Positions 1 through 64,000 of a DNA stretch of 64,000 nucleotides are shown here, piece by piece. The translations under genes and the position numbers were made by a program. The stretch lies in contig JAKMXF010000017.1 in assembly GCA_024704765.1 (NCBI GenBank), positions 23,292 through 87,291 on the forward strand, read 5' to 3'. Under the pieces are notes generated by a model. That model made no database searches and had not been told where the DNA came from. It worked only from the letters and a program-made list of their open reading frames with translations. The stretch comes from Oopsacas minuta. Lineage: Eukaryota > Animalia > Porifera. Numbering within the stretch: position 1 is the first letter of the stretch; each line of letters begins with the position of its first letter.

Positions 1-667
1 AGAGTTTTATTATGTTCGTTGTGCCCACTTTATAAATTGTTAAATTAGTGTTAGCTGAAATCGAGACTTTCTAAATTTACCTATAGAAAATGTATAATGC
101 AAACTTGGTATAATAATAAACACAAATAACATCGTCCTTAGCAGCTAAAAGAACATTTGGTTCCGGAATATGCGATCAAGTTCTGTATCACTAACGTAAA
201 TATCACTATCACTCAATGCTACACCAAAAAGTGATCCGGTTAAAATCCGAACAATTGGATCGGTGGCGCCTACCCTGAAAAGGAGGTATACTGAAAACTG
301 AATTTATCCTAGTAAATGTCCGGAAGTTGTCCTATCTGTAATTTAGAATTTCTCCTACAAGCGTATTGCTCTAGTGTCTTAAAAGTGGCTATTTAAAAAA
401 GTTAACTAGACAGATTTCAAATAGATTAGAGTAGGATAAATTCAAAGTTAAAACTAACTTTTGAATATTTTTGGACAAATTCTAAATGTTATGTTTTGCT
501 ATGCTGTCAACGAAGAATGACAAAATTTTGTACCCTAGACAGGTACACTATCTTGAATTATGTAGACATATAGACATGAGTAATGAAGAGGAAGCAACAT
601 CATTAATTATTTGACAATTCTCTTAACAAGCATAAATTAGAGCTCATATATGTAAACATATCAACAA

Positions 668-2062
668 TTATGTAGAATTGTTTTCTGGGCTGATTGAGAC
701 TGAGTCTAGAACACTGGTAATCTTGTTCCATCTCACACAGCATAGATTAAGGGGGATGAGATAAATGGCTCGGGTTATAAAAGCTATCATAATCCCCATC
801 CAGTACCCTAATGGGCCCAGCTTTGCAACAACTGATAAGAGAATTGCGCTGGGAGTAGCTATAACGAAGAATGCAATTGGAAATACAATACCCAACCACT
901 GCTTTCCTATGCCAACAAGTATTCCCAGAAAATTCTCTACTACTCCATCTATCGGTTGATAAGCAGCTATCACAAATATAATGTTCACTATACCTTGTGC
1001 TACCTCCTGATCTGATATAAACATCTTACCCCACAAACTACTGCCAGCAAGTAAAACACTCACCTGAACCAATACTAACAATAGAGTCACTGATGTTGTC
1101 AACACACAAACCTTTTTCATTCTACTAATGTTGTCTTCTCCAACAAGAATGCCAACTCTAATTGATGAAGCAATATTCATACAACTGGAGAGTACATACA
1201 GGCAGTATTCGATGTATAACACAGCAGAATATTCTGATAAATCCACTGCTGCATTAGAAGAGGTTGCGCCTACTACAATGTTACCCAAACTAAACACACC
1301 ATCATGTAACAGAGTCATGATTAACAATGGAAAACCATAGTACAAATATTGACCCCATTTCTGTAAAGCCATCCAAGTAAAACCTCCCCAAATTCTTTCC
1401 CAAACTGAGCTACAACGTATATACACAAGATGAGCAATAGCTTGATAAATGAATGTAATGACAACAGCTATAGCTATGCCTTTGATGCCTAGCAGAGTGT
1501 AGTTAGTTAGAACATAACAGAGAATACTTTCTATCAGTGTTGAACTGACGAGAATAATCATTGTGGGTAACACAATTTTCTGTACTTGTAGTATTCTCAT
1601 TGTGGGATAGATAATTGCATAAGCAGGTAGAATTGGTAGCATAACCCACATAAATTCTCCACACATCTTACTCAGCTCAGGAGATTGGTGTAACAATAGG
1701 AGAATATTCTCTGCATTAATCCATATGATTGCAATAGTTAGGGACATGAGAGAATGGATTAACAATCCTCTTTGTAGGAGAGTGCCCAATTCTTTATTCT
1801 TACCTGCCCCATAGGCTTGTGAACCCAATGTATTCACTGCACAGCTTATGAAATTGTGTGCATATATTCCAGCAGTTGTAACAAAGCAAGTGCTTAGACC
1901 AACAACTGCATAATTCTTAGCAACATCACCTATATGCCCTGCAAATATCGCAGGCAGGAATAGACTATTTATGTTTGATATGAATATTGTAAAGTAGATT
2001 GGAATGATTAGTTTCGCGAGTATCAGTAACTCTTCTTTCAAAAATATCCAAATTGATTCCAT
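668..2062 (-). CDS. MATE (SLC47-type) multidrug and toxin extrusion transporter, intronless
   Basis: 464-aa ORF with ~12 hydrophobic segments in two repeats; MATE-typical segments 'AVNTLGSQAYGA...LGTLLQRGLLI', 'ASSIRVGILVGE', 'GILVGIGKQ', 'LGPLGYWMG'. Confidence 0.92.
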   Translation of the reverse strand: MESIWIFLKEELLILAKLIIPIYFTIFISNINSLFLPAIFAGHIGDVAKNYAVVGLSTCFVTTAGIYAHNFISCAVNTLGSQAYGAGKNKELGTLLQRGLLIHSLMSLTIAIIWINAENILLLLHQSPELSKMCGEFMWVMLPILPAYAIIYPTMRILQVQKIVLPTMIILVSSTLIESILCYVLTNYTLLGIKGIAIAVVITFIYQAIAHLVYIRCSSVWERIWGGFTWMALQKWGQYLYYGFPLLIMTLLHDGVFSLGNIVVGATSSNAAVDLSEYSAVLYIEYCLYVLSSCMNIASSIRVGILVGEDNISRMKKVCVLTTSVTLLLVLVQVSVLLAGSSLWGKMFISDQEVAQGIVNIIFVIAAYQPIDGVVENFLGILVGIGKQWLGIVFPIAFFVIATPSAILLSVVAKLGPLGYWMGIMIAFITRAIYLIPLNLCCVRWNKITSVLDSVSISPENNST

Positions 2063-2070
2063 TTGAATCT

Positions 2071-2318
2071 GTAATACAATGTGTAGATATTTGCACTATA
2101 AAATATATTTGGGTTATTGTATGAAGATACTTTTATGTAGAGCACAAATTTGATGGCCTCGAGGTTATCAACTAGATCTATTGTTTCATTAACACATATT
2201 TAACACCTAAGAACAATAAGATAGGAAGTTTTAGAAAGTTATAAATATTTTCCTATTCTGAAAGGAAGTAATACAATGTGTAGATATTTGCTCTACAAAA
2301 ATAATTTGCTTATTGTAA
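2071..2318. repeat. ~50-bp imperfect direct repeat just upstream of the MATE start codon
   Basis: gtaatacaatgtgtagatatttgc...ttattgta at ~2071-2121 and ~2268-2318. Confidence 0.7.
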
Positions 2319-4488
2319 GGATAGATTAATTTTCATTCAAATTAAGAATTAACCGATTCTAATTCCATAGTAGTTGGGCAACGTATCTTCATGAGATAGT
2401 GAGTTGTCCACTTATGACCTACAGTTGACAATACTACGAGTATTAACAATAGGCTACAAATATTCTTAGTATGATAATTTTCAATTTACGAAAATGTTTA
2501 CAGTATCAGACGTACCTCCTCGAAAAATTGTCCGGTTTGATTTCTTGAAAAGAAGAGATGTTGAAATTAATTGTAGGATTATTGTGAGTTCTTGGCTGAT
2601 TGGAAATTTGGTATTTTACTAAATCACGTAAAATACTGTTCACAAAGAATACTTTGGTATAGTGACTTAATTCAGCCACTAAGTTGAGAGTTTTGTGGTA
2701 ATTTGATAATTTTTTGTTGCTATCACCACCATTTACCATAATACGAGCCTCCATGACGAAAAGGACTTCAATTTCTGAATAAGTTTCTGCTATTGTTTAG
2801 ATTTTTGTGATTTGTGTAGGATCCGAGTAGATAAACTACATAACTTATAGAGGAGAAGATGACATTATAGCTGGTACAATCTCTATCAGCAATGAACCAC
2901 CTGTTGCTAATGAACAGAGGACAACTCGTAAACTCCTTGATGATGTACAGCATTCACAGGTATGTTGTTACCCGCTCTATGGTTCCAGAGGGCCATAGTC
3001 AGACAAAACTATATGCTGGGTGTAACTCGCATTGAGATCCTCCTCGCTTTTTCGCCTTTTTCCCACATCTCCCTATTGCAACCGCAGATAAAGCAAATAG
3101 TCACGATGACTCCTCTCTTTGTGAATTCTAGTTACGCACTAATTATGGCTCAATAGATTTAAGCAAAAATGGACAACATTTAGAAAACATCGTTATAATG
3201 CAAACCTGCAAGGTCGATTTCACTCCCATAACTATTGAATATCTCGTATTTCCTAGAATAGTAGTTCTCTCATAGGGTGGCTATATTAATAATCATCTTG
3301 GTTACTATTCTAGTAATTACGGATATTCAGTAACAGTTTAATCCTAGTTTAATCTCTACAAAAGGTGTGCCAGGGACGCGAAGCCAAAAGGTGCGACCCA
3401 AAAGATCAAAGTCATACCTTTAATAGTTTAATTAATGAATCCTAAAAGAATTAGTTAAGTAAAAATACGTTGCCTCCGCATTATCCACTAAGAAGTTAAG
3501 CACAAAGTTTAAACTAATCACTGACTACATATTAAACTGGACGATTTGATTATAGATTATTCAGCCCAATATTGTCATATCCTCCTATCCAGATAACCAG
3601 AATAGTGTAAGATGTTCTCAGATACAGGATACAAAATCTTAATTAATAATTACTACAATACTAAATTAGCAAAATGTTATGTTTCAGCTCAAAGAGTAAT
3701 TAGCATAGTACTATAAATAAGAATTAGGAATGTGCTCCATAGGACAATGCTAGTAATAAAGTTAGAGATATACAAATGAAGATAAACATACGTATTGATA
3801 TAAATTAGAGGTGAATAGAACAATACTCATTCATCAGCGAGTAGCAGGTCCTATAGCAACCCTATTGGATAGAATCATTAAAATTCCTGTAAAATTGATT
3901 TTGATCATTGAAAAATTTGGACTAGAGACAGCGATATATATCAACACATTCATAGGCAATTCTATTTGTTTCGCTAATTTAATAATAGCACACATGACCT
4001 GATACGTATTTGAATATTACCATATATGGGTATACATTAAACTACGTCATAATGAGCAGAGATAGCATATCAAAATGTATTACAAGGGTATGGGAAATCG
4101 GGTATAAACTATACATTGGGCAGGAGTATGCGTGAAATCCTCTCTGATCACTCAGTGAAAATTCTGGAATCGAAAGTGACATATTTTAACGTTAGCAGAG
4201 CTTCAAAGTTAGGGACATCATCCGAAAAATAGTGCTAAAATAGTACGTATAATGCTTCTTGCTGTTCGGATAATCGAGGGTGTAGTCCGGTGTACTGATC
4301 TAATTATAAACGGATAATAGCTAATGATATCTCAGAACACGCAATTAATGCCGGGGCATTATACTTCTGCAATTCTTGAATCTGGACCTCTTTATCAATC
4401 CTGGGACCGCTTTGCCTTGTAATACACTTTAACATGATAACTCTTACCAATGTGACGTAATTGTCAATATACCCAACCTGTTGCGTTA

Positions 4489-4993
4489 GGGTGGCTCAGT
4501 TGCCCCTTTTAGATACAATTTGGTGAAACATGAAATTTGATAATGAATAGAGATTTGAAAAACTTGGAATTGTGTAGTTTGGGGGTGGTCTTATGTCGGT
4601 CAATAATACATTTTGATAACCAATCTTTTACAATTTAGAAGGTAATAGTGAAAATCGCTTCAATCGATGATACGTATCATATCAGATCCGACCAAAAAAT
4701 ATTCTCGCTAATTTTTCCTAAACTGTACAAGATTGGTTTTTTGAATAGTATTATTCACCGACATGAACCCACTACTCAAATCCAAGTTTTCAGATCTCTA
4801 TTCATGAAATAACTGCATTTTTCATTAAAATGGGACGAGAACAGGACAAAAGGGACTAAAAACCAGCACAATTACAAAAATATATTGTGATACCACTAAA
4901 TCTTCATGGATTTCATTGAAATGGTGCATACATAGATAAATTAATAAGTAGTACGCGACGTGTTTTTAGACAAAAGAGGCAATTGATACACCC
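4489..4993. mobile_element. Tc1/mariner-type fold-back MITE
   Basis: TA|GGGTGGCTCAGTTGCCCCTTTT ... AAAAGAGGCAATTGATACACCC|TA; internal inverted arms (e.g. 4545-4572 vs 4778-4804). Confidence 0.65.
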
Positions 4994-5202
4994 TAATACT
5001 CATATATGGTCATTTTTCAGATTATGCAATAATCTTGATTGATATGGTTTATAATTCGAACTGTAACGGAAAAAATAATTTGTTGGACTGATGTGTTTGG
5101 GATACGTGCGAGAGTTTCAATGGAAAAACATCGTTCGAATTAACGGGTATTTAAATTACAAGTGGTCGACTATAGTAGGCTATGATTTACAAATTTACAT
5201 TA

Positions 5203-6204
5203 CTATAATAATGTCCAAGAACTTACCAGAGTGGGTACCATTTTCATTCTTTGTCTACGCAAGTTCTTAACTACATCGAAAATATTAATGGTATTCCTCG
5301 AGGTCATTTCTTTGACTGAGTTCAATGCTGTCATTATTATCCCAGTCTTAGAAATACCATCAGGACAATGTATTATGATTGGTATGTAAGGAGAATCTTT
5401 TTTCTGTTTGACTATTCTATTTAAGAGTGTTACAACCCATGCCATGTCACTCACTGTACAATCTTCATTCCAAATTGGGGATACACAGTGAATAAATGAG
5501 TGCTCTTTTCCTTCCACAGTATTCTTCAATGATATTTCTTGTTTCACAAATGCAGTAGTTTCAGTACAGCTGATTAAATTGGATTCAAATGGTTGGCATA
5601 TCAGAGGCTCATCCTTCTTTGGCCAATAACACATACGATTAGAGACTCCAGTGAGAATCTTGGCTCTCTCCTGTCTAGTAGTCAGCATTATCACCATACT
5701 AGCTTTGGTTTGAAATATCATCTGTAGGAAATCTTGTTTCGTTTTGTCAGTTGGATGTATAGTTGCAATGTATTCGTAATTTTCAAGCCAGCTGGCATTA
5801 ATATAATTACATTTAAAGTATTGAGATTCCAGTATAACTCTATTTTCATCAGGAAACAGGATATTTTTATGGCTAACGTGCTCCCTGAATTTTGTATATT
5901 CTGATTCTGAGAGAACATTCTTAGTTTGCTCATTTAACTCTTTGAATTCGACAAAGAACTTTGAATCGTTTCCAATTCCTGAATCTACATAAAGTTTGTA
6001 AGTATTTGGGAAATCTCTAGCAGAAATAGATTTGCTTGGAAGTGTATTTTCTTTTATAACAGAGCTCATTGGGGTGTATCCTTCATCAGAATTACTTCTA
6101 TCCATTCTGACATAATCTCTGTCTCCTGTAACCTGTATTTGTTTTGTTCTACTCTGACTAGAAATAGGTGGTCCTAAATTAGAATAGTAGGGATTTACAA
6201 CTGA
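5203..6204 (-). pseudogene. D2-type (catalytically degenerate) PTP domain of receptor gene A, in frame with the tail but behind a TGA
   Basis: Aligns to the D1-D2 linker and D2 of gene B (NTYKLY..., YINASW, HCPDGISKTG, IFDVVKNLRRQRMKMV); frame is open from 6204; GTAAGT donor after 'MVPTL' implies a further unlocated 3' exon. Confidence 0.75.
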
Positions 6205-9200
6205 TCACGTTTCTGTTTCCAAAACAATCGAAGCTTCGTCAATTGTCATATATTCTTGATTTTGAATTTCACCAAGTTCAATGTATTCTTTATCTCTTAA
6301 ATTAGCCTCTGACGAAATTGGTAATTCTGAATATCCATCAGCACTTGTTTGAATTTTACGTGGTTTCTTGGATGGAAGTTGTTTTTTGGTAGATTTTACA
6401 GAATCATCTTTGACTTCTTGATATCTTCTTCGCCTCATAAAAAATATTATCACAATTATTGGTACCATTACTATAATGAGAATAATTATTGTAACAACGA
6501 TAAGCAATACTATGATAATAGTAATAATGATTAAGCTGTTGTTTGATGTTTCATTGATGTGCATTTTTGTGACATTAGGCATTAGAGTTCTCGTTGAAGG
6601 CACTGTTGGTATATCTACCTCAATATGCACACTAGCTGTAATGTATTGTACTTCTGAAGCTGTTTCTCTTACCAACATGTAGATTCCTTCATTCTCTTCA
6701 GATAATACTGGAATATTGTATGGGAGGGTAGTTATGATAGTTAGCTTGTTTTGATTGATAAAATGTATCATCAAGCATTGACTACAGATGAAAGTAACAT
6801 TCTCAGTATTTGATCGAATGGTTATTCGTTCTGGAGATGGAAACATTGGATTGTTAGCATCGCTAAAAGTATTGCTGTATCCTTCATAGCTGATTGTTAG
6901 AGTAGCAGTGTCTAAGACATTTGGTAAAAGTACATAAAACTTGTAATTTTGTGTGATAAAACAATCTCTATTAGCAGGGTAAACTCCGGCAGGTTTGATG
7001 AAATCATTATTTTGGTGTTTGCATGGATTTTTTAATTCTAATTATTTTTTATCTAATCAGATAACGAATCTAAGATTCCAAACGAATATGAGTAAAGTGA
7101 AAAATGAATATTGTGGAGAATTGAATTTTGCCTAAAAATTTTGTCTAAAAGATGAAACGAGATTTAATATCCCTCAACCTTATTATATACTGTGGAACCT
7201 CATTAATTCCATTTCAGGATAGGACAAACAAATATTCACATAAAATCAGGTCCCAAAAATGGTTATTCAATTAATATTACTCCGGTTGAAACGAAAACCA
7301 GATAAGGCGAAGAAATATTGATCGTCCGTTGGTGTTCGTATTAACGAGGCGCCACTGTTTATAACTCTTATTTTATGAAAATTTACATTTCCTTATATCT
7401 CCTGACTTTAGCAACGCTGTTAATTGTACGGGTTTGATTGGAGCATAACTAACGAGCAAACGAAGTACTCTATCAGACTAAATCCTGAGTTAGAAATTTC
7501 AAATGCAATAGATTCATTCAGGACTTGTCAGGTTTATGTTTGCCCATGTACCATATAGAAATACGTAGATAGTTAGGCTAGGAGAACTGTTTTCCAGGTG
7601 ATGGTTCAAATATTTGAGATGCTCTTATAACTGGTGTATTCTTATAAGTGTTACCCACTAGCACTCGTGATAACAATATTTGTACATCTATATTATTAAA
7701 TCTCAATTGTTGTCTGTCTGTTTGTCTGTTTGTTTGTACGTTGTCAAGGAAAAGATTTATGGTATGCACTTTTGAAATTGTCGCATAACTACGTATTATC
7801 GTGTTTGTTAAGGAAACATAATTCAATAAAACTTCAGTAAATATATCGAATATGCGGAATCCGATTTTCACACTTTTGAATTATTCACATGTAAATTTAT
7901 TGTTGTTTTTATGAATATAAAGTAACAAATTTCAAAATTGTGGTAGAAACATGCTTTCAACGACTATACTGGAGTATTCAAGTATGGTGAGTCCAAATAT
8001 GGTATTGTAAACGTTATGTGGATATACCTCGAGGTGCAATTCGCCGAGTTCATCGCAAGGCGACAAGCCAAAGGCTCGTTATAATTCAAATTTTGTATTA
8101 TAATAAAATATCAAATTACAGTCTATGCAGACGTAATTATCACTGAATTAAATCAGTGGATTATTGAGACAATAAATTATACTAAATAATTCATTTTAGA
8201 AAAGAAATTTTGAAACTGTATGTAATACTCGTGTTAGATATATGAAAGTGTATAAATCAATTTAGAAAAGCACTGAGATCAAGGCTGTAGTCTGCACAGA
8301 AAACTTAGAAAGTTGGATAAAATTATATTACTAATAGTAACAAAAAATTAAAATATCTGTAAACCGAAATGTATATTCTGAGATAAAATAAAAATTGTTT
8401 CTGATTGAAAAGACAAATACCAGATGGACTAATTAATCCCCCTCTTCCATGCCCTCGTCTCCCAATGGTATGGATTAGTTTTGCTGAGGGAGAGAGTACG
8501 TATCTTGATTTTGTGATAGGAATAATCGTTAATGAGAAATTCCCTGCTGGATCCAAACAGAAGAAGACTACGTTATAAACCATAGCAGATCAATCATGAG
8601 AAACACACGAGTTTATCAGGTATCCACTTCTCGAGTAGAAGAGGACACATTTTGGACTGAAGTCTAGCACTACAATGCTGTTTGGAGTTACTTTTACATC
8701 TTTAGGAGACCTCAGCTGTTGAGAACAGAAACAATTTATGAATTTTAGTTCATCTGAGTAAATACAAACTCTGTTATTGTTACTATCAGCTGCATACACG
8801 TCTCCGTTATAGTCTGTACAGAGTCCACGTGGCCACTTTAACTCTCCCTCTCCTGATAACTTGGATATCGGTCTTCGCTACCTTGAAATCACTGAATTGG
8901 AACAAAGCACAGAGACAGTCCGTAACGAAGACGTGATCTTCTGTTACTGCTATACCCCAGGGATATTTGAATTCGCCTTGTCCAAAATTAGTGACTAAAT
9001 ATCCTTCAAAAGTAACAACTTGTATACGACAGTCGCCAAAATCAGCAATGTATATCAACTGATTAGGTTCATATAAGCTAGACCTCTTGCATCTTATAGT
9101 TCGTTATTAGCTCTCCCTTCCTTCCCTACAGCTATGACAGACTGCTTCTTAAGAGTGTAGTCTAGTTCCCATTCTTTCGCCTCAGTAGACTACGAGCATT

Positions 9201-12200
9201 CTTCGATTGATGTTCCCCATTTCGTTTATTAGAGTTCAGTTTGTTAGAAACAATATTAACTAATACAAACTCTATTTTATACTTGCGTAACTTCAGAATA
9301 CGAATTGATTCAATGATTGCTATGGTAGCCCAAAATTATGAGATATTAAAATGTACTATGACATGCGTCAATAGATTTTGGAATTTTTAGTACAGCTCCT
9401 ATAGGGAGATGCACTAATGGCATGGACGACAATTTCACAGATTTATCATATGATTAATCATATTTTCACACTTTCTTTGCATATTAATCCAAATCATCTA
9501 GAGATTTCGTTTGAACTATTCACGGGTAATCGAGTATGTAGATTTAAAATTTAAATATTCTTCTAACAAACTACTTTAATAAACAAATGGGCAACAAATA
9601 AATCAATGAATTCAGAAGCTACTCGTAGGTCTGTTGAAGTGAAAGAATGGAAGTTGGACTACTCTCTCAAGAAGCAGCCTGTCATAGCTGTAGGAAAGAG
9701 ACGGAGAGCTAACAACAAACTAAAATATGCTAGAGTTCTAGCTTTACATGAACTTAATCAGCTGAGGGTAACTGTAGCATACATGTTTTTACATTCGAGG
9801 GACAGTTCGTCATTAATTTTGGATAAGACATACTCAAGATCCATTGGTATTGCAGTAACAGAAGATCACGTTTTAATTACAGACTCTGATCCAATTCTGT
9901 GATTTCAAGGTAGCGAAGATTGGTACCAGAGGATCTGAGAGGGAGAGTTTAAGTGTCCTGCATGACTCTGTACATACTATAACGGAGACGTGTATGTAGC
10001 TGATGATAGCAATAACAGAGTTTTTATTTACTCAGAAGAACTTAAATTCCTAAATTCTTTGGGTTCTCATTCGTTGATCATATTCAACAAATTTTCCTTA
10101 AAATAGTGTTGTCTTCAGTTCTACTTTATGTCTAGCACACAGATGCAAACCTAGCGGCTCATATGTCACCAAGGAGTGAAATTTCGTCCAAAAAGGCATG
10201 AAATATATTTAGGATCGTGAAAATCTGTCAGACTCACGAGTTTGCAGTGAGAGTTGACATCTTTACACACGTTTTTGTATGTACAAACCGTAAAACAAAA
10301 GATTCGCTAGGCCAAATGCATCTCGATATTTTATATTATAACAGGGTTTCTCAACTTGAGGTCCTATGACCAAACTTAGAAACAATTAGGCCACTAAGAG
10401 ATTTTACATCAAATTCTGGCAAAATTGTTCTTCTGTGGTCATTTTGAGCAAACTTAACTAAACATGAGTACTTGACCAACCATGACCAAACGTGGCCAAC
10501 GATGACCAATCCTAGCTTAAGAGAACCATAGTCGAAGACATTTCTATTTTTTGAGACGAATGCATGCCCGAGAATGACAGTAGGAATGATGAAATCCATA
10601 CTGAATGCGTCATTGGGATTAAATATAGCAAGGATATTAGAAATCGATGATGGGTCCGTTATCGGGATTCCCACGACATGCTCTTCCAGCAAATTTTTTG
10701 ACTTTGTAGTAGTCAAAGAGCCGAACCAACCCGTTCTCAATCAAGCAGTGTTTCCCGAGAGGAAATTTGGCCAGACGAATCCAAAATATGGCTGCTTTCA
10801 GAGTTCATGGTTTGATAATGTATTATGATGCGAATGGCTTTACTGGGAAATCAAAAATGACGAAGTTTATTCTATTAAATGCAGAAATGTGAATGCTCTT
10901 GGCCAATCTAGCTCATATATATCCATCGATACTGGAAAATCAACTTCGTAGAAACGAAAGCAGACTAAATTTGAAATAGTTTTTGAGATACTGCTACGCA
11001 GGACCACTCTGAAAAGTGATACAGCGATACGGCGCTCGCCGTACCTGCCCTACTAAGTGTGCCGCCCCTGGGTATGGTACTCACTGTAACCATGTTTGCC
11101 ATCCCTGATATCGTGCTTTAGTGATCCTGTTACTCCGTTCTATTATTTTCAAAGTCTTTCGTTTCTATTAGGATGGAATAAATTGTTTCTTTTACTCATC
11201 ATCTATATGAACCTATATTGACAAGGGTTTTGAGGTACGGCGCTCCCCGTACAACTTTTCAGCGCCTGGTGTGCCTCCTTCCATAGTTGTAATATTCGGT
11301 TTATATTTAAAATTCTCAAATCACCGTCTGTGCAGACTCAAATTTCATCAAATTAATTTCAGTGGATTGTTGAAACTATATTATTCTATATTATTCTATA
11401 TTATTCTATATTATTCTATATTATTCTATATTATTCTATATTATTCTATATTATTCTATATTATTCTATATTATTCTACTAAATATACATTTTAGCAAAA
11501 GAATTTCAAATTATTTATACATTGTGACCTCTAAAAGCGGGGAATGGGGAATGGGGAATGGGCATACTTTAGAGAAATTATGCCTTACTCCATTGAATTT
11601 ACCTCTATAGGAAGGAATTCTACGAAAAATTTACTTGAATAATCAAATTTGTGCTAAATTTTGAAAAAAACATTTTTATCGCTATGATGAATTGAAATTT
11701 TTGGGTTCCTGAGAAAAATTTCAAATCTCAGGTGGACATCTAGAGGTCACTACGAGTGATATGCCCTGGACAAAAGAGGTGATTTATCACAAAGTAAGTT
11801 TCCATTCGGCACATCATTTATAGTCAACAGTCAAATTAGTGCATTTTAGTGCTCGAGGAAAACATTAAGGGAACAGAAATCGTTCAAACTTGAATACGAC
11901 TTTGAATAAATACATTTTTGTTACCTCTAATAGCTATTTGTAGACTTCCTAACAGAGTTACAGGACTCATTCTATAGAAACAACTCAATGTCTGTACACC
12001 TGCTCCAACATCAGAGAATATTATACTCAAATCTATAGGATTTGTATACTCATTGCTATATTCTTGACTATCACCATTAGATATTGTGTCTGTAGTCCAG
12101 CGTAACGAGCTGTCTGAAATATCAGATACAGAGTAGTATAGCATTGAAGTAGTAGATCCAACAGTGTAGTCAATCTGTTGTGATGGATTATCAAGACTTG

Positions 12201-15200
12201 TTACTGAGACTACAAATTCACACATAGTTACTATAGGTGAATCTACACATTTGAGAAATATTTGTTAACCAAACTTACTCAAAGAACTGCTGTTTACAAC
12301 ATATACAGAGTATACACTATCTGTATTGATGATACAGCTATAATATCCATGTTGATTAGAACTAATATTCAAACTACTGATCCCTGTATTAGTAGATAAT
12401 CTTGAGAGAGAAGTCTTATTAATTTCCTCGTTATCTATCAGAGATCTGTAGTACCACTCTACTCCATAAATTGGATTTGAAACAGTACAGCTTATCGTTA
12501 TAGTATCCTCAGTAGGTGATAGTACTGATCCGTTCTGTATTATTCCTTCTGTCAATGTTGAGATGAAATTGGGAGTTGTATAACCTGAGAATTGTGATAT
12601 AAGAAAACAAGAAACTATGCTGTTGTTGTAGAAATTACACTAGAGTTGGGTTCGCTTATTAGCAACTATCTTATAGGAATAAATGTATATTTGCAATATA
12701 GTTTCAGATTCCGAGTGTTGACTTTGTACAACTTATGTTCTTCTAAATTTCGCATTAGCAACTGTATGAGAACTAAAGCACAATGTTGTTAATAGGCAAA
12801 CTCCACTGTAACTTCAAAGAATATTAGAAGAATTTCCCAGAAATAAATATGGAATACTATGTAGATCCCTTATATGTAATTTATATTATTTATGACAGAT
12901 TACCAATTTACCATAGCTATTTGCAAGTAAGTAACTGTGATTCTATAACAATTTAATTTTAGACTATGAACGACCACCACCCCCTCAGGGCGAGAATTCA
13001 ATCACAGGATTCAGGCTATCAATCAGGTAGCAAGTCTGTAAGTAAGAATGTAGTGAGTAATTGAAATATTAACAAAACGGAAAAATTCTCAAGTAGCAAG
13101 TTAATACTTGTGTATTATTTGAAATCCATACTTGCTAACTGCCCATATTTGGGTGGGACTTCCCAAATTTTCAGACATGTATTGGGGGGCCAATGAAGCT
13201 AATGTCCCGCCATAACTTGTCAAAACCTTAATTGTTCCGATTTTTTAGTCCAGTCTAATACTAGTATGCTACGTCCCGCGAGGTCCCGAAAAATCACTAA
13301 TTTCGTCCCGCAGTTTTCTTCACTCAGGTTGTCAAGTATGGAAATTCTTTTTCCTGCACCGACTATACAAGATATAGTCGCCCAGTATTGCTAGATTCTC
13401 AAATTACAAGTTTACTATCTAAATTATATTTCTAATACCTGTGATATAATTATGACTTCTCCTACAAATGAAATCATTCAATCTGTTAGCACAGTTAACA
13501 TTCTTCCACTTTCCATCAGTCTTCATTACAACACAACTTCCTGAATTAAAGTCCTTAGGTGCATTTGATAAATAGTTTGTGTAGCTTACTTGTGTTCCAT
13601 CAATCCAGTTAAAACTCTCATCTCCATTCTCATCATACAATCCAATCCAGTATTTGCTGATTGTATCAGGGACAATAGTGTATAGGAAGTTATTCACTCG
13701 TTCTGAGGGAATACTAGTCAAGTCACCACCCCATATAGTACAAATATTCTGAGCACCAAACCAGCTGATCCCATCAGTATGCTCAAATGCTCTATAACAA
13801 GTCTCTTCATATATGAGATCACATCCATTAGAGGTAGCTATTTTCAATAAAACATGGTTTACTGACAGTAAATATTTATAGATTTAATGAATTCACAACT
13901 ACCAATTCAATATATCATAGAAAATTAACTTCCACGGAATTAACGCGAATTGTTAAATTGGCGTGAATTCATTGTCATTGGCGTTTTCATGACATTAATT
14001 CCTGTACAGTTTATTTCGATCAGTTATAATTCCAATACAGTCCTAACATGAATATGCAAAATCACAAACTAAATATTTACCATCTGCAACTGGGTTGTGT
14101 TCGATAATGCCTTCTCCAATTCGCGTTAATTCATGGAGCATTGATTTCCCATAATAAATTTTGAGGTAGTTTCCAACTTGATTTAGCAAATTACAAACCA
14201 TGTACATAATACAATAGTATCAGTCAAAGTATTCATATATTCAATATTACTTACCTAACTTCTGACAATAGTAAGAGAATACAGCTGCATCACAATTTCT
14301 ATCATGCCATCCATTTGACAATCCATTCAGTCTGTTGTATCTAAAACTAACACAATCACTTTCTACTGTCTCTGCACGAGGATACACTTCTGATTCTGGA
14401 GATGTAGCAAATTGTCTGTAATTATTGTCGCTACCATCTACCCATACAAATAGATTCGAGTTAGTATTAGCCTCATTAGTTCTGTCATTCAAACCTATCC
14501 AACTAGCAAAATATAAATTAATATCTGTTAGATAATACAATAATGTATCTTCTTGTTGAGACTTGATTGTAGTGAGATTTCCTCCCCAACTGATACAGCT
14601 ATCTTGAGCTGCTGTCCAAGATATTTTAGGAAAAGTAGTGAATATTGCAAATGTAGAATCATCATATGTAAGATTCCTCATCACGTCTAATTCTATAACA
14701 GAATATAATTAAAGATCTTTCTAACGGGGAAATTTGGTTGTGCAAACAAATATCCAAACAACATAATTGCTGCTGGAATAATAAATGCAGCAATCTAGCT
14801 AGGTTTGCTGAATGATTTGTAAATAGCTAAATTAGTTGCTGATTAGAGACCTGCCACGCTTTAATTGGTCTGGGATAGTAATAGCTGGTGTCTCTATTAT
14901 TCATACATGTACAATACTTACATCAATACTGTACACAACTTCACATAATTACCTGTAATATCATTTGAGTCTCTTTTACAAATAAAATCATTCATATTAC
15001 CACAGTCATAATTATTCCATTTTCCATCAGTCTCCATTGCAATACAACTCATTGAGTTAAAGTCATTAGGTGCATTTGATACATAGTTTGTGTATCTTAC
15101 TTGTGTTCCATCAATCCAGTTAAAACTCTCATCTCCATTGTCATCATACAATCCAATCCAGTATTTATTAGTTGTATCAAGGACAATAGTGTATAGGAAG

Positions 15201-18200
15201 TTATTCATTCGTTCTGATGGAACACTAGTCAAATCACCACCCCATACACTACAAGTAGACTGAGCATCAAACCAGTTGATTCTAGCATCAGATTCTTCAA
15301 ACACTCGAAAACAAAACCCTTCGTATGTAAGATCACATCCATTGGAAGTAGCTGGAAGATAGAGGTACATTCATACTCAAACGAGAATTTGGCTTTTCGC
15401 GCGACCTCCGGGCTTTGCGCCATAAGGAGTTATATTATCTAAATTGACAGCCTTCAGGGACCATAATTCAGTAATTCATGTTTTCATAAGTTGTTGAGGG
15501 AAATCCTTAACGATAGCTTATTTGAAGAAATTATCTCAATTTGTCCAATGGACAAGAAATTATTATTATTATCTTATCAAAAATAGATTTATGAATTTCA
15601 AAAATAAAATAATATGATGAGAAATCGATTCTAAAGAAAATATGCTAATTATTCATACCATCTGAATGAATAGAGTATATTAATTAATAGAATTACAAGA
15701 ATTTCAAAAAATACAAATATTTAATTTTACTTGTTGAATTGCGAAAGTCAGATAATTCTGATTGTGGAGGTTAAGTTAAGAGCATACTTGTCAACCTGAG
15801 TGAAGAAAAAAGCGAGACGGTTTATGGTTGCTAAAAAACGTGTTAGACATGAAGCAAAGTTGAAGATAACTCTATTTGTGGGAAATTTGCTGGTAAGATT
15901 CAAACTATCAAAACCTTTTGGAAAAATGTTGTCCGGATTAGGGAGATGCCAGGATCTTGGAGGTTCGACTGTTAATACGTAAATATAACTTAGATATTTA
16001 CCAACTGTCCCAGTTTTGGGACATGTGTTGAGGACCAATGAGGTTAATGTCCCGCCAAAACTTGACAAAAACGTTGATCCCGCTTTTTTGTTGTCAGTCT
16101 AATACACTGCCTGGCCAAACGTATTGGACCACTTTACCACTTGTGGCACAAGGCATTAATATGTTGAAAGATTCTACACAATTGCAGAAAGTAGACAATT
16201 TCGTGTTATCATTCGTTGCTTATGATATATTTAAGTTATATATTTTAAAAAATCACCTTTAGCCTATTAGTATACAACTAAGGTGACATGCCTTTGGTGC
16301 CAGGTGTCAATTGTGGCAGGGTGTTCCAATACTTTTGGCCAGGGAGTGTACCAATATGCTACGTCTCGCTATCCGTTGAAGAACTTCCAGCTTCGTCAAT
16401 TCAAATGCATCTCAAATTCTCAATATTCGATATTATATACAAATTGGATCTCCCATAGAGTTGTTGTTGTTTCTTAGATCCGGGAACCCTCCAGACGAAC
16501 TGTCCGGATCTCAGAGATTCTACTGTATATGTGAACTGATCGAGATATTGTTTATAGATTTATTTGTTTTTAGTTTAGAGTTATTCACTTCCCACTCTAC
16601 TAACCTGATTTCTGACAATAGTAAGAGAATACAGCTGCATCACAATTTCTATCATGCCATCCATTTGACAATCTATTCAGTCTGTTGTATCTAAAACTAA
16701 CACAATCACTTTCTTCTGTCTCTGCACGAGGATACACTTCTGATTCTGGAGATGTAGCAAATTGTCTGTAATTATTGTCGCTACCATCTACCCATACAAA
16801 TAGATTCGAGTTAGTATTAGCCTCATTAGTTCTGTCATTCAAACCTATCCAACTAGCAAAATATAAATTAATATCTGTTAGATAATACAATAATGTATCT
16901 TCTTGTTGAGACTTGATTGTAGTGAGATTTCCTCCCCAACTGATACAGCTATCTTGAGCTGCTGTCCAAGATATTTTAGGAAAAGTAGTGAATATTGCAA
17001 ATGTAGAATCATCATATGTAAGTTCTCTCAAAAGACCATAAACTACGTAAAGACATATCATTAAGGAATTATTGGACCAACTGACACAATCAATATCCAG
17101 CAGGAGTGTAGTATTTCGCTACGAATTTTAAAAAATCGAATAATGTGATCATTAATATATTGTTTTGATAAGCTTCCAGGCATGGGAATCAAATACATTT
17201 CTAATTTACAAAAAGTAACTCTAGAGAGGGGATGTAGCCCCTTCGAGGGATAAATTGGTCAAAATAACAAGTTTGTAAGTGGAAATACCTGCAATGAAAT
17301 TTGAGTTCCTCCTGCATATATAATTGTTGATATTATCACCACAGTCATAATTATTCCATTTTCCATCAGTTTCCATTGTAATACAACTCATTGAATTAAA
17401 GTCATTAGGTGCATTTGATACATAGTTTGTGTATCTTACTTGTGTTCCATCAATCCAGTTAAAACTCTCATCTCCATTGTCATCATACAATCCAATCCAG
17501 TATTTACTAGTTGTATCAGGGATAATAGTGTACAGGAAGTTATTCACTCGCTTTAAGGGCACACTAGTCAAGTCACCACCCCATACACTACAAGTAGACT
17601 GAGCATCATACCAGCTGATTCCTTCAGATGCTGTAAATATTTGATAGCAGAAGTTTTCATATATTAAATCACATCCATTTGAGATTCCTATAGAATAGTA
17701 ATTATAGTTAATGCATGAAGTGTTATACATTGTAATGAGAGTCCCAGATGATGACTGGTAGTTTATTGAATGGGTATTCTGTATATTGTATATTGAAGTT
17801 ATTAAGAATTCAATTTACCTGGTCTTTGACAGAAGTAGGAAAATACAGTTGAGCCATCACCACATTGTCTATCATGCCACCCATTCGATAATCCTTGTCC
17901 TCTTCTGTATCTAAAACTAACACAATCAAAATTGTCATTAGTAGCACGAGGATATGCTTCTTCTTCTGGAGTTGTAGCAAATTGTCTGTAGGTACTATCA
18001 CTACCATCTTCCCACCTAAAACTATTCGCGTCAGTACCAGCTTCATTCCCCATTCCTCTATCATTCAGACCTATCCAACTACCAAAATATTCATTTATAT
18101 TTGTTAGATAATAGAATAATGTATCTTCTTGTTTAGACTTGATTGTAGCGAGATTTCCTCCCCAGTTCTTACAAACATCTCTAGCATATGTCCATGATAT

Positions 18201-19271
18201 ATGAGTATCATTTGAACCTACTATTGTAGTGAAGATTGCAAAAGTAGAGTTGTTGAATGTTATTTCTCTGACTGGATCTTGTGCTGTAAAACAATCATTA
18301 TTAAATATTACTGATGTAGAACATAGAGTTGAAATATTAATTGTCAATCTGATTACACTGTTAATTCGACAAACAATCGGAAAGATGAAGAACACGTTAT
18401 AAATGGGAGTATAACATTTATGTATAAAGCTAGTGTGACGTTTGTGTACGGGCAGTGCGGCGTTTGTATACAAATATATGGTACACTAACGTCGCACTAG
18501 CTTTGTACAAGTATGACATTTGTTGAATTGTGGGTTAAAGCCACCAAATCACCAAATATAACATTATTCTTAACAAATTCAATCATAATCTCATTCACCA
18601 AGTAGATTTCTATTTAAAATACCTAATTTTACAACAGGAGGTAGACAGATATCCGGACAATATCTATATATATCCAAGAGCTATATTGACACTAATACAA
18701 GGTAAAAACTAGTACGACGTTTGTGTACAGATATGTTTGTACACAACTGTCGTACTGTCTGTAGACAAACGTGGCACTAGCTTTGTACACAACTGTCTCT
18801 GTACGCAAACGTCTCCCTACGCATGAATATACACTAATTGATATCCACGAAAAGTTTTAATTATTTCCATCATTTTGAAAATCACGAATACATACAATAG
18901 GACAAAAGTGTCGAATATGTGATCAATTATTTACATCCTTATTGACAAAACTCTTGTCTAAATTTCGTCTGAGTAGGTAACTTCTGTCTATTTTTTGGAC
19001 CTATTTTTTCGAACGATGTCGTGAGGACTAAATAGGTATAAATATGCAGGCAAATATTACAAATTACAAATATTTTACTCAAACAGTGAATTTCATACAT
19101 CAAAATATACTATCTCAGTTATCCCAGCACCAAACTAGAATTTCAAAGACACACCTTCCGACCTTCGTCTTAACCGAGGGTCAAGGTGTTAACATATTTA
19201 CCTGTTTGTATTTGAATATAAGACACTAATATCATACAAATTAGCATAAATTTTCTGCAAATAATTGACAT
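6205..19271 (-). CDS. Receptor gene A: signal peptide - 6x C-type lectin - 3x Ig-like - TM - tyrosine-motif (ITAM-like) tail; 10 exons
   Basis: Hand-spliced exons 19271-19202 (MSIICRKFMLICMILVSYIQIQT), 18283-17819, 17687-17289, 17042-16604, 15351-14953, 14692-14255, 13837-13439, 12584-12279, 12242-11925, 6911-6205; all introns GT-AG, phase 1; CTL motifs WIGL and WxxxxC; Ig C..W..YxC; long Ile/Val TM followed by RRRR. Confidence 0.8.
7190..7357. mobile_element. pogo/Tigger-like MITE
   Basis: Imperfect TIRs ctgtggaacctcattaa / ttaacgaggcgccactg, TA on the left flank. Confidence 0.5.
7686..8085 (-). mobile_element. Non-autonomous Helitron/Helentron-type (HINE/Lep1-like) repeat
   Basis: Reverse complement ends in acagacag microsatellite + gagatttaataatatagat; homologous to 28180-28609 and 62515-63415. 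Confidence 0.6.
8400..9205 (-). pseudogene. NHL-repeat gene fragment inside the last intron of gene A
   Basis: IYIADFGDCRIQVV, FKYPWGIAV, VYAADSNNNRV, SPKDVKV, FCLDPAGN motifs broken by stops and frameshifts; homologous to 34920-36079. Confidence 0.8.
9615..10130 (+). pseudogene. Second, more decayed NHL-repeat fragment, inverted relative to 8400-9205
   Basis: EWKLDYSLKKQPVIAVGK, GIAVTEDHV, GDVYVADDSNNRV; internal deletions. Confidence 0.7.
11381..11478. repeat. Tandem repeat (TTATTCTATA) x ~10
   Basis: Perfect 10-bp unit read directly from the sequence. Confidence 0.95.
13127..13340. mobile_element. MITE with CATACTTG-type TIRs (hAT-like); related partial copies at ~15783-16100 and ~19933-20110
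   Basis: CATACTTGCTAAC ... GTTGTCAAGTATG; shared internal 'aatgtcccgcc' and 'caacctgagtga' blocks; no clear TSD. Confidence 0.6.
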
Positions 19272-20181
19272 TGTGAATTAATCAAATCATAAACTAATAA
19301 AAATACAATTAATCTTCATACATTTTATTTATACTAGCAATTACTCAGTTGAGTAGGTTAGAAAATCCATAATTTAGAGAGTAATATGATATATATGTTC
19401 ATATTTCTGCTTATTGACTTGACACATTACTACTATTTAGATCACTTGACTTAATACAAAATTAATACAAAATAATAACATTTTCCAATATAAAATATTC
19501 AAAAAGGAGCAAAAAGTAATACCATATATCACAAATGAAAGTCTCTATCAAAACAAAGCCTAATTCTAAATGAGCTTTCTGTAACAAAAGGAAAAGAGAA
19601 GAAGTGGGATCTAAAGTTCATTCATTTAACTTTAAAACAGTACTCATTCATCAGTGAGAAGCAAGAGACGAAGTGAGACTAGAATAAAGTATACGAGTAA
19701 ATATACAAAATAGTAATCTTGAAAATATATACATATGCTAGAGAAAACCATAAGAGAGTTACAATATTAATTTGTTATAATTATGGTTTGAAATTTGCAA
19801 ATATTTTTAATGTCAGTTCCTGCACCTTCTATGTACTCGCTAGAATGTAAGGTGTGTAATTATTAGAAAACCAAATTGTTGTAAGTTTCAAATTTTTCTA
19901 TATTAAATTCGTAAAAAGAAATTTGACTATTCCATACTTGCCAACCTGAGTGATGAAAAAAGCGGGCAGGAAGTACATATTTTGCTGGACATCCTGGAAC
20001 GTGGTATATTTAGATAATTACATAAGACATGACTATAAAAGTGGGACAATTAAGTTATTTAGCAAGTTTTGGCGGGACATCAACCCCGCAAAAATCGGGA
20101 CAGTTAGAACAATAATACAACTCATTGGTGTTTTCGCATATATTTATTTCAATCCGACCTATATCATTTATAAATTGTAAA

Positions 20182-23100
20182 TTACATGCAACTAACCAGA
20201 TTTGTCATTGTATTCATCCTTTCACTTCTCAACTTCTTAACAATATGGAATATATCAATAGTACCCTTATTTCTGCTATCCTTGATAGCTTTATAGACTG
20301 TATAGAGAACACAACTCTTGCCAGCTCCATCTTCACAGTGGATTATGATTGGGACATTTGGAGAATGTTGTCGGAATTCAAATATTGTTTGTAGCAGGAT
20401 AATGGTACATTCAAGATTTGGTTCTTCATTTTCATTCCAATTTGTTGCGATAATTTGGGTAAATGATCGACTACTGTTATCAATAGTATGATGAAGATTA
20501 ATAGTGTTACGAATGAATACAGACTTTTCGCTGTTTATACATGTCAGAACGAAAGGTTCGGCTTGTAGAGGTTTCCCTGGAGTAGGCCAGTATACTTTAC
20601 GGTTAGATTTATCTTGTTCGATTTGTCTAAGCTTCAACGGAGAAGAAAGCATTACCACCAAAATGGGTTCCATTTGGTAGATGAGTTGATAGAAATCTCG
20701 AAGAGTATCTGTGGTTGGATGAATTGTGATAATTATTTCTCCCAAATCTAGTGAAGTTGCGTTGATGTAGTCTCCTTCCCAGGGCGGGGAACTTAGTCCT
20801 ACTCTATTACTGTCAGATGGTAGGACATGTTTTACCGGATTTTTATCTTTGTTAATTTCTAGGAGAGCATCCTTACAGACTGGAATAAATCCTTTTTCGC
20901 ACTGATAGTTGAGTTCACTGAATTGTTGATAAAACAAGGATACATAGCCTTCATCTTCAGATTGCATGTATAATTTGTATGTGTTCATGAATTCTTTAGT
21001 ACTGACAGAAGTGCTCCCAAGCAAAATTTCCAACACACATAGATAAATGAATTTGTATTGAGCAAATGTTTGTACCATCTGTGGACGATATTCTCTCATT
21101 TCGTGGACGATTCTGTAAATACTAATTGGCTTTGTTTGTTGGATAGTAGATAAAAGATTGTATAATGTCAGGAATGTTCCTGTACGGCCTACACCAGCAG
21201 AACAATGTACCAAAATAGGAGCCTTTGTTTTGACCAAGCTTTCCTGAACATTGGTTACAAACAGCAATAATTCATCATAGAGTAGTGGGACATCATGATC
21301 AGGCCATGCGGTGAAATGAAAGTGTTTAATACATACTGTACCTCCAGGAAAGTGAACTTTCATGATCTTTATGGCATACCCGGTAAAAATATCTTCTTTC
21401 TCAAGAGTTATGTCATAAGGTTCAATGACTAACGTTGAACCTATACTCACAGGAAAATAGGTCTCGCATTTCCTGCGTCCGGACTCTACTAAGTTTGTAA
21501 CCATTACAATGTTTACGATTTCATTCTCAATTATCATCTGCCAGAAACTTTGGAGAGTGTTTTCCTTTGGTCCTTGTGCAGCAATGAATTTCTCTTTGAC
21601 ATACACTCCAGGAATGTGACTAGCATTTATGTAATCTGTTGCATCGTGATCAGTATGCTGCAAAATAACGCGATGTTTATCATATGGATAGATCAATTTG
21701 AAACGATTTTTTGTTTTGTTTTCTTCTGTTCTTGCTGTTGTGCACGGATACCTATGTTCTTTTCCACCCAAACTTTCATATTCTTCTTGTAGCAATGTTT
21801 CCCGCTTCCAAAGCGTATTCATATGAGTTTTGAATATATCTATAGGAATAGGTAGCATTCTTGGATCCATAACCTCTGACACTTCTTCGTAATTTATTGT
21901 TTCTGTAAAACTTTTTTGTTGTATATCTTCCCGTGGTTGACTCTCTGGAGTCTTTTCTTTTGGCAACAATTCGCCTAGTACCATGTATCCTTCATCAAGT
22001 CCTGCTGTAGTATCGTCTTCAATGCTATCATCTTCTATTCGTTTTAGTCTTATTGTACTTCTTTTGCTTCTTTTATCGTTTTGATTAAACTTTTTTGAAT
22101 CTCTTCTCTTATACATTATTAACCAGACAACGAAGATAACTATTATTATCAGCATCAGCATTGCTATAATTATGACAATTGGTGCTACTATGTAAACTAC
22201 TAACATACTATTTTCAATAGCAGGTACTGTTGGTATATCTACCTCAATATACACACTAGCTGTAATGTATTGTACTCCTGAAGCTGTTTCTCTTACCAAC
22301 ATGTAGATTCCTTCATTCTCTTCAGATAATACTGGAATATTGTATGGGAGGGTAGTTATGTTAGTTAGCTTGTTTTGATTGATAAAATGTATCATCAAGC
22401 ATTGACTACAGATGAAAGTAACATTCTCAGCATTTGATCGAATGGTTATTCGTTCTGGAGATGGAAACATTGGATTGTTAGCATCGCTAAAAGTATTGCT
22501 GTATCCTTCATAGCTGATTGTTAGAGTAGCAGTGTCTAAAATAATGGTAATTAATTTTGAGTTTGATCTTACCAATTGGTGACCACCTTTGTTAGCATTA
22601 GTTTAATAGCAAGGGTGATTTTTCAGGATATTTTGAAAAGTGAACTTTCGATGCTATATAGCGTATTCTCATACTAAATGGTGTTCAACGCCCGTTAGAC
22701 AAACCCTGTTAAATTATACGAATGATAAAAAAATTAGTGTTAGTACTTAATAATAATTGCATATTTGTGATATATCATATAAATCTGATCATACAATCGT
22801 ACGGATTTCTGAGAAGATATATTGGAGTTAGCAACTGTAATCACTTGATATGGATAAAACACTTTTCAAAGTTTGGAATTGAACCCTAAACAATACTGCA
22901 ATCGGAGATAAGGTACCCCTAATCTTTGAATGGAGTTGTACCTCATTGGTTCGAATTATTTAAACGAGCATGCTTCCTTCTCTACACTATTCGTTCCTTT
23001 ATATTCTTTTCTAATAATATTACAACACTTCATTTACTAATGGAATGCATTACCTTCTTCTTACAATTTTCAAGGGAGCTCACTCCAATTGTGCTCCCAT

Positions 23101-26100
23101 ATTATTCTTCCAGAGAATTGTATTCTAGATTGTGAGCATCCGTTTGTATTGAATTGGACTATTGTACACACCAAAAATGCTCAGAAATAGAAACTTAAAA
23201 TCATATATATATATCAACAGTAATATTTTGTTACCTCTTATAGCTATTTGAAGACTTCCTAACAGAGTTACAGGACTCATTCTATAGAAACAACTCAATG
23301 TCTGTACACCTGCTCCAACATCAGAGAATATTATACTCAAATCTATAGGATTTGTATACTCATTGCTATATTCTTGAGTATCACCATTAGATATTGTGTC
23401 TGTAGTCCAGCGTAACGAGCTGTCTGAAATATCAGATACAGAGTAGTATAGCATTGAAGTAGTAGATCCAACAGTGTAGTCAATCTGTTGTGATGGATTA
23501 TCAAGACTTGTTACTGAGACTACAAATTCACACATAGTTACTATAGGTGAATCTACACATCTTGAGAAATATTTGTTAACCAAACTTACTCAAATAACTG
23601 CTGTTTACAACATATACAGAGTATACACTATCTGTATTGATGATACAGCTATAATATCCATGTTGATTAGAACTAATATTCAAGCTACTGATCCCTGTAT
23701 CAGTAGATAATCTTGAGAGAGAAGTCTTATTAATTTCCTCGTTATCTATCAGAGATCTGTAGTACCACTCTACTCCATAAATTGGATTTGAAACAGTACA
23801 GCTTATCGTTATAGCATCTTCAGTAGGTGATAGTACTGATCCGTTCTGTATTATTCCTTCTGTCAATGTTGAGATGAAATTGGGAGTTGTATAACCTGAG
23901 AATTTTGGTTTATAGAATACCATATTACCCCCAAATAATAGCCTGAGCGATTATTCACTTCAAGCCCACTTGAAAGGTAAGTTTCGATGTTATAAACACG
24001 AATTTGATATAACCATAACTATGTGCTTGCATTATGTCCATTTATTCATGGATATCTAGATTCTAGAATAATGATATCCATTATTTATCCTAACAAACAG
24101 TAGATTGATCAAAATGTAGGGGAAATATTTTCAAATACCACCATACGTATAAGGGAACGGTGTTCCCCCTAAGTACACCCCTGACTTTAATCAGTTATTA
24201 TTATTTTGGAGCCTCAGGGGGATTATTCGAGGTAATTCGGTACGTAAATTATCCTTACATTACATATATCTTATATTTTGTAGGAAATTTGTGGTTCTGT
24301 AGTAGCAATTACAGGATACGTTGATAAAGGTCAGAAGAATAGGACCAGAAATATGTATGAATGGTTCTATAATTTTGAGGGTATTTAAATTTTTATATAG
24401 AGCTTGACTACAATATCTCTTATTTATATTTAAATTTACTTGCCGCGCGACAGCTTAGGGCCTCAGGTTAGCTTAAATATTAAACAGCTACATTTCTTGA
24501 TGCTTTCAGCCGCTACACGAGGGGATATATTCAGCCACGTGGGGGTTAATATTTATGGAAATTTTAATGTATATTATCCATGCTCCGTGCAAATTCCATT
24601 TAATGGACTTCTGTGGTCATTAAAAGGAATTACGGAGCATGGAATACTGGAATTCGTATTCCGTGAATTCGAGGTACGTTTTTCCGAATCTATTCTGTCG
24701 CATAGCGACCAATAACACTATAAAATTTTGCTGTTAATTAATACTTTAAGCTAACTTGGAGCACTAAGCTGTCGCGCAGCAACCTAGCAAGCGAAGCGCA
24801 CATATATTAAATGTGTTTTATAGTAAGATTTTTGATATTCTTTAGTGAGGAAATTTATTGGTCAACAAGAAAAATAAGATGAGTAACCAATATAAATACA
24901 CAGAAAATGATCTAGTGGTTAGTAAACACCCTCCACAAACCTGCACTGTTTTTGCAAGTTAGAAATCCTTAATATGCTGCCTATATATATTTCTAATACC
25001 TGTGATATAATTATGACTTCTCCTACAAATGAAATTATTCAATCTGTTAGCACAGTTAACATTCTTCCACTTTCCATCAGTCTTCATTACAACACAACTT
25101 CCTGAATTAAAGTCCTTAGGTGCATTTGATAAATAGTTTGTGTAGCTTACTTGTGTTCCATCAATCCAGTTAAAACTCTCATCTCCATTCTCATCATACA
25201 ATCCAATCCAGTATTTGCTGATTGTATCAGGGACAATAGTGTATAGGAAGTTATTCACTCGTTCTGAGGGAATACTAGTCAAGTCACCACCCCATACACT
25301 ACAAGTAGACTGAGCATCAAACCAACTGATCCCATCAGTATGCTCAAATGCTCTATAACAAGTCTCTTCATATATGAGATCACATCCATTAGAGGTAGCT
25401 ATTTTCAATAAAACATGGTTTACTGACAGTAAATATTTATAGATTTAATGAATTCATAACTACCAATTCAATATATCATAGAAAATTAACTTCCACGGAA
25501 TTAAAACGAATTGTTAAATTGGCGTGAATTCATTGTCATTGGCGTTTTCATGACATTAATTCCTGTACAGTTTATTTCGATCAGTTATAATTCCAATACA
25601 GTCCTAACATGAATTTGCAAAACCACAAACTAAATATTTGCCATCTGCAACTGGGTTGTGTTCGATAATTCCTTCTCCAATTCGCGTTAATTCATGGAGC
25701 ATTGATTTCCCATAATACATTTTGAGGTAGTTTCCAACTTGATTTAGCAAATTACAAACCATGTACATAATACAATAGTATAAGTCAAAGTATTCATATA
25801 TTCAATATTACTTACCTAACTTCTGACAATAGTAAGAGAATACAGCTGCATCACAATTTCTATCATGCCATCCATTTGACAATCCATTCAGTCTGTTGTA
25901 TCTAAAACTAACACAATCACTTTCTACTGTCTCTGCACGAGGATACACTTCTGATTCTGGAGATGTAGCAAATTGTCTGTAATTATTGTCGTTACCATCT
26001 ACCCATACAAATAGATTCGAGTTAGTATTAGCCTCATTAGTTCTGTCATTCAAACCTATCCAACTAGCAAAATATAAATTAATATCTGTTAGATAATACA

Positions 26101-29100
26101 ATAATGTATCTTCTTGTTGAGACTTGATTGTAGTGAGATTTCCTCCCCAACTGATACAGCTATCTTGAGCTGCTGTCCAAGATATTTTAGGAAAAGTAGT
26201 GAATATTGCAAATGTAGAATCATCATATGTAAGATTCCTCATCACGTCTAATTCTATAACAGAATATAATTAAAGATCATTCTAACAGGGAAATTTGGTT
26301 GTGCAAACAAATATCCAAACAACATAATTGCTGCTGGAATAATAAATGCAGCAATCTAGCTAGGTTTGCTGAATGATTTGTAAATAGCTAAATTAGTTGC
26401 TGATTAGAGACCTGCCACGCTTTAATTGGTCTGGCATAGTAATATCTGGTGTCTCTATTATTCATACATGTACAATACTTACATCAATACTGTACACAAC
26501 TACACATAATTACCTGTAATATCATTTGAGTCTCTTTTACAAATAAAATCATTCATATTATCACAGTCATAATTATTCCATTTTCCATCAGTCTCCATTG
26601 CAATACAACTCATTGAATTAAAGTTATTAGGCGCATTTGATACATAGTTTGTGTAGCTTACTTGTGTTCCATCAATCCAGTTAAAACTCTCATCTCCATT
26701 GTCATCATACAATCCAATCCAGTATTTATTAGTTGTATCAAGGACAATAGTGTATAGGAAGTTATTCATTCGTTCTGATGGAACACTAGTCAAATCACCA
26801 CCCCATACACTACAAGTAGACTGAGCATCAAACCAACTGATTCCATCATCAGATTCTTCAAACACTTGATAACAAAATCCTTCATATATTATATCACATC
26901 CATTGGAAGTAGCTGGAAGATGGAGTAAAATTATATGTATATCATATTAGATTTCTAGAAAAGGATGATTGTTAGCATTTTTATTCAAATTTATTTTCTG
27001 TAATAGGTACCACATTATAATTACATTAGGGGCGGTTCAAACGTTAAGTAATGTAAATTCCATAAATATTTACCTCCCAATCCTGTGTCACGCTTTTTTA
27101 CCGTTTTGTTATGCAAAAAGAATGGGGATGTCACATTTCGCATACCACCCCCTCCCCTTGTAGCGCTAGGTAAAGTGGAACCTGGAGCACGCTCCATTTT
27201 TTAAGGAGGGAACACACTGGCACTCGTTCCTATTTAATTGCAAACAATTTACAAATTTCATCTGGCATTCTGCATAAAATTCAAGTATTTTTGCTATAAA
27301 AAGTGAATGAAGGGACACTTTTGTATAAATCACAAATTATTGAAATGGTTTGAAGTTGCATAAACAGTAATTTCTCGAATATTAAATTCCTGATCACTTA
27401 AAATGCAAATCTAATGTAAATCTAAAAGAAGGAATTGGAGCCCAATTGGAGTACGCTCCAAATTTGAGCAACAGTTAATACTCTACTAGTTTTGGAATGG
27501 TTTACTATCAATTCTACTCACCAAACTTCTGACAATAGTAAGAGAATACAGCTGCATCACAATTTCTATCATGCCATCCATTTGACAATCCATTCAGTCT
27601 GTTGTATCTAAAACTAACACAATCACTTTCTTCTGTCTCTGCACGAGGATATACCTCTGATTCTGGAGATGTAGCAAATTGTCTGTAATTATTGTCGTTA
27701 CCATCTACCCATACAAATAGATTCGAGTTAGTATTAGCCTCATTAGTTCTGTCATTCAAACCTATCCAACTAGCAAAATATGGATCTATATCTGTTAGAT
27801 AATACAATAATGTATCTTCTTGTTGAGATTTGATTGTAGTGAGATTTCCTCCCCAACTGATACAGCTATCTTGAGCTGCTGTCCAAGATATTTTAGGAAA
27901 AGTAGTGAATATTGCAAATGTAGAATCATCATATGTAAGTTCTCTCAAAAGACCATAAACTATGATAGACGGATAAGTAGAAAATATCGAATTTGTGTGT
28001 AATTTGTAGTTGAAAACATGGAATACATTATTGACTATCCTCTTAGGTAGTGTTTGCAATCCCCAAGTGTATTTTCTAATCCTGAGATTAAGGATTGATT
28101 CGATGCTCAGTCCCGGGGATATTGCACTAAATACTATATGCTTACACTAGTATAATTAAATCAATTGCAAAAATCTAATTTAATCTATACGCGCCTTTGG
28201 CTCGTCGCTTTGCGATGAACTCGGCGCATTGCGCCTCGAGATTTCCATTATTCTCCAAATTGACGGCCCCTTTGAGTATTATAATATAGATATATATATA
28301 TAGAACAATGTAATTCACAAATATACGTATATAGCATAATATTATTGAATTATTTTGTAAGATCAACACCCTTCGTTGCCGTTGAGAGAAAGTATCTATG
28401 TAAATTTTGAGATTTTGTAAATTTGTTTCCTTTATATTCATAAAAAATAAATTTACATATAAGAACCTTGAAAATTCGAAATTCGGATTTCAGCGTTAGT
28501 TACCCCTGTGTAGCCGTTTAGAACAAGCCTATTCATAAAAACAACAATATTTTACATATCAACGGACAAACAAATAGCCAAACAACAATTGAGATTTAGT
28601 AATATAGATGCCGTTTACAATATCATATTTGGACACAGCATACTCGATTACCCCAATATGGTCGTTGAAAGTATGATTCTACCTCATTTTTGAAAATTGT
28701 TTACTTTATGTACCTGAAAGTAAACAAATATTCACAAAATGTTGTTTACAATATCATATTAGCACTCAGCATACACGATTACCTCAGCATAACCATTGAA
28801 AACATGTTTCTACACCAATTTTTTGTATTGAATTCCGGGATCCAATCCAAAAGAAACTGTATCTGGATCCCGGAATACCGGAATTGCAAACACTATTCTT
28901 ATGAGTCGCTCAACGTTACTTAACGCAAAACTCACCAAAATTTGACCTCAGTATTACGCTTTTCGCAATACGAAATGAATGGGACTGTCACGCTATTTAC
29001 ACTACCCTTCTAGGTAAGGTTTGACGTTTCAATAAGTATTCAGAGATACTCAGAATTTCATAATCTAAAACTATATTTTGCATTCTCTTATTCTGTTCTA

Positions 29101-30638
29101 TGCAGCTATTGTAAAAGGTACATATCTAACCACTTCACTTATGCGCGCCGTGTCGTAAGCTTTCGTCCTGTTTCCCTTAGTAAGGACCGTAATTTAGCCT
29201 GTAAATCTGACACTAAAAGCTCAAGGTAAACTCAGGGTAGACCTATGGTGCCGCTCGGACCTTTCCTTGTCACATGGTGGGTTATGACGCCTATAACTCC
29301 ACTTGACACTCTGGACGAAGAATAAACAAATACATTACAGGTGAAAATAATGAGTAAAGACTCTTTTTGAATAGCTGTTTGTTGCAAGAAATTATAATGA
29401 CGAAATTTCCGAATATTATCTGAGACAACATTTTCATGCGACAGAATTTCGTAAAAAACTTTCTGCCATTATTTGAAAAGCTAGAAATTAAGTTCTTGAT
29501 AGAAATACCTGCAATGAAATTTGAGTTCCTCCTGCATATATAATTGTTGATATCATCACCACAGTCATAATTATTCCATTTTCCATCAGTTTCCATTGTA
29601 ATACAACTCATTGAGTTAAAGTCATTAGGTGCATTTGATACATAGTTTGTGTATCTTACTTGTGTTCCATCAATCCAGTTAAAACTCTCATCTCCATTGT
29701 CATCATACAATCCAATCCAGTATTTACTAGTTGGATCAGGGACAATAGTGTACAGGAAGTTATTCACTCGCTTTAAGGGCACACTAGTCAAGTCACCACC
29801 CCATACACTACAAGTAGACTGAGCATCATACCAGCTGATTCCTTCAGATGCTGTAAATATTTGATAGCAGAAGTTTTCATATATTAAATCACATCCATTT
29901 GAGATTCCTATAGAATAGTAATTATAGTTAATGCATGAAGTGTTATACATTGTAATGAGAGTCCCAGATGATGGCTGGTAGTTTATTGAATAGGTATTCT
30001 GTATATTGTATATTGAAGTTATTAAGAATTCAATTTACCTGGTCTTTGACAGAAGTAGGAAAATACAGTTGAGCCATCACCACAATGTCTATCATGCCAC
30101 CCATTCGATAATCCTTGTCCTCTTCTGTATCTAAAACTAACACAATCAGAATTGTCATTAGTAGCACGAGGATATGCTTCTTCTTCTGGAGCTGTAGCAA
30201 ATTGTCTGTAGGTACTATCACTACCATCTTCCCACCTAAAACTATTCGCGTCAGTACCAGCTTCATTCCCCATTCCTCTATCATTCAAACCTATCCAACT
30301 AGCAAAATATTCATTAATATTTGTTAGATAATAGAATAATGTATCTTCTTGTTTAGACTTGATTGTAGCGAGATTTCCTCCCCAGTTCTTACAAACATCT
30401 CTAGCATCTGTCCATGATATATGAGTATCATTTGAACCTACTATTGTAGTGAAGATTGCAAAAGTAGAGTTGTTGAATGTTATTTCTCTGACTGGATCTT
30501 GTGCTAATAATATTTTTTAGTTATCAAACATTCATGAACACATACATACGGTTCAAGTTTTAATATACCTGTTTGTATCTGAATGAAAGAACATATGATT
30601 ACACAGATTATTCTCACTGCGTATAACCAAGTTTTCAT
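20182..30638 (-). CDS. Receptor gene B: signal peptide - 6x C-type lectin - 3x Ig-like - TM - tandem PTP (D1 intact, D2 degenerate) receptor tyrosine phosphatase
   Basis: Exon 1 30638-30569 (MKTWLYAVRIICVIICSFIQIQT), CTL exons 30503-24990, Ig exons 23895-23175, large exon from 22535; D1 has KNRF, DYINAS, FIAAQGP, WPDHDVP, HCSAGVGRTG, QMVQT; D2 has HCEDGAGKS; GT donor after 'MTNL' so the last exon(s) lie below 20197 (not firmly placed). Confidence 0.88.
24439..24783. mobile_element. MITE with ~40-bp TIRs in an intron of gene B
   Basis: cttgccgcgcgacagcttagggcctcaggttagcttaaa vs tttaagctaacttggagcactaagctgtcgcgcagcaac. Confidence 0.7.
28180..28830 (+). mobile_element. HINE/Lep1-like Helitron repeat plus a partial tandem copy
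   Basis: 5' gcctttggctcgtcgctttgcgatgaactcggcg, 3' end gagatttagtaatatagat at 28609, then repeated internal block 28620-28830. Confidence 0.6.
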
Positions 30639-31704
30639 GTCGAATTCAACCTTAGTTTCCAATGAATATAATAAATAACCCTAACACTCTAGGAATACTT
30701 TATAGGTTGTTATTTTTATAGGAATTTTTATGAAAGAAATTTGATATACTTTTGTAAGGTAATCTGCACATTATATCGTACTTGTCTGTCAGTTTATGTA
30801 ATCCCTAATATGCTAGTACATAGAATGACACAAATTGGATATTAATAATTGGCCGCTTGAATTGTGTAATATTACTTCTGCATTTTATCACTAATATTAA
30901 GATGATTATAAACTTACGTATAGATTCTCGTAATGTATATTGTAATGCTATTATTATGTCTAAAGGAATAAGAAATACGTTAGATATATATCGGATAATT
31001 TAATTAATTTATCCTATGTCTGAATCAACTGTAATAATCATTAGTGTAGATGGGAGCAACACTAACTCTTAGGAGAAAAAATAAATTTCCAATTCGGCAA
31101 ATTAGTGAGGAAGGATTAGAAATTTCCGATAATTAAAGAAGTTTCAAGAAGTTCCTACTACATAGTGCATGCTTGATCTGCCAACAGATACAAATGTTGT
31201 AAATTCAGTGCTTGAATAGCTTCAATTAATTCTATAACGTTAGGAATTTCAGTAACTTGTAAGTATAAATATTTTGAATGATAGTAATCTCGTTCAGTAA
31301 CTTTCTTTCTATGGACCTTCACTATCGTATGTATGAGATCCTTTTGTTTTGGTCAATACATGGTAATTATTTGAATTTTTAGTACAGCTCCTATAGGGAG
31401 ATACCCTAATGGCATGAACGATGTGCGACGTCCATACGTCCGTCCACGCGACCGCGCGAAATCCTGCATCCAATTAACATGAGAATTGTCATCCATATAC
31501 ATTTTGGTTAGAAGATTTGTACCTCGTGGTATGAACTATTTTTGTGTACTTCATGTACACTGTAATTACAGTTCATAAATAAAATTCATTACACCATAAA
31601 ATACATATTGAGTATAGTACTACTCATGGACATAACAAAACAATTTATCTATCCTCTCAGATACCAAACGCAGTTTCTATTATATCCAACAAATGGAAAC
31701 GTAA

Positions 31705-32856
31705 TCAAGAATGAGATTGAGACCTAAAGTCTTGAATAAAGGGAGGTCTTTGTTGATAATTCCTGTTTGAAACATCGAAGGTAGTCCTGTAATCTTCCAT
31801 TAATGGCTGAATTAACCTTTCGTTTATATTTTTGTATTTATTCCTCTTCCCTATTACCTTTACTATTATTCCAATGCAAACAAGTAAGTATGCCAAAGAA
31901 AGTAACAAGACAAACGCGACCATCAGAATCATTTGAACCATTCCATTGATACTGTACATAGAAAATATGACAGTTTCGTATTCATTGGGTAAATGTATTT
32001 TCGGGAATAGACCAAATGAGACAGAATTGATGAAGTTTGGATAGAATAATACTATTACCATTCCTGATTGAAGGAAAATTGTAAAGAAATTTGATAGTAA
32101 TATTAGAAAGCAGAATACTGTGAAACATTGTGTGTATAGAAACTGTGTGGCAATCCTGCGCTGTATTTTGTAATCAATTAGTGTTGAGTGCCAACGAGCT
32201 TCCTCACTTCTACCTTTCAATAAGCGATAGAAACTTCGAGTACACGAGATATAGATGAAGAAATCCACCAGACCGATAGGTAAATAAAATATCTGTAGCT
32301 GATATACTGACTCGTTAATACACGACAACAGTAGTAAGATGATTAATCGGACAGAAATACAAATACTGTAACATTTTATCCATTTTGTATATGGAATGTT
32401 GAGATATGCTCTCCTCAGGACAATTAAGAATAAGCATCCAATCGCTGGTAGGATACTAACTGAAATGATAAATATATTGTATGCAGCAATTTCGATTTGA
32501 TTAATGGGCTGGTAGGTTTTGGAATTAGAGAGAATTTTCACGTTTATCGATCTATTGCCATATAATATTATGTCCAAGTTTATACCAATAATATGAATCC
32601 CCGCGAATAAATTGCTTGCCATTTCTACTCCAGATATAATCAGTAGGAAAGTAAATATCATTGATTCTATCTTGAGGTTCTGTTTCACTTTAGAGAGGTC
32701 AATATTAAAAATTGTAGTTAAAGGAACATTTCTAATTTCTTTCTGGACTTTAAATCGTCGATAGGCTAAGTAACTGATGACAAATGACATCATGATAATA
32801 TGCGGCAGCATGAAGAGAGGGCTTAGTAGATCGATTATACGGAGAGATTTAGCCAT
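31705..32856 (-). CDS. Orphan multi-pass (about 7 TM, GPCR-like topology) membrane protein, intronless
   Basis: 383-aa ORF with about seven hydrophobic stretches; no class A/B/C GPCR signature recognised. Confidence 0.7.
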   Translation of the reverse strand: MAKSLRIIDLLSPLFMLPHIIMMSFVISYLAYRRFKVQKEIRNVPLTTIFNIDLSKVKQNLKIESMIFTFLLIISGVEMASNLFAGIHIIGINLDIILYGNRSINVKILSNSKTYQPINQIEIAAYNIFIISVSILPAIGCLFLIVLRRAYLNIPYTKWIKCYSICISVRLIILLLLSCINESVYQLQIFYLPIGLVDFFIYISCTRSFYRLLKGRSEEARWHSTLIDYKIQRRIATQFLYTQCFTVFCFLILLSNFFTIFLQSGMVIVLFYPNFINSVSFGLFPKIHLPNEYETVIFSMYSINGMVQMILMVAFVLLLSLAYLLVCIGIIVKVIGKRNKYKNINERLIQPLMEDYRTTFDVSNRNYQQRPPFIQDFRSQSHS

Positions 32857-33395
32857 TGTAAGTCGTATCTAAATTGTGTTTTACATTGCGAATAATACTA
32901 TCTTTATATAGTAATTTTAACCAAACACAATATTGAAATTATTGCATATACTTCTATTAGTATATTTCCCTGAAGCTATAATATGCTGACTATGAATCTG
33001 AGTAAATCTTTTAACTTTCTGTAGTAAATTGCATTATTTATTTGTCATACTGAAATAAATGTAATTATATCTGAAATCGATTGTAAGCTTGTTGTGATTA
33101 TGAAAGTGTATATAGCATCACTCTTCAATGGTGTAATGAATTAATCATATTACCATCTATAATTTGTACATTAAGCTAATCATTTGTTATAAGTAGTATA
33201 TCACATAAATATACTAATAGTAAACATATACAAAATATTGTATACTAATAAATTAATAGAATTGATGAGTAATGATATTCTGTATACCGATATAGTAGAA
33301 CTACTACTTGAGTCGTTTAATGATTGAAAAGTCTTCAATCATTAAATTACCTCTCAGAATTAAGGTTTATAATGTCAAACTCACTTAATATACTA

Positions 33396-33515
33396 CATGA
33401 CCGGCGGAGCCGGTACGGCATATGCGGCCATTGCCGGACCAATTTCGTCATGGCCTAGCCAATTCCTATTGCCAGAACGGGCCGGACCAATAAAAATTTG
33501 CTTCCGACCGGCCTG
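33396..33515. mobile_element. Small GC-rich MITE
   Basis: catgaccggcggagc ... gcttccgaccggcctg imperfect TIRs, GC-rich within AT-rich DNA. Confidence 0.55.
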
Positions 33516-33521
33516 TACCAT

Positions 33522-33986
33522 ATCTACTAAGCCCTCTCTTCATGCTGCTGCATATTATCATGATGTCATTTGTCATCAGTTACTTAGCCTATCGACGATT
33601 TAAAGTCCAGAAAGAAATTAGAAATGTTCCTTTAACTACAATTTTTAACATTGACCTCTCTAAAGTGAAACAGAACCTCAAGATAGAATCAATGATATTT
33701 ACTTTCCTACTGATTATATCTGGAGTAGAAATGGCAAGCAATTTATTCGCGGGGATTCATATTATTGGTATAAACTTGGACATAATATTATATGGCAATA
33801 GATCTCTCTAATTCCAAAACCTACCAGCCCATTAATCAAATCGAAATTGCTGCATACAATATATTTATTATTTCAGTTAGTATCCTACCAACGATTGTAT
33901 GCTTATTCTTAATGTTTCAAACAGGGATTATCAATAAAGACCTCCCTTTATTCAAGACTTTAAGTCTCATTTTCATTCTTGATTAC
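33522..33986 (+). pseudogene. Inverted, internally deleted duplicate of the 31705-32856 gene
   Basis: Near-identical to the reverse complement of ~32830-32425 and ~31775-31700; 17-nt deletion (frameshift) and ~650-nt internal deletion. Confidence 0.9.
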
Positions 33987-34023
33987 CCTTTCTGATATTT
34001 TATACCAGGGCCGTAGCTAGGGG

Positions 34024-34493
34024 CAGAGCCGGATTAAGCAGTTTCGAGGCCCTGGGCTAAATATTCAATGAGGCCCTCGAACCCTTTTACCCCTAAAATT
34101 TATACAAGAGGAAATTTGTTAAATGTATTTCACTAAAGTTTTGTAGAATTCATTATAGTATAAATTGCATGACAGCCATCAAAAATTAACTTGTCGAGAC
34201 TTCATTTCAACAAATGTCCTTAGTACATCCTCAAATTCAACTTTTTTGAGTAGTTCGCTTTCAATTGACATGAGAGATAGGTAATTAAGTCTTTCCTGTT
34301 TCATACAAGTTCTCTTTTCATTTAAAATAAGTTTCAGCTTTGAAAATGAGTGCTCTGCTGTTGCATTAGTTATCATCATGACAAATATATGCGCATCATA
34401 ATTTCGACATTATGATGCGTGAGACACAGCTCAATTTGGGGGCCTTAGAGGCTGGGGCCCTGAGGCCTGTGTCCCATGGTTAATCGGGCACTG
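34024..34493 (-). mobile_element. Nested non-autonomous hAT remnant carrying a transposase C-terminal dimerisation-domain fragment (34179-34379)
   Basis: TIRs CAGAGCCGGATTAA / TTAATCGGGCACTG (12/14 match); peptide NATAEHSFSKLKLI...MKQERLNYLSLMSIE matches the hAT dimerisation consensus. Confidence 0.8.
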
Positions 34494-34919
34494 CGAATAC
34501 CTTAACTGGAATTCAGGGGCACCTGGGCTGCAGCCAAGTTAGCCCATTGGAAAATCTGGCCTTGCTTGATCCATGTCCCTAGTAACAAGTCTCCATCGAC
34601 CTCTCTCTCTCTCTATCAGGATTGTGTTCATATTAGTGAACACAATCCTGATGATAGAGACAACAGACTTTTGATAATTCCAATTATTGGAAGAATAACT
34701 AAATTGGAACTGAAACTAACCAGAAGACACCTGCACTACATACACTAATTGTGTAATTGTATAACAGACATAACTCTAACCAAGAAACATCCCTAAATTT
34801 ACAGGACTTACTATAGCAACCATTGACGTACATTGGTATTCTCAAGTTACACAAGTATAAGATAGAGTCTGTAATAATTCAAAATATTATTTCTAACAAA
34901 CCCAAATCTAAACAATAAA

Positions 34920-36079
34920 ATGGCAACAAATCAGCCCATAATTGTACCAGTTAATGAATTGGCACAATTCGATTATGTCGCTACTCAAATCATGAATAAG
35001 TTCGATCTCCTAATTAAGCAGCTGATCGCGAGGAGGGACGCTCTCCTTGGGAAACTCAGAGATATGAAATGGAATATTTATCAAAAGAGAGTACCCGTAA
35101 GGCAGCCATGCAGGAACTGGCCAATACTCAACGACACATGGAGGCGCTAAGTCTGAAAGTTAATGAGAACAAAGATCTCCATCAACAGATCACTGACCTA
35201 TATCAACAGCGCATCAAACAGCTGGAGACTCCCACAAAATTCCAGCAGCCCTTCTTCTCCTGTACGACGCTGTCCCAACTACGAACTCAGATCGCTGAGT
35301 TCGGAGAGATGAAAGAATGGGAGCTAGACTACTCTGAAGAAAAAACCTATCCTAACTGTTGGGAAGGAAGGGTACGGTAATAATGAATTGAATGCTGCAG
35401 GTCTATCTCTAGATGAACCAAATCAGTTAATTTACATAGCTGATTATCATAACAGTCGTATCCAAGTTGTGTCTTTTGAAGGAAAATTCTTGAAAAGATT
35501 TGGACAAGACATACTCGAAGGACCATGGGGAATAGCTGTGGCAGAAGATAACGTCTTCATTACGGACAGAGAACTCCACGCTTTGTTACAGTTCAACAAG
35601 AAGGATTACAAACTAGTGAAGAGGACTGGTAACGAAGAAGCAGGAGATGGAGAGCTAAATGAACCACTTGGACTCTGTGTTCACTACAATGGAGACGTGT
35701 ATATGGCTGATTGTTACAATCACAGAGTTTCTATATTCTCTAAAGCTCTTGAATTTGTTAATTGTTTGGGTACTCAACAGCTACAACATCCTCAGGATGT
35801 TAAAGTTACTCCCACTAGCATTGTAGTGCTAGACTACAGTCCTAATTGTGTACACTTCTACTCGGGAAGTGGACACCTTATAAACTCATGTACTACTTTT
35901 GGGCAGGATGGTGGTGTATCGTCCCTTCTTCTGTAGTTTGGATGTAGCATGGAATATTCTTATTACTGATCTTTCCGTCACAATATTAAGATACTATCTC
36001 CATCAGGAGAGCTATTACACACCATAGGGAGGATAGAAGATGGGAGAGAAGAATTTACAAATCCATATGGTATTAGTAC
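34920..36079 (+). pseudogene. Coiled-coil + NHL-repeat (TRIM-NHL-like C-terminal half) gene, frameshifted and truncated by the RAG1-like transposon
   Basis: MATNQPIIVP..., coiled coil, LIYIADYHNSRIQV, GPWGIAV, EPLGLCV, DVYMADCYNHRV, HPQDVKV; about 4 frameshifts; last repeat 'FTNPYGIST' ends at the CACAGTG end. Confidence 0.85.
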
Positions 36080-39077
36080 CACAGTGGCACGGCATGTGGA
36101 AATAGGTGAAAAAAATATAACTTCAAATTGCTTTATAGTGTTGATATTTGAATTCAGCACCCCCACAAACCTCGGAAAACATTTGACATCTCTACAATAG
36201 ACTTTCCATTTAGCTCCTACGTCTATTCCAATGAAAGCATAATTGAAATTCGAAAGATTGATTTATGGTTTCAATTTTCGGTCATGATGTAATTTTGAAT
36301 AATATGGATTCTCTACGTCAAATAACTGCTATTTATAGTATACCAATCGAAAGCTCTTATGTTGCTGAATAATAAATCACGTTAATCTTGGCTCCAATGA
36401 ACAGATGGAATTTACTATTCTCATTTTAAACAAGCTTGTTCGTACAAGTGCAATAAATAGAAACACGTTTCATTAAAACTCTAGTACTTTTTTTGCCTTC
36501 ACTTGCGGAACTTTCCATTGCACTTTCCTAATAGCTCTTTTCGTCCTCTACAAAATACACTTTAAATTATGGTGTCAGGAAGTGTCAACGATATTTTTTT
36601 TTGCGATTTTAAATATAATCCATTCACAATTATCTAATTTTGGCCCATATAAATCATAAATAATTGTTGTGGTTGTTTATTAGCACATTTTTCATTATGA
36701 ATAACGAAGATGCATACACGTTCTTAACTGCACAAAAGAATAAAACAATCACTTCTCTCGCGTCCTCGTTTATTGTCCTCAATAATTTGGAAGAAACAGA
36801 GCATGATACAGTTCGGAGAAAATTTTCGACCCTCAGAGAAGATAGGAGAGAATACCTGAAACGAGCCGATATAACTACTTGGAATGTGATACCTTTTCAT
36901 ACACCACTTAAACACCCGAGATTGAGTACAGGTTATCAATGCTCAGATGAAGTCATGGTGATAGGGAGTGTTTCTTCTAGCCAATCAACCTCTGTTTTCG
37001 AAGAAGATTTTAGTAAGCCCACCCGTAAGCCTCTGAGGGAATTATCAACTAAAGGTCTTCGCAGCCGATTGTCCTCCTTACTAACACATCTTGAAAAGGT
37101 TGCTGTACAAGAGAATGTTTCCAGTAAAGAACTATCCTGTTACCTGATGATGCTATGTTCACAGACTGAATCCGACTTTACTACTACCAAGTTCTGTAAA
37201 GAAATTATTGCTAAGGGAAGCTTCGGTCCAGTCTGCAATGAACTGACCTCCGATAAAGCTGCGTTCTTGATGGATTCTTTAGAAATTGGAAAGAAGAAAT
37301 ACATCGATTTAAGACGTTTATTGCTTTCAGATGTCCAGCTTCCAGGTTACAATCGATTAGCTACCCATCGATCTCAAATTTGCTTGACTAATGACATCTT
37401 TCAGTTGATCGAGAACATCGGGTAGGCATTGCTGTATCTTACAAAAAGCTTCTGACTCATACAGTAAACAGAATATTGACTGCTTCTGCCAATGAAATTC
37501 CCAGCGCCAGCAATCCTAAAAGGATACGAATTTCAGATGGACTTGACGGTTCTGGCTCTCACCGGGTTTATCAGCAAGCGACTCACCCCAATATTTCAAC
37601 AAAAAGTTTTATTTTATTCGGGTTTAAGGTGATTTCCATATCCGACACCGATAACAAACTGATTTGGAAAAACCCTCTACCAAATTCTCCTTTCTCAATT
37701 AGACCCGTTGCGATACTAGCTCTACAGGAGAACGAAGACAATATTCGATATCTTATGGATACACTAATCAATAAGGAGTCCACAGAGATAACGGTAAAGG
37801 GTTTAGAACTAACAAGCGGATTTTGTGAAGTTGAAATTCAACGTTCACAATTGGATGGCAAAATGGCTAAGATTATTAGTGGAGTTGGGGGTGCATGTTG
37901 CCAGTTCTGTACAGCGACATTCAAACAAATCCATGATCCGGATATCGTAAAAGACGGTTTTCCAATTAATCGATCCATCACAGACCTGAAAGTATTATTT
38001 GATGAAGTTAACGAAGAGGAGTTTCTATCATTATCTTCTGACAACAGATTCAACGTTACACACAGACCAATATCTGACTTAGAAATCATACCCAGTTCGC
38101 CTTTGCATGCATATCTCCGATGTTTTGGCTGGTTTTTACATCTAATTAGCCATTTGCACGCAGGAGTATTTAAGTGGTCACCAACTTCTAAGAGAGTCTC
38201 AGATGCTAAAACTTTCGTTACAAGTTTAATTAAAGACAATCTCAATATGATTATTGACATCCCTTCAACACAAGGTGGCACAACGACTACTGGTAATGTG
38301 GTAAGACGATGCTTGATAAGAAAGGATGACAACGATCAAGATTTCCTCTACTGGGTTTTGACAGTGATCCCGTCTGAGTTCAAGTCCCACATAATTGAAA
38401 TTCACACATGCCTAGGAGCAATCCTACGCGTCTATAATAGCAGCAGAAGAGTGGATACAGAAGAACTAGCGCTTGTTTGCAGTAATATCTACCAGTCAAT
38501 TCTCTGTGCATTTCCTTGGGCTAATGTTTCCCCGACGTTACACAAACTGTTAGCACATGCACCGGAAATCATCTCAACGTTTAATGATGGACATGGGCTA
38601 GAGAACTTATCTGAAGAAGGACTAGAGGCTTCTAACAAATATATTCGGAGATACAGAGATCGTCTTGCTCGCAAGTTTTCATTTGAAGAAAATTTAAAGG
38701 ATGTATTTGTTCGATTGATTTCTCACAGTGATCCCATGCTGTTAATGAATCGCAAGTTTTCTATTCCAAGGCCTCCATCTAGCCAAGGACTTAGAAGTAG
38801 CCAAGATATTTTAGTGAACACCCTTATTCGTGATCATGAAGATCATAATGATGATTAAAAGTAACCTCTCAATCGATTAATAGAAAATTTGGGGAATTTT
38901 CACACCTCAGATAGGTGACAATGACGTCATAACTTTGTCACCTGAAGGGATAGAGAAAAAATGAGTATCCCATTCGATTCATTGGGCTCGAAAACCTATA
39001 TGACAATAATACATTTTGAGGACCTATGTGCCATCAAAATGCCTATTTCCACATTCTGACCATTTCGTGCCACTGTG
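36080..39077 (+). mobile_element. RAG1-like / Transib-superfamily DNA transposon, 2998 bp
   Basis: Ends CACAGTGGCACG (36080-36091) and CGTGCCACTGTG (39066-39077); shared inner block ATGTGGAAATAGG; encodes a RAG1-core-like DDE transposase; no 5-bp TSD (AGTAC vs CCAAG). Confidence 0.9.
36697..38858 (+). CDS. RAG1L: RAG1-like transposase (~720 aa if one missing nucleotide near 37400 is restored); split into two ORFs as assembled
   Basis: NBD-like RKPLRELSTKGLRSRL...KEIIAKG; DDBD-like 'KAAFLMDSLEIGKKKY'; catalytic-like SDGLDG (D600), QLDGK (D708), SEEGLEASNK (E962); Zn ligands CCQFC and HKLLAH; TGNVVRR and C-terminal ARK..DVF.RL..SDP. Confidence 0.88.
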
Positions 39078-40179
39078 CCAAGCCCCCCCTAAAGTTTACT
39101 TAGCCCCTCCTAACACTACGCTATGGCTACGGCCCTGTTTTATACACTATTTTGCTATACAAATGAAATATCTATTTTGTGTATTCATCTTAAATTAAAA
39201 ATATTTGGAATGAACTCATTATCCAACCTCGTATAGTGTATCCATAAACCATATCATGCGTTCCAGATTCCTTCTGTTGGCCACTTTTGAATGGACGTTG
39301 CGATTTCTCGTGAATAAATTAATTAATACATACCAATGCCATGATACTAATACCACCGCTAGACAAATTGGGTGGTTTGTGGAGCTAGTAGTATTGTTGC
39401 AGTTGTCATGCAATGGTGGTCAGGACGGACCTAATGTAGCGACCAAATACAGCAGACATATTCAAGTAAACAATATTAACTTTTATATTAATTATCAATG
39501 ACTTGGATTGTGTATCAGTGATATCTAAGATAGGGGGTTCTAAGCAGCAACCTAGGTTGCTGAGTGCCCTCAAGCTTCATCAACCTATATAGTGACGGAA
39601 ATCATATATAATAAGGGGGGATTTTTATGTACCAATCTAGCTTGCCGGTTAGAAAATTTCTATAAGAGAAAAATGAGTTGTCTAATTCCAGTCACTCGAT
39701 TATCGGGCATTCTGCCAAAGCGGGCAACTTTTGTTTTGTCCGCAAGTGCCCCGATTATCGAGTGCCTAGTGTCTCTACATAATTAATTAGCTGAAAATAT
39801 TCCAAAGCATAATAGGAATGTAACTTAATATGAATTAGTTTGCGTTTCGGATTTACGAATTCCCTAAATAGCTCAAGGCCCTAATATCGTAATAAGTTAT
39901 GGGGCATAGATTTAATATAAATACAAATAGGAACATTACAAAAAACTAACAAACAAACTAAAGAAATACAATACATTTACACAAGGGTGTACGAAATACA
40001 GAAATAGTCTGACAATAAACTGGACAAACTGACACTTTTGAGTAGACAGGCCTAGACCTATGACGCCACAACACTAACTACACTAACTACGGAGGAACAT
40101 TTTTCGAGGAGGAATTGGGAATGGAGAAATGAATGGACACCCACTATCTAAACCTATTACATTGAAGTTACTATTCTAC

Positions 40180-41280
40180 TTAACTAAGAAAAAAAATACT
40201 TCTGATACGACTATTAGAACCTCTCGGTTTGAAGGTGTGATGTGCCTTCTTATACAACTTCATGCGTGACATGAACCTTGATTTTAGGTGTTTACTTTTT
40301 GTTTCTTTGGTAATTACGCTTTCGCTTTCCATCTCTTGAAAACATGGATCATGTATTTTCCCTGCATGCTCAACCTCCATATCTTCCAAGCTGTCGCAAT
40401 CGGACAGACCTGCCATCAACCCAGCCTGAGGGAAATAAACATCCCCCAATAGAGAATCGTGTTCAGCCGTAATGCATTGGGTAACATTTGCAAAATTAGG
40501 CTCATTCTGAACTTTTTTATTCACTTCAATGATCATTTGTGTACGAAAGATTTGAAGGAATTTGCGAAATTCCTTATTTCTGCCATATTTTTCATATTCA
40601 CCAGGCAGAGCAGAGAGAACCAATGAACCAGTAATTCTGCAGCGTAATGAGGAAGTACACATTGAACAAGTGTATATATGAAGGAAATCACTGAAGGTAG
40701 AAGAACCATTGAAGTTATTCTCATGTTCTCTCATTATGATTGAATCGAAGACTGGAGATGGAGAATTTGACTGTGGGGAAATAGATTCGTATACAGCTCC
40801 TCCTTCTGTCCTACATTTATTGAAGAGGATAATTTTTGGCTTGCCTATCATTAGAGGACAATACGTTTCATTGAGGTATGTATCGATTGTTCTATCAAGA
40901 AATGGTTTTCCATCAGCAGTTAGAAAACTGTTCATGTTGCCGTGAGAAGATACCACAACCATAATCACTTTGTGTTCAGGCAGGATACGAGCTTTCCAGA
41001 TATCTTCAGAAACGTTGCTTGGCCGAATTGCTGGTGGATTTGTGATGCATGCGAGCCCTTTCTCGATTTCTTTCATTTTTGCGTTCATAAATACGAAAGG
41101 CTTCAAGGATAACATACTAGCAAATTTCTCTATATTTTCCCGCTCAATCAAAGCTCCGTCAGGTTTTCCCTCAGAAGTTTCGTGCATCACGAATATAATT
41201 GCATTTCCACAGTAACCTTCTTTATTGGGAAGCATATCATAGTTTTTGATTTCGAATTCTGAAGCTTCAAAGTCCTGCAT
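40180..41280 (-). CDS. Caspase-family (peptidase C14A) protein with non-canonical active-site motif
   Basis: VVVSSHG (catalytic His), GKPKIILFNKCRTEG (QACRG position), p10-like SDFLHIY...SLR...GSLVLSAL; first ATG at 41280, an upstream exon is possible. Confidence 0.8.
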   Translation of the reverse strand: MQDFEASEFEIKNYDMLPNKEGYCGNAIIFVMHETSEGKPDGALIERENIEKFASMLSLKPFVFMNAKMKEIEKGLACITNPPAIRPSNVSEDIWKARILPEHKVIMVVVSSHGNMNSFLTADGKPFLDRTIDTYLNETYCPLMIGKPKIILFNKCRTEGGAVYESISPQSNSPSPVFDSIIMREHENNFNGSSTFSDFLHIYTCSMCTSSLRCRITGSLVLSALPGEYEKYGRNKEFRKFLQIFRTQMIIEVNKKVQNEPNFANVTQCITAEHDSLLGDVYFPQAGLMAGLSDCDSLEDMEVEHAGKIHDPCFQEMESESVITKETKSKHLKSRFMSRMKLYKKAHHTFKPRGSNSRIRSIFFLS

Positions 41281-41787
41281 ATTTATAGAGAAAACTCTAA
41301 TATAATACAAAAATGATAAAAAATAAAATAAGCAAGAATAGAAAATTTCGAGAACAAAATAGGTCAGTTAAAAGTCGAAATTATGTGCGATACTGATTGA
41401 AGAACTATTTATGTGAATATATCCATTTTATAGCAAGCAGTAATACTATGGATGTATGACAAAATTGCTATACTTGTTTAACATTCAATTCTAATTTTAT
41501 CCCTAGAGAATGGTGAAGGATCATAAAAGATATGATAAAAACACGTGACAGACAGGGTAAACAAGTTAGTATTATTCAGCAAATAGTTTAAACATATCTA
41601 AGATGGTGGAATCCTATTATCAAAAGACAGAAACTACCAAATTAATTATTCAGACAATTATTAGGATTCACTTAACGAAAATAGACAAGTATGAGGTAAT
41701 CCCAATGATAAAAGTAATTGTTTTGTCTAAAATTGGTATCACGGGGGATAAGTTCTTGAGTAATCTAACAGCTATTATTACGTGAAA

Positions 41788-41870
41788 ATTGTTATCTACT
41801 TTACTGGTATTCCCAGTCGACTGGGAATACCAGTAAAGTAGATAACAATGTCTGACTGCAGTCAGACATT
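41788..41870. repeat. Two abutting perfect spacer-less palindromes (62 bp and 24 bp)
   Basis: 41788-41849 centred on GTC|GAC, 31-bp arms; 41847-41870 centred on CTG|CAG, 12-bp arms. Confidence 0.95.
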
Positions 41871-43069
41871 TAAAATAGCAATAATCAATGAATAAATGAT
41901 GGCTATTTACCCTCAGATGAGTAATATATTAAATTAAAAGCAAATGGCTCTTAAAGTTTGATAATTCGGGTTAATCAGTGTAAATAACATGAACTATCTA
42001 CCTCCAACTTAACTCAAGGTTTAAGTTCATATTTAAGTATTTAAATCTAATTAAATTACTTTTGCAAATATTTATTGAATTCGATTGTTGTTGATTTGTT
42101 ATGATTCTTGATGATATACCTGTCATAATTCTCTCCAAATAAGATCAGATAAGTAAACAGTAAATAGTACTATAATTGATATACGATGTGATATCATCTA
42201 ACTCTAGGTAGGCAAAAATTGAGCCTATGAGAAAGATTGACTTGTATGGTGCATTCCTTAGTCAAGCCAAGTTGTCTACAGTCCTCTCCTTTACCAGAGT
42301 TGTTGTTGAATTAATTAATTAAGAGTATTTCTACTCCAAGTCAATCCTTAATCTATGCATATATGATTTCTGTAGGTATGCTAACATGGTTTTCAAAGAA
42401 TTCTCATGTTCGATTATACTAGAGGGTTTTCATAATTTTCTAATGAGTATTAACGTCAACTGTTAAAGTGAGTTATGTCAGCAATCGCATTGTGATTTCT
42501 AAGGTACTTTTTCTTAGGATTCAGCCAGAATTTGTGTATATTTGCAATAAAGAAATTATAATAGGAATTCCCTCATGGCCCCATCAGCAAAATCTGTTAA
42601 CATGAAAATTCCTATTGGAATTCCAATTCCAATGGTAACCTTACGCTTGCTTCGTGATAATTATCTGCAAACTACATTTGCCTAGCATTTGGTACATAAA
42701 AGAACAGGATATTTTCCAAGCGCATACAGCTCGCATACAAGCGGATAAATTCCAGCTAGTATGTCTCTAGGCATGCAAAAATATTTCCCAGACTCATATA
42801 TCGTAATACAAACTGTATAGTCGAAAAGAATCCGAAAGTAGTATTAGACGTATGGCCCTGAGATGAAGCGCTGTACCAGACGTAGGTAATATTCATTTAA
42901 TCTTGGATAAAAAGCTATAATGCAAGATGTTAGGACTTAGGAGAGAAGATCTATATTATGAGAGCAAATCATTTTCCTAATAGATCTGATTAAACTGTTC
43001 CAAATCCACATGAAAACTTGTTTGAAATATTCGTATATAGTGATAGTATATTATACAGAGCATAAATCC

Positions 43070-43750
43070 TAAAGTATCAGAATAAACGGAACGCCGAGTA
43101 TAATTCCAGTTAATATTTGTAGAGCTTGCTTAATGCTTGAAATGTAAAACATTAGTTTGAATAGGATCAGTTGTTGAGAAATTGTGTGCAAAATTGGCTT
43201 GTATTGGATATGATAAGTGAGAAGTAAGTAGCATTGTCCGAAGTAGAGAATCAATGAAATTGTGAGAAAAACTTACTCATATAAAAGAGATATTATTAAA
43301 GATGCACTACCAATGCATAATATCTTAGAGTTGATTTGGAAACTACTAAGCTGTGCACGTTCCTTCTTATCCGTCCTATACTGTACAAACTGTCCCTTGG
43401 AATACTGTGTTAGCGCAGCTCCCAATGTTCTTACCTGTCTTACGAATTGTATAAAATCCATCGGTGTTAGTATCCCACTTAATGCAAAAGCTATCTGCCA
43501 AGTGTATGAGATTGATATGAGTAGCATCACAGTTGAGCATTAATCCTAAACATATTATTAATCTTTTGAATGTACTTTTCTTTGTTCTTTCCCATGGATC
43601 TCTGAACTTCAGGCCTGTAGCGATTAGCTTCATTAATCCAATCCCAAAACAGCAAGTCATTATTCCAACAAACGTTTACTGATTCTTGTAATTATTGTGA
43701 GAAGGTGTACCATGAATAGTTGGATAATTTGTGTAGAGTTCATGACTATG
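43070..43750 (-). pseudogene. Frameshifted multi-pass membrane protein gene, probably distantly related to 31705-32856
   Basis: Overlapping hydrophobic fragments in three frames (43376-43660, 43273-43530, 43069-43254); 'PMDFIQFVRQVRTL...YRTDKKER...FQ' parallels 'LVDFFIYISCTRSF...YKIQRR...QF'. Confidence 0.45.
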
Positions 43751-44630
43751 TCTTCACGGTATTTGATTAGTCATTGAAAATACTCATTGGGAGTAAAGCA
43801 AATTAGATCTTTCCTGTTTCAGATCAGCCTTTCTCTTGTAATTTAGAAATAGTGGTCAAGGAAACGAATGAATTATTGGAAAACAAATAGAACTCTAACT
43901 CAATTGAATTTTAGACTACAAGCTTATAAGGTTAAGTAACTTACTGCGCATTGCCTAGACTCGGGAACAATAGCTAGCGACAAAATAGATGGAATTTGTG
44001 TGACGTCATCAGCCACATAATATTTGAAACGCGAATAACTTAATAACGATAGCAGCTAGAGTAAAAATTACAATTGATGACTTGTAGTAGATGGTAGGAC
44101 GGACCCATTGGACACTATAACGATCACGTCACAATAGTGGAGGTGGTGATGACAAAGCAAATTTTTCAAAAAATTGCTTCGAGATGCCAACCTGAAGTCT
44201 CGCCAAGCCTAGGGTTTCTTCTCAAAGTCAAAAGGACTGAGATTTGGTATTTCATCAAAATGTACAGCGATGAATCATAAAATGGCTTGCGATATCACTT
44301 TTTCGACCTCTGAAAAAGCGTGAGACTCACGTATAAGGAGTGAGAGTTGAATCTCTGAATGCTAATGATTTTGCTCTTATATAATTATCAATACATTTAC
44401 CACACCTAATCACTATGCTTATCATCAGCTGTTCTTTCTAAAATTCATTCGTTGGAGGGTTTTTGCAGTCAAAGCGCGTTTTGAATTAAAGTTTAGTCAG
44501 TTTGCTTTTGGATCTATTTTTACCATTTCTTTGTAGGACAATGCAAGAAAATCTATGTATTTCCCACATTCAAATTCTTTACAATCTTAGAAAATATACA
44601 CAGTAAGAACAAACTGATAAGTAAGAAAAG

Positions 44631-45022
44631 CCTGGTGTAAGCGCATTTTGGGGATCCAGCGATTTAGGGCTCCCCTAAAACGCAGAATTGACCTTGGATT
44701 GGCGTTAATATTGCTTTTGAATGTTGCCCAGTGTTCTCACTATCCCTCAGATGTCTGTCTGTGTGTTTTGAAGCTATATATTCTTATATTGTCATGAACC
44801 CAAGGCAAAACCTGTATTACAGTATGAATAGTAAATATAATCCACCAATTCTAAAATTTAATGTGTTTTTATTAGTTAACTCGATCGAAATCACTTTTAG
44901 ATATCGCTTCCAAATACACAAACCAAGGTCTAGAAAGTAGTGAAACCTGCCTTCGGGTAGGGGTCCTATATCGCTGGATTGATCCCTACATCGCTAGAAC
45001 CCCAAATCGCGCTTACACCGGG
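44631..45022. mobile_element. MITE with ~22-bp TIRs
   Basis: cctggtgtaagcgcattttggg ... cccaaatcgcgcttacaccggg. Confidence 0.6.
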
Positions 45023-46158
45023 TCTCTACTTTAGTTTTTTGAATTAACTTTTTCTATTCAAGGTGCGTTTTATAGGATCTATTTGGTTCGAATTGGCTTA
45101 ACACTCATCTAATAAACTTCGCGCCTACTTTGACCCAAAAGGTCAAATTGTTGAGGGATATCTCTGGACGTTACCAGCTGAATTTAATGCATTGGGAGAC
45201 ATTTTGACTCATCAAACTCATCGCTACCCAGATCAATCACCAGACCTCTTGCTTGAATAGTTAGCATCCCACTTCAAATATATTTTTCCCTCTATCTTCT
45301 CTTCTGCCCGCTCAGTGAGCTCTCAACCTCCTGAAACACTTCTCTTATGAGTCTGTCACGAAGTAGCCAATTGGTTTCCACCTGATATATATGATCCCAT
45401 GGATAACTTATTTCGAAGTAACTTGTCCTCTATGAAGTAATTTGCACCCTTGTTCTCTATATCACATGCTAATTACTCTTCAAAAAGTGCGTTAAATTAC
45501 GCTGGCACAATACATTGGTATGATAATTATATTTCGAATTGTGTTGTAAACACTAATTCTAAGTGAAATTTCCGGTGTACACACCTCGGTAGGTTACAAT
45601 TCTTATCTATATAATCTAATAAATCCCTCTTTTCTCCGCACAGCCTGCTGTCTTATAATGTATCTTATGTTTTTGTTTAGTTTTATTTTATATAACACAC
45701 CAAACCTTCCATAGTCCGTTAAATTAACTTGCATCGTATCATGGTTATCAGCTTCTCAGAGCCATATTTGCCTAAAATGTACTCTCATTCTGTAACGTTT
45801 TGATTGTGCATTTAGTATTAAGTTATGGGAAATTGGCCGAATTTCACCAGTCCTGGCTTTGGTAGAACATACATTTATAAACATGAATTTAGCTGTATAC
45901 ATCAGACAGCTAAACTGGGTTCATATTAAGCAGGAATCAGCTTGATTTACACCTGATGAGTATTTTGTATTGCTTCAGCCAATTTATTTCTTTGAATAAA
46001 TAATCATCGTTTTATACACTTCCTAATTGAAACCCTGATCTGTACTACCAGTATGTCTGGTAGACATCTTTTTGTTTGTATACATTAACCACGAAATCTG
46101 TACAGCCACGCTATCACCATATTAATTATCTATTGCATTAGTATCTCAATGTATTAGC

Positions 46159-49100
46159 ATGCAGAATATATCTCTCTCATCTCTACCCTCTCGCAGAGAT
46201 GATATCCTCCTTATCCTGGTCATTTGTTCTATTCTATTATTACTGATATATCTACATATACTGCAGAGGATCATAGCAAGAATTATATCTTTCCTAATCA
46301 ACATATACCTCAGGAAGAATAACTCATCTTTATTCATTTCCTCATTCACTTACTCCCCTCTCACTGGTCGTGTTGTACTTTACAGACTTAGATATGCGAC
46401 AAACTCGTACTGTATTAGATGTGATTATGTCGGTGTTGGACTAAATTGGCGGCTCTTTTTCACAAAATCAGCTGATCTAACAAATACTAGTTTAGTTATA
46501 TTGAATTTAAAAGGGCTATATTATCATTTGTATTACAGAGAGGAGACATATACAAGATTGAAGAATATATTTAGTCAATTGGATAAATCAACTTCTTTGG
46601 AAGAGATTGAAATAACAAAAGAAAATTATTCTCGTTTTTTCCCTTATTACTATAAAGTATATTTTCAAGTCACAAACGGCTTATTACTATTCGGTAATAG
46701 CTCAATACCAAAAGTATTAGCTTTCCAATTCAAAACAGCTTTCGGGACTTTTTCCACAGAGCCGACCTCCTCGCTAGAAGATCCTTACAAACGAATGTTC
46801 GTAGCTAGAACAAAATCTATGAAAATTGTCCTTCTTCCATCTTGTGCTAATTCCCCTGTCACTAAATCTCCATTCACAGAGCTGATACCAGACAAAGAAA
46901 ATACTTTTTTAGACACAAACGTATTCATTATAAAGTATAAATACGATGAACCGGGTATAGCACATGACGTCACACTACCTCCACCAGAATACACTTGCTC
47001 TGTATGGGTATCTCCTAACGCACACATCTATTACAGTCCCTGGACTAATCTACATAGACTAGCTTTACAACGTATGTTCTTCCCGTGGGACTATTGTATG
47101 CGAGATGTTGATCCTGTTCCCGTCCAGGGTAGGAAGAGAATTTATAACAACTTTTTGGTATCTTTTCAGATACTGACTGAATCTGATGCTAATTTACAGT
47201 TACATATTGGATTCAGTGATCCTAAATCTGCAGCTAACTATTCCCTATTGAATATATCATGTGCTAATACTTCTAGATTAACAATAGACTATCCCTGGAG
47301 AGAGACAGAGCTAGGCAACACTCCTAGGATATTTGGTACAGTCAATAACGTACATGTGTTCTCTCCTACATACACAATGCATGAAATAGCTGAGGTTAAA
47401 GTGTTCCAGTTCAATCTATCAATGCACTTTCCGCGTAAATGGAACGGGCTACAGAAATGGATATACGATTTTAATGTAGAACACGCCCGTATTAATTTTG
47501 TATTCACACATTTGGATTTTTTTGATGCTCTGTTGGAGGATTGGAATTCATTACCGGATAAACCACCTGATATACAAACATTTGTGCCACTCAATTGGCA
47601 AATTGATGCGAAATTCAATTGCTTTCAGATATTCACATTCTTGAATCAGTATAACTGGATTAACACTATCCCTGGTTCAAAGGATAATACATTATTAGCA
47701 TTTATTGGTAAGAGAGGGAGGATTAAAGCTAATTTCCCATTCATTGACTATCACCCAATGCGTCAGGAGATTACATTCTCTGCTATGGGAGAGAATATGA
47801 TTGGAAGATTGTTTATACCACATTCTCTCTCCGTAAGGGATTCTATATTCAGTCTGAATGAGTGCAACAAAGACCGCTGGACATGGCCTACTCTATCAGA
47901 GCCTGTTTCTGCTTGTCAAGAGTGTGTTATCGATTCTCATATTGGAGATGCGTTTGAAGAGGATTGGATTACGCTAGGTATGGGTCCGTTCTTGATGATA
48001 GACTGCTCATTCACGTATACACCGGAAACTCATCATGATCAGGCAAATTCTGAGCCTAACAACCTGAAGATATTTGTAGATATAACTGATTTACTAGCAA
48101 GATTGTACGGTTCGTTAATTAATATACTGCTGAGTTTGAAGGAGAATTATCCTGGAGAATACCAGATACATCAACCTTATACAGAATCTGGTCCTGCTAT
48201 CCCATACGGCGGTATACCAATTCCTGGGAAAGGCACTGTCAGTCCGTTAGAGGTAGAGCTTGTGTTTAATCTTAAACAAGCTCAATTAGAACTGCCAAAC
48301 TTCCCTAACCCATGGGACAATGATTGTCCTATACTCCCTTCCTTATACGCAAACTTCATTGAGATATCATTCCATAGAATAATCGATCAGTCTTCAATTC
48401 GTATAATAACAGATCCTATATTCATGACAGGAGGTTCCTCTAAACAAAGAGATCAGGATTTGGTGGAAATGGGGTTTGGTTTTACTGAGAAGGTTGAGTT
48501 CTACGGACAATCAATGCTCGGACAAACTAATGGGGAATGGCAGGAGTATGCGTGGCTGGTTGGAGCTAAACTTGGTCCTATAATTTCTGTTTGTTCTCTC
48601 TCTCAGTTATCAGAGATTGTCAGCTGGCTGCAAACAGCATTCTACCACGCAACAGCAACGGAAGATAGTTATGTGTATCCTAAACATCAATACTGTGCTG
48701 GAGAGCAGGATATTGAAATGCCAGGAAGTAAGCTGAAATATCAATTCATACTCTTAGAAGTTGAAAAGGTTGATTTTACTATTTTCCAAGATTGTGGTGC
48801 TTCTCTCCTGATAGAAATGCCAAGTTTAACATTAGAATTCTGTAATCTACATACATGTAGCTACTCCCATGGGTTATCACTGTTAATACAGTCTCTAACT
48901 GTATCTGTGTTAATTCCGTCTATTTTATCAGCTGATTGGGTAGAAGTAGGGTATGCTAATATAGGACAGATATTGGTACAAAGTGAAATGAAGCTTGTGG
49001 AGAATCAGAGTATTGAGAAACAACGTGCATTCCTAACGCAGGCTGACGTTGCTAAGCATTTATGGTTTCTATATCCAGAGAAAGCTAAGCTAGACAGCAA

Positions 49101-52100
49101 TAAGAGGATACTGTGTGGTTGTAAAGGAGGTTGTTTCTATTTAGGTAGTGACGTCATGAGTTCTGTTATTGATTGGCTGCCTCATCTTAAAATGTCTCGC
49201 GAAATTAGGCGGGCTCCGTTATCCGATTATTTAGATTTTCTAACACCACCGATTGGTAACGAAGTTCATTCTTTTTCGAATCTGAACTCTCTATTCGGTT
49301 TCCTTCTCCGTTCATTTTACAAGACAGAATTAGGTGTTTCTGAGGCTGAATCTTCCTCCGCGATAGAAAGGTTTCAGTCTATCAATACGAATAGCACTGA
49401 TAGTAACGAGCTTACCTCAGAGACCGCATCATTCTGTAGTGCCTTCTCTCACTTACCTAGTGTAACAGATGGAGACTCTCGTGTTAGTCTTAACAGTGAT
49501 GATTCTAACCACACATCTATACCAGAGGAATTACCTGTCCCAGAGAGCTTTCTCTCACAATTCCGTCTTAAAGTAAGATTCTTAAACACTAATACTACAT
49601 ACCACCTCTTCCAAATGATGCATGATATAAGACAGGTTAATCCTGATTACTTCCATGACGCTCACAAAGATGTTTATCAGACAGAAATTGATCCTCTAAC
49701 CGTCGATGCTTTCATAACTAACCCTCTCCCACATAGAAGACTCAAATTCTCTCTTCCTCATTTCTCAGATTGTAAAACAGCTCGTCTTACACTTCATCCC
49801 AATATTATGAATATTCCTACAGAGAATCAAGCTAGATCCGAGCCTTCTGAATCAAATACAATGATGTCATTACAAATCAGTATAATACAGAATGTAGATA
49901 TATACGCTACCACCAGTGTATTTAAGGCTATTACAACTCTACTGGAGTCTGTACAGGATACTCTTATAACTCCACATCCATTACATTTGCTCAATAGAGT
50001 CAGGAATGATTTTATTAGCGAAAATTCTAGTAGTTCAGATCTTATCAAACTGTCTGAAGTTAAGAATGAATCGTTTTCTATTTCAATATTTATCAATCCA
50101 GACGTAAATTTGTTCTTTACTTTAGTTCGTAATACTCCCATCTATCATGACTTTGATACGCGGAATAATAGTGATGAAAAGCGCAGGTTTACATTCTACT
50201 CATTCATTTCAGTTGTTATATCCTCATCTCTTCTCCAGATACAAGTTTCTACATCTTCATCATCTAGAAATGATATAACAGCATCTCTCCCTGATACTAG
50301 TTTGCTAACTAACCAAGGCATCAGAGCTGGATTTCATTTATCAATTCTATCCTTGCTTCTACAGAGCGGATTGTTATTCTGTTTACAACCTGAATACACT
50401 AGTGAGAGTATATCGCAAGCTTTTGAGCATATTCCCAGTAAACAGACGAAGTACAAGTTCCATACTCCTGGTGAAGGTAAGTTCATTTCTCTCTCTCAAT
50501 TTGAAACTGGTTTGGATGAAATTCTTGTCACAGGCTGTATTAAACAGAGTAGTGATAAGAAATTGAAATTCGTTAGTAAGTGGTGGTCTCTGTTAAGTCG
50601 TACAGATAGTTTGTATGGGAGTTTAGATGCACGTTGTGCTGGATTCTTCTTCCATCTACCTTGTGCTAGAGATGTCGATCTTATTAAGAAGCATATAGCT
50701 CCATCTTGGATTACAACTTTGATATTATTTGTAGATGAAGTTCATTCAGAAGTAATGCCAGTCCTTAGCTATGCTAAAGAGTTAATCGAATTACGGAAAT
50801 CTTGGTCACAAGATATATTTATATCTCTCGCAGCTGTTACGCTAGGACATGATTTTAGAAAGAAACAGGTGAGTCCGTTTTTCGATGAAAAATCTAGATA
50901 TCTCCACTCATGTTTGGGTTTAGAATTCTTGAATATTATTCAATCTATTTTCTTAATTGAGAAAGAATCTACTGTGTTAGAACATATTCCCAGTAAACTG
51001 ACGAAAAAGTATAAAATCAGAATTTTGGATTCTCTTTTCGCCAATTTTATATTCAGAAAATTATCATATAATTCTATTAATTTTGACATTGACATTAACA
51101 GGAAAGAATTCATTAAATTCTTTTCATCAACCTCCTGGAGAGATAAACTCTTTATTTTATTTGGATCTTTTGAAAATATTTTCACACAATTTGACTTCAT
51201 TCCTAATAATTTCAAAAGTGAATTGACTGCAGTAAATGTATACATAAGAATCCAAAAGTTAGTTGTTTTAATCTCACAGAATCCTCAACGTAGATCTCTA
51301 GTAATACCCGAACCAACTCCATTACTGTCAATTGAACCAGTTGTCTCTTCAATTAAAGTGAATAACGATTCTCCATTATGTCGTATACCCCGTTATTACG
51401 TTGGTAAGAATGACGAGCCACAGAAGCGTTTGAAACTTCACATAACCTCAACAATATGTATCTCAAAGCTAGTACTGCATTTTGAAGTAGAAGATATGAT
51501 TCTTATTTACACATCAATACTCGGTCTTAAAACTCATCTGACAACAATGCGTGACGAGTTTCCTTCAGGAATTCGCACTGATCCCCACCAGTTGACAATG
51601 TCTATACTAAAAGCTAGCAATCGTATGTGGCATGATTGGGCTAATAATTGGATTGATATGAATGATCAGTTAGAGGAAATTAAACAATCTACTCCATTTA
51701 GGTATAGTACTTTTTCGAACCCAAGATTCCGTTCTGCCCCTACTAATATCACAAATACATTACTATCTCCATTGCATAAAACCACAAGATACGAGCAGAT
51801 ACGTATTTCAGATATTGAGAGTGGATCTGGATCTAATGCTACTACGTCATCTGACAATTACATCTCTCCATATGAAGGAGAAAACAATTTGAATTTATTC
51901 TTTGCATTACAAATCGATAATGTGTCCATATTCTCTCCTGATGAAGTGAACTTTAACCTTTCATTTGAATCTATTACTCTTTCATCTCTTGTGAAGAGTA
52001 ACATCCATCATTCAAAGAATACATTGTCTATTCATGATGATTTTACTAGTCTGTTGACTATTGGTGTTGGTAAAGGTAAACTATACATTACAGATGCAGA

Positions 52101-55100
52101 CACACATGCTGATCTCTTGCAATCCAGACTCAAGCCATTCCAAGGAATTGCCATGGTTACGCTGAAGAATGGCTATCAAGAACGAGGCTTGCTGCCTTCA
52201 CTAGAACATCTCCATTACATGTTACATCTCAACATAAATGATCTCAAAATTAACATTCTACGTCCTCCTGATCTCCTGTTCGACTCTATATCTAAAATAG
52301 CTGTTAAGCTAGTACACGATATTTCAACTATTGTGAATTCATATTACTCTCTGGAAATGGAGAATCCAATGTATGCGCGGCGTAAAAAACGAGAGAATAC
52401 GTTCTCACCGAATTTTTTCTATGACCCCTCACTTCCATTTAATCTCCCTAGTGGCTCAATACTGCTAGATTTCAATTCTGCTGTACTGAATATAGAAGCA
52501 TTAGAGAGTATATCTCTACAATATGAATTCAGTGGCTTTAGAATCTCTCTTGCTACAGCCCCACAGAATATGAGATTGTCTGTACTCATTGATTTGCATG
52601 TGATTCTTGCCATCTCTAAAATAACTGGTAACCCTTTGGATACGCTAAATATTCCTAAGATTGAGACAGTTTTCGAAGTAAAGTCTCTAAAGCCAATCAC
52701 ATTCATACCAACACTATCTATTCAATCCATCAATCTCTACTTCTCCGTAGACCTGATCAACCAGATTACTGCGCTAATAATCGCTTACATGTATGAGAGT
52801 CGTAAGCTGTATTATGACCTTAAACCGTATCTACCCAAAACTTCATACGAAGATTCGACACTACATCCTCAAAGTGAAATGCCTGTTCAAGTCCGAGAAG
52901 CAACATTTTCCATTTTAGATCTGCTTCATTCTGTGAAGATACATCTTGATCCGATAAATGTATCTCTTACGTCATCCGCACTCACAATGCGACTCGCTAC
53001 CACTACAATAGACATTAACATTAAGAATCCAAATGCGTTTAATTACAGAAGGAATCTGAACAAAATTCAGTCTGGTAAATTCATTTTAATGGAGAAGATA
53101 CAGTTTGATATCTCTCTAACTCTCAGTATCAGATACAATCCTCGAGCAGAACCTCATGAATTAGCTTACTTTAGAACCAGAATATTGACTGAGGATAGTA
53201 TTAGCTCTGATGTACACGAGAATATTGGAGATATCAGTCATTTTGAAGAATATTCAAATTCAAAACATTTATTCCTACTAACTATAGTCAGTCCGCATCT
53301 CTATCTCCCTACCTTCGCAATGGAGAATATTTTCACTTACATTATACATTGGCATGGAGGCTATTTATTCTGGCAGAGACAAGTACGTCATCATGACTAC
53401 ACAGCTGGTAATATAACGCCTACTATTCCAGTTCGAACATATCCTGAAAGAGTCAACCCAACTCCTTCATTCTTTGATTTCTTCAGTTCAACTATATTTA
53501 TGATTACTATTAAAGATCTTGGTATTTGTATTCCAGTCACCTATCAAGCCAGATTGTCGCCAAATGTTCCTATTCATGCTTTTTTATGCACTGTAGCTCA
53601 TACAAGTGTGAGTGCATTGTTTGGCAAACGTTCAGGAGCAGTAGGAACCTTCAAAGATTTCAGGCTTGGTTTCCAGAGTCAATTTAACCCAAGTCATGGG
53701 ATATGGTCTATCACTAATGTACGTACGACACGACCATTGAATTCTGGCTGTGTTGAACAGGGAACTTGTAAGCTCTGTTTCACATACTCCCTTGAGGATT
53801 ATATGAATCAGGGCAAAAGAGACAGAGTTCAAGTTAGGTTAGTATTTGATATGGCAGGTTTTGAGAGTCATATGGATAGCGGAATAGGTTTCTATCTACC
53901 AGCTCTTATCAAGAGTATTACCAATGTAGCTTCTGGTATAGAAGCAGTACAGGAATCTACTAGTTATGATGCACAGGGTAGCTTACGACGTACTAGCTTT
54001 ATACAAGAGGAATCCGTTTCTAGATCTCAAGCAAGGAGCGGGGTATCCGGGACCATTACTGAACGTAGACACACTCAGAAATCTGATCAAGGTGATTGGG
54101 CTAACCCTAATCTTTCAGATAAGGAATTCAGTTCTCTTGTGTCTGATACCATAAGGAACACACCCTCTCAGTTGTCCAGTCAAGGTAGCGATAAATTATT
54201 CTCTGAGGATGATATAACTCCCAGAAAACAAGATGATCTGGTTGGATTCCTACAAGCAATAGATCTTGATGTGAATATATCAATAAAGATAGCACACGGT
54301 AAAGTACTGATAGACAGTACAGAGCGTAATCAAGGCATGGAAGAAACTAAATTGTATAAGAGATTTGCTTCTTATCCCTTGTTCCATAATCCATCTATAA
54401 TCTCTTCTAATTACTCTTCTGATGAAGCATCGGGTAATGACTACAATCACCATGCATTCTCTGAATCATCTACTTTGTATATTCCTGGATTAGATATTTC
54501 TGTCAGTTACAATTCTTCTATTCACAAAGATAAGAATTATGTGAGTGGATCATCGATTGGTGACTCTACAATGCCTGCATCACCTCCATGTCTTAAGTCT
54601 CTCCCTGCAAGACTACACGCCCTGGTGATGATAAGATCTGTCCCCAGAGAAATGCGTATCTTACCAACTTTAATTGAGTTCTTAGACAAGATAACTCAGC
54701 CGATTAGCAACTTTGCTCAGAGCACTTCCTTCCTGCTAGGGGCAGGTTCTAGTGTACCTCCATCTGACCATCAGCCTAACATCCTAGCAGACGATACCCC
54801 CTCAAGTGAATTCTTCCCTATAGACGTGCTAATCAGTATACAATTACAGCCTATGATAGTAAAGCTATCCTGTCTACCCATTTCTCGAGTTGAAGCGATT
54901 CTCCAAACTCCACAGATTGATATCATGAGTTCTTTCACTATATACAAACAAAGAGACCCAGATTTTGAGACTTCTTTTTCATTCAAGTTGTTACGTTCTT
55001 ATTTACATCAGCATGATATACTTAATTTGTATTTCATGACAAACTTTAACCTCACATTCTATCTCTCAAAGTTATCACTCTCCGTGTCCAGTTACCTACA

Positions 55101-57129
55101 GACAACTCAGGAAGAATCCAATCAATCTAAGACAAGAGATGCTTTGAGAGTTCAGCTAGACAGAGCAAAGTTTAACCTATTCAGGAGGAAAGCTAACTAT
55201 TCACTCGACACTGATTACAATTCATTTCCTGTGTCTACTATTGACTTCTCACTGGTAGCAGTGATCGGGAAGCTATTCTTCAAATACGACATGAGACGTC
55301 TGACAGATGTCACTACATTCAGGAAATGCTGGTATCGTCAGGGGTTTATGAATTTGATCTTTCTGGGTGCGAATCTAGCTAATGCTCACCCTTCAGAACC
55401 GAAGCCTCCTAAAGTGAAAGAAGTTAATGCGATAGAATCTGCCTCAATAGTTATCTTCTCTCTACAGATACGTGAATGTGAAGTTGTATGCAATTTAGCT
55501 GATTTAATGGGAGACTGTGATTTCAATACAAAGTCTCTGACAATTAACGGTCATATGGGACATAGAGCACAGAATTTAATGCTACTATCAATCAAAGTAT
55601 TAATGGAACAAGCTAAATTCCTAGCTCAGGGTGGTGTGATAGCTGGTAATACTGGGTTAGATAATGCTAATTTCTATCTATCTATCTCCAAAAGTCAAAT
55701 ACACAAGTTGCCTTCTCATAGACTCTCTTTTGATGTGTTTAGCTTTGATGGACGACTGAAATACATGGGATTGACTGTATTAACGTTGGAAACTTGTGAG
55801 ATTAAAACTATAGGTAGGGACTCTTGGGATGAAACTTTAGGAGATCTCACCTTGAAACTACATTTTGATATTGAATGGAAACTTTTTAGAATGATGCTTA
55901 CTCGATCTACAAGCGATTCTATCCTGAAAATATTTGAGCGTCTTCAACGATTCGTAGATGAACAACAGAGACGTTCTAGGAAGATGCTGGCTCGCTTATT
56001 ACCTAAAGATCGTCCACCTGTTGTAGCTTCTCTCATGGCTAAAATGGAGAATGAGAAAAAACTTGAACCACCAATAAACAAACTATTTTCCGTAAGTTGG
56101 CTGTGGGCTGTAGAGAATGGAGTTTTCCGTTTGATTGAGAACTTAGGATTTACCTTTTCAACTTGTGCCGACCTTCATTTAGGCGGAAATGTCAATATTT
56201 CTGGGGGAGGATTCGCTATAGCGTTTAGTCCTTCTGATAATTTCCTGATTGACACTTGGACTGTAATCTCTGTAACAGGATTGTTGATTAAATTCAATAC
56301 TGTCGCAATACCAGGTCTTATGTTAAAAGATAGAACAGGCACTGATTCGGTTAATAGTTTTGCTCAAAGGATTTGCCAGCAATCATTCCGGATTGAGTTA
56401 TTGGATAGAGAGACGGGTGGAGCTTTTGAAGAGAAGGCAGGTGTGTATAAAGTTGTACGTACAAAAGGTCCTGTCCCTCCAGCAGATACTTCTACTAGGG
56501 GATGGCTAGATTACACTTGTATTGAGTCGAAACTTCGGATTTGCCCCCAACGAGAACAATCTGAAACATCAAAATACAAAACTAAGACTTCTCCTATTCC
56601 TATACTCTCATTCCCTTCCTGCTTCATACAACTTATTAGTGATCATTTTTGTATTGGAAATATTGATACTAAAGATATTCAAACTCGTGTTGAGTGTAAT
56701 TTCGATTCTAGTTTCTACGGAGAAGTAGCTGTAACTACGAATGTAGATTTATATTTATTCCTTCATGACCTATTCAAGGTTTATATTCAGAGACTTAAGG
56801 TTATAGCTGAAAAACAAACTGATGAAAAACCTAAACAAACAACTTCGGATTCACCAGTAGATACTAGAACATTCATCTGCGATTTCTGGCATTTAGAACC
56901 AATGCTTAATGTAATGTCTATGGTTTCGTGGGGTTCTGGTAGCGTTAACCCTCACATTGATTGGTTGTTAGATAAACTAAGCTTGAATAAAGCACGTACT
57001 ACCATACCCAAATGCATTCAACGTGGTGCTATGGATCCTATTGATCATCTTCTATCTCTATTTCTTAAGAGGCTATTATTATTTTCTGCTGGTAAGAAAT
57101 CTTTCTCTGATATGCTAGATTCGAATTAG
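46159..57129 (+). CDS. BLTP1: Bridge-like lipid transfer protein 1 (KIAA1109/Tweek/Csf1 homologue), single 10.97-kb ORF
   Basis: N-terminal TM then ISSFTYSPLTGRV...; HFPRKWNGLQKW...DWNS..PPDIQTFVP; C-terminal FICDFWHLEP...ARTTIPKCIQRGAMDP, all matching remembered BLTP1 conserved blocks. Confidence 0.93.
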   Translation: MQNISLSSLPSRRDDILLILVICSILLLLIYLHILQRIIARIISFLINIYLRKNNSSLFISSFTYSPLTGRVVLYRLRYATNSYCIRCDYVGVGLNWRLFFTKSADLTNTSLVILNLKGLYYHLYYREETYTRLKNIFSQLDKSTSLEEIEITKENYSRFFPYYYKVYFQVTNGLLLFGNSSIPKVLAFQFKTAFGTFSTEPTSSLEDPYKRMFVARTKSMKIVLLPSCANSPVTKSPFTELIPDKENTFLDTNVFIIKYKYDEPGIAHDVTLPPPEYTCSVWVSPNAHIYYSPWTNLHRLALQRMFFPWDYCMRDVDPVPVQGRKRIYNNFLVSFQILTESDANLQLHIGFSDPKSAANYSLLNISCANTSRLTIDYPWRETELGNTPRIFGTVNNVHVFSPTYTMHEIAEVKVFQFNLSMHFPRKWNGLQKWIYDFNVEHARINFVFTHLDFFDALLEDWNSLPDKPPDIQTFVPLNWQIDAKFNCFQIFTFLNQYNWINTIPGSKDNTLLAFIGKRGRIKANFPFIDYHPMRQEITFSAMGENMIGRLFIPHSLSVRDSIFSLNECNKDRWTWPTLSEPVSACQECVIDSHIGDAFEEDWITLGMGPFLMIDCSFTYTPETHHDQANSEPNNLKIFVDITDLLARLYGSLINILLSLKENYPGEYQIHQPYTESGPAIPYGGIPIPGKGTVSPLEVELVFNLKQAQLELPNFPNPWDNDCPILPSLYANFIEISFHRIIDQSSIRIITDPIFMTGGSSKQRDQDLVEMGFGFTEKVEFYGQSMLGQTNGEWQEYAWLVGAKLGPIISVCSLSQLSEIVSWLQTAFYHATATEDSYVYPKHQYCAGEQDIEMPGSKLKYQFILLEVEKVDFTIFQDCGASLLIEMPSLTLEFCNLHTCSYSHGLSLLIQSLTVSVLIPSILSADWVEVGYANIGQILVQSEMKLVENQSIEKQRAFLTQADVAKHLWFLYPEKAKLDSNKRILCGCKGGCFYLGSDVMSSVIDWLPHLKMSREIRRAPLSDYLDFLTPPIGNEVHSFSNLNSLFGFLLRSFYKTELGVSEAESSSAIERFQSINTNSTDSNELTSETASFCSAFSHLPSVTDGDSRVSLNSDDSNHTSIPEELPVPESFLSQFRLKVRFLNTNTTYHLFQMMHDIRQVNPDYFHDAHKDVYQTEIDPLTVDAFITNPLPHRRLKFSLPHFSDCKTARLTLHPNIMNIPTENQARSEPSESNTMMSLQISIIQNVDIYATTSVFKAITTLLESVQDTLITPHPLHLLNRVRNDFISENSSSSDLIKLSEVKNESFSISIFINPDVNLFFTLVRNTPIYHDFDTRNNSDEKRRFTFYSFISVVISSSLLQIQVSTSSSSRNDITASLPDTSLLTNQGIRAGFHLSILSLLLQSGLLFCLQPEYTSESISQAFEHIPSKQTKYKFHTPGEGKFISLSQFETGLDEILVTGCIKQSSDKKLKFVSKWWSLLSRTDSLYGSLDARCAGFFFHLPCARDVDLIKKHIAPSWITTLILFVDEVHSEVMPVLSYAKELIELRKSWSQDIFISLAAVTLGHDFRKKQVSPFFDEKSRYLHSCLGLEFLNIIQSIFLIEKESTVLEHIPSKLTKKYKIRILDSLFANFIFRKLSYNSINFDIDINRKEFIKFFSSTSWRDKLFILFGSFENIFTQFDFIPNNFKSELTAVNVYIRIQKLVVLISQNPQRRSLVIPEPTPLLSIEPVVSSIKVNNDSPLCRIPRYYVGKNDEPQKRLKLHITSTICISKLVLHFEVEDMILIYTSILGLKTHLTTMRDEFPSGIRTDPHQLTMSILKASNRMWHDWANNWIDMNDQLEEIKQSTPFRYSTFSNPRFRSAPTNITNTLLSPLHKTTRYEQIRISDIESGSGSNATTSSDNYISPYEGENNLNLFFALQIDNVSIFSPDEVNFNLSFESITLSSLVKSNIHHSKNTLSIHDDFTSLLTIGVGKGKLYITDADTHADLLQSRLKPFQGIAMVTLKNGYQERGLLPSLEHLHYMLHLNINDLKINILRPPDLLFDSISKIAVKLVHDISTIVNSYYSLEMENPMYARRKKRENTFSPNFFYDPSLPFNLPSGSILLDFNSAVLNIEALESISLQYEFSGFRISLATAPQNMRLSVLIDLHVILAISKITGNPLDTLNIPKIETVFEVKSLKPITFIPTLSIQSINLYFSVDLINQITALIIAYMYESRKLYYDLKPYLPKTSYEDSTLHPQSEMPVQVREATFSILDLLHSVKIHLDPINVSLTSSALTMRLATTTIDINIKNPNAFNYRRNLNKIQSGKFILMEKIQFDISLTLSIRYNPRAEPHELAYFRTRILTEDSISSDVHENIGDISHFEEYSNSKHLFLLTIVSPHLYLPTFAMENIFTYIIHWHGGYLFWQRQVRHHDYTAGNITPTIPVRTYPERVNPTPSFFDFFSSTIFMITIKDLGICIPVTYQARLSPNVPIHAFLCTVAHTSVSALFGKRSGAVGTFKDFRLGFQSQFNPSHGIWSITNVRTTRPLNSGCVEQGTCKLCFTYSLEDYMNQGKRDRVQVRLVFDMAGFESHMDSGIGFYLPALIKSITNVASGIEAVQESTSYDAQGSLRRTSFIQEESVSRSQARSGVSGTITERRHTQKSDQGDWANPNLSDKEFSSLVSDTIRNTPSQLSSQGSDKLFSEDDITPRKQDDLVGFLQAIDLDVNISIKIAHGKVLIDSTERNQGMEETKLYKRFASYPLFHNPSIISSNYSSDEASGNDYNHHAFSESSTLYIPGLDISVSYNSSIHKDKNYVSGSSIGDSTMPASPPCLKSLPARLHALVMIRSVPREMRILPTLIEFLDKITQPISNFAQSTSFLLGAGSSVPPSDHQPNILADDTPSSEFFPIDVLISIQLQPMIVKLSCLPISRVEAILQTPQIDIMSSFTIYKQRDPDFETSFSFKLLRSYLHQHDILNLYFMTNFNLTFYLSKLSLSVSSYLQTTQEESNQSKTRDALRVQLDRAKFNLFRRKANYSLDTDYNSFPVSTIDFSLVAVIGKLFFKYDMRRLTDVTTFRKCWYRQGFMNLIFLGANLANAHPSEPKPPKVKEVNAIESASIVIFSLQIRECEVVCNLADLMGDCDFNTKSLTINGHMGHRAQNLMLLSIKVLMEQAKFLAQGGVIAGNTGLDNANFYLSISKSQIHKLPSHRLSFDVFSFDGRLKYMGLTVLTLETCEIKTIGRDSWDETLGDLTLKLHFDIEWKLFRMMLTRSTSDSILKIFERLQRFVDEQQRRSRKMLARLLPKDRPPVVASLMAKMENEKKLEPPINKLFSVSWLWAVENGVFRLIENLGFTFSTCADLHLGGNVNISGGGFAIAFSPSDNFLIDTWTVISVTGLLIKFNTVAIPGLMLKDRTGTDSVNSFAQRICQQSFRIELLDRETGGAFEEKAGVYKVVRTKGPVPPADTSTRGWLDYTCIESKLRICPQREQSETSKYKTKTSPIPILSFPSCFIQLISDHFCIGNIDTKDIQTRVECNFDSSFYGEVAVTTNVDLYLFLHDLFKVYIQRLKVIAEKQTDEKPKQTTSDSPVDTRTFICDFWHLEPMLNVMSMVSWGSGSVNPHIDWLLDKLSLNKARTTIPKCIQRGAMDPIDHLLSLFLKRLLLFSAGKKSFSDMLDSN

Positions 57130-57691
57130 AGATTAATAATACTGGATTAGTTGATACCAAATATTTGTATATAATAGTATTTGATATTTCAATCCTCATG
57201 TTTCTGGCTCGTTTATAATTCTGTGATCATTTCCTCTTACCTTTTTAATACAAATCACAAGTACGTAGTTACTTTAATATTTCGGGATCTGGCAAAACCG
57301 AATCAGTGTTAAATTAGAGTCCTGACACATAGGCGACAATTGGGGTACTATGGAGCCTAATAGTCACTTACGTGTCAGTTAATTTTTTTGGTGAGATTAT
57401 TATTTAGTGAGATTTTCATGGATTAGAATCAAATGTAGCCTCCCTAAATGTAGTTCTAAAAGAAATCTAGGCCAGACCAATTTTTTGTGACAGGCCTTAG
57501 GCAACTCTTAGAAGTGGGAACATATTACTCATTGACCATGAAGGTTTAAATATTGATGGTCGAAAAACTGTCTACTGCCTTGATTTCCCATTCCTATCTG
57601 TTGAGAATCACTGTATTATCCGTGTTTATACTATGTATTCAGAATTTCTTGTTTTGTATACAGCACTTAACAATAATATTTAGCTCTGTGC

Positions 57692-60600
57692 ATGGCTTTA
57701 GAGCAATACTCAGTCTGTATAACATGCTTTAACGTAAGCCGCCATAAAGCCAAACCAAAGTTAATATTGGAAAGTGCAAAAACTGGAGAATGTTGTCCCA
57801 CATGCAAGTCTAAATGGGAATCTTGTAATGTTGCTCGATCAATGACAGATATGCTATGGTATCATATCCGTCCTAGACCTAAAAAAAGTGAGAATGTCAT
57901 GTGTACAGCTATGCTGAAGGGTAAAACCTGCAATAAAGGTCCAAAGTGTCTCAAACCTCATAACTCTCTCGAGAAGGAGTTATGGGAATCTGACCGTAAG
58001 GCAGCTGTTATGGAACAGCGAGAAATTGATAGGCAACTTTTTCAGTGTAGAGTTTGCAATTCACATTTCCTTGCCAAATACCAACTTGATAATCATATGG
58101 GCTCAGATGGTCATTTGAAAAAGACACAAGAATATCGCTTACTACCTTCAGTTGGATCAAGTACAACATTTCGTGTTCCATTGATCAAAAGGCCAAACCT
58201 CCCTCTTTGCGTCCCTCATTACAAAATGTGTAAATATGATTACAATAACTGTAAATCGAATAATTGTCAATATGCACATTCTCCAGAAGAGTTACGCACC
58301 TGGGAAGAAGCATTAGCTATTGAGAGGGGGGTTTCTCAAAGCGGAGAAAATTGGGAATCTGATTCTCGTATCAAAACTGAAGCGATTAAAAAGAGGAAGA
58401 AAAGCGAACGTGTTGATTCTCTATCTTCTTTAGACTCAATTAATGAAAAAGCAACTGGTCCAGATAAAAATACATTCATTAATATGAATAATAGGTTTAA
58501 TCTATTAGACCTGAATGAGTCATCTCCTCAACTTAATACTAATGACGGAACTGCGATAGCTGATAGGCAGCTCCAGAGATCTAAAAGTAATCGAGAGCAA
58601 ACTGATCGAGATGAATTATATCCAGAAAACAGATCTAAAAGTGAAAGTCAAATCGAGGATAGTGAAAATACAGAGAGTCAAATGCTTAACAGTCAAAGCT
58701 TAGCAAAAGATGGAGACTATACGCCAGAAAGTTATAGCAACCAATTTGATGGGTCAGGCAGAGATGATCAAAGATTTAATGATGAAGGTCCAGGATTTCA
58801 TAATGAAGATAAAGGATATCGAAATGAGGAGTATGATCCAAGGTATCAGGGTTACAATCAAAGCTATCAGAATGATGATTATAGAGGCGATTCAAGGCCT
58901 AAAAAACGAGACCAAAACAGAAGAGAACAAAGGAATAGCCGACAGCCTTATAAACAGAGTCAGAATGCTAATATGAAAACTCAACTTCCTAATACTGTAC
59001 CTGGTTTCATGCTACACCTTCGAGGTGTTATCAAAAATACAGGTATAAAAAAGTATTTGTCAAACTATCCAACACACATTAGACTCTACGAACGCAATAA
59101 CAAGTCATTAAATATGGAAATTGAAGAAGGAAGTGATCCAATAAAATGGATTTTCAGGTTATCATCCAACGCTCCAGACAAACTACACGCAGTTATGCTG
59201 CATGATCATAAAAAATCCTTTAAAATTGGTAAGCTAAATCGAGGCATAAATAACCAAGATTCAACACAACTAATTTCTTGTCCATATTACTCATACAAAA
59301 CAGGTTGTCATGTTGATAGAGAGTTTGATAAGGACTCTTACATTGATATCACACTAATCTACACACCTAAATTTGGAACTTTTCGGACATATTTAATTTT
59401 ACAACTTCAGTTTTCTACCTTGCTGGCGAAAGAGATAAAGGTCCATGTTGGTGAGAAAAAGTTTGCTCAGATAGCGAATGAATTCATGGAAGAGATTCAA
59501 CAAACTGCGCAGACTCTTCCTGAGACTTCACCTGAGGATACAATTATCTGGGAAGATAATTTCAAAATATACCCATTCCCATCTGAACCCACACTTACAC
59601 AACCACAACCACAAAACTACCCCATGACATCTGCCATAGAAAATCATGTTAAAAAGGGAACATACGAGAATATTAAAGATGTTATTAACCCTAAGGTCTA
59701 CTGTTTAAGATTCCATAACTTAATGTATCTAGAAGAGTATGAGCATCGTAGCAAGTTATTGCGGTATAGTCTTGTTGACTATGAAATTAATTCCAGGTCA
59801 GTATTACATACAATCACTATTGATGACCCTACCATTAGAGATCCATTTCGCGTTTCACAGCCAGGATGGAAATATGTCACTTTCAAATTGAAATATCATA
59901 TGTTTGAAGGGTATCGAAGTTTTCGTCCACCTTCAATTGCTTATGTTATACCTAATGGTACTCTTGTTGCTTTTGAATGTATTATTGCTCATTTTGCTTT
60001 TGATAAGGCGCATTTTAAAATTTCAGATCAAGCAATAGCAGAGTGTGAAAAACACGGAGGCTTAGCTTTAGTGCGTTTCGGACCAGATAGGAAGGAATAT
60101 GAAAAAATGCACTTATCTCTAGATGAGCTAAATTTGGACCTCTTATTTCCAGATCACAAATTTATTGATTTCTCATTCAATAAAGAGCTATGCTCCAGTT
60201 TAGGAAAATTGAATATTTCCAGCGATCAAACTAAGGCTGTGTATAGCATCGCCGATGTCCAGCTGAGGAAAGTACCAACCTTAATCTCAGGTCCTTTTGG
60301 TTGTGGGAAGACTGAGACTTTAGTTTCCGCTACTAAATTTCTAATCTCTGCGTATGCTGACGTCAGAATATTGATCGTGACCCGAAACAACTCCTGTGCA
60401 AACATTTACATTGAAAAATTGCAAACCCAATGTCATTCATTATCTCTGTTAAGCAGTAACAAAGATAAGAAGCCCATTTTATTTCGATTTATGCCCTCTG
60501 ACAAAGAAGTCTATCTAGATGCCACTAACCGATCAATACAAAGCTTCTGTAAGATAGAATCATATACCTACCAACCTCCTACACCCAAGGAATTCATGGA

Positions 60601-61981
60601 ATGCAATATCATAGTCAGTACATCAATTGCTTCGTTTGAATTACAAACACTTCGTCCTGAGTTAAAGAAACATATGATGTTCACTCATATTTTCATTGAT
60701 GAATCAGCTCAGATTATTGAGCCGGAAACTTGCATTCCTTTGGTACTTGCTGATCCTGAAACAAAACTTGTCTTTGCTGGTGACATCCATCAGACAAGAC
60801 CGTTAATTCTATCCAAGTTTGGACGTAAATTCAACTTGGATGAAACTCTATTCGAGAGACTTTATAAAGCTTCAGAATCTATCAGCATACAAGAATCATT
60901 CTGTAAATTCAATTTGTTGGATAATTACAGGTGTCCAGAGCTTGTGGTCTCTTTTCTATCAAATCATTTTTATCAAGGAAAACTCCGCGCTCACCCGCCT
61001 TTTATAAAAGGACCTGACGATTTTCCAGCTCTCTCCTTCATCAATGTAACTGGTGAAGAGTCTAGAGCTGCCAGTTCATCTTCCTACTTCAACAAAGCCG
61101 AAGCAGAAGAGGTGATCAGACAGATAAAGTTATTCATGGTGGAAGGTATAGACTCTAAACAGATAACTGTACTGTCAACTTATGGTGCACAGATCCATCT
61201 ATTGAGACAGTACTGCAAGAAAGAGATAGGCATATTCATAACTATAAGTAACCTTGAGGGAGTACAGGGCTGTGAATATGACGTAGTTATAATATCAACA
61301 GTACGGACTATTTCAACATTAGATAGTGAACTAAGTCTAGGAGAGAGAGTGGATCTCGGTTTGTTAGATGACGTCACTCAGTTTAATACTATACTGAGTA
61401 GAGTTAGAGGTTGGGTAATGGTAGTGGGCAGTGCTGAGACACTAAAAAATATAGGCAGTTGTAGCGAGGTCTGGAAGAAATATATTCAGCAGTGTATTGA
61501 GCTAAACTCGTACTTTGAAGATGATAATGCAGCTGAAAATTATGAGAATGACGATGTAGCTGTATTTGAGGAAAACAAGTTATCTGTTAACGAATCTATT
61601 CAAAATCATTCATCAAGTGGTCCTGTTCCTTATACTCAGTTGAATCCGCCAATAAATCAGATGATTGAACTCAGACCAAACTCTCAAGATAACTTTCAAA
61701 CTATAACTCTTCTGAACACTCAAGTAAATCCTCGATTACAATCCCAGATTAATCAACAGCAAAATGTTGGAAGATATCCCCAACCATTTCCAAACTTTGT
61801 CTTAGAGAAGTATACACTTGTAAAATCGCTTAAAGAAAAATGTTCTCAGGAACTCTTACTTTATCACCCACGGTCAGAGATGGGGATAATAGTCCGGCAA
61901 CAGCTGGAGCTATTGGCTAACTTTGAGTATACCTTACAGGTTCAGAATCACAATAATACTCAATCTATGCTATATTACTAA
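57692..61981 (+). CDS. HELZ: HELZ-like zinc-finger, Upf1-like SF1 RNA helicase, intronless
   Basis: CCCH and C2H2 fingers (CQYAHSPEELRTWE), Walker A GPFGCGKT, IFIDESAQ, AGDIHQ, LDNYRC, QGCEYD, FNTILSR; one helicase module and no RNB domain, so HELZ rather than HELZ2. Confidence 0.8.
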   Translation: MALEQYSVCITCFNVSRHKAKPKLILESAKTGECCPTCKSKWESCNVARSMTDMLWYHIRPRPKKSENVMCTAMLKGKTCNKGPKCLKPHNSLEKELWESDRKAAVMEQREIDRQLFQCRVCNSHFLAKYQLDNHMGSDGHLKKTQEYRLLPSVGSSTTFRVPLIKRPNLPLCVPHYKMCKYDYNNCKSNNCQYAHSPEELRTWEEALAIERGVSQSGENWESDSRIKTEAIKKRKKSERVDSLSSLDSINEKATGPDKNTFINMNNRFNLLDLNESSPQLNTNDGTAIADRQLQRSKSNREQTDRDELYPENRSKSESQIEDSENTESQMLNSQSLAKDGDYTPESYSNQFDGSGRDDQRFNDEGPGFHNEDKGYRNEEYDPRYQGYNQSYQNDDYRGDSRPKKRDQNRREQRNSRQPYKQSQNANMKTQLPNTVPGFMLHLRGVIKNTGIKKYLSNYPTHIRLYERNNKSLNMEIEEGSDPIKWIFRLSSNAPDKLHAVMLHDHKKSFKIGKLNRGINNQDSTQLISCPYYSYKTGCHVDREFDKDSYIDITLIYTPKFGTFRTYLILQLQFSTLLAKEIKVHVGEKKFAQIANEFMEEIQQTAQTLPETSPEDTIIWEDNFKIYPFPSEPTLTQPQPQNYPMTSAIENHVKKGTYENIKDVINPKVYCLRFHNLMYLEEYEHRSKLLRYSLVDYEINSRSVLHTITIDDPTIRDPFRVSQPGWKYVTFKLKYHMFEGYRSFRPPSIAYVIPNGTLVAFECIIAHFAFDKAHFKISDQAIAECEKHGGLALVRFGPDRKEYEKMHLSLDELNLDLLFPDHKFIDFSFNKELCSSLGKLNISSDQTKAVYSIADVQLRKVPTLISGPFGCGKTETLVSATKFLISAYADVRILIVTRNNSCANIYIEKLQTQCHSLSLLSSNKDKKPILFRFMPSDKEVYLDATNRSIQSFCKIESYTYQPPTPKEFMECNIIVSTSIASFELQTLRPELKKHMMFTHIFIDESAQIIEPETCIPLVLADPETKLVFAGDIHQTRPLILSKFGRKFNLDETLFERLYKASESISIQESFCKFNLLDNYRCPELVVSFLSNHFYQGKLRAHPPFIKGPDDFPALSFINVTGEESRAASSSSYFNKAEAEEVIRQIKLFMVEGIDSKQITVLSTYGAQIHLLRQYCKKEIGIFITISNLEGVQGCEYDVVIISTVRTISTLDSELSLGERVDLGLLDDVTQFNTILSRVRGWVMVVGSAETLKNIGSCSEVWKKYIQQCIELNSYFEDDNAAENYENDDVAVFEENKLSVNESIQNHSSSGPVPYTQLNPPINQMIELRPNSQDNFQTITLLNTQVNPRLQSQINQQQNVGRYPQPFPNFVLEKYTLVKSLKEKCSQELLLYHPRSEMGIIVRQQLELLANFEYTLQVQNHNNTQSMLYY

Positions 61982-62514
61982 TAGTTATATGTTTACTGCT
62001 AACAATATTATTATTATTGCTTAAAATACTGTTTCTTTTCGAATATTCCTTCATATTGAATTGAAATTCATAATAATCCTCTTCTTCTATGATCTCATTT
62101 TGTAATGTGCGTGTATTTATGTTCGAATTATTTTGTTGCTGTTTGCATAATTTTTTGTATAAATATATCTTCATTACTAACTTCTAATTGTTTCTATCTT
62201 TGCTCTGTGTTTAGTTGTATATTGCTTTAGCATTCTGTTAAGTTTATTTCTATTATATTGAATTAAATTTGGATAGAGTTCCTTTGGGAAAAATTAGGTC
62301 AGCACATTTGTGTGGTAAAGGCTGTTCCTGTATGCATACGTAGGTTCACTTTCGTATGGCTGTGCTGCGGGCTTGATCTATACTGCACTAATGATCCAAT
62401 CGAAATCTGACAATAGGATTGAAATTTGAGAATATGATGCTAAAATGTAACAATTGCATAAATACCTTACAAGCAGTGTATATTCATTTATTTCCCTTCA
62501 CTTTATATATTAAC

Positions 62515-63415
62515 TATTACGACACACTTCGTGTCTGCACTCGGGCAGACGCCCTCGAGTGCATAAACTCATAATCTTAATCGTAGCAAACATTATACTA
62601 CCATAATCTTTAAATCTGCTTACTTTATGTCCCAAAAGTGAACGAATATTTATGAAATGTTGTTAACATTATCATATTTGGACTCAGCATATTCGATTAC
62701 CCTAGTATAGCCGTTGAAAGCATGTTTCTACCACTATTTACGAAGAAGAAAGTTAGCAGCCAATTCAAATAAAATAACGTGTTCACTTCAATCGTTTATT
62801 TGACCGACTTTCCGTAAAGCTAGAGAAAAAAACTTGTTATTATTCGAAAGTATAGCGTTGGTGGATTACGAAAATGTCATCAGAATTGTAAAAATATGTG
62901 TGATGAGTTAGCATTGAGGTTTTGAAATTTTTCCATTCGTGTCAACTATAATGTGTCATTTGACAGACTTCTCATTATTATTTTGACGAATGGAAAAGTT
63001 TTCAAAACCTCAATGCTAAGTCATCACACATATTTTTACAATTCTGATGACATTTTCGTAATCCACCAACGCTATACTTTCGAATAATAACAAGTTTTTT
63101 TCTCTAGCTTTACGGAAAGCCGGTCAAATAACGATTGAAGTGAACACGTTATTTTATTTGAATTGGCTGCTAACTTCTTCGTCCACAATTTTGAAATTTG
63201 TTTACTTTATATTCATAAAAACAACAATAGATTTAGATATAATTATTCCAAAAGTGTGAAAATCGGATTCAGCATATAAGATATATTTACTTTCTTGATA
63301 AACGCGATAAATACATAGCTATGCTACCCACAATTTCAAAATTGCATACCGTAAATCCTTTTCTTGACAACGGACAAACAAACACAAACAACAATTGAGA
63401 TTTAATAATATAGAT
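62515..63415 (+). mobile_element. HINE/Lep1-like Helitron repeat interrupted by a fold-back MITE
   Basis: Homologous to 7686-8085 and 28180-28609; ends gagatttaataatatagat. Confidence 0.6.
62740..63182. mobile_element. Mutator-like fold-back MITE (~200-bp TIRs, 9-bp TSD)
   Basis: Near-perfect arms 62740-62945 / 62983-63182; flanks CCACTATTT and CCACAATTT; empty site CCACAATTT present in the homologous repeat at 7930-7954 (minus strand). Confidence 0.8.
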
Positions 63416-64000
63416 TTACAGTTTTCTCCGTATACAATTAGTACGTTCGAGCACGTCTTTACTATAGATGGCAACTGGGAGTTCTAGTACCTATGAATAT
63501 GGCATGGACCAACGATTTGAGGTATGTATTCCTTATTATTACGATAATTTGCCTAAGTTTAAGCTGAATATTTATAGAATACGATGATTAGAAGGCATTA
63601 TTCCAAGAAATACGAAAAAATTCAAAAAATTAAATTTTTATGAGTGAATTTTAATTCGCAAACTTCGAAGGATTATTTCCTTTGATGAGATATATAAACT
63701 GGACTCTTATTTTTACTATTATTTGGCACCATATATAGTTATATTTTAGTAGGCCATGGTTTAAGCTAATGAATTCAATAATTTTTGCCAATCTAATCTT
63801 TCATGTAATACATTTCCATAGAGTATCCAGCTGTCCTCAACAGATCAACAAGATGGAGAAACTGGAGTTTACATTGATATTGAAACAGATTATATTCAAC
63901 CGAAAACCGAAGATGATATTCCCCATCGCGAAATTCCAAAAGAAATTAGTTCATCAGTTGAAGAGAAGTTAGATACTTTTACTTCTTTTCAGGTATCATG

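What the first reader, a model, noticed from the sequence alone, without database searches (positions are those of the whole stretch)
5203..30638. Candidate paired immune receptors: same lectin/Ig ectodomain wired to an ITAM tail (A) or to an ITIM-like motif plus active phosphatase (B)
Seen: A and B are nearly identical from the first CTL exon to '...VDIPTVP' (~6600 / ~22221), then stalk, TM and tail become unalignable. A: DKEYIELGEIQNQEYMTI (6294-6241) fits D/E-x2-YxxL-x7-YxxI exactly, with YSEL upstream and no D1 domain. B: INYEEV (21897-21880) fits I-x-Y-x-x-V, followed by D1 with intact WPD and HCSAGVGRTG. Established: vertebrate paired receptors (KIR, LILR, Siglec-11/16) and Hydractinia Alr genes couple similar ectodomains to opposing ITAM/ITIM signalling. 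Inference: an independently evolved activating/inhibitory pair in which the inhibitory member carries its own phosphatase, perhaps for symbiont, pathogen or self recognition.
Basis: partly seen in the sequence, partly recalled or inferred. Interest (0 to 1): 0.85.

Follow-up and report, generated by a model that had tools for sequence, protein, structure and literature searches.

The report
Paired lectin receptors in glass sponge
Two neighbouring glass-sponge genes encode receptors whose outer parts are kept almost identical by gene conversion; one ends in a working-looking tyrosine phosphatase, the other in a tyrosine-motif tail plus a dead phosphatase domain, which resembles vertebrate paired immune receptors, but function and expression are untested.

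Summary
The window is Oopsacas minuta scaffold JAKMXF010000017.1.

The reading of A as an "ITAM tail" receptor is incomplete:
- A's tail ORF ends at one TGA (6207-6205) that is in frame with a 326-codon D2-like pseudophosphatase ORF.
- Contigs of two other read sets of this species, and of a ~7% diverged relative, carry CGA (Arg) there. The stop is therefore a derived allele of the reference.
- Intact A belongs to a family of at least 100 hexactinellid ORFs: Ig, TM, several conserved YxxL/I/M motifs (including the ITAM-spaced pair), then a dead PTP domain.

B is an R4-like D1+D2 phosphatase. Its juxtamembrane Tyr is conserved, but the strict ITIM flanks are not.

A and B are old paralogues:
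- Their long introns are unalignable and their last PTP-like domains are 40% identical.
- Their 1,144-residue mature ectodomains are 96.8% identical.
- A second hexactinellid assembly holds a probably orthologous pair with its own homogenised ectodomain. This points to concerted evolution by gene conversion.

The paired-receptor architecture is supported. Opposing activating and inhibitory roles, expression and ligand are untested.

The scan had already noted the same system at another locus of this genome (s1-313088).

The parts
19622..30638 (-). Gene B: 11-exon model, 1,861 codons with no internal stop. It encodes a signal peptide, 6 C-type lectin domains, 3 Ig-like domains, a TM segment and an R4-like tandem phosphatase (D1+D2).
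   Evidence: Stop-free spliced model built from phase-1 GT-AG sites; Pfam domains; homologues are RPTP alpha/epsilon-like.
3805..19271 (-). Gene A: 11-exon model colinear with B, 1,643 codons with one internal TGA at codon 1299. It has the same ectodomain, its own TM, a multi-tyrosine juxtamembrane segment and a single D2-like pseudophosphatase domain.
   Evidence: Model; splice sites at the 5,013-nt intron are intact; the window is 100% identical to GCA_024704765.1 JAKMXF010000017.1, where A is annotated as two genes.
6598..18285 (-). A's share of the homogenised ectodomain. Five blocks (17282-18285, 16596-17045, 13425-15364, 11916-12608, 6598-6915) are 97.1-98.7% identical to B 22222-30505. 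The four long introns between the blocks are unalignable.
   Evidence: blastn; block edges fall at exon boundaries; mature ectodomain protein identity is 1107/1144.
6205..6207 (-). TGA stop of the reference allele. Other read sets show CGA (Arg).
   Evidence: read-laying table 3: + strand A>G at 6207 in the only X2 and X3 contigs there and in X5; X1 matches the reference. Codon effect computed.
6241..6294 (-). ITAM-spaced pair D-x2-YIEL-x7-YMTI.
   Evidence: Family conservation of the two Tyr is 78% and 91%. The nearest relative P0004 keeps YIVL-x7-YMTI.
6067..6333 (-). Full tyrosine-motif segment: YSEL (6333-6322), the ITAM-like pair, then after the stop YSNL (within 6189-6175), YVRM (6114-6103) and YTPM (6078-6067).
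   Evidence: Coordinates. Column conservation in 76 family members: 78, 78, 91, 82, 36 and 87% Tyr.
6439..6534 (-). A's transmembrane segment, unrelated to B's.
   Evidence: Hydrophobic run located; no DNA similarity below 6598.
5227..6105 (-). A's D2-like pseudophosphatase domain with its linker. The P-loop is HCPDGISKTG (Arg replaced by Lys), WPD is WNED, Q-loop Gln is Pro, and the KNRY loop is missing. It ends at the donor CTG|GTAAGT.
   Evidence: Pfam Y_phosphatase 3e-40. 36% identical to B's D2 including the D1-D2 linker, against 26% to D1. Motif alignment.
3805..3861 (-). A's terminal exon, encoding the last helix of the PTP fold and the stop.
   Evidence: Matches the end of NCBI model P0001. 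Homologous to B's terminal exon at 62% nt.
6174..6272 (-). 99-nt intron predicted in the public annotation. It skips the stop and would also delete YMTI and YSNL; it is probably an annotation work-round.
   Evidence: P0001 joins ...EYIELG to PPISSQ.... Paralogues are colinear coding sequence across this stretch.
6912..11924 (-). A's 5,013-nt intron between the Ig2 and Ig3 exons (B's is 699 nt). It holds degenerate NHL-repeat ORFs and repeats.
   Evidence: Its length exceeds the 5,000-nt intron limit used for RNA mapping in the genome paper, which may explain the split annotation.
21880..21897 (-). B's ITIM-pattern motif INYEEV. A second conserved motif, GYMVL, lies at 21990-21976.
   Evidence: The Tyr is conserved as Y-[EQ]-[EN]-[IVA] across about 70 homologues, and GYMxL is conserved too.
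21049..21711 (-). B's D1 catalytic motifs: KNRF (21711-21700), WPD (21306-21298), HCSAGVGRTG (21207-21178), QTFAQYKF (21072-21049).
20197..20860 (-). B's D2 pseudophosphatase domain (HCEDGAGKSC at 20340-20311; WNEN at 20439-20428).

Best explanation
A and B are an old, head-to-tail pair of receptor genes of the glass sponge Oopsacas minuta. B's stop and A's start codon are about 350 bp apart.

Shown:
- Both encode the same 1,144-residue mature ectodomain: six non-canonical C-type lectin domains and three Ig-like domains.
- Repeated gene conversion keeps that ectodomain about 97-98% identical, right up to the last residues before the membrane.
- Everything from the TM onward comes from two different hexactinellid endodomain families.
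- B carries an R4-type tandem phosphatase whose D1 looks catalytically competent.
- A carries a juxtamembrane segment with five to six conserved YxxL/I/M motifs, one pair at ITAM spacing, followed by a D2-derived domain that has lost four catalytic elements.
- The reference allele of A has a recent CGA-to-TGA nonsense change just after the ITAM-like pair. Other reads of the species and a related taxon keep Arg.

Inferred:
- Because both receptors should see the same ligand, one delivers phosphatase activity and the other a phosphorylatable docking scaffold to the same contact site.
- This gives two different, probably antagonistic or mutually regulating, phosphotyrosine outputs.
For: Identity and architecture:
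- Species and scaffold.
- Colinear stop-free models, with one TGA in A.
- Domains.
- Catalytic-motif comparison.
- In-frame stop.

Allele status of the stop:
- X2, X3 and X5 contigs read CGA at 6207-6205.
- X5 also shares the non-reference state at 5868 and 5794, so the reference states are derived.
- The genome paper used a different adult for each library.

Family context:
- 101 hits share the HC-x5-K loop, and many carry YxxL/I pairs.
- Tyr conservation is 78-91%, including two motifs downstream of the stop.

Old pair with young ectodomains:
- The long introns show no similarity.
- The D2 domains are 58% nt identical, the terminal exons 62% and the signal exons 75%.
- In assembly ERZ25069837, the B-like P0103 and the A-like P0004 share 93-95% DNA identity across the ectodomain, up to just before the TM.
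- A clusters with P0004 as its nearest relative, and B with P0102, P0103 and P0104. Both clades have SH-aLRT 100.
- Membrane-proximal Ig identity is 95% (A-B) and 90% (P0004-P0103) within a genome, against 60-65% between genomes.
- Endodomain identity is 68-70% between genomes, against 33-40% within a pair.
- Further cross-family pairs share 80-92% identical membrane-proximal domains.
Against: - No RNA evidence was obtained. All runs found behave as DNA, covering intergenic sequence evenly.
- The reference allele is truncated. A has a 5-kb repeat-laden intron and is annotated as two genes.
- Orthology of the second pair rests on quick trees, and the taxon of the ENA assemblies is unknown. P0103 and P0004 lie on different contigs.
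- About 51 non-synonymous against 24 synonymous differences between the two ectodomains gives no sign of strong purifying selection on the few sites that differ.
- The lectin domains lack the EPN/QPD and WND sugar-binding motifs (read off the translations), so the ligand class is open.
- Phosphorylation, SH2 readers and phosphatase activity are all untested.
Confidence: 0.7

Rival explanations
1. Cooperating rather than opposing pair. B acts like CD45 or RPTP-alpha: its conserved Y-E-E-I/V motif docks a Src-family kinase SH2 domain and D1 removes the kinase's inhibitory phosphate. The activated kinase then phosphorylates the YxxL/I motifs of the co-clustered A. On this view both members are parts of one activating module.
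For: - B is R4-like by its best named hits (RPTP epsilon/alpha).
- The conserved motif consensus is Y-[EQ]-[EN]-[IVA]. From my own knowledge this resembles the pYEEI Src-SH2 ligand.
- The strict ITIM flanks are not conserved.
- The same ectodomain would bring A and B together on one ligand.
Against: - No Src-family kinase, SH2 binding or substrate was tested.
- The motif lies in the juxtamembrane region, not at the C-terminus as in RPTP-alpha.
- Some homologues do fit ITIM or ITSM patterns.
Confidence: 0.25
2. A is an activating receptor whose functional product is the ITAM-only truncated protein, and B is its ITIM-plus-phosphatase inhibitory partner.
For: - The reference allele would give exactly such a 1,298-residue protein ending 11 residues after YMTI.
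- The ITAM pattern is rare by chance (0.7-1.7%) and conserved.
Against: - The stop is absent from X2, X3 and X5 contigs and from all 76 aligned family members.
- 326 codons after the stop remain open and conserved, 68% identical to P0004.
- The stop lies far upstream of the last intron, so nonsense-mediated decay could plausibly remove this transcript (my inference).
Confidence: 0.07
3. A is a decaying duplicate, a unitary pseudogene in the making. The ectodomain identity simply reflects passive conversion from B without function.
For: - Nonsense allele in the reference assembly.
- 5-kb intron with transposon debris.
- Split annotation.
- Near-neutral ratio of non-synonymous to synonymous differences between A and B.
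Against: - The intact CGA allele is seen in other reads.
- All splice sites are intact.
- There is no other stop or frameshift in 1,643 codons.
- The Tyr motifs and pseudophosphatase are conserved relative to P0004, P0008 and P0010.
- The same A-type/B-type pairing exists in another assembly.
Confidence: 0.1
4. A young exon-shuffling event: a recent duplicate of B's ectodomain exons was joined to the tail of an unrelated family member, with no long-term maintenance by conversion.
For: - 98% identity in the blocks.
- All lectin and Ig exons are phase 1-1 and so shuffle freely.
Against: - The four long introns and the signal exon are not young (no similarity, or 75%), which a recent segmental copy would not produce.
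- The similarity is cut into five blocks that end at exon borders.
- A probably orthologous pair exists in another genome, with its own homogenised ectodomain.
Confidence: 0.08

Closest known systems
Vertebrate paired receptors homogenised by gene conversion (Siglec-11/16, Siglec-5/14, KIR, LILR, SIRP, PILR)
   Same: Neighbouring genes carry near-identical ligand-binding ectodomains and different signalling ends. Ectodomain identity within a species exceeds that between species, which indicates concerted evolution. The break lies at the stalk/TM boundary.
   Different: - Vertebrate activating members have short tails and borrow ITAMs from adaptors through a charged TM residue, and inhibitory members carry ITIMs that recruit SHP phosphatases.
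- Here the phosphatase is built into one member. The other carries its own multi-tyrosine segment plus a dead phosphatase domain.
- The ectodomain is a lectin/Ig array, and the animal is a sponge.
R4 receptor tyrosine phosphatases (RPTP-alpha/epsilon) and CD45
   Same: B has TM, juxtamembrane, an active-looking D1 and an inactive D2. Its best named sequence matches are RPTP epsilon and alpha.
   Different: - RPTP-alpha and epsilon have tiny ectodomains, whereas B has six lectin and three Ig-like domains.
- The KNRY tyrosine is Phe in B.
- B's docking tyrosines are juxtamembrane rather than C-terminal.
Single-domain pseudophosphatase receptors (PTPRN/IA-2, PTPRN2) and regulatory D2 domains of RPTPs
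   Same: A has one membrane-tethered PTP fold with substituted catalytic residues. It is closer to D2 than to D1 and retains the D1-D2 linker. An Atlas feature search with its nearest relative P0004 ranks a PTPRN-like cluster second (a lead only).
   Different: A is not related to IA-2 by descent as far as tested. It is a hexactinellid expansion with an ITAM-like multi-tyrosine juxtamembrane segment and a lectin/Ig ectodomain.
Hydractinia Alr allorecognition family (PMC9546547)
   Same: Invertebrate clustered receptors with Ig-like ectodomains whose tails carry ITAM or ITIM patterns. The same motif definitions were used here.
   Different: Alr proteins have no phosphatase domains and no lectin domains. 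Matched pairs homogenised by conversion are not their defining feature.
ITAM and hemITAM C-type lectin receptors (Dectin-1, CLEC-2; FcR-gamma-coupled Dectin-2/Mincle)
   Same: Lectin-fold ectodomain coupled to YxxL/I signalling.
   Different: The vertebrate receptors are type II proteins with one CTLD. A is type I with six CTLDs that lack the canonical sugar-binding motifs.

Membership tests
Paired receptors | Two or more clustered genes with closely related ectodomains | tested here: met
   A and B are adjacent on one strand. Mature ectodomain identity is 1107/1144 residues, and the DNA blocks are 97.1-98.7% identical.
Paired receptors | Different signalling endodomains from the TM onward | tested here: met
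   There is no DNA similarity below 6598/22222 apart from 58% in the last PTP-like domain. A lacks D1.
Paired receptors | Ectodomain similarity maintained by gene conversion (within-species identity greater than between-species identity, while the tails are orthologous) | tested here: met
   Caveats: quick trees, and the relative's taxon is unknown.
Paired receptors | Opposite (activating versus inhibitory) signalling | not testable with these tools
   Only motif and catalytic-residue inference is available.
Paired receptors | Co-expression on the same cells | tested here: inconclusive
   The runs that hold A and B behave as DNA, so no RNA data could be laid.
ITAM-bearing receptor | Cytoplasmic YxxL/I-x6-12-YxxL/I | tested here: met
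   YIEL-x7-YMTI at 6294-6241. It appears in 0.7-1.7% of shuffles and is conserved at 78% and 91% in the family.
ITAM-bearing receptor | Short signalling tail or adaptor without an enzymatic fold | tested here: not met
   In the intact allele and in all relatives the motif is followed by further Tyr motifs and a PTP-fold domain.
ITAM-bearing receptor | Phosphorylated motif bound by the tandem SH2 domains of a Syk-family kinase present in the genome | not tested
   The only lead is an unchecked scan note of a Syk-like kinase in this genome (s1-273678). A TULA/UBASH3 homologue of O. minuta is listed in PMC10253181.
ITIM-bearing inhibitory receptor | [I/L/V/S]-x-Y-x-x-[I/V/L] in the tail | tested here: inconclusive
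   B fits the pattern. One match is expected by chance in 10.6% of shuffles. The Tyr is conserved, but the -2 and +3 positions vary, for example PTYQEA and ITYEEA.
Classical tandem receptor tyrosine phosphatase | Signal peptide, TM, and D1 with intact WPD, HCX5R and Q loops, plus D2 | tested here: met
   B only. Enzyme activity was not tested, and the KNRY Tyr is Phe.
Pseudophosphatase (D2-type) | PTP fold with loss of the catalytic Arg, the WPD context and the Q-loop Gln | tested here: met
   A shows HC-x5-K, WNED, MVPT and no KNRY. The HC-x5-K loop is present in nearly all of the 101 family hits.
Canonical sugar-binding C-type lectin | EPN or QPD plus WND calcium/sugar site | tested here: not met
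   Read directly from the translations. Type-a domains have NAP...WKN or WNN, and type-b domains have SPE...WHD. Pfam Lectin_C is met.

The most novel reading that the evidence does not exclude
Glass sponges run a large, independently evolved paired-receptor system. Dozens of lectin/Ig ectodomains are each presented on two chassis: an active R4-type phosphatase, and an ITAM-like multi-tyrosine scaffold with a dead phosphatase domain. Gene conversion keeps each pair matched, and the tyrosine scaffold is read by tandem-SH2 proteins such as a Syk-like kinase. This would be a phosphotyrosine self/non-self or microbe-sensing circuit in one of the earliest-branching animal lineages.
Probability: 0.3. 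Interest if true: 0.9.

Novelty: new variant of a known kind. Interest (0 to 1): 0.7.

Why it matters
- Paired receptors with matched ectodomains and divergent signalling ends are regarded as a product of host-pathogen or self/non-self arms races in vertebrates.
- Finding the same genetic logic in a hexactinellid sponge would push this design principle towards the base of animals: an old pair, ectodomains homogenised by conversion, and recurrence across a family. It would also show a different wiring, with the phosphatase built in and the partner carrying an ITAM-like scaffold plus pseudophosphatase.
- It gives concrete, testable candidates for sponge recognition receptors. Neither hexactinellid genome paper in the library mentions tyrosine phosphatases or C-type lectins.
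- It flags two annotation problems in the public O. minuta gene set: A is split in two, and an intron was invented to skip a polymorphic stop.

Tried and rejected
- **RNA evidence.** Both run searches returned the same five runs. When laid, they cover intergenic DNA evenly and have contigs up to 107 kb, so they are DNA. Transcription, splicing and co-expression could not be tested.
- **A 35-nt mini-intron spanning the stop** (GT at the stop, AG at 6175-6174). It is out of frame, so I rejected it on reading.
- **Selenocysteine or another recoding signal.** No Rfam family, including SECIS, reaches threshold anywhere in the window. Relatives have Phe, Leu or Arg at the site.
- **RNA editing as the source of A>G at 6207.** It is on the wrong strand for A-to-I editing of a minus-strand transcript, and the runs are DNA.
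- **Haplotype or assembly duplicate.** I rejected this because the tails and long introns are unalignable and both A-specific and B-specific sequence occur in several read sets. Only X1 bridges the 6598 junction.
- **Search with the juxtamembrane segment alone**. It found only the closest relatives, so it does not show whether natural tail-only members exist.
- **Atlas search**. It gave only generic PTP clusters.
- **Literature.** Searches for the public name 'RyPTPR4a' and for paired pseudophosphatase receptors found nothing.
- **Syk or SHP in this genome.** I could not test their presence because no tool-provided query sequence was available.

Full report
**What the sequence is.**
- The region holds two multi-exon genes on the minus strand of an AT-rich animal genome.
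- A protein search with the open frame downstream of A's stop gave a 99% match to an NCBI protein of the glass sponge Oopsacas minuta.
- The locus fetched for that protein, GCA_024704765.1 scaffold JAKMXF010000017.1, is 100% identical to window 1-16846.

**Check of the observation.**
- blastn of the two halves gives five blocks of 97.1-98.7% identity: A 17282-18285, 16596-17045, 13425-15364, 11916-12608 and 6598-6915, against B 29502-30505, 27513-27962, 24986-26925, 23226-23920 and 22222-22539. Nothing else is alignable at normal sensitivity.
- The last block ends exactly after ...VDIPTVP.
- Pfam confirms Lectin_C in the lectin exons, two Y_phosphatase stretches in B and one in A. Ig hits are only sub-threshold.
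- I modelled the membrane-proximal domain from a 61-sequence alignment (pLDDT 91). It is a beta-sandwich whose best PDB matches are Ig-fold domains, but the matches are weak: TM about 0.5 and none at E <= 0.001.
- Phase-1 GT-AG sites give colinear 11-exon models. B has 1,861 codons with no internal stop. A has 1,643 codons with a single internal stop at codon 1299.
- The mature ectodomains are 1107/1144 residues identical.

- Translating 6950-4800 shows that the ITAM tail and the downstream 300-residue PTP-like ORF are in the same frame. They are separated by one TGA at 6207-6205.
- The downstream domain is 36% identical to B's D2, starting in the D1-D2 linker, and only 26% identical to D1.
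- Both genes end this exon at the same CTG|GTAAGT donor. Both have a homologous short terminal exon encoding the last helix of the fold.
- So A is a D1-less relative of a tandem phosphatase, not a tail-only receptor.

**The stop is an allele.**
- I laid four public runs on 2600-7100.
- All four cover intergenic DNA evenly and are evidently DNA, so they say nothing about transcription.
- X1 matches the assembly exactly.
- The only X2 and X3 contigs over the site, and the contig of X5 (another organism label, about 7% diverged), read G instead of A on the + strand at 6207. That makes the codon CGA (Arg).
- X5 shares the non-reference state at two further linked sites, so the reference states are the derived ones.
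[quoted passage not shown] This fits a polymorphism among individuals.
- Caveats: Logan contigs show presence, not absence, and I cannot tie the coded runs to that paper with certainty.

**Family context of A.**
- The search returned 101 proteins. Most are ORF calls from ENA metagenome-style assemblies, and a few are O. minuta models.
- They share one layout: an Ig-like domain, a TM, a juxtamembrane segment rich in YxxL/I, and one PTP-like domain whose P-loop is almost always HC-x-DG-x-SK, with Lys in place of the catalytic Arg.
- In an alignment of 76 members the Tyr columns are conserved as follows:

| A's motif | Tyr conserved | Position relative to the stop |
|---|---|---|
| YSEL | 78% | before |
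| YIEL | 78% | before |
| YMTI | 91% | before |
| YSNL | 82% | after |
| YTPM | 87% | after |

- The stop therefore interrupts a conserved signalling segment.
- The 99-nt intron in the public model (6272..6174), which removes YMTI, the stop and YSNL, is most simply a gene predictor's work-round.
- The motif alignment shows four catalytic losses in A's domain: Arg to Lys, WPD to WNED, Q-loop Gln to Pro, and no KNRY loop. B's D1 keeps WPD, HCSAGVGRTG and QTFAQYKF, with KNRF in place of KNRY.

**Family context of B.**
- B's juxtamembrane-plus-D1 region finds about 70 sponge homologues and then vertebrate RPTP epsilon and alpha.
- The Tyr of INYEEV is conserved with consensus Y-[EQ]-[EN]-[IVA]. 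An upstream GYMxL is conserved too.
- The ITIM-defining -2 and +3 positions vary, for example ITYEEA and PTYQEA.
- A single ITIM match appears in 10.6% of shuffles, against 0.7-1.7% for the ITAM pattern in A.
- The motif is therefore probably functional, but calling it an ITIM is not secure. From my own knowledge it equally recalls the pYEEI ligand of Src-family SH2 domains. R4 phosphatases and CD45 activate Src kinases.

**Old pair, young ectodomains.**
- With a sensitive blastn the four long introns show no similarity at all.
- The D2-type domains are 58% nt identical, the terminal exons 62% and the signal exons 75%.
- Block edges sit at exon borders.
- A recent segmental duplication cannot produce this pattern. 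Gene conversion between old paralogues can.
- In assembly ERZ25069837, the B-like P0103 (L003) and the A-like P0004 (L005) share 93-95% DNA identity through the ectodomain exons and several introns. This runs up to about 270 nt into the last big exon, just before the TM, and then becomes unalignable.
- In quick maximum-likelihood trees A falls in a four-member clade in which P0004 is its most similar member and P0008/P0010 its nearest by path. B falls with P0102, P0103 and P0104. Both clades have SH-aLRT 100.
- Identities:

| Comparison | Within a genome | Between genomes |
|---|---|---|
| Membrane-proximal Ig | 95% (A-B), 90% (P0004-P0103) | 60-65% |
| Last PTP-like domain | 33-40% | 68-70% |
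| Lectin exons (DNA) | 93-98% | 70-77% |

- This discordance is the signature of concerted evolution of the ectodomain in a pair that predates the split of the two taxa.
- More cross-family pairs with 80-92% identical membrane-proximal domains exist. In P0062/P0111 the identity runs through the TM and about ten cytoplasmic residues before the tails diverge.
- Caveats: the ENA assemblies are unnamed, P0103 and P0004 lie on different contigs, and the trees are quick ones.

**Differences between the two ectodomains.**
- About 51 non-synonymous and 24 synonymous substitutions fall in the open frames, close to a neutral ratio.
- They are clustered, for example 12 in 87 nt at 15361-15275 and 7 in 29 nt at 13764-13736.
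- In the second cluster B carries the version found in its other type-a lectin exons (the WF[DG]AQ... stretch in the translations). This suggests micro-conversion among repeats.

**How it most likely works.**
- Shown: there are two receptors with the same ectodomain. One has an apparently competent phosphatase. The other has a conserved array of tyrosine motifs and a dead phosphatase fold. The match is maintained by conversion.
- Inferred: a shared ligand brings phosphatase and phosphorylatable scaffold to the same site.
- Either B erases A's phosphotyrosines (opposing outputs), or B primes Src-like kinases that phosphorylate A (co-operating outputs).
- A's dead domain may bind or regulate D1 in trans, as D2 domains do in vertebrate RPTPs (my own knowledge).
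- The truncated reference allele would make an ITAM-only protein, or be lost to nonsense-mediated decay. There is no reason to think it is the normal form.

**Annotation notes.**
- The public annotation splits A into a 1,067-residue lectin protein and the 525-residue P0001.
- The intron between them is 5,013 nt, just above the 5,000-nt limit used for RNA mapping in the genome paper. The split may be technical.

**Relation to earlier notes of this scan.**
- The same system was noted and followed up at another locus of this genome (s1-313088).
- Several other notes describe lectin/Ig receptors with single pseudophosphatase domains.
- The notes on this stretch about 'old duplication, young exons' (s1-270265) and patchwork exchange among lectin exons (s1-270264) agree with my tests.
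- A note of a Syk-like kinase (s1-273678) is an untested lead.

**Verdict.**
- The sequence observation is real, but A's description was incomplete.
- The paired-receptor architecture is well supported. The activating-versus-inhibitory assignment and the immune role are not.
- Nothing like it turned up in the literature searches.

Noticed in passing
window 19272-19621: Only about 350 bp separate B's stop codon (19624-19622) from A's start codon (19271). Read-through or shared regulation of the two genes is conceivable.
   Followed up: no
window 8590-9058 (minus) and 35388-35936 (plus): A's 5-kb intron contains degenerate NHL-repeat ORFs resembling the NHL gene further along the window. Earlier scan notes place that gene in a composite hAT/RAG1-like unit at 33998-39145.
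   Followed up: no
window 3959-4109: A short stretch in A's last intron has a word depth of about 3,400-5,000 in all four runs, against about 50-170 nearby. Many loose ends occur at 4058 and 4096-4106. It is a high-copy repeat present in both organisms.
   Followed up: no
L003:19941-22283: In the relative's contig, a further gene downstream of the B-like P0103 (beyond a FLYWCH ORF) has lectin exons 95-97% identical to P0103's. These exons are only about 93% identical to those of the A-like gene in L005, so three receptors may share one ectodomain there.
   Followed up: partly
L001 (ENA ERZ25072730 ctg83158) and L004 (ERZ25071281 ctg49227): Tandem arrays mix D1+D2 genes and single-pseudophosphatase genes, each preceded by lectin exons. 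Neighbouring units in L001 are 87-94% identical over kilobases.
   Followed up: partly
window 46159-57129 (+), 57692-61981 (+), 40180-41310 (-), 31705-32856 (-), 668-2062 (-): Several very long intron-free ORFs flank the pair: 3,656 aa, a 1,429-aa helicase-like ORF, a 376-aa ORF, a 383-aa multi-pass membrane ORF, and a 464-aa MatE transporter (Pfam hit recorded). Only MatE has a tool-based name.
   Followed up: no
window 30503-25000 and 18283-13439: All six lectin exons are phase 1-1. They alternate between two lengths: type b is 465 nt for the first exon and 438 nt for the third and fifth, and type a is 399 nt. This layout allows in-frame exon exchange.
   Followed up: partly

Follow-up and report, generated by a model that had tools for sequence, protein, structure and literature searches.

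A RAG1-like single-gene transposon with an NBD-like domain in the glass sponge Oopsacas minuta

Tao et al. (2022, PMC9435367) described Subgroup I Transibs, with examples from ctenophores, Hydra, and bacteria, and equivalents of the RAG1 nonamer-binding domain (NBD), CCGHC tails, and asymmetric terminal inverted repeats (TIRs) have already been reported in Transibs (Tao 2022, PMC9435367; Martin 2023, PMC10462144). Porifera (Hexactinellida) are not named as a host in the searchable RAG/Transib literature. Other systems with which a sponge element can be compared are HzTransib of Helicoverpa zea (PDB 6pqn and related), BbRAG1L of the amphioxus ProtoRAG (PDB 6b40), and the vertebrate RAG1 core acting with its 12/23 recombination signals (RSSs). 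BbRAG1L requires RAG2L, possesses N-terminal zinc domains, and has TIRs that are nearly symmetric, and in each of these respects it differs from the element described here.

The element lies at positions 36080-39077 of a 64-kb window (the whole stretch of O. minuta DNA that was analysed), measures 2,998 bp, and contains one long sense reading frame. With high probability it is one copy of an autonomous-type DNA transposon that is young and multi-copy, falls in the Transib superfamily, has kept RAG1-like accessory parts, and appears to belong to the "Subgroup I" branch, a placement drawn from shared features and profile scores (for BbRAG1L, 133 bits with the sponge-type and 82 bits with the Hz-type profile), the tree being unrooted and containing neither RAG1L nor RAG1. 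The features expected of a Transib are present, namely a RAG1-core-like DDE transposase, TIRs with a CACAGTG heptamer, and a single gene that lacks a RAG2-like partner. Its likeness to Subgroup I extends to the target-site duplications (TSDs) of 5 bp in its sister copies, the asymmetric bipartite ends, a retained ZnC2 segment, an NBD-equivalent, and the CCGHC-type tail (CTT1) of its nearest relatives, although the sponge subclade itself lacks CTT1 and its NBD lacks the GRP motif.

The ends of the element are perfect over 12 bp, and the CACAGTG boundaries claimed in an earlier note on this DNA were found as described. The terminal box CACAGTGGCACG, which consists of the RSS-like heptamer CACAGTG plus 5 bases, occupies 36080-36091, and its exact reverse complement occupies 39066-39077; no other match occurs within the window, where 0.1 would be expected by chance. 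The 5′ TIR (36080-36106, forward strand) is made up of this box, then 2 bp of spacer, then the 13-bp box 2, ATGTGGAAATAGG (36094-36106), while the 3′ TIR (39042-39077, reverse strand) combines the same 12-bp box with an 11-bp spacer and a perfect copy of box 2 (39042-39054). Box 2 ends at element base 27 at the 5′ end and at base 36 from the end at the 3′ end, where the box-to-box spacer is 9 bp longer. This 27/36 geometry is common to four related families with 40-45% protein identity, and a fifth related family carries 13 extra bp between the boxes at its 3′ end. A difference in end architecture between relatives with and without a C-terminal tail was considered and rejected, the 27/36 geometry being found in both. 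The ends resemble the 12/23 RSSs in their CACAGTG heptamer and in having two signal lengths about one helical turn apart (27/36 vs 28/39). The sponge box 2 (GGAAATAGG) is, however, not the nonamer ACAAAAACC, and the length gap is 9 bp rather than 11.

A point absent from the earlier note is that the element itself has no 5-bp TSD, its left flank reading AGTAC and its right flank CCAAG. Among the sister copies and related families the TSDs are CCACA, CGGAA, CACCA, TAGAG, TAAAG, GTCAG, and CTATC/CTATT, perfect over 5 bp in L002-L007 and matching at 4/5 bases in L001, and each of the seven elements whose ends were mapped is 3.0-3.4 kb long, single-gene, and TSD-bearing. Transduction from a cryptic upstream Transib end, with CCAAG as the duplication, was considered as a source of the missing TSD and discarded, as no CCAAGCAC occurs in the window. 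The element also sits within a hAT-bounded composite that spans 33998-39138.

The sponge-like host suspected in the earlier note is indeed Oopsacas minuta (Porifera, Hexactinellida), the element protein being 100% identical to O. minuta LOD99_10084. A further 34 O. minuta protein clusters are related to the element and are scattered across many large contigs. Three assembled copies share 98.7-98.9% identity, each of them with its own lesion, and internally deleted derivatives carry the same ends.

By homology, the single gene is predicted to encode a RAG1-core-like DDE transposase of roughly 720 aa, in which a small N-terminal domain of helices would be followed by a three-helix NBD-like domain, then DDBD, pre-RNase H, RNase H, ZnC2, ZnH2, and CTD. 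Its two parts and all of its landmarks lie on the forward strand. The first part of the ORF (36697-37401, frame 1) covers the N-terminal domain, the NBD-like domain, and the DDBD-like helices, and the second (37401-38858, frame 3, to a TAA stop) covers the pre-RNase H, RNase H, ZnC2, ZnH2, and CTD regions. The catalytic residues are the D in GLDGSG (37545-37547), the D in QLDGKMA (37854-37856), and the E in EEGLE-A (38625-38627), which is followed by Ala, and the zinc site consists of CQFC (CxxC, 37899-37910) and HKLLAH (Hx4H, 38541-38558); RKPLRELSTKGLRSRL (37024-37071) is a further landmark. The landmark columns, including the DDE triad and the C2H2 site, are invariant across 24 relatives and align with RAG1, BbRAG1L, and HzTransib. 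The triad, the zinc site, and the Ala read from the letters by the earlier note all stand.

The frameshift that the earlier note also saw is present in the assembly, at 37399-37401, where the T-run has 3 bases and that of the sister copies has 4; a fourth T here would give a single ORF of 720 aa. Because of this 1-nt frameshift, the copy is inactive as assembled. The extra T does occur in Logan contigs from the same sample, but these contigs also have paralogue-type SNPs of P0002-like copies and are not assignable to this locus. A short intron in place of the frameshift was considered, with 43- and 50-nt GT..AG candidates within 37422-37471. That reading fails in that P0002, P0011, and P0040 read through the region with conserved residues and a single T differs. 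The annotated model P0001 was likewise rejected as the true protein, its intron deleting 20 conserved residues, GYNRLATHRSQICLTNDIF(S). Public annotation names such loci "V(D)J recombination-activating protein 1" genes and invents introns to skip their frameshifts, which is misleading.

Comparison with solved structures places the catalytic core closest to HzTransib. The element protein matches PDB sequences of HzTransib at E 1.4e-21, of BbRAG1L at 1.5e-11, and of RAG1 at 2e-5, and the corresponding values for the family profile are 7.8e-63, 1.1e-37, and 2.7e-21, the RAG1 match forming one stretch over RAG1 362-992. For a model of the relative P0011 (pLDDT 85), TM is 0.83 against HzTransib, with values of 0.72-0.75 against RAG1 and BbRAG1L. 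HzTransib is further similar in having no RAG2 partner and, it is presumed, in its nick-hairpin chemistry and its TSD of 5 bp. It differs in beginning at profile position 168, so that neither the N-terminal helical domain nor the NBD is present. It also skips profile positions 405-454, about 36 residues of ZnC2 being missing, whereas the family profile is unbroken on RAG1 and BbRAG1L. The ZnC2 of the element is predicted to be full length, including the segment missing from HzTransib, and its CxxC-to-LH distance is about 63 residues; we infer that the retained segment is the equivalent of alpha11-alpha12 of the zinc-binding domain.

The N-terminal half of the protein carries two further domains. 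Residues 1-65 (36697-36891, forward strand) form a Cys-free four-helix domain that is conserved in relatives, is modelled with a pLDDT of about 90, and weakly resembles the ParB/Noc HTH region in structure (Z 4.2-4.4 to 6sdk/7ol9). The NBD-like domain follows at 37012-37191 on the same strand (residues about 106-165), and the likeness to the RAG1 NBD proposed in the earlier note is borne out: by sequence profile and structural match, this segment is a true relative of the NBD. A 63-column NBD-only profile run against 177,635 PDB sequences found RAG1 NBDs only (16/16 top matches, best E 3e-4), and its matches cover RAG1 residues 391-423. The model of the domain superposes on the crystal structure 3GNA (3gna_A) with TM 0.78 and rmsd 2.7 Å over 66/68 residues, model residues 106-172 corresponding to RAG1 390-456. 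The Z-score of this match is 6.8, and NBD structural Z-scores of 6.8-7.8 fall in a range described by the tool as common among helical folds, so that the case rests on the agreement between the structural register and the sequence match. The GRPR/K AT-hook motif is absent from the element's domain (SKPTRKPL here, family consensus RK), which therefore resembles the NBD* of BbRAG1L, itself without GRPR/K, more nearly than that of RAG1. Against BbRAG1L, the NBD and DDBD together score separately, at E 0.0065. The likeness to the vertebrate RAG1 core thus comprises the DDE triad, the C2H2 zinc site, and the NBD fold in register, while the sponge element differs from RAG1 in being mobile and in lacking RAG2, the RING and ZDD domains, and the GRPR motif.

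Phylogenetically, the element protein nests deep in a large clade made up of Transib transposases, in which a majority of the members have a zinc-knuckle tail. It falls within an 8-row clade that lacks the tail (support 97*), and this clade nests in an 18-row clade (100*) in which all but one of the other members carry CxxCGExGHx5C. The whole sponge-containing group is split from the HzTransib-type group by a 100* branch. As the earlier note had observed, neither a RING finger nor a Cys-rich tail is visible in the element protein; the CCGHC-type zinc knuckle (CTT1) is absent from it and from its 8-row subclade, and the sister subclades and most members of the wider clade do have a CTT1-type tail. 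The tail was lost once in the element's subclade. Bacterial Transibs, sought in order to root the tree, were not found among the genome contigs. No RAG1L was identifiable among the best 150 of 6,718 matches of a sequence search, a word-indexed search with P0124 returned only P0124's own family, and P0215 (1,174 aa), considered as a RAG1L, was not recognisable as such.

These results bear directly on the reading favoured in the earlier note, in which the element is a special, single-gene, NBD-bearing intermediate between minimal Transibs and RAG1L-RAG2L elements, kept in a lineage that may branch below the cnidarians. The genuine NBD, the asymmetric ends, the sponge host, and a full-length ZnC2 segment that is common to the element, RAG1, and BbRAG1L and missing from HzTransib all speak for such an intermediate, as does the better score of BbRAG1L with a sponge-type profile (133 bits) than with an Hz-type profile (82 bits). 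The absence of an NBD from Transibs, however, is confined to short forms like HzTransib itself, and long Transibs of the HzTransib type have a homologous N-terminal domain bearing GRPxK; NBDs, tails, and asymmetric TIRs in Transibs are moreover already published. The earlier note had tied its novelty to the phylogeny, and the protein does nest inside ordinary Transib clades, with a krill sequence in its sister clade and with arthropods, rotifers, and fungi supplying the nearest Atlas clusters. Its catalytic core scores closest to HzTransib, and the zinc knuckle was lost secondarily, so that the sponge subclade is derived rather than ancestral. The special intermediate is accordingly improbable, and what survives of the earlier note's overall reading is a RAG1-like, single-gene sponge transposon with an NBD-like domain and no RAG2L.

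It is less probable still, and indeed very unlikely, that the element descends from a RAGL transposon of the ProtoRAG type whose RAG2L gene was secondarily lost. The NBD*-like domain, the Ala after the catalytic Glu, the full ZnC2 segment, and the CCGHC-type tail common to near relatives are all shared with BbRAG1L and would accord with such a loss. The stop codon at 38856-38858 leaves ~220 bp to the right end, which is no room for a second gene, and, as the earlier note had stated, no RAG2-like gene (kelch plus PHD) is found within the element. Against a loss stand the seven end-mapped elements, which are 7/7 single-gene; the element protein, which has no Pfam match or Cys clusters of the RAG1-type N-terminal zinc-finger/RING region; and an overall sequence similarity that is lower to BbRAG1L than to HzTransib. 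Finally, a domesticated host gene, that is, a RAG1-like recombinase serving the sponge rather than a selfish element, has in its favour the annotation as gene LOD99_10084 and the UniRef name V(D)J recombination-activating protein 1, but it is scarcely credible given numerous near-identical copies that sit at unrelated sites and have intact TIRs and TSDs, the separate lesions of the assembled copies, the deleted derivatives with the same ends, and an annotated model that masks the frameshift by an artificial intron.

For the Transib transposon that the element very probably represents, a mechanism can be proposed from HzTransib, BbRAGL, and RAG. A transposase dimer would pair both ends, nick at the CACAGTG heptamer so as to leave hairpins on the flanking DNA, and insert the excised element through a staggered cut of 5 bp, a duplication of that length being observed directly among sister copies. 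A dimer of the NBD-like domain, which lacks GRPR/K, would probably read box 2, placed 9 bp (one helical turn) deeper at the 3′ end than at the 5′ end, and the conserved 27/36 geometry suggests that it may bind this distal box and enforce unequal-end pairing. The C-terminal zinc knuckle, which the nearest relatives and RAG1L proteins would use as a DNA clamp, is gone from the sponge subclade. It is conceivable, albeit doubtful, that with the clamp lost and the NBD-like domain alone kept, an NBD dimer reads the 27/36 ends and forces short-long pairing. An early-branching animal would then have a natural equivalent of the 12/23 rule that needs no RAG2. If true, clamp loss in this glass-sponge lineage would parallel the loss of the CCGHC tail toward vertebrate RAG1.

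The element is a new host record for known Transib features and not a missing link, and the current picture of RAG origins is unchanged by it. It fits the model in which ancestral Transibs already had an NBD, a CCGHC tail, and asymmetric ends. The range of RAG1-like Transibs that combine an NBD and a full zinc-binding domain with asymmetric, bipartite ends now extends to glass sponges. Naturally intact relatives, such as the 719-aa P0011, whose family has two insertions with perfect TSDs, have well-defined short and long ends and provide material for testing whether an NBD alone, with no RAG2 and no knuckle clamp, can read the distal signal and impose unequal-end pairing.

The element spans positions 36080-39077 of the window (2,998 bp), and each of its ends carries two conserved boxes. 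The 12 outermost bases, CACAGTGGCACG, form perfect inverted copies at the two ends and match nowhere else in the 64-kb window (chance expectation 0.1), while box 2, the inner 13-bp motif ATGTGGAAATAGG, is likewise perfect at both ends but separated from the terminal box by 2 bp on the left versus 11 bp on the right. The transposase is encoded on the plus strand by one long sense frame running from an ATG at 36697 to a TAA at 38856-38858, with a single break at a T-run (37399-37401). With only 617 bp upstream of the ATG and ~220 bp downstream of the stop, the element has no room for a second gene, confirming the earlier note's description of a CACAGTG-ended, 3-kb element without a RAG2-like gene. 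An antisense ORF of 164 aa within the transposase gene (37838-38332, minus strand) is probably spurious.

Compared with PDB sequences, the second ORF of the element matched HzTransib (E 1.4e-21), BbRAG1L (E 1.5e-11), and RAG1 (E 2e-5). A sponge-type profile built from 24 full-length relatives matched HzTransib with an E-value of 7.8e-63, BbRAG1L with 1.1e-37, and mouse RAG1 with 2.7e-21, the last as a single stretch across RAG1 362-992. In the HzTransib alignment, coverage begins at profile position 168 and jumps over 405-454. The first 167 positions and part of ZnC2 are thus missing from HzTransib, whereas these N-terminal positions and a full ZnC2 are common to sponge-type proteins, RAG1, and RAG1L. 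The DDE triad, CxxC, and Hx4H previously picked out by eye were found to be invariant across relatives, and the Ala following the catalytic Glu was verified. Moreover, an AlphaFold model of an intact 719-aa relative (P0011, 63% identical, pLDDT 85) superposes on HzTransib with a TM of 0.83 and on RAG1 and BbRAG1L with 0.72-0.75. A Cys-free, four-helix N-terminal domain (residues 1-65; 36697-36891) is confidently modelled and conserved across the sponge-type clade; it bears a weak structural likeness to the ParB/Noc HTH region (Z 4.2-4.4, rmsd 2.3-2.5 Å) and may have an accessory role in DNA binding or dimerisation.

The segment that the earlier note had aligned to the RAG1 nonamer-binding domain (NBD) is indeed its relative. 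When a 63-column profile of this candidate segment alone was run against all 177,635 PDB sequences, the top 16 matches were all RAG1 residues 391-423, including the isolated NBD crystal 3GNA (E 3e-4), and the next match had an E-value of 0.5. The 20 best Foldseek matches to a model of the window protein's own first 234 residues (pLDDT 83.5) were likewise all RAG1 chains containing the NBD; the model adopts the NBD fold, superposing on 3GNA with a TM of 0.78. Model residues 106-172 aligned onto RAG1 390-456 (VIA-align, Z 6.8, 2.7 Å), and a longer match covering the NBD and DDBD placed 108-228 onto RAG1 391-510 (Z 7.5-7.8). On their own, such Z values are modest for helical folds; homology, as judged from sequence and predicted structure, is accepted because both place the segment in the same register. 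A GRPR/K AT-hook is absent (KPTRK in the window protein, RK in the family consensus), and the domain is therefore an NBD* in the BbRAG1L sense.

The earlier note went on to read the element as a single-gene intermediate between minimal Transib and RAG1L-RAG2L elements, and this part of its interpretation is not supported. NBD-equivalents, CCGHC tails, and asymmetric TIRs have already been described in Transibs (Martin et al., PMC10462144); Tao et al. 2022 (PMC9435367) found an NBD-equivalent in both Transib subgroups and defined Subgroup I as Transibs that keep the alpha11-12 region and have a CTT1 tail and asymmetric TIRs. Twelve HzTransib-type representatives (585-745 aa), whose profile matches HzTransib at E 1.9e-195, possess ~155 N-terminal positions missing from HzTransib itself and bearing a GRPxK...RSKRR motif, and hhalign matched this region to the sponge-type NBD and DDBD region with 97.6% probability (E 3e-12). 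The family is also broad, with 6,718 relatives in an exhaustive HMMER search (953 below 1e-30) and the closest ESM-Atlas clusters in arthropods, rotifers, and fungi. A maximum-likelihood tree of 76 rows, free of RAG1L and RAG1 sequences (quick search with SH-aLRT support), places the window protein inside an 8-row clade lacking the C-terminal zinc-knuckle tail (support 97). This clade sits within one of 18 rows (100), and all but one of the other members there have CxxCGExGHx5C. The window protein's subclade has thus lost the tail secondarily, which makes the protein derived, not ancestral. A branch with support 100 parts the HzTransib-type group from the sponge-type clades and their krill-bearing sister; this sister of the 18-row clade includes a protein of Meganyctiphanes norvegica, a patchy host range that fits horizontal transfer of Transibs. 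As a crude proxy, BbRAG1L scores 133 bits with the sponge-type versus 82 bits with the HzTransib-type profile, which is consistent with Subgroup I. Given the published NBD, its homologue in HzTransib-type proteins, the breadth of the family, and the nested position, the element is no special INTERMEDIATE and no missing link; what stands is an NBD-bearing, RAG2-less, sponge-borne Transib. No mention of sponges was found in the RAG/Transib literature within the search, which lay outside Repbase and subscription journals. A separate 1,174-aa protein (P0215; 31 cluster members, ENA/Logan) has a Transib-type core and zinc-knuckle tail, a very long tree branch, and an N-terminal extension of ~375 residues without a Pfam match.

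The suspected sponge host is the hexactinellid Oopsacas minuta, whose LOD99_10084 is 100% identical to the second ORF. Together with 34 further related O. minuta protein clusters on many large contigs and sister loci drawn from GCA_024704765.1 itself, this excludes contamination. The three assembled copies are 98.7-98.9% identical across their full length, and the family is therefore young. Each has its own lesion; that of the window copy is a TTT where both sister copies have TTTT. Short-read contigs from the same sample also have TTTT, but with paralogue-type SNPs, so they are not assignable to the window locus. The assembly and these contigs differ in homopolymer length at three sites (36637, 37398, and 38862), two of them non-coding; the differences at 36637 and 38862, shown by most or all of the contig coverage, suggest homopolymer errors in the public assembly. 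The frameshift at 37399-37401 holds for the window copy as assembled. A real short intron in its place was rejected, since relatives read straight through; the public gene model masks the frameshift with an invented intron, deleting 20 conserved residues. Invented introns bridge frameshifts or deletions in three O. minuta gene models of transposon copies (P0001 for the window copy, P0002, and P0005). UniRef labels these "V(D)J recombination-activating protein 1", and other models bear "Ras-GAP" or "FGGY" domain names; such annotations are probably chimeric.

A 5-bp target-site duplication is a signature of Transib and RAG transposition. None flanks the window copy (AGTAC on the left, CCAAG on the right), and a cryptic upstream Transib end with a CCAAG duplication, which would have explained the missing repeat by transduction, is absent from the window. 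Among sister copies and four related families, CCACA, CGGAA, CACCA, TAGAG, TAAAG, and GTCAG are perfect duplications, and CTATC/CTATT agrees at 4/5 bases. The whole Transib lies inside a hAT-like composite unit (33998-39138) whose two ends carry 12-bp TIRs, CAGGGCCGTAGC, and which has a perfect 8-bp duplication, TTTTATAC. Within the unit are also what remains of a hAT dimerisation domain (34179-34379, minus strand) and part of a coiled-coil and NHL gene (34920-35936); at its right end, the Transib directly adjoins the final 61 bp of the hAT. As in the window, NHL-repeat genes surround a related Transib in an ENA assembly (L004; 1-1033, 6369-7361, and 9008-10160). Runs from other organisms (X5, X6, X8, and X9) contain elements 85-95% like window 36080-39077, some internally deleted by 1.35-1.9 kb, and in X5 and X6 depth at the ends exceeds that of the interior 5-10-fold; such deleted forms and over-represented ends point to MITE-like non-autonomous derivatives.

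Finally, the ends of five families (window/L002, L003, L005, L006, and L007; 40-63% protein identity) were aligned, each locus being oriented so that its gene reads on the plus strand. The ends are bipartite in every family, with extra spacer at the 3′ end, measuring exactly 9 bp in four despite differing spacer sequences and 13 bp in L003. In the four with 9 bp, box 2 (..GGAAATAGG, ..AGAATAGG, ..GGAGTWGG) ends at base 27 of the 5′ end and base 36 of the 3′ end, a geometry common to relatives with and without the tail. RSSs measure 28 and 39 bp, and AanRAGL spacers 4 and 13 bp. Box 2 and its spacing are predicted to be functional, the conserved geometry being the best evidence. By analogy with RAG, an NBD-like dimer would read box 2, and end pairing by the NBD alone offers a testable angle.

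Follow-up and report, generated by a model that had tools for sequence, protein, structure and literature searches.

A Transib element in Oopsacas minuta

The window analyzed here is a 64,000-nt stretch of the genome of the glass sponge Oopsacas minuta. Positions 36080 to 39077 of the window are identified from their sequence as a Transib cut-and-paste DNA transposon that is RAG1-like and lacks RAG2. Transib is the transposon family from which RAG1, the antibody-gene recombinase, derives. Apart from its TIRs, the element, which belongs to a family designated A, and its right flank show the following features:

36080..39077, + strand: whole Transib element, family A (2998 bp; homology limits of about 22 genomic copies)
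36697..37425, + strand: transposase, first part (ATG at 36697 to a premature stop after a frameshift; ORF list)
37015..37176, + strand: region resembling the RAG1 nonamer-binding domain (NBD) (aa 107-160, ...PTRKPLRELSTKGLRSRLSSLLTHLEKVAVQEN...; profile match)
37476..38858, + strand: transposase, second part (-1 frame relative to the first; stop codon 38856-38858)
37545-37547, 37854-37856 and 38613-38615, + strand: DDE codons D284, D387 and E640
39078..39137, + strand: right flank, outside the element (final 60 bp of another multi-copy repeat, adjoining the 3' heptamer)

Homology to the other genomic copies begins at 36080 and ends exactly at 39077, which indicates that these boundaries represent the real ends of the element. 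Perfect 5-bp target duplications were found in 17 of 21 family A copies, with 4 of 5 bases matching in 2 more. The window copy itself is not flanked by such a duplication (AGTAC to its left, CCAAG to its right), and a search downstream of it for the continuation of a paralogous left flank (L028) found nothing. Identity between the window copy and 16 other full-length copies ranges from 94.8 to 99.4%. The family can be regarded as young, given that identities to the window copy reach 99.4% and that the 720-aa frame is open in one copy. Alignment to this open copy showed that the window copy is missing one base in a T run near 37398 and is, because of this frameshift, non-autonomous; it probably represents a recent insertion that has since been frameshifted. 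The ORF list contained no RAG2-like gene, as the 2998-bp element corresponds to a single 720-aa frame. The remaining ORFs (164 aa or less) lie on the opposite strand and overlap the transposase frame, and the 3-kb length leaves no room for a second gene.

The first part of the transposase comprises an N-terminal helical domain and the NBD-like region, while the second part contains the RNase-H-like DDE core, the CxxC of a zinc-binding region and a C-terminal tail. All 11 clade members compared have D, D and E at the positions of D284, D387 and E640. Among PDB entries, the best match was HzTransib (6pqn, E 2.5e-26), in addition to BbRAG1L (6b40, E 4.5e-11) and RAG1 (E of about 1e-4); the Pfam RAG1 score of 24.4-24.8 bits falls just below the 25-bit cut-off. 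Residues 419-467, in the zinc-binding region, align continuously with BbRAG1L but are left unaligned between two stretches matched to HzTransib. The CCGHC C-terminal tail (CTT1) is absent from the window family as well as from P0009, P0011, P0012, P0018 and P0025, whereas other members of the same clade (P0024, P0031, P0016, P0020 and P0036) carry a CxxCGxxGHxxxxxC tail, and CTT1 seems to have been lost secondarily.

For 10 clade members, the N-terminal 270 aa were combined into a profile, and the top PDB match of this profile was the crystal structure of the RAG1 NBD (3gna; E 1.2e-4, 24.6 bits). R124 and L125 are invariant among clade members; the GRPR motif is absent from the window family, which has TRKP instead. 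An AlphaFold2 model of the same 270 aa reached a mean pLDDT of 63.7, which is only moderate, and a Foldseek search of this model against the PDB returned nothing at E<=0.001, with RAG1 chains ranking first but weakly (3gna, TM 0.59 by target, E 5.3). A modest profile match, to which Foldseek lends weak support, thus suggests an NBD-like region.

Asymmetric ends among copies and families

The two ends of the window copy are composed as follows:

36080..36106, + strand: 5' TIR, short form, 27 nt (CACAGTGGCACG + GC + ATGTGGAAATAGG)
36080-36086, + strand: 5' heptamer CACAGTG
36080-36091, + strand: 5' terminal 12-nt block CACAGTGGCACG
36092-36093, + strand: 5' 2-nt spacer GC
36094-36106, + strand: 5' inner 13-nt block ATGTGGAAATAGG
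36097-36106, + strand: 5' cross-family core TGGAAATAGG (nt 18-27 of the TIR)
39042..39077, - strand: 3' TIR, long form, 36 nt (CACAGTGGCACG + AAATGGTCAGA + ATGTGGAAATAGG)
39071-39077, - strand: 3' heptamer CACAGTG
39066-39077, - strand: 3' terminal 12-nt block CACAGTGGCACG
39055-39065, - strand: 3' 11-nt spacer AAATGGTCAGA
39042-39054, - strand: 3' inner block ATGTGGAAATAGG
39042-39051, - strand: 3' cross-family core TGGAAATAGG (nt 27-36 of the TIR)

An earlier note on this DNA had described bipartite ends that share two blocks and have spacers differing by 9 bp, and this layout can be read exactly from both ends, as can the distance between the heptamer and the inner block that the note gave, 7 nt at the left end and 16 nt at the right end. 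In the 64-kb window, the terminal 12-mer has 2 matches against 0.10 expected, found only at both ends of the element, and the exact inner 13-mer is likewise confined to these ends. A chance inverted repeat was ruled out by this excess of the 12-mer together with the copy homology that stops at the ends. With regard to the inner block, the same 13-mer is indeed present at both ends, but the unit conserved across families is a 10-mer and not the whole 13-mer. The note was correct that this block does not resemble the nonamer ACAAAAACC.

Among 36 exact ends of family A, 17 have the 2-nt spacer, all of them left ends, and 18 have the 11-nt spacer, all of them right ends; the one other is a right end with a 10-nt spacer. 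The assignment of 2-nt spacers to left ends and 11-nt spacers to right ends, which the note proposed to follow through all copies, therefore holds with the exception of this single 10-nt variant. The same short-left and long-right layout was found in a 379-bp derivative that carries an internal deletion and has a target duplication of its own. Since all copies of a family descend from one master, uniformity inside family A proves nothing by itself, and the case rests on conservation between families.

Five further Transib families show the same layout, two in the Oopsacas genome and three in other ENA assemblies. The transposases of the two Oopsacas families, B and C, share 58% and 55% amino acid identity with that of family A, while transposases of elements with this layout in the other assemblies are 43%, 42% and 41% identical to it. 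Flanks from two of the three other assemblies were compared with the Oopsacas genome and a close match was not found. Families B, C, L085, L086 and L087 each show a 5-bp target duplication. L088 (43% family), on a contig with 3x coverage, was excluded from the family count; its 3' end is ambiguous, with candidate heptamers that put the motif either 5 nt too near or 1 nt too far, and a search for a clean target duplication did not yield one. At L089, where the 3' end alone is present, the spacer is 11 nt long and the heptamer is mutated.

The inner 10-mer shared across families, (T/A/G)GG(A/G/T)A(A/G)T(A/T)G(G/C), occupies nt 18-27 of the 5' TIR and nt 27-36 of the 3' TIR. The best register between left and right ends was an offset of 9 in 6 of 6 families, with 11-14 of 18 positions matching, compared to 9 or fewer for other offsets. 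Within families A-C, conservation extends to the first 5 nt that follow the heptamer, whereas the spacer sequences have diverged between families. A genome-wide search for CACAGTG-N(4-30)-GGDARTWGS found 299 matches versus 4 for the control. Gaps of 11 (motif end at nt 27), 20 (nt 36) and 21 (nt 37) accounted for 118, 111 and 27 sites (controls, 0), such that three of the 27 gap sizes contain 256 of the 299 sites (86%). In all pairs that were matched to a listed transposase gene, the short end was the one located 5' of the gene. The Oopsacas genome contains at least 7 Transib families with several hundred ends, including a 45% and a 42% family whose ends were read from these pattern matches; the length of the short 5' TIR is invariant at 27 nt, while that of the long 3' TIR is 36-37 nt. 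At least two families have an offset of 10 bp instead of 9, which suggests a constraint on approximate spacing. Overall, the copies and the five other families support a genuine left/right asymmetry of the kind that the note had compared to the 12/23 rule and to the 27/31 ends of ProtoRAG, and the offset is probably an inherited property of the sponge Transib clade under selective constraint, rather than an accident of the window copy.

Possible origins of the spacing difference

The best explanation as a whole, to which a probability of about 0.8 is assigned, is a clade-wide, inherited and constrained offset in Transib elements with bipartite ends. The most likely mechanism would be NBD-like reading of the inner motifs and assembly of a 5' with a 3' end. 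The two heptamers would be held by the catalytic core of a dimeric transposase, while the inner motifs would be read by a domain at its N-terminus that resembles the RAG1 NBD. The spacing difference of about one turn could then direct transpososome assembly onto one 5' and one 3' end, which would be the transposon counterpart of the 12/23 rule. The absence from the window family of the GRPR motif and of the CCGHC tail, which binds TIRs in BbRAG1L, counts against this explanation, as do the modest NBD match, the weak N-terminal model, the 10-bp offset of some families and the ambiguous 3' end of L088. In addition, a semi-conserved AAATGG at nt 13-18 of the 3' "spacer" may represent a second site rather than a spacer.

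An alternative that retains a minor share of the probability is that a single 9-bp indel occurred in the clade ancestor and was carried neutrally, with interchangeable ends and only the heptamer-proximal block needed. The asymmetry of these elements is known from sequence alone, a passage of PMC8289069 reports HzTransib to be active with symmetric TIRs, and the change from 9 to 10 bp between families indicates some tolerance, all of which would fit such a history. However, in neutral sequence of that age indels would be expected, whereas the motif and its exact position were kept at 41-58% transposase identity despite diverged spacers, and nucleotide matches between families A and C and between B and C (blastn) are confined to the coding region. 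The concentration of genome-wide sites in three gap sizes also argues against neutrality.

It is somewhat less probable still that the 3' end carries an added degenerate motif unit of about 9 bp, which would bind an extra transposase subunit or a host factor, such that the identity of an end is marked by the number of sites, as in the ends of Mu or the P element, and not by helical spacing. Nucleotides 10-18 of the 3' TIR read ACGAAATGG in families A and C, ACGAAATGA in family B, GCAAAATGG in the 42% family and TCAAAAGGC in L085, and these units appear to resemble the inner motif GGAAATAGG, while a similar unit is missing from the 5' TIRs, except in the 42% family. In the latter family, the 3' end can be read as three 9-mers, GCAAAATGG, CCATAATGG and GGAAATAGG, and the 5' end as two. 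On the other hand, the proximal unit is unrecognizable in the L087 family and in the 45% family, and the likeness is short and A/T-rich. The suggestion in the earlier note that the window copy simply lost 9 nt at its left end after insertion, from an ancestor with 11-nt spacers at both ends, is refuted; nothing beyond the view of a single copy speaks for it, the 2-nt spacer is present in 17 of 17 exact left ends in the genome and the 11-nt spacer in none, and the short 5' end also occurs in the five other families.

Relation to known Transib and RAG ends

Vertebrate RSSs consist of the heptamer CACAGTG and an A-rich nonamer ACAAAAACC, separated by spacers of 12+/-1 or 23+/-1, with a 12RSS measuring 28 nt. 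The sponge ends share with these signals an identical heptamer, a bipartite structure and partners that differ by about one helical turn, and the sponge 5' TIR, at 27-28 nt, is close in length to a 12RSS. By contrast, ACAAAAACC and the sponge inner motif are unrelated, the long partner in the sponge measures 36-37 nt versus 39, and the sites are transposon ends with target duplications and not signals that flank gene segments. When the inner unit is taken as 9 nt, the sponge spacers read 12/21-22; with these spacers and the inner motif TGGAAATAGG, the ends differ from 12/23 RSSs. RSS-type CAC heptamers are found at both ends and in all related families, as is characteristic of Transib elements.

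RSS12-like 5' TIRs combined with RSS23-like 3' TIRs have been described for Transib5 of D. melanogaster and for Transib2_AG and TransibN1-N3_AG of A. gambiae (Kapitonov & Jurka 2005, PMC1131882, Fig. 4C). These insect elements resemble those of the sponge in superfamily, CAC-heptamer ends, the 5-bp duplication and the short end on the 5' and the long end on the 3' side, and in the position of a second conserved block, whose distance from the tip is about 28 nt at the 5' end and in the high 30s at the 3' end (PMC1131882). They differ in having an A-rich nonamer of the AAAAAAATC type where the sponge inner block reads TGGAAATAGG, and an offset of about 11 bp versus 9-10 bp, and the host here is a glass sponge.

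All Subgroup I Transibs have been reported to carry asymmetric TIRs, and the ends of AanRAGL consist of 13-bp and 10-bp elements with 4/13-bp spacers (Tao et al. 2022, PMC9435367). This 9-bp offset is the same as that of the sponge ends, with 12-bp and 10-13-bp elements and 2/11 spacers. Other features in common are the presence of an NBD equivalent and the CTT1 tail in several sponge sister families. The stretch of the sponge zinc-binding region that aligns continuously with BbRAG1L and is unaligned to HzTransib may correspond to the alpha11-alpha12 region, which Subgroup I retains. On the other hand, the window family, B and C do not have the CCGHC tail typical of Subgroup I, and AanRAGL includes a RAG2L gene, which the sponge element lacks. 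Based on these features, the sponge clade could be placed in the Subgroup I Transibs, a group that includes transposases of ctenophores, Hydra and bacteria.

In amphioxus ProtoRAG, which has 27/31 TIRs, an asymmetric 5'/3' pair was more active than symmetric pairs (PMC8289069), and PflRAGL-A shows a 10-bp asymmetry (PMC10462144). As in the sponge, a heptamer and a distal element lie at unequal 5' and 3' distances and a 5-bp duplication is generated, but these elements also encode RAG2L, while the sponge element has a single gene and no RAG1L-RAG2L pair. Furthermore, ProtoRAG has an offset of 4 bp and TR5 as its distal element, and in PflRAGL-A the nonamer-like block is A/T-rich and the NBD is of the GRPR/K type. 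The RAG1 NBD dimer both accommodates and enforces the 12/23 asymmetry, as summarized in a passage of PMC10462144. HzTransib of Helicoverpa zea, whose TIRs are described as symmetric in a passage of PMC8289069, is the best match of the transposase among solved structures; the same end chemistry, with CAC ends and a 5-bp duplication, is expected for both. This match begins only at sponge residue 185 (residue 10 of the solved chain), and residues 419-467 differ in being unaligned.

Asymmetric bipartite ends have thus already been published for insect Transibs, Subgroup I Transibs and AanRAGL (PMC1131882, PMC9435367, PMC10462144), and the published view that the ancestral Transib/RAGL element was already asymmetric-ended has a few Transib and RAGL families behind it; the sole structurally studied Transib has ends that a passage of PMC8289069 describes as symmetric. 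A literature search found no paper joining Transib with Oopsacas. How the 12/23 rule arose is a long-standing problem for the evolution of V(D)J recombination, and the Oopsacas genome provides a dense natural data set on the ends of RAG2-less Transibs with NBD-like transposases. These data strengthen the case that the spacing asymmetry is old and selected, while the current picture is unchanged, and the young family A represents a candidate system for measuring end-pair preference. Tentatively, and with the odds against it, RAG2-less sponge Transibs might obey a true pairing rule, in which a short and a long end are required for cleavage and an NBD-like dimer enforces this requirement. If so, a 12/23-type restriction would have existed before RAG2 was captured and would occur in an animal lineage that was among the earliest to branch off, and family A, being young, would offer a tractable test of how spacing asymmetry is read.

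Terminal repeats of the window copy and its family

The window copy, a Transib of family A at 36080-39077 (2998 bp), is bounded by terminal inverted repeats (TIRs) of unequal length, which were read directly:

36080-36106, plus strand: 5' TIR (short form), CACAGTGGCACG-GC-ATGTGGAAATAGG
39042-39077, reverse complement: 3' TIR (long form), CACAGTGGCACG-AAATGGTCAGA-ATGTGGAAATAGG

The coordinates, sequences and heptamer-to-13-nt-block distances (7 and 16 nt) reported in the earlier note were correct on re-reading the window, and a repeat finder run on the window returned the two end blocks as separate inverted pairs. Within the 64-kb window, the 12-mer CACAGTGGCACG has two matches (0.10 expected), both at the element ends, and the exact 13-mer ATGTGGAAATAGG is likewise found at both element ends only.

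A DNA search of the whole 61-Mb assembly of the hexactinellid (glass) sponge Oopsacas minuta with both end regions found about 22 copies, whose homology to the window starts at 36080 and stops at 39077. Every left end among these copies has a 2-nt spacer and every right end an 11-nt spacer, the layout that the earlier note had proposed to check. An exact genome-wide pattern recovered 36 ends: the spacer is 2 nt long in 17 of them and 11 nt long in 18, and the only exception is a right end with a 10-nt spacer, which lost one base in an older copy. No family A copy in the assembly combines two ends of the same kind, short or long. Loss of 9 nt from the left end of the window copy after its insertion, the fallback of the earlier note, is refuted, as every left end in the genome has the 2-nt spacer.

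Perfect 5-bp target-site duplications flank 17 of the 21 copies with both ends, and in two more 4 of 5 bases match. The mean pairwise identity of 17 full-length copies is 97.2% (94.8-99.4% to the window copy), so the family was active recently. A 379-bp MITE-like, internally deleted derivative of this family (contig C356, 105587-105956; L018/L053) likewise pairs a short end with a long one and carries its own 5-bp duplication, CATAT.

The window copy itself has no target-site duplication (AGTAC on the left, 36075-36079, versus CCAAG on the right). The 60 bp to its right (39078-39137) are the end of a different repeat, present in many copies and terminating in …GGCCCTG. To its left, 1.18 kb of flanking sequence shows 91% identity to a paralogous region on contig C321 (L028); this homology ends at most one base from the 5' heptamer, and no resumption was found downstream of the window copy. 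The flanking sequences suggest that, after insertion, the locus was rearranged or two copies recombined; either would account for the absent duplication. The ORF immediately upstream of the element (35388-35936) lies in the stretch shared with C321, and by eye its translation resembles NHL repeats.

Conservation of the asymmetry between Transib families

Since the copies within a family go back to a common master, the decisive test is between families. A transposase search of the genome identified several others, with identities to family A between 58% and about 40%, and its 1294 first-look candidates indicate an unusually high abundance of Transibs for a genome of 61 Mb. The ends of families B (58%) and C (55%) were set by pairwise alignment of two copies each.

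Ends of families B and C
Family B, 5' end: CACAATGGCACG-AC-AGGTGGAAATTGC
Family B, 3' end: CACAGTGGCACG-AAATGACAGTT-TGGTGGAAATAGC
Family C, 5' end: CACAGTGGCACA-CC-CCCTGGAAATTGG
Family C, 3' end: CACAGTGGCACG-AAATGGCTAAA-ACCTGGAAGTAGG

Three more elements (L085, L086 and L087; 43%, 42% and 41% identical) came from ENA assemblies, recorded as three, with L085 and L087 drawn from a single one. Duplications of 5 bp flank each of these elements (GGTAT, GTCAG and AACTA). The flanks of L085 and L086 had no close match in the Oopsacas minuta genome, which places both elements in other organisms.

For all six families, an offset of exactly 9 aligns left and right ends best among offsets 0 to 16, with 11-14 of 18 matches, as compared to at most 9 for any other offset. 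The inner unit conserved across families is a 10-mer, (T/A/G)GG(A/G/T)A(A/G)T(A/T)G(G/C), which occupies nt 18-27 at the 5' end and nt 27-36 at the 3' end. Spacer sequences diverge between families, and blastn matches between families A and C and between B and C are confined to the coding region. The end asymmetry is thus real and conserved, and the copies and six families together support its interpretation as a true left/right difference, which is probably functional.

Genome-wide, the pattern CACAGTG-N(4-30)-GGDARTWGS has 299 matches versus 4 for the reversed control, and three of the 27 possible gap sizes hold 256 of the 299 sites.

Main gap classes of the genome-wide pattern
Gap 11 nt: motif ends at nt 27; 118 matches, control 0
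Gap 20 nt: motif ends at nt 36; 111 matches, control 0
Gap 21 nt: motif ends at nt 37; 27 matches, control 0

Among the first 100 matches listed, the remaining sites are mostly 1-nt variants (26 or 35 nt). The 27-nt end lies on the 5' side of the transposase gene in every pair checked against transposase coordinates (e.g., on contigs C48, C58, C88, C99, C323 and C337, plus strand, and C11, C33 and C330, minus strand). The 37-nt class comes mainly from a 45%-identity family (…GGGCATTTTTGGGGGGTGAAATGGAAATAGG) and one further family. This family and at least one further family combine a 27-nt 5' TIR with a 37-nt 3' TIR, an offset of 10 rather than 9 bp; the short end is therefore fixed at 27 nt, and the long end measures either 36 or 37 nt.

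Example copies of the 45%-identity and further families with the 10-bp offset
C99, 414299-417274
C323, 98550-101530
C337, 128746-131715

A further 43%-identity relative (L088; ENA ERZ25072730, 7.1-kb contig, 3x coverage) has a normal 27-nt 5' TIR, but its 3' end is ambiguous: the heptamer would be CACCGTG, which leaves the motif 5 nt too close, or CACGGAC, which leaves it 1 nt too far away. A clean target duplication was not found for this element. In addition, a 42%-identity family of Oopsacas minuta has more than 12 copies with uninterrupted 721-aa frames (e.g., C48:13858-15963, C332:79995-82100 and C299:1180021-1182126).

The transposase and its N-terminal region

One plus-strand gene lies between the ends, split in the window copy into 36697-37425 and 37476-38858, and the ORF list leaves no room for a second gene in the 3-kb element. 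Compared to an open-frame sister copy (L065:329-2488, minus strand), which encodes an uninterrupted 720-aa transposase, the T run near 37398 is one base shorter in the window copy, and this shifts the frame. Searched against the PDB, the open-frame protein matched the Helicoverpa zea Transib transposase (6pqn, E 2.5e-26), amphioxus RAG1L (6b40, E 4.5e-11) and vertebrate RAG1 (E about 1e-4); its Pfam RAG1 score was 24.8 bits against a cut-off of 25. The catalytic columns D284, D387 and E640 are invariant in an alignment of 11 clade members. Residues 419-467 align with BbRAG1L and are unaligned in the HzTransib match. A C-terminal zinc knuckle, CxxCGxxGHxxxxxC, which is the CCGHC tail known from RAG1L-B, is present in clade proteins P0024, P0031, P0016, P0020 and P0036 (alignment A1, columns about 725-745), and a deletion covers this site in the window's family and in several others. 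As judged from the alignment, the knuckle is lost in the window's family and kept in some clade members.

The best PDB match of an N-terminal profile (270 residues, ten clade members) is the RAG1 nonamer-binding domain (NBD; 3gna, E 1.2e-4), over the clade stretch …RKxLxELtlKxxRxRLxxLLxxvexlAxxE…. AlphaFold2 modelled three helices in this NBD-like region (pLDDT about 77-80), preceded by a disordered linker, in an N-terminal model of moderate overall confidence (63.7 pLDDT). A Foldseek search with this model gave no significant match; RAG1 chains ranked at the top (3gna, TM 0.59 by target, E 5.3). N-terminal to the linker, aa 1-65 (window 36697-36891) form a confidently modelled helical domain (pLDDT about 87), for which no Pfam family or solved structure was matched.

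Proposed mechanism and relation to known systems

The two blocks, their positions and polarity to the gene, their conservation, the 5-bp duplications and a RAG1-like DDE transposase are all directly in evidence. The inner motif is probably a transposase-binding site, for which the NBD-like region is a candidate reader. Unequal spacing would give the two ends different identities, and a productive complex would hold one end of each kind. The RAG1 NBD dimer, which pivots about a flexible linker, reaches nonamers that lie at different distances and enforces the 12/23 rule (summarised in PMC10462144), and the asymmetric TIR pair of ProtoRAG has been reported to be more active than symmetric pairs (PMC8289069). 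By analogy, these findings favor a pairing rule here; a strict rule of one short and one long end seems possible rather than probable, and a functional constraint on the spacing, which is a weaker claim, is given a probability of about 0.8. Alternatively, the extra 9 bp of the 3' end may be an additional degenerate site and not a neutral spacer. At nt 13-18, the 3' TIRs share a semi-conserved sequence: families A and C and the 42% family have AAATGG, family B has AAATGA and L085 has AAAAGG. The 3' end of the 42% family reads as three 9-mers, GCAAAATGG/CCATAATGG/GGAAATAGG, versus two at its 5' end. The 3'-specific spacer (nt 10-18) corresponds to 39060-39068 of the window, minus strand.

The element shows all four defining features of a Transib. 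It lacks RAG2L, unlike RAGL (RAG-like) transposons, and is therefore not one of these; nor are its ends 12/23 recombination signal sequences, as the inner motif differs and the spacing would be 12/21-22 if a 9-nt inner unit is counted. Several insect Transib families have an RSS12-like 5' TIR and an RSS23-like 3' TIR (Kapitonov and Jurka 2005, PMC1131882), the same polarity as in the sponge. All Subgroup I Transibs have been stated to have asymmetric TIRs, and an NBD-equivalent has been reported in Transibs (Tao et al. 2022, PMC9435367). The same study describes AanRAGL ends with a 13-bp and a 10-bp element and 4/13-bp spacers, an offset of 9 bp as in the sponge element; PflRAGL-A has a 10-bp asymmetry (Martin et al. 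2023, PMC10462144). Judged by its features, the element is probably of Subgroup I type, with asymmetric ends present and the tail absent in the window's family. Martin et al. (2023, PMC10462144) argued for an ancestral element with asymmetric TIRs and with both an NBD and a CCGHC tail, a picture that the sponge clade fits, with the knuckle in some members and not in the window's family. Our literature search found no paper mentioning Transib together with Oopsacas. Asymmetric ends are an already described phenomenon, to which the sponge element adds another case with a well-populated natural data set.
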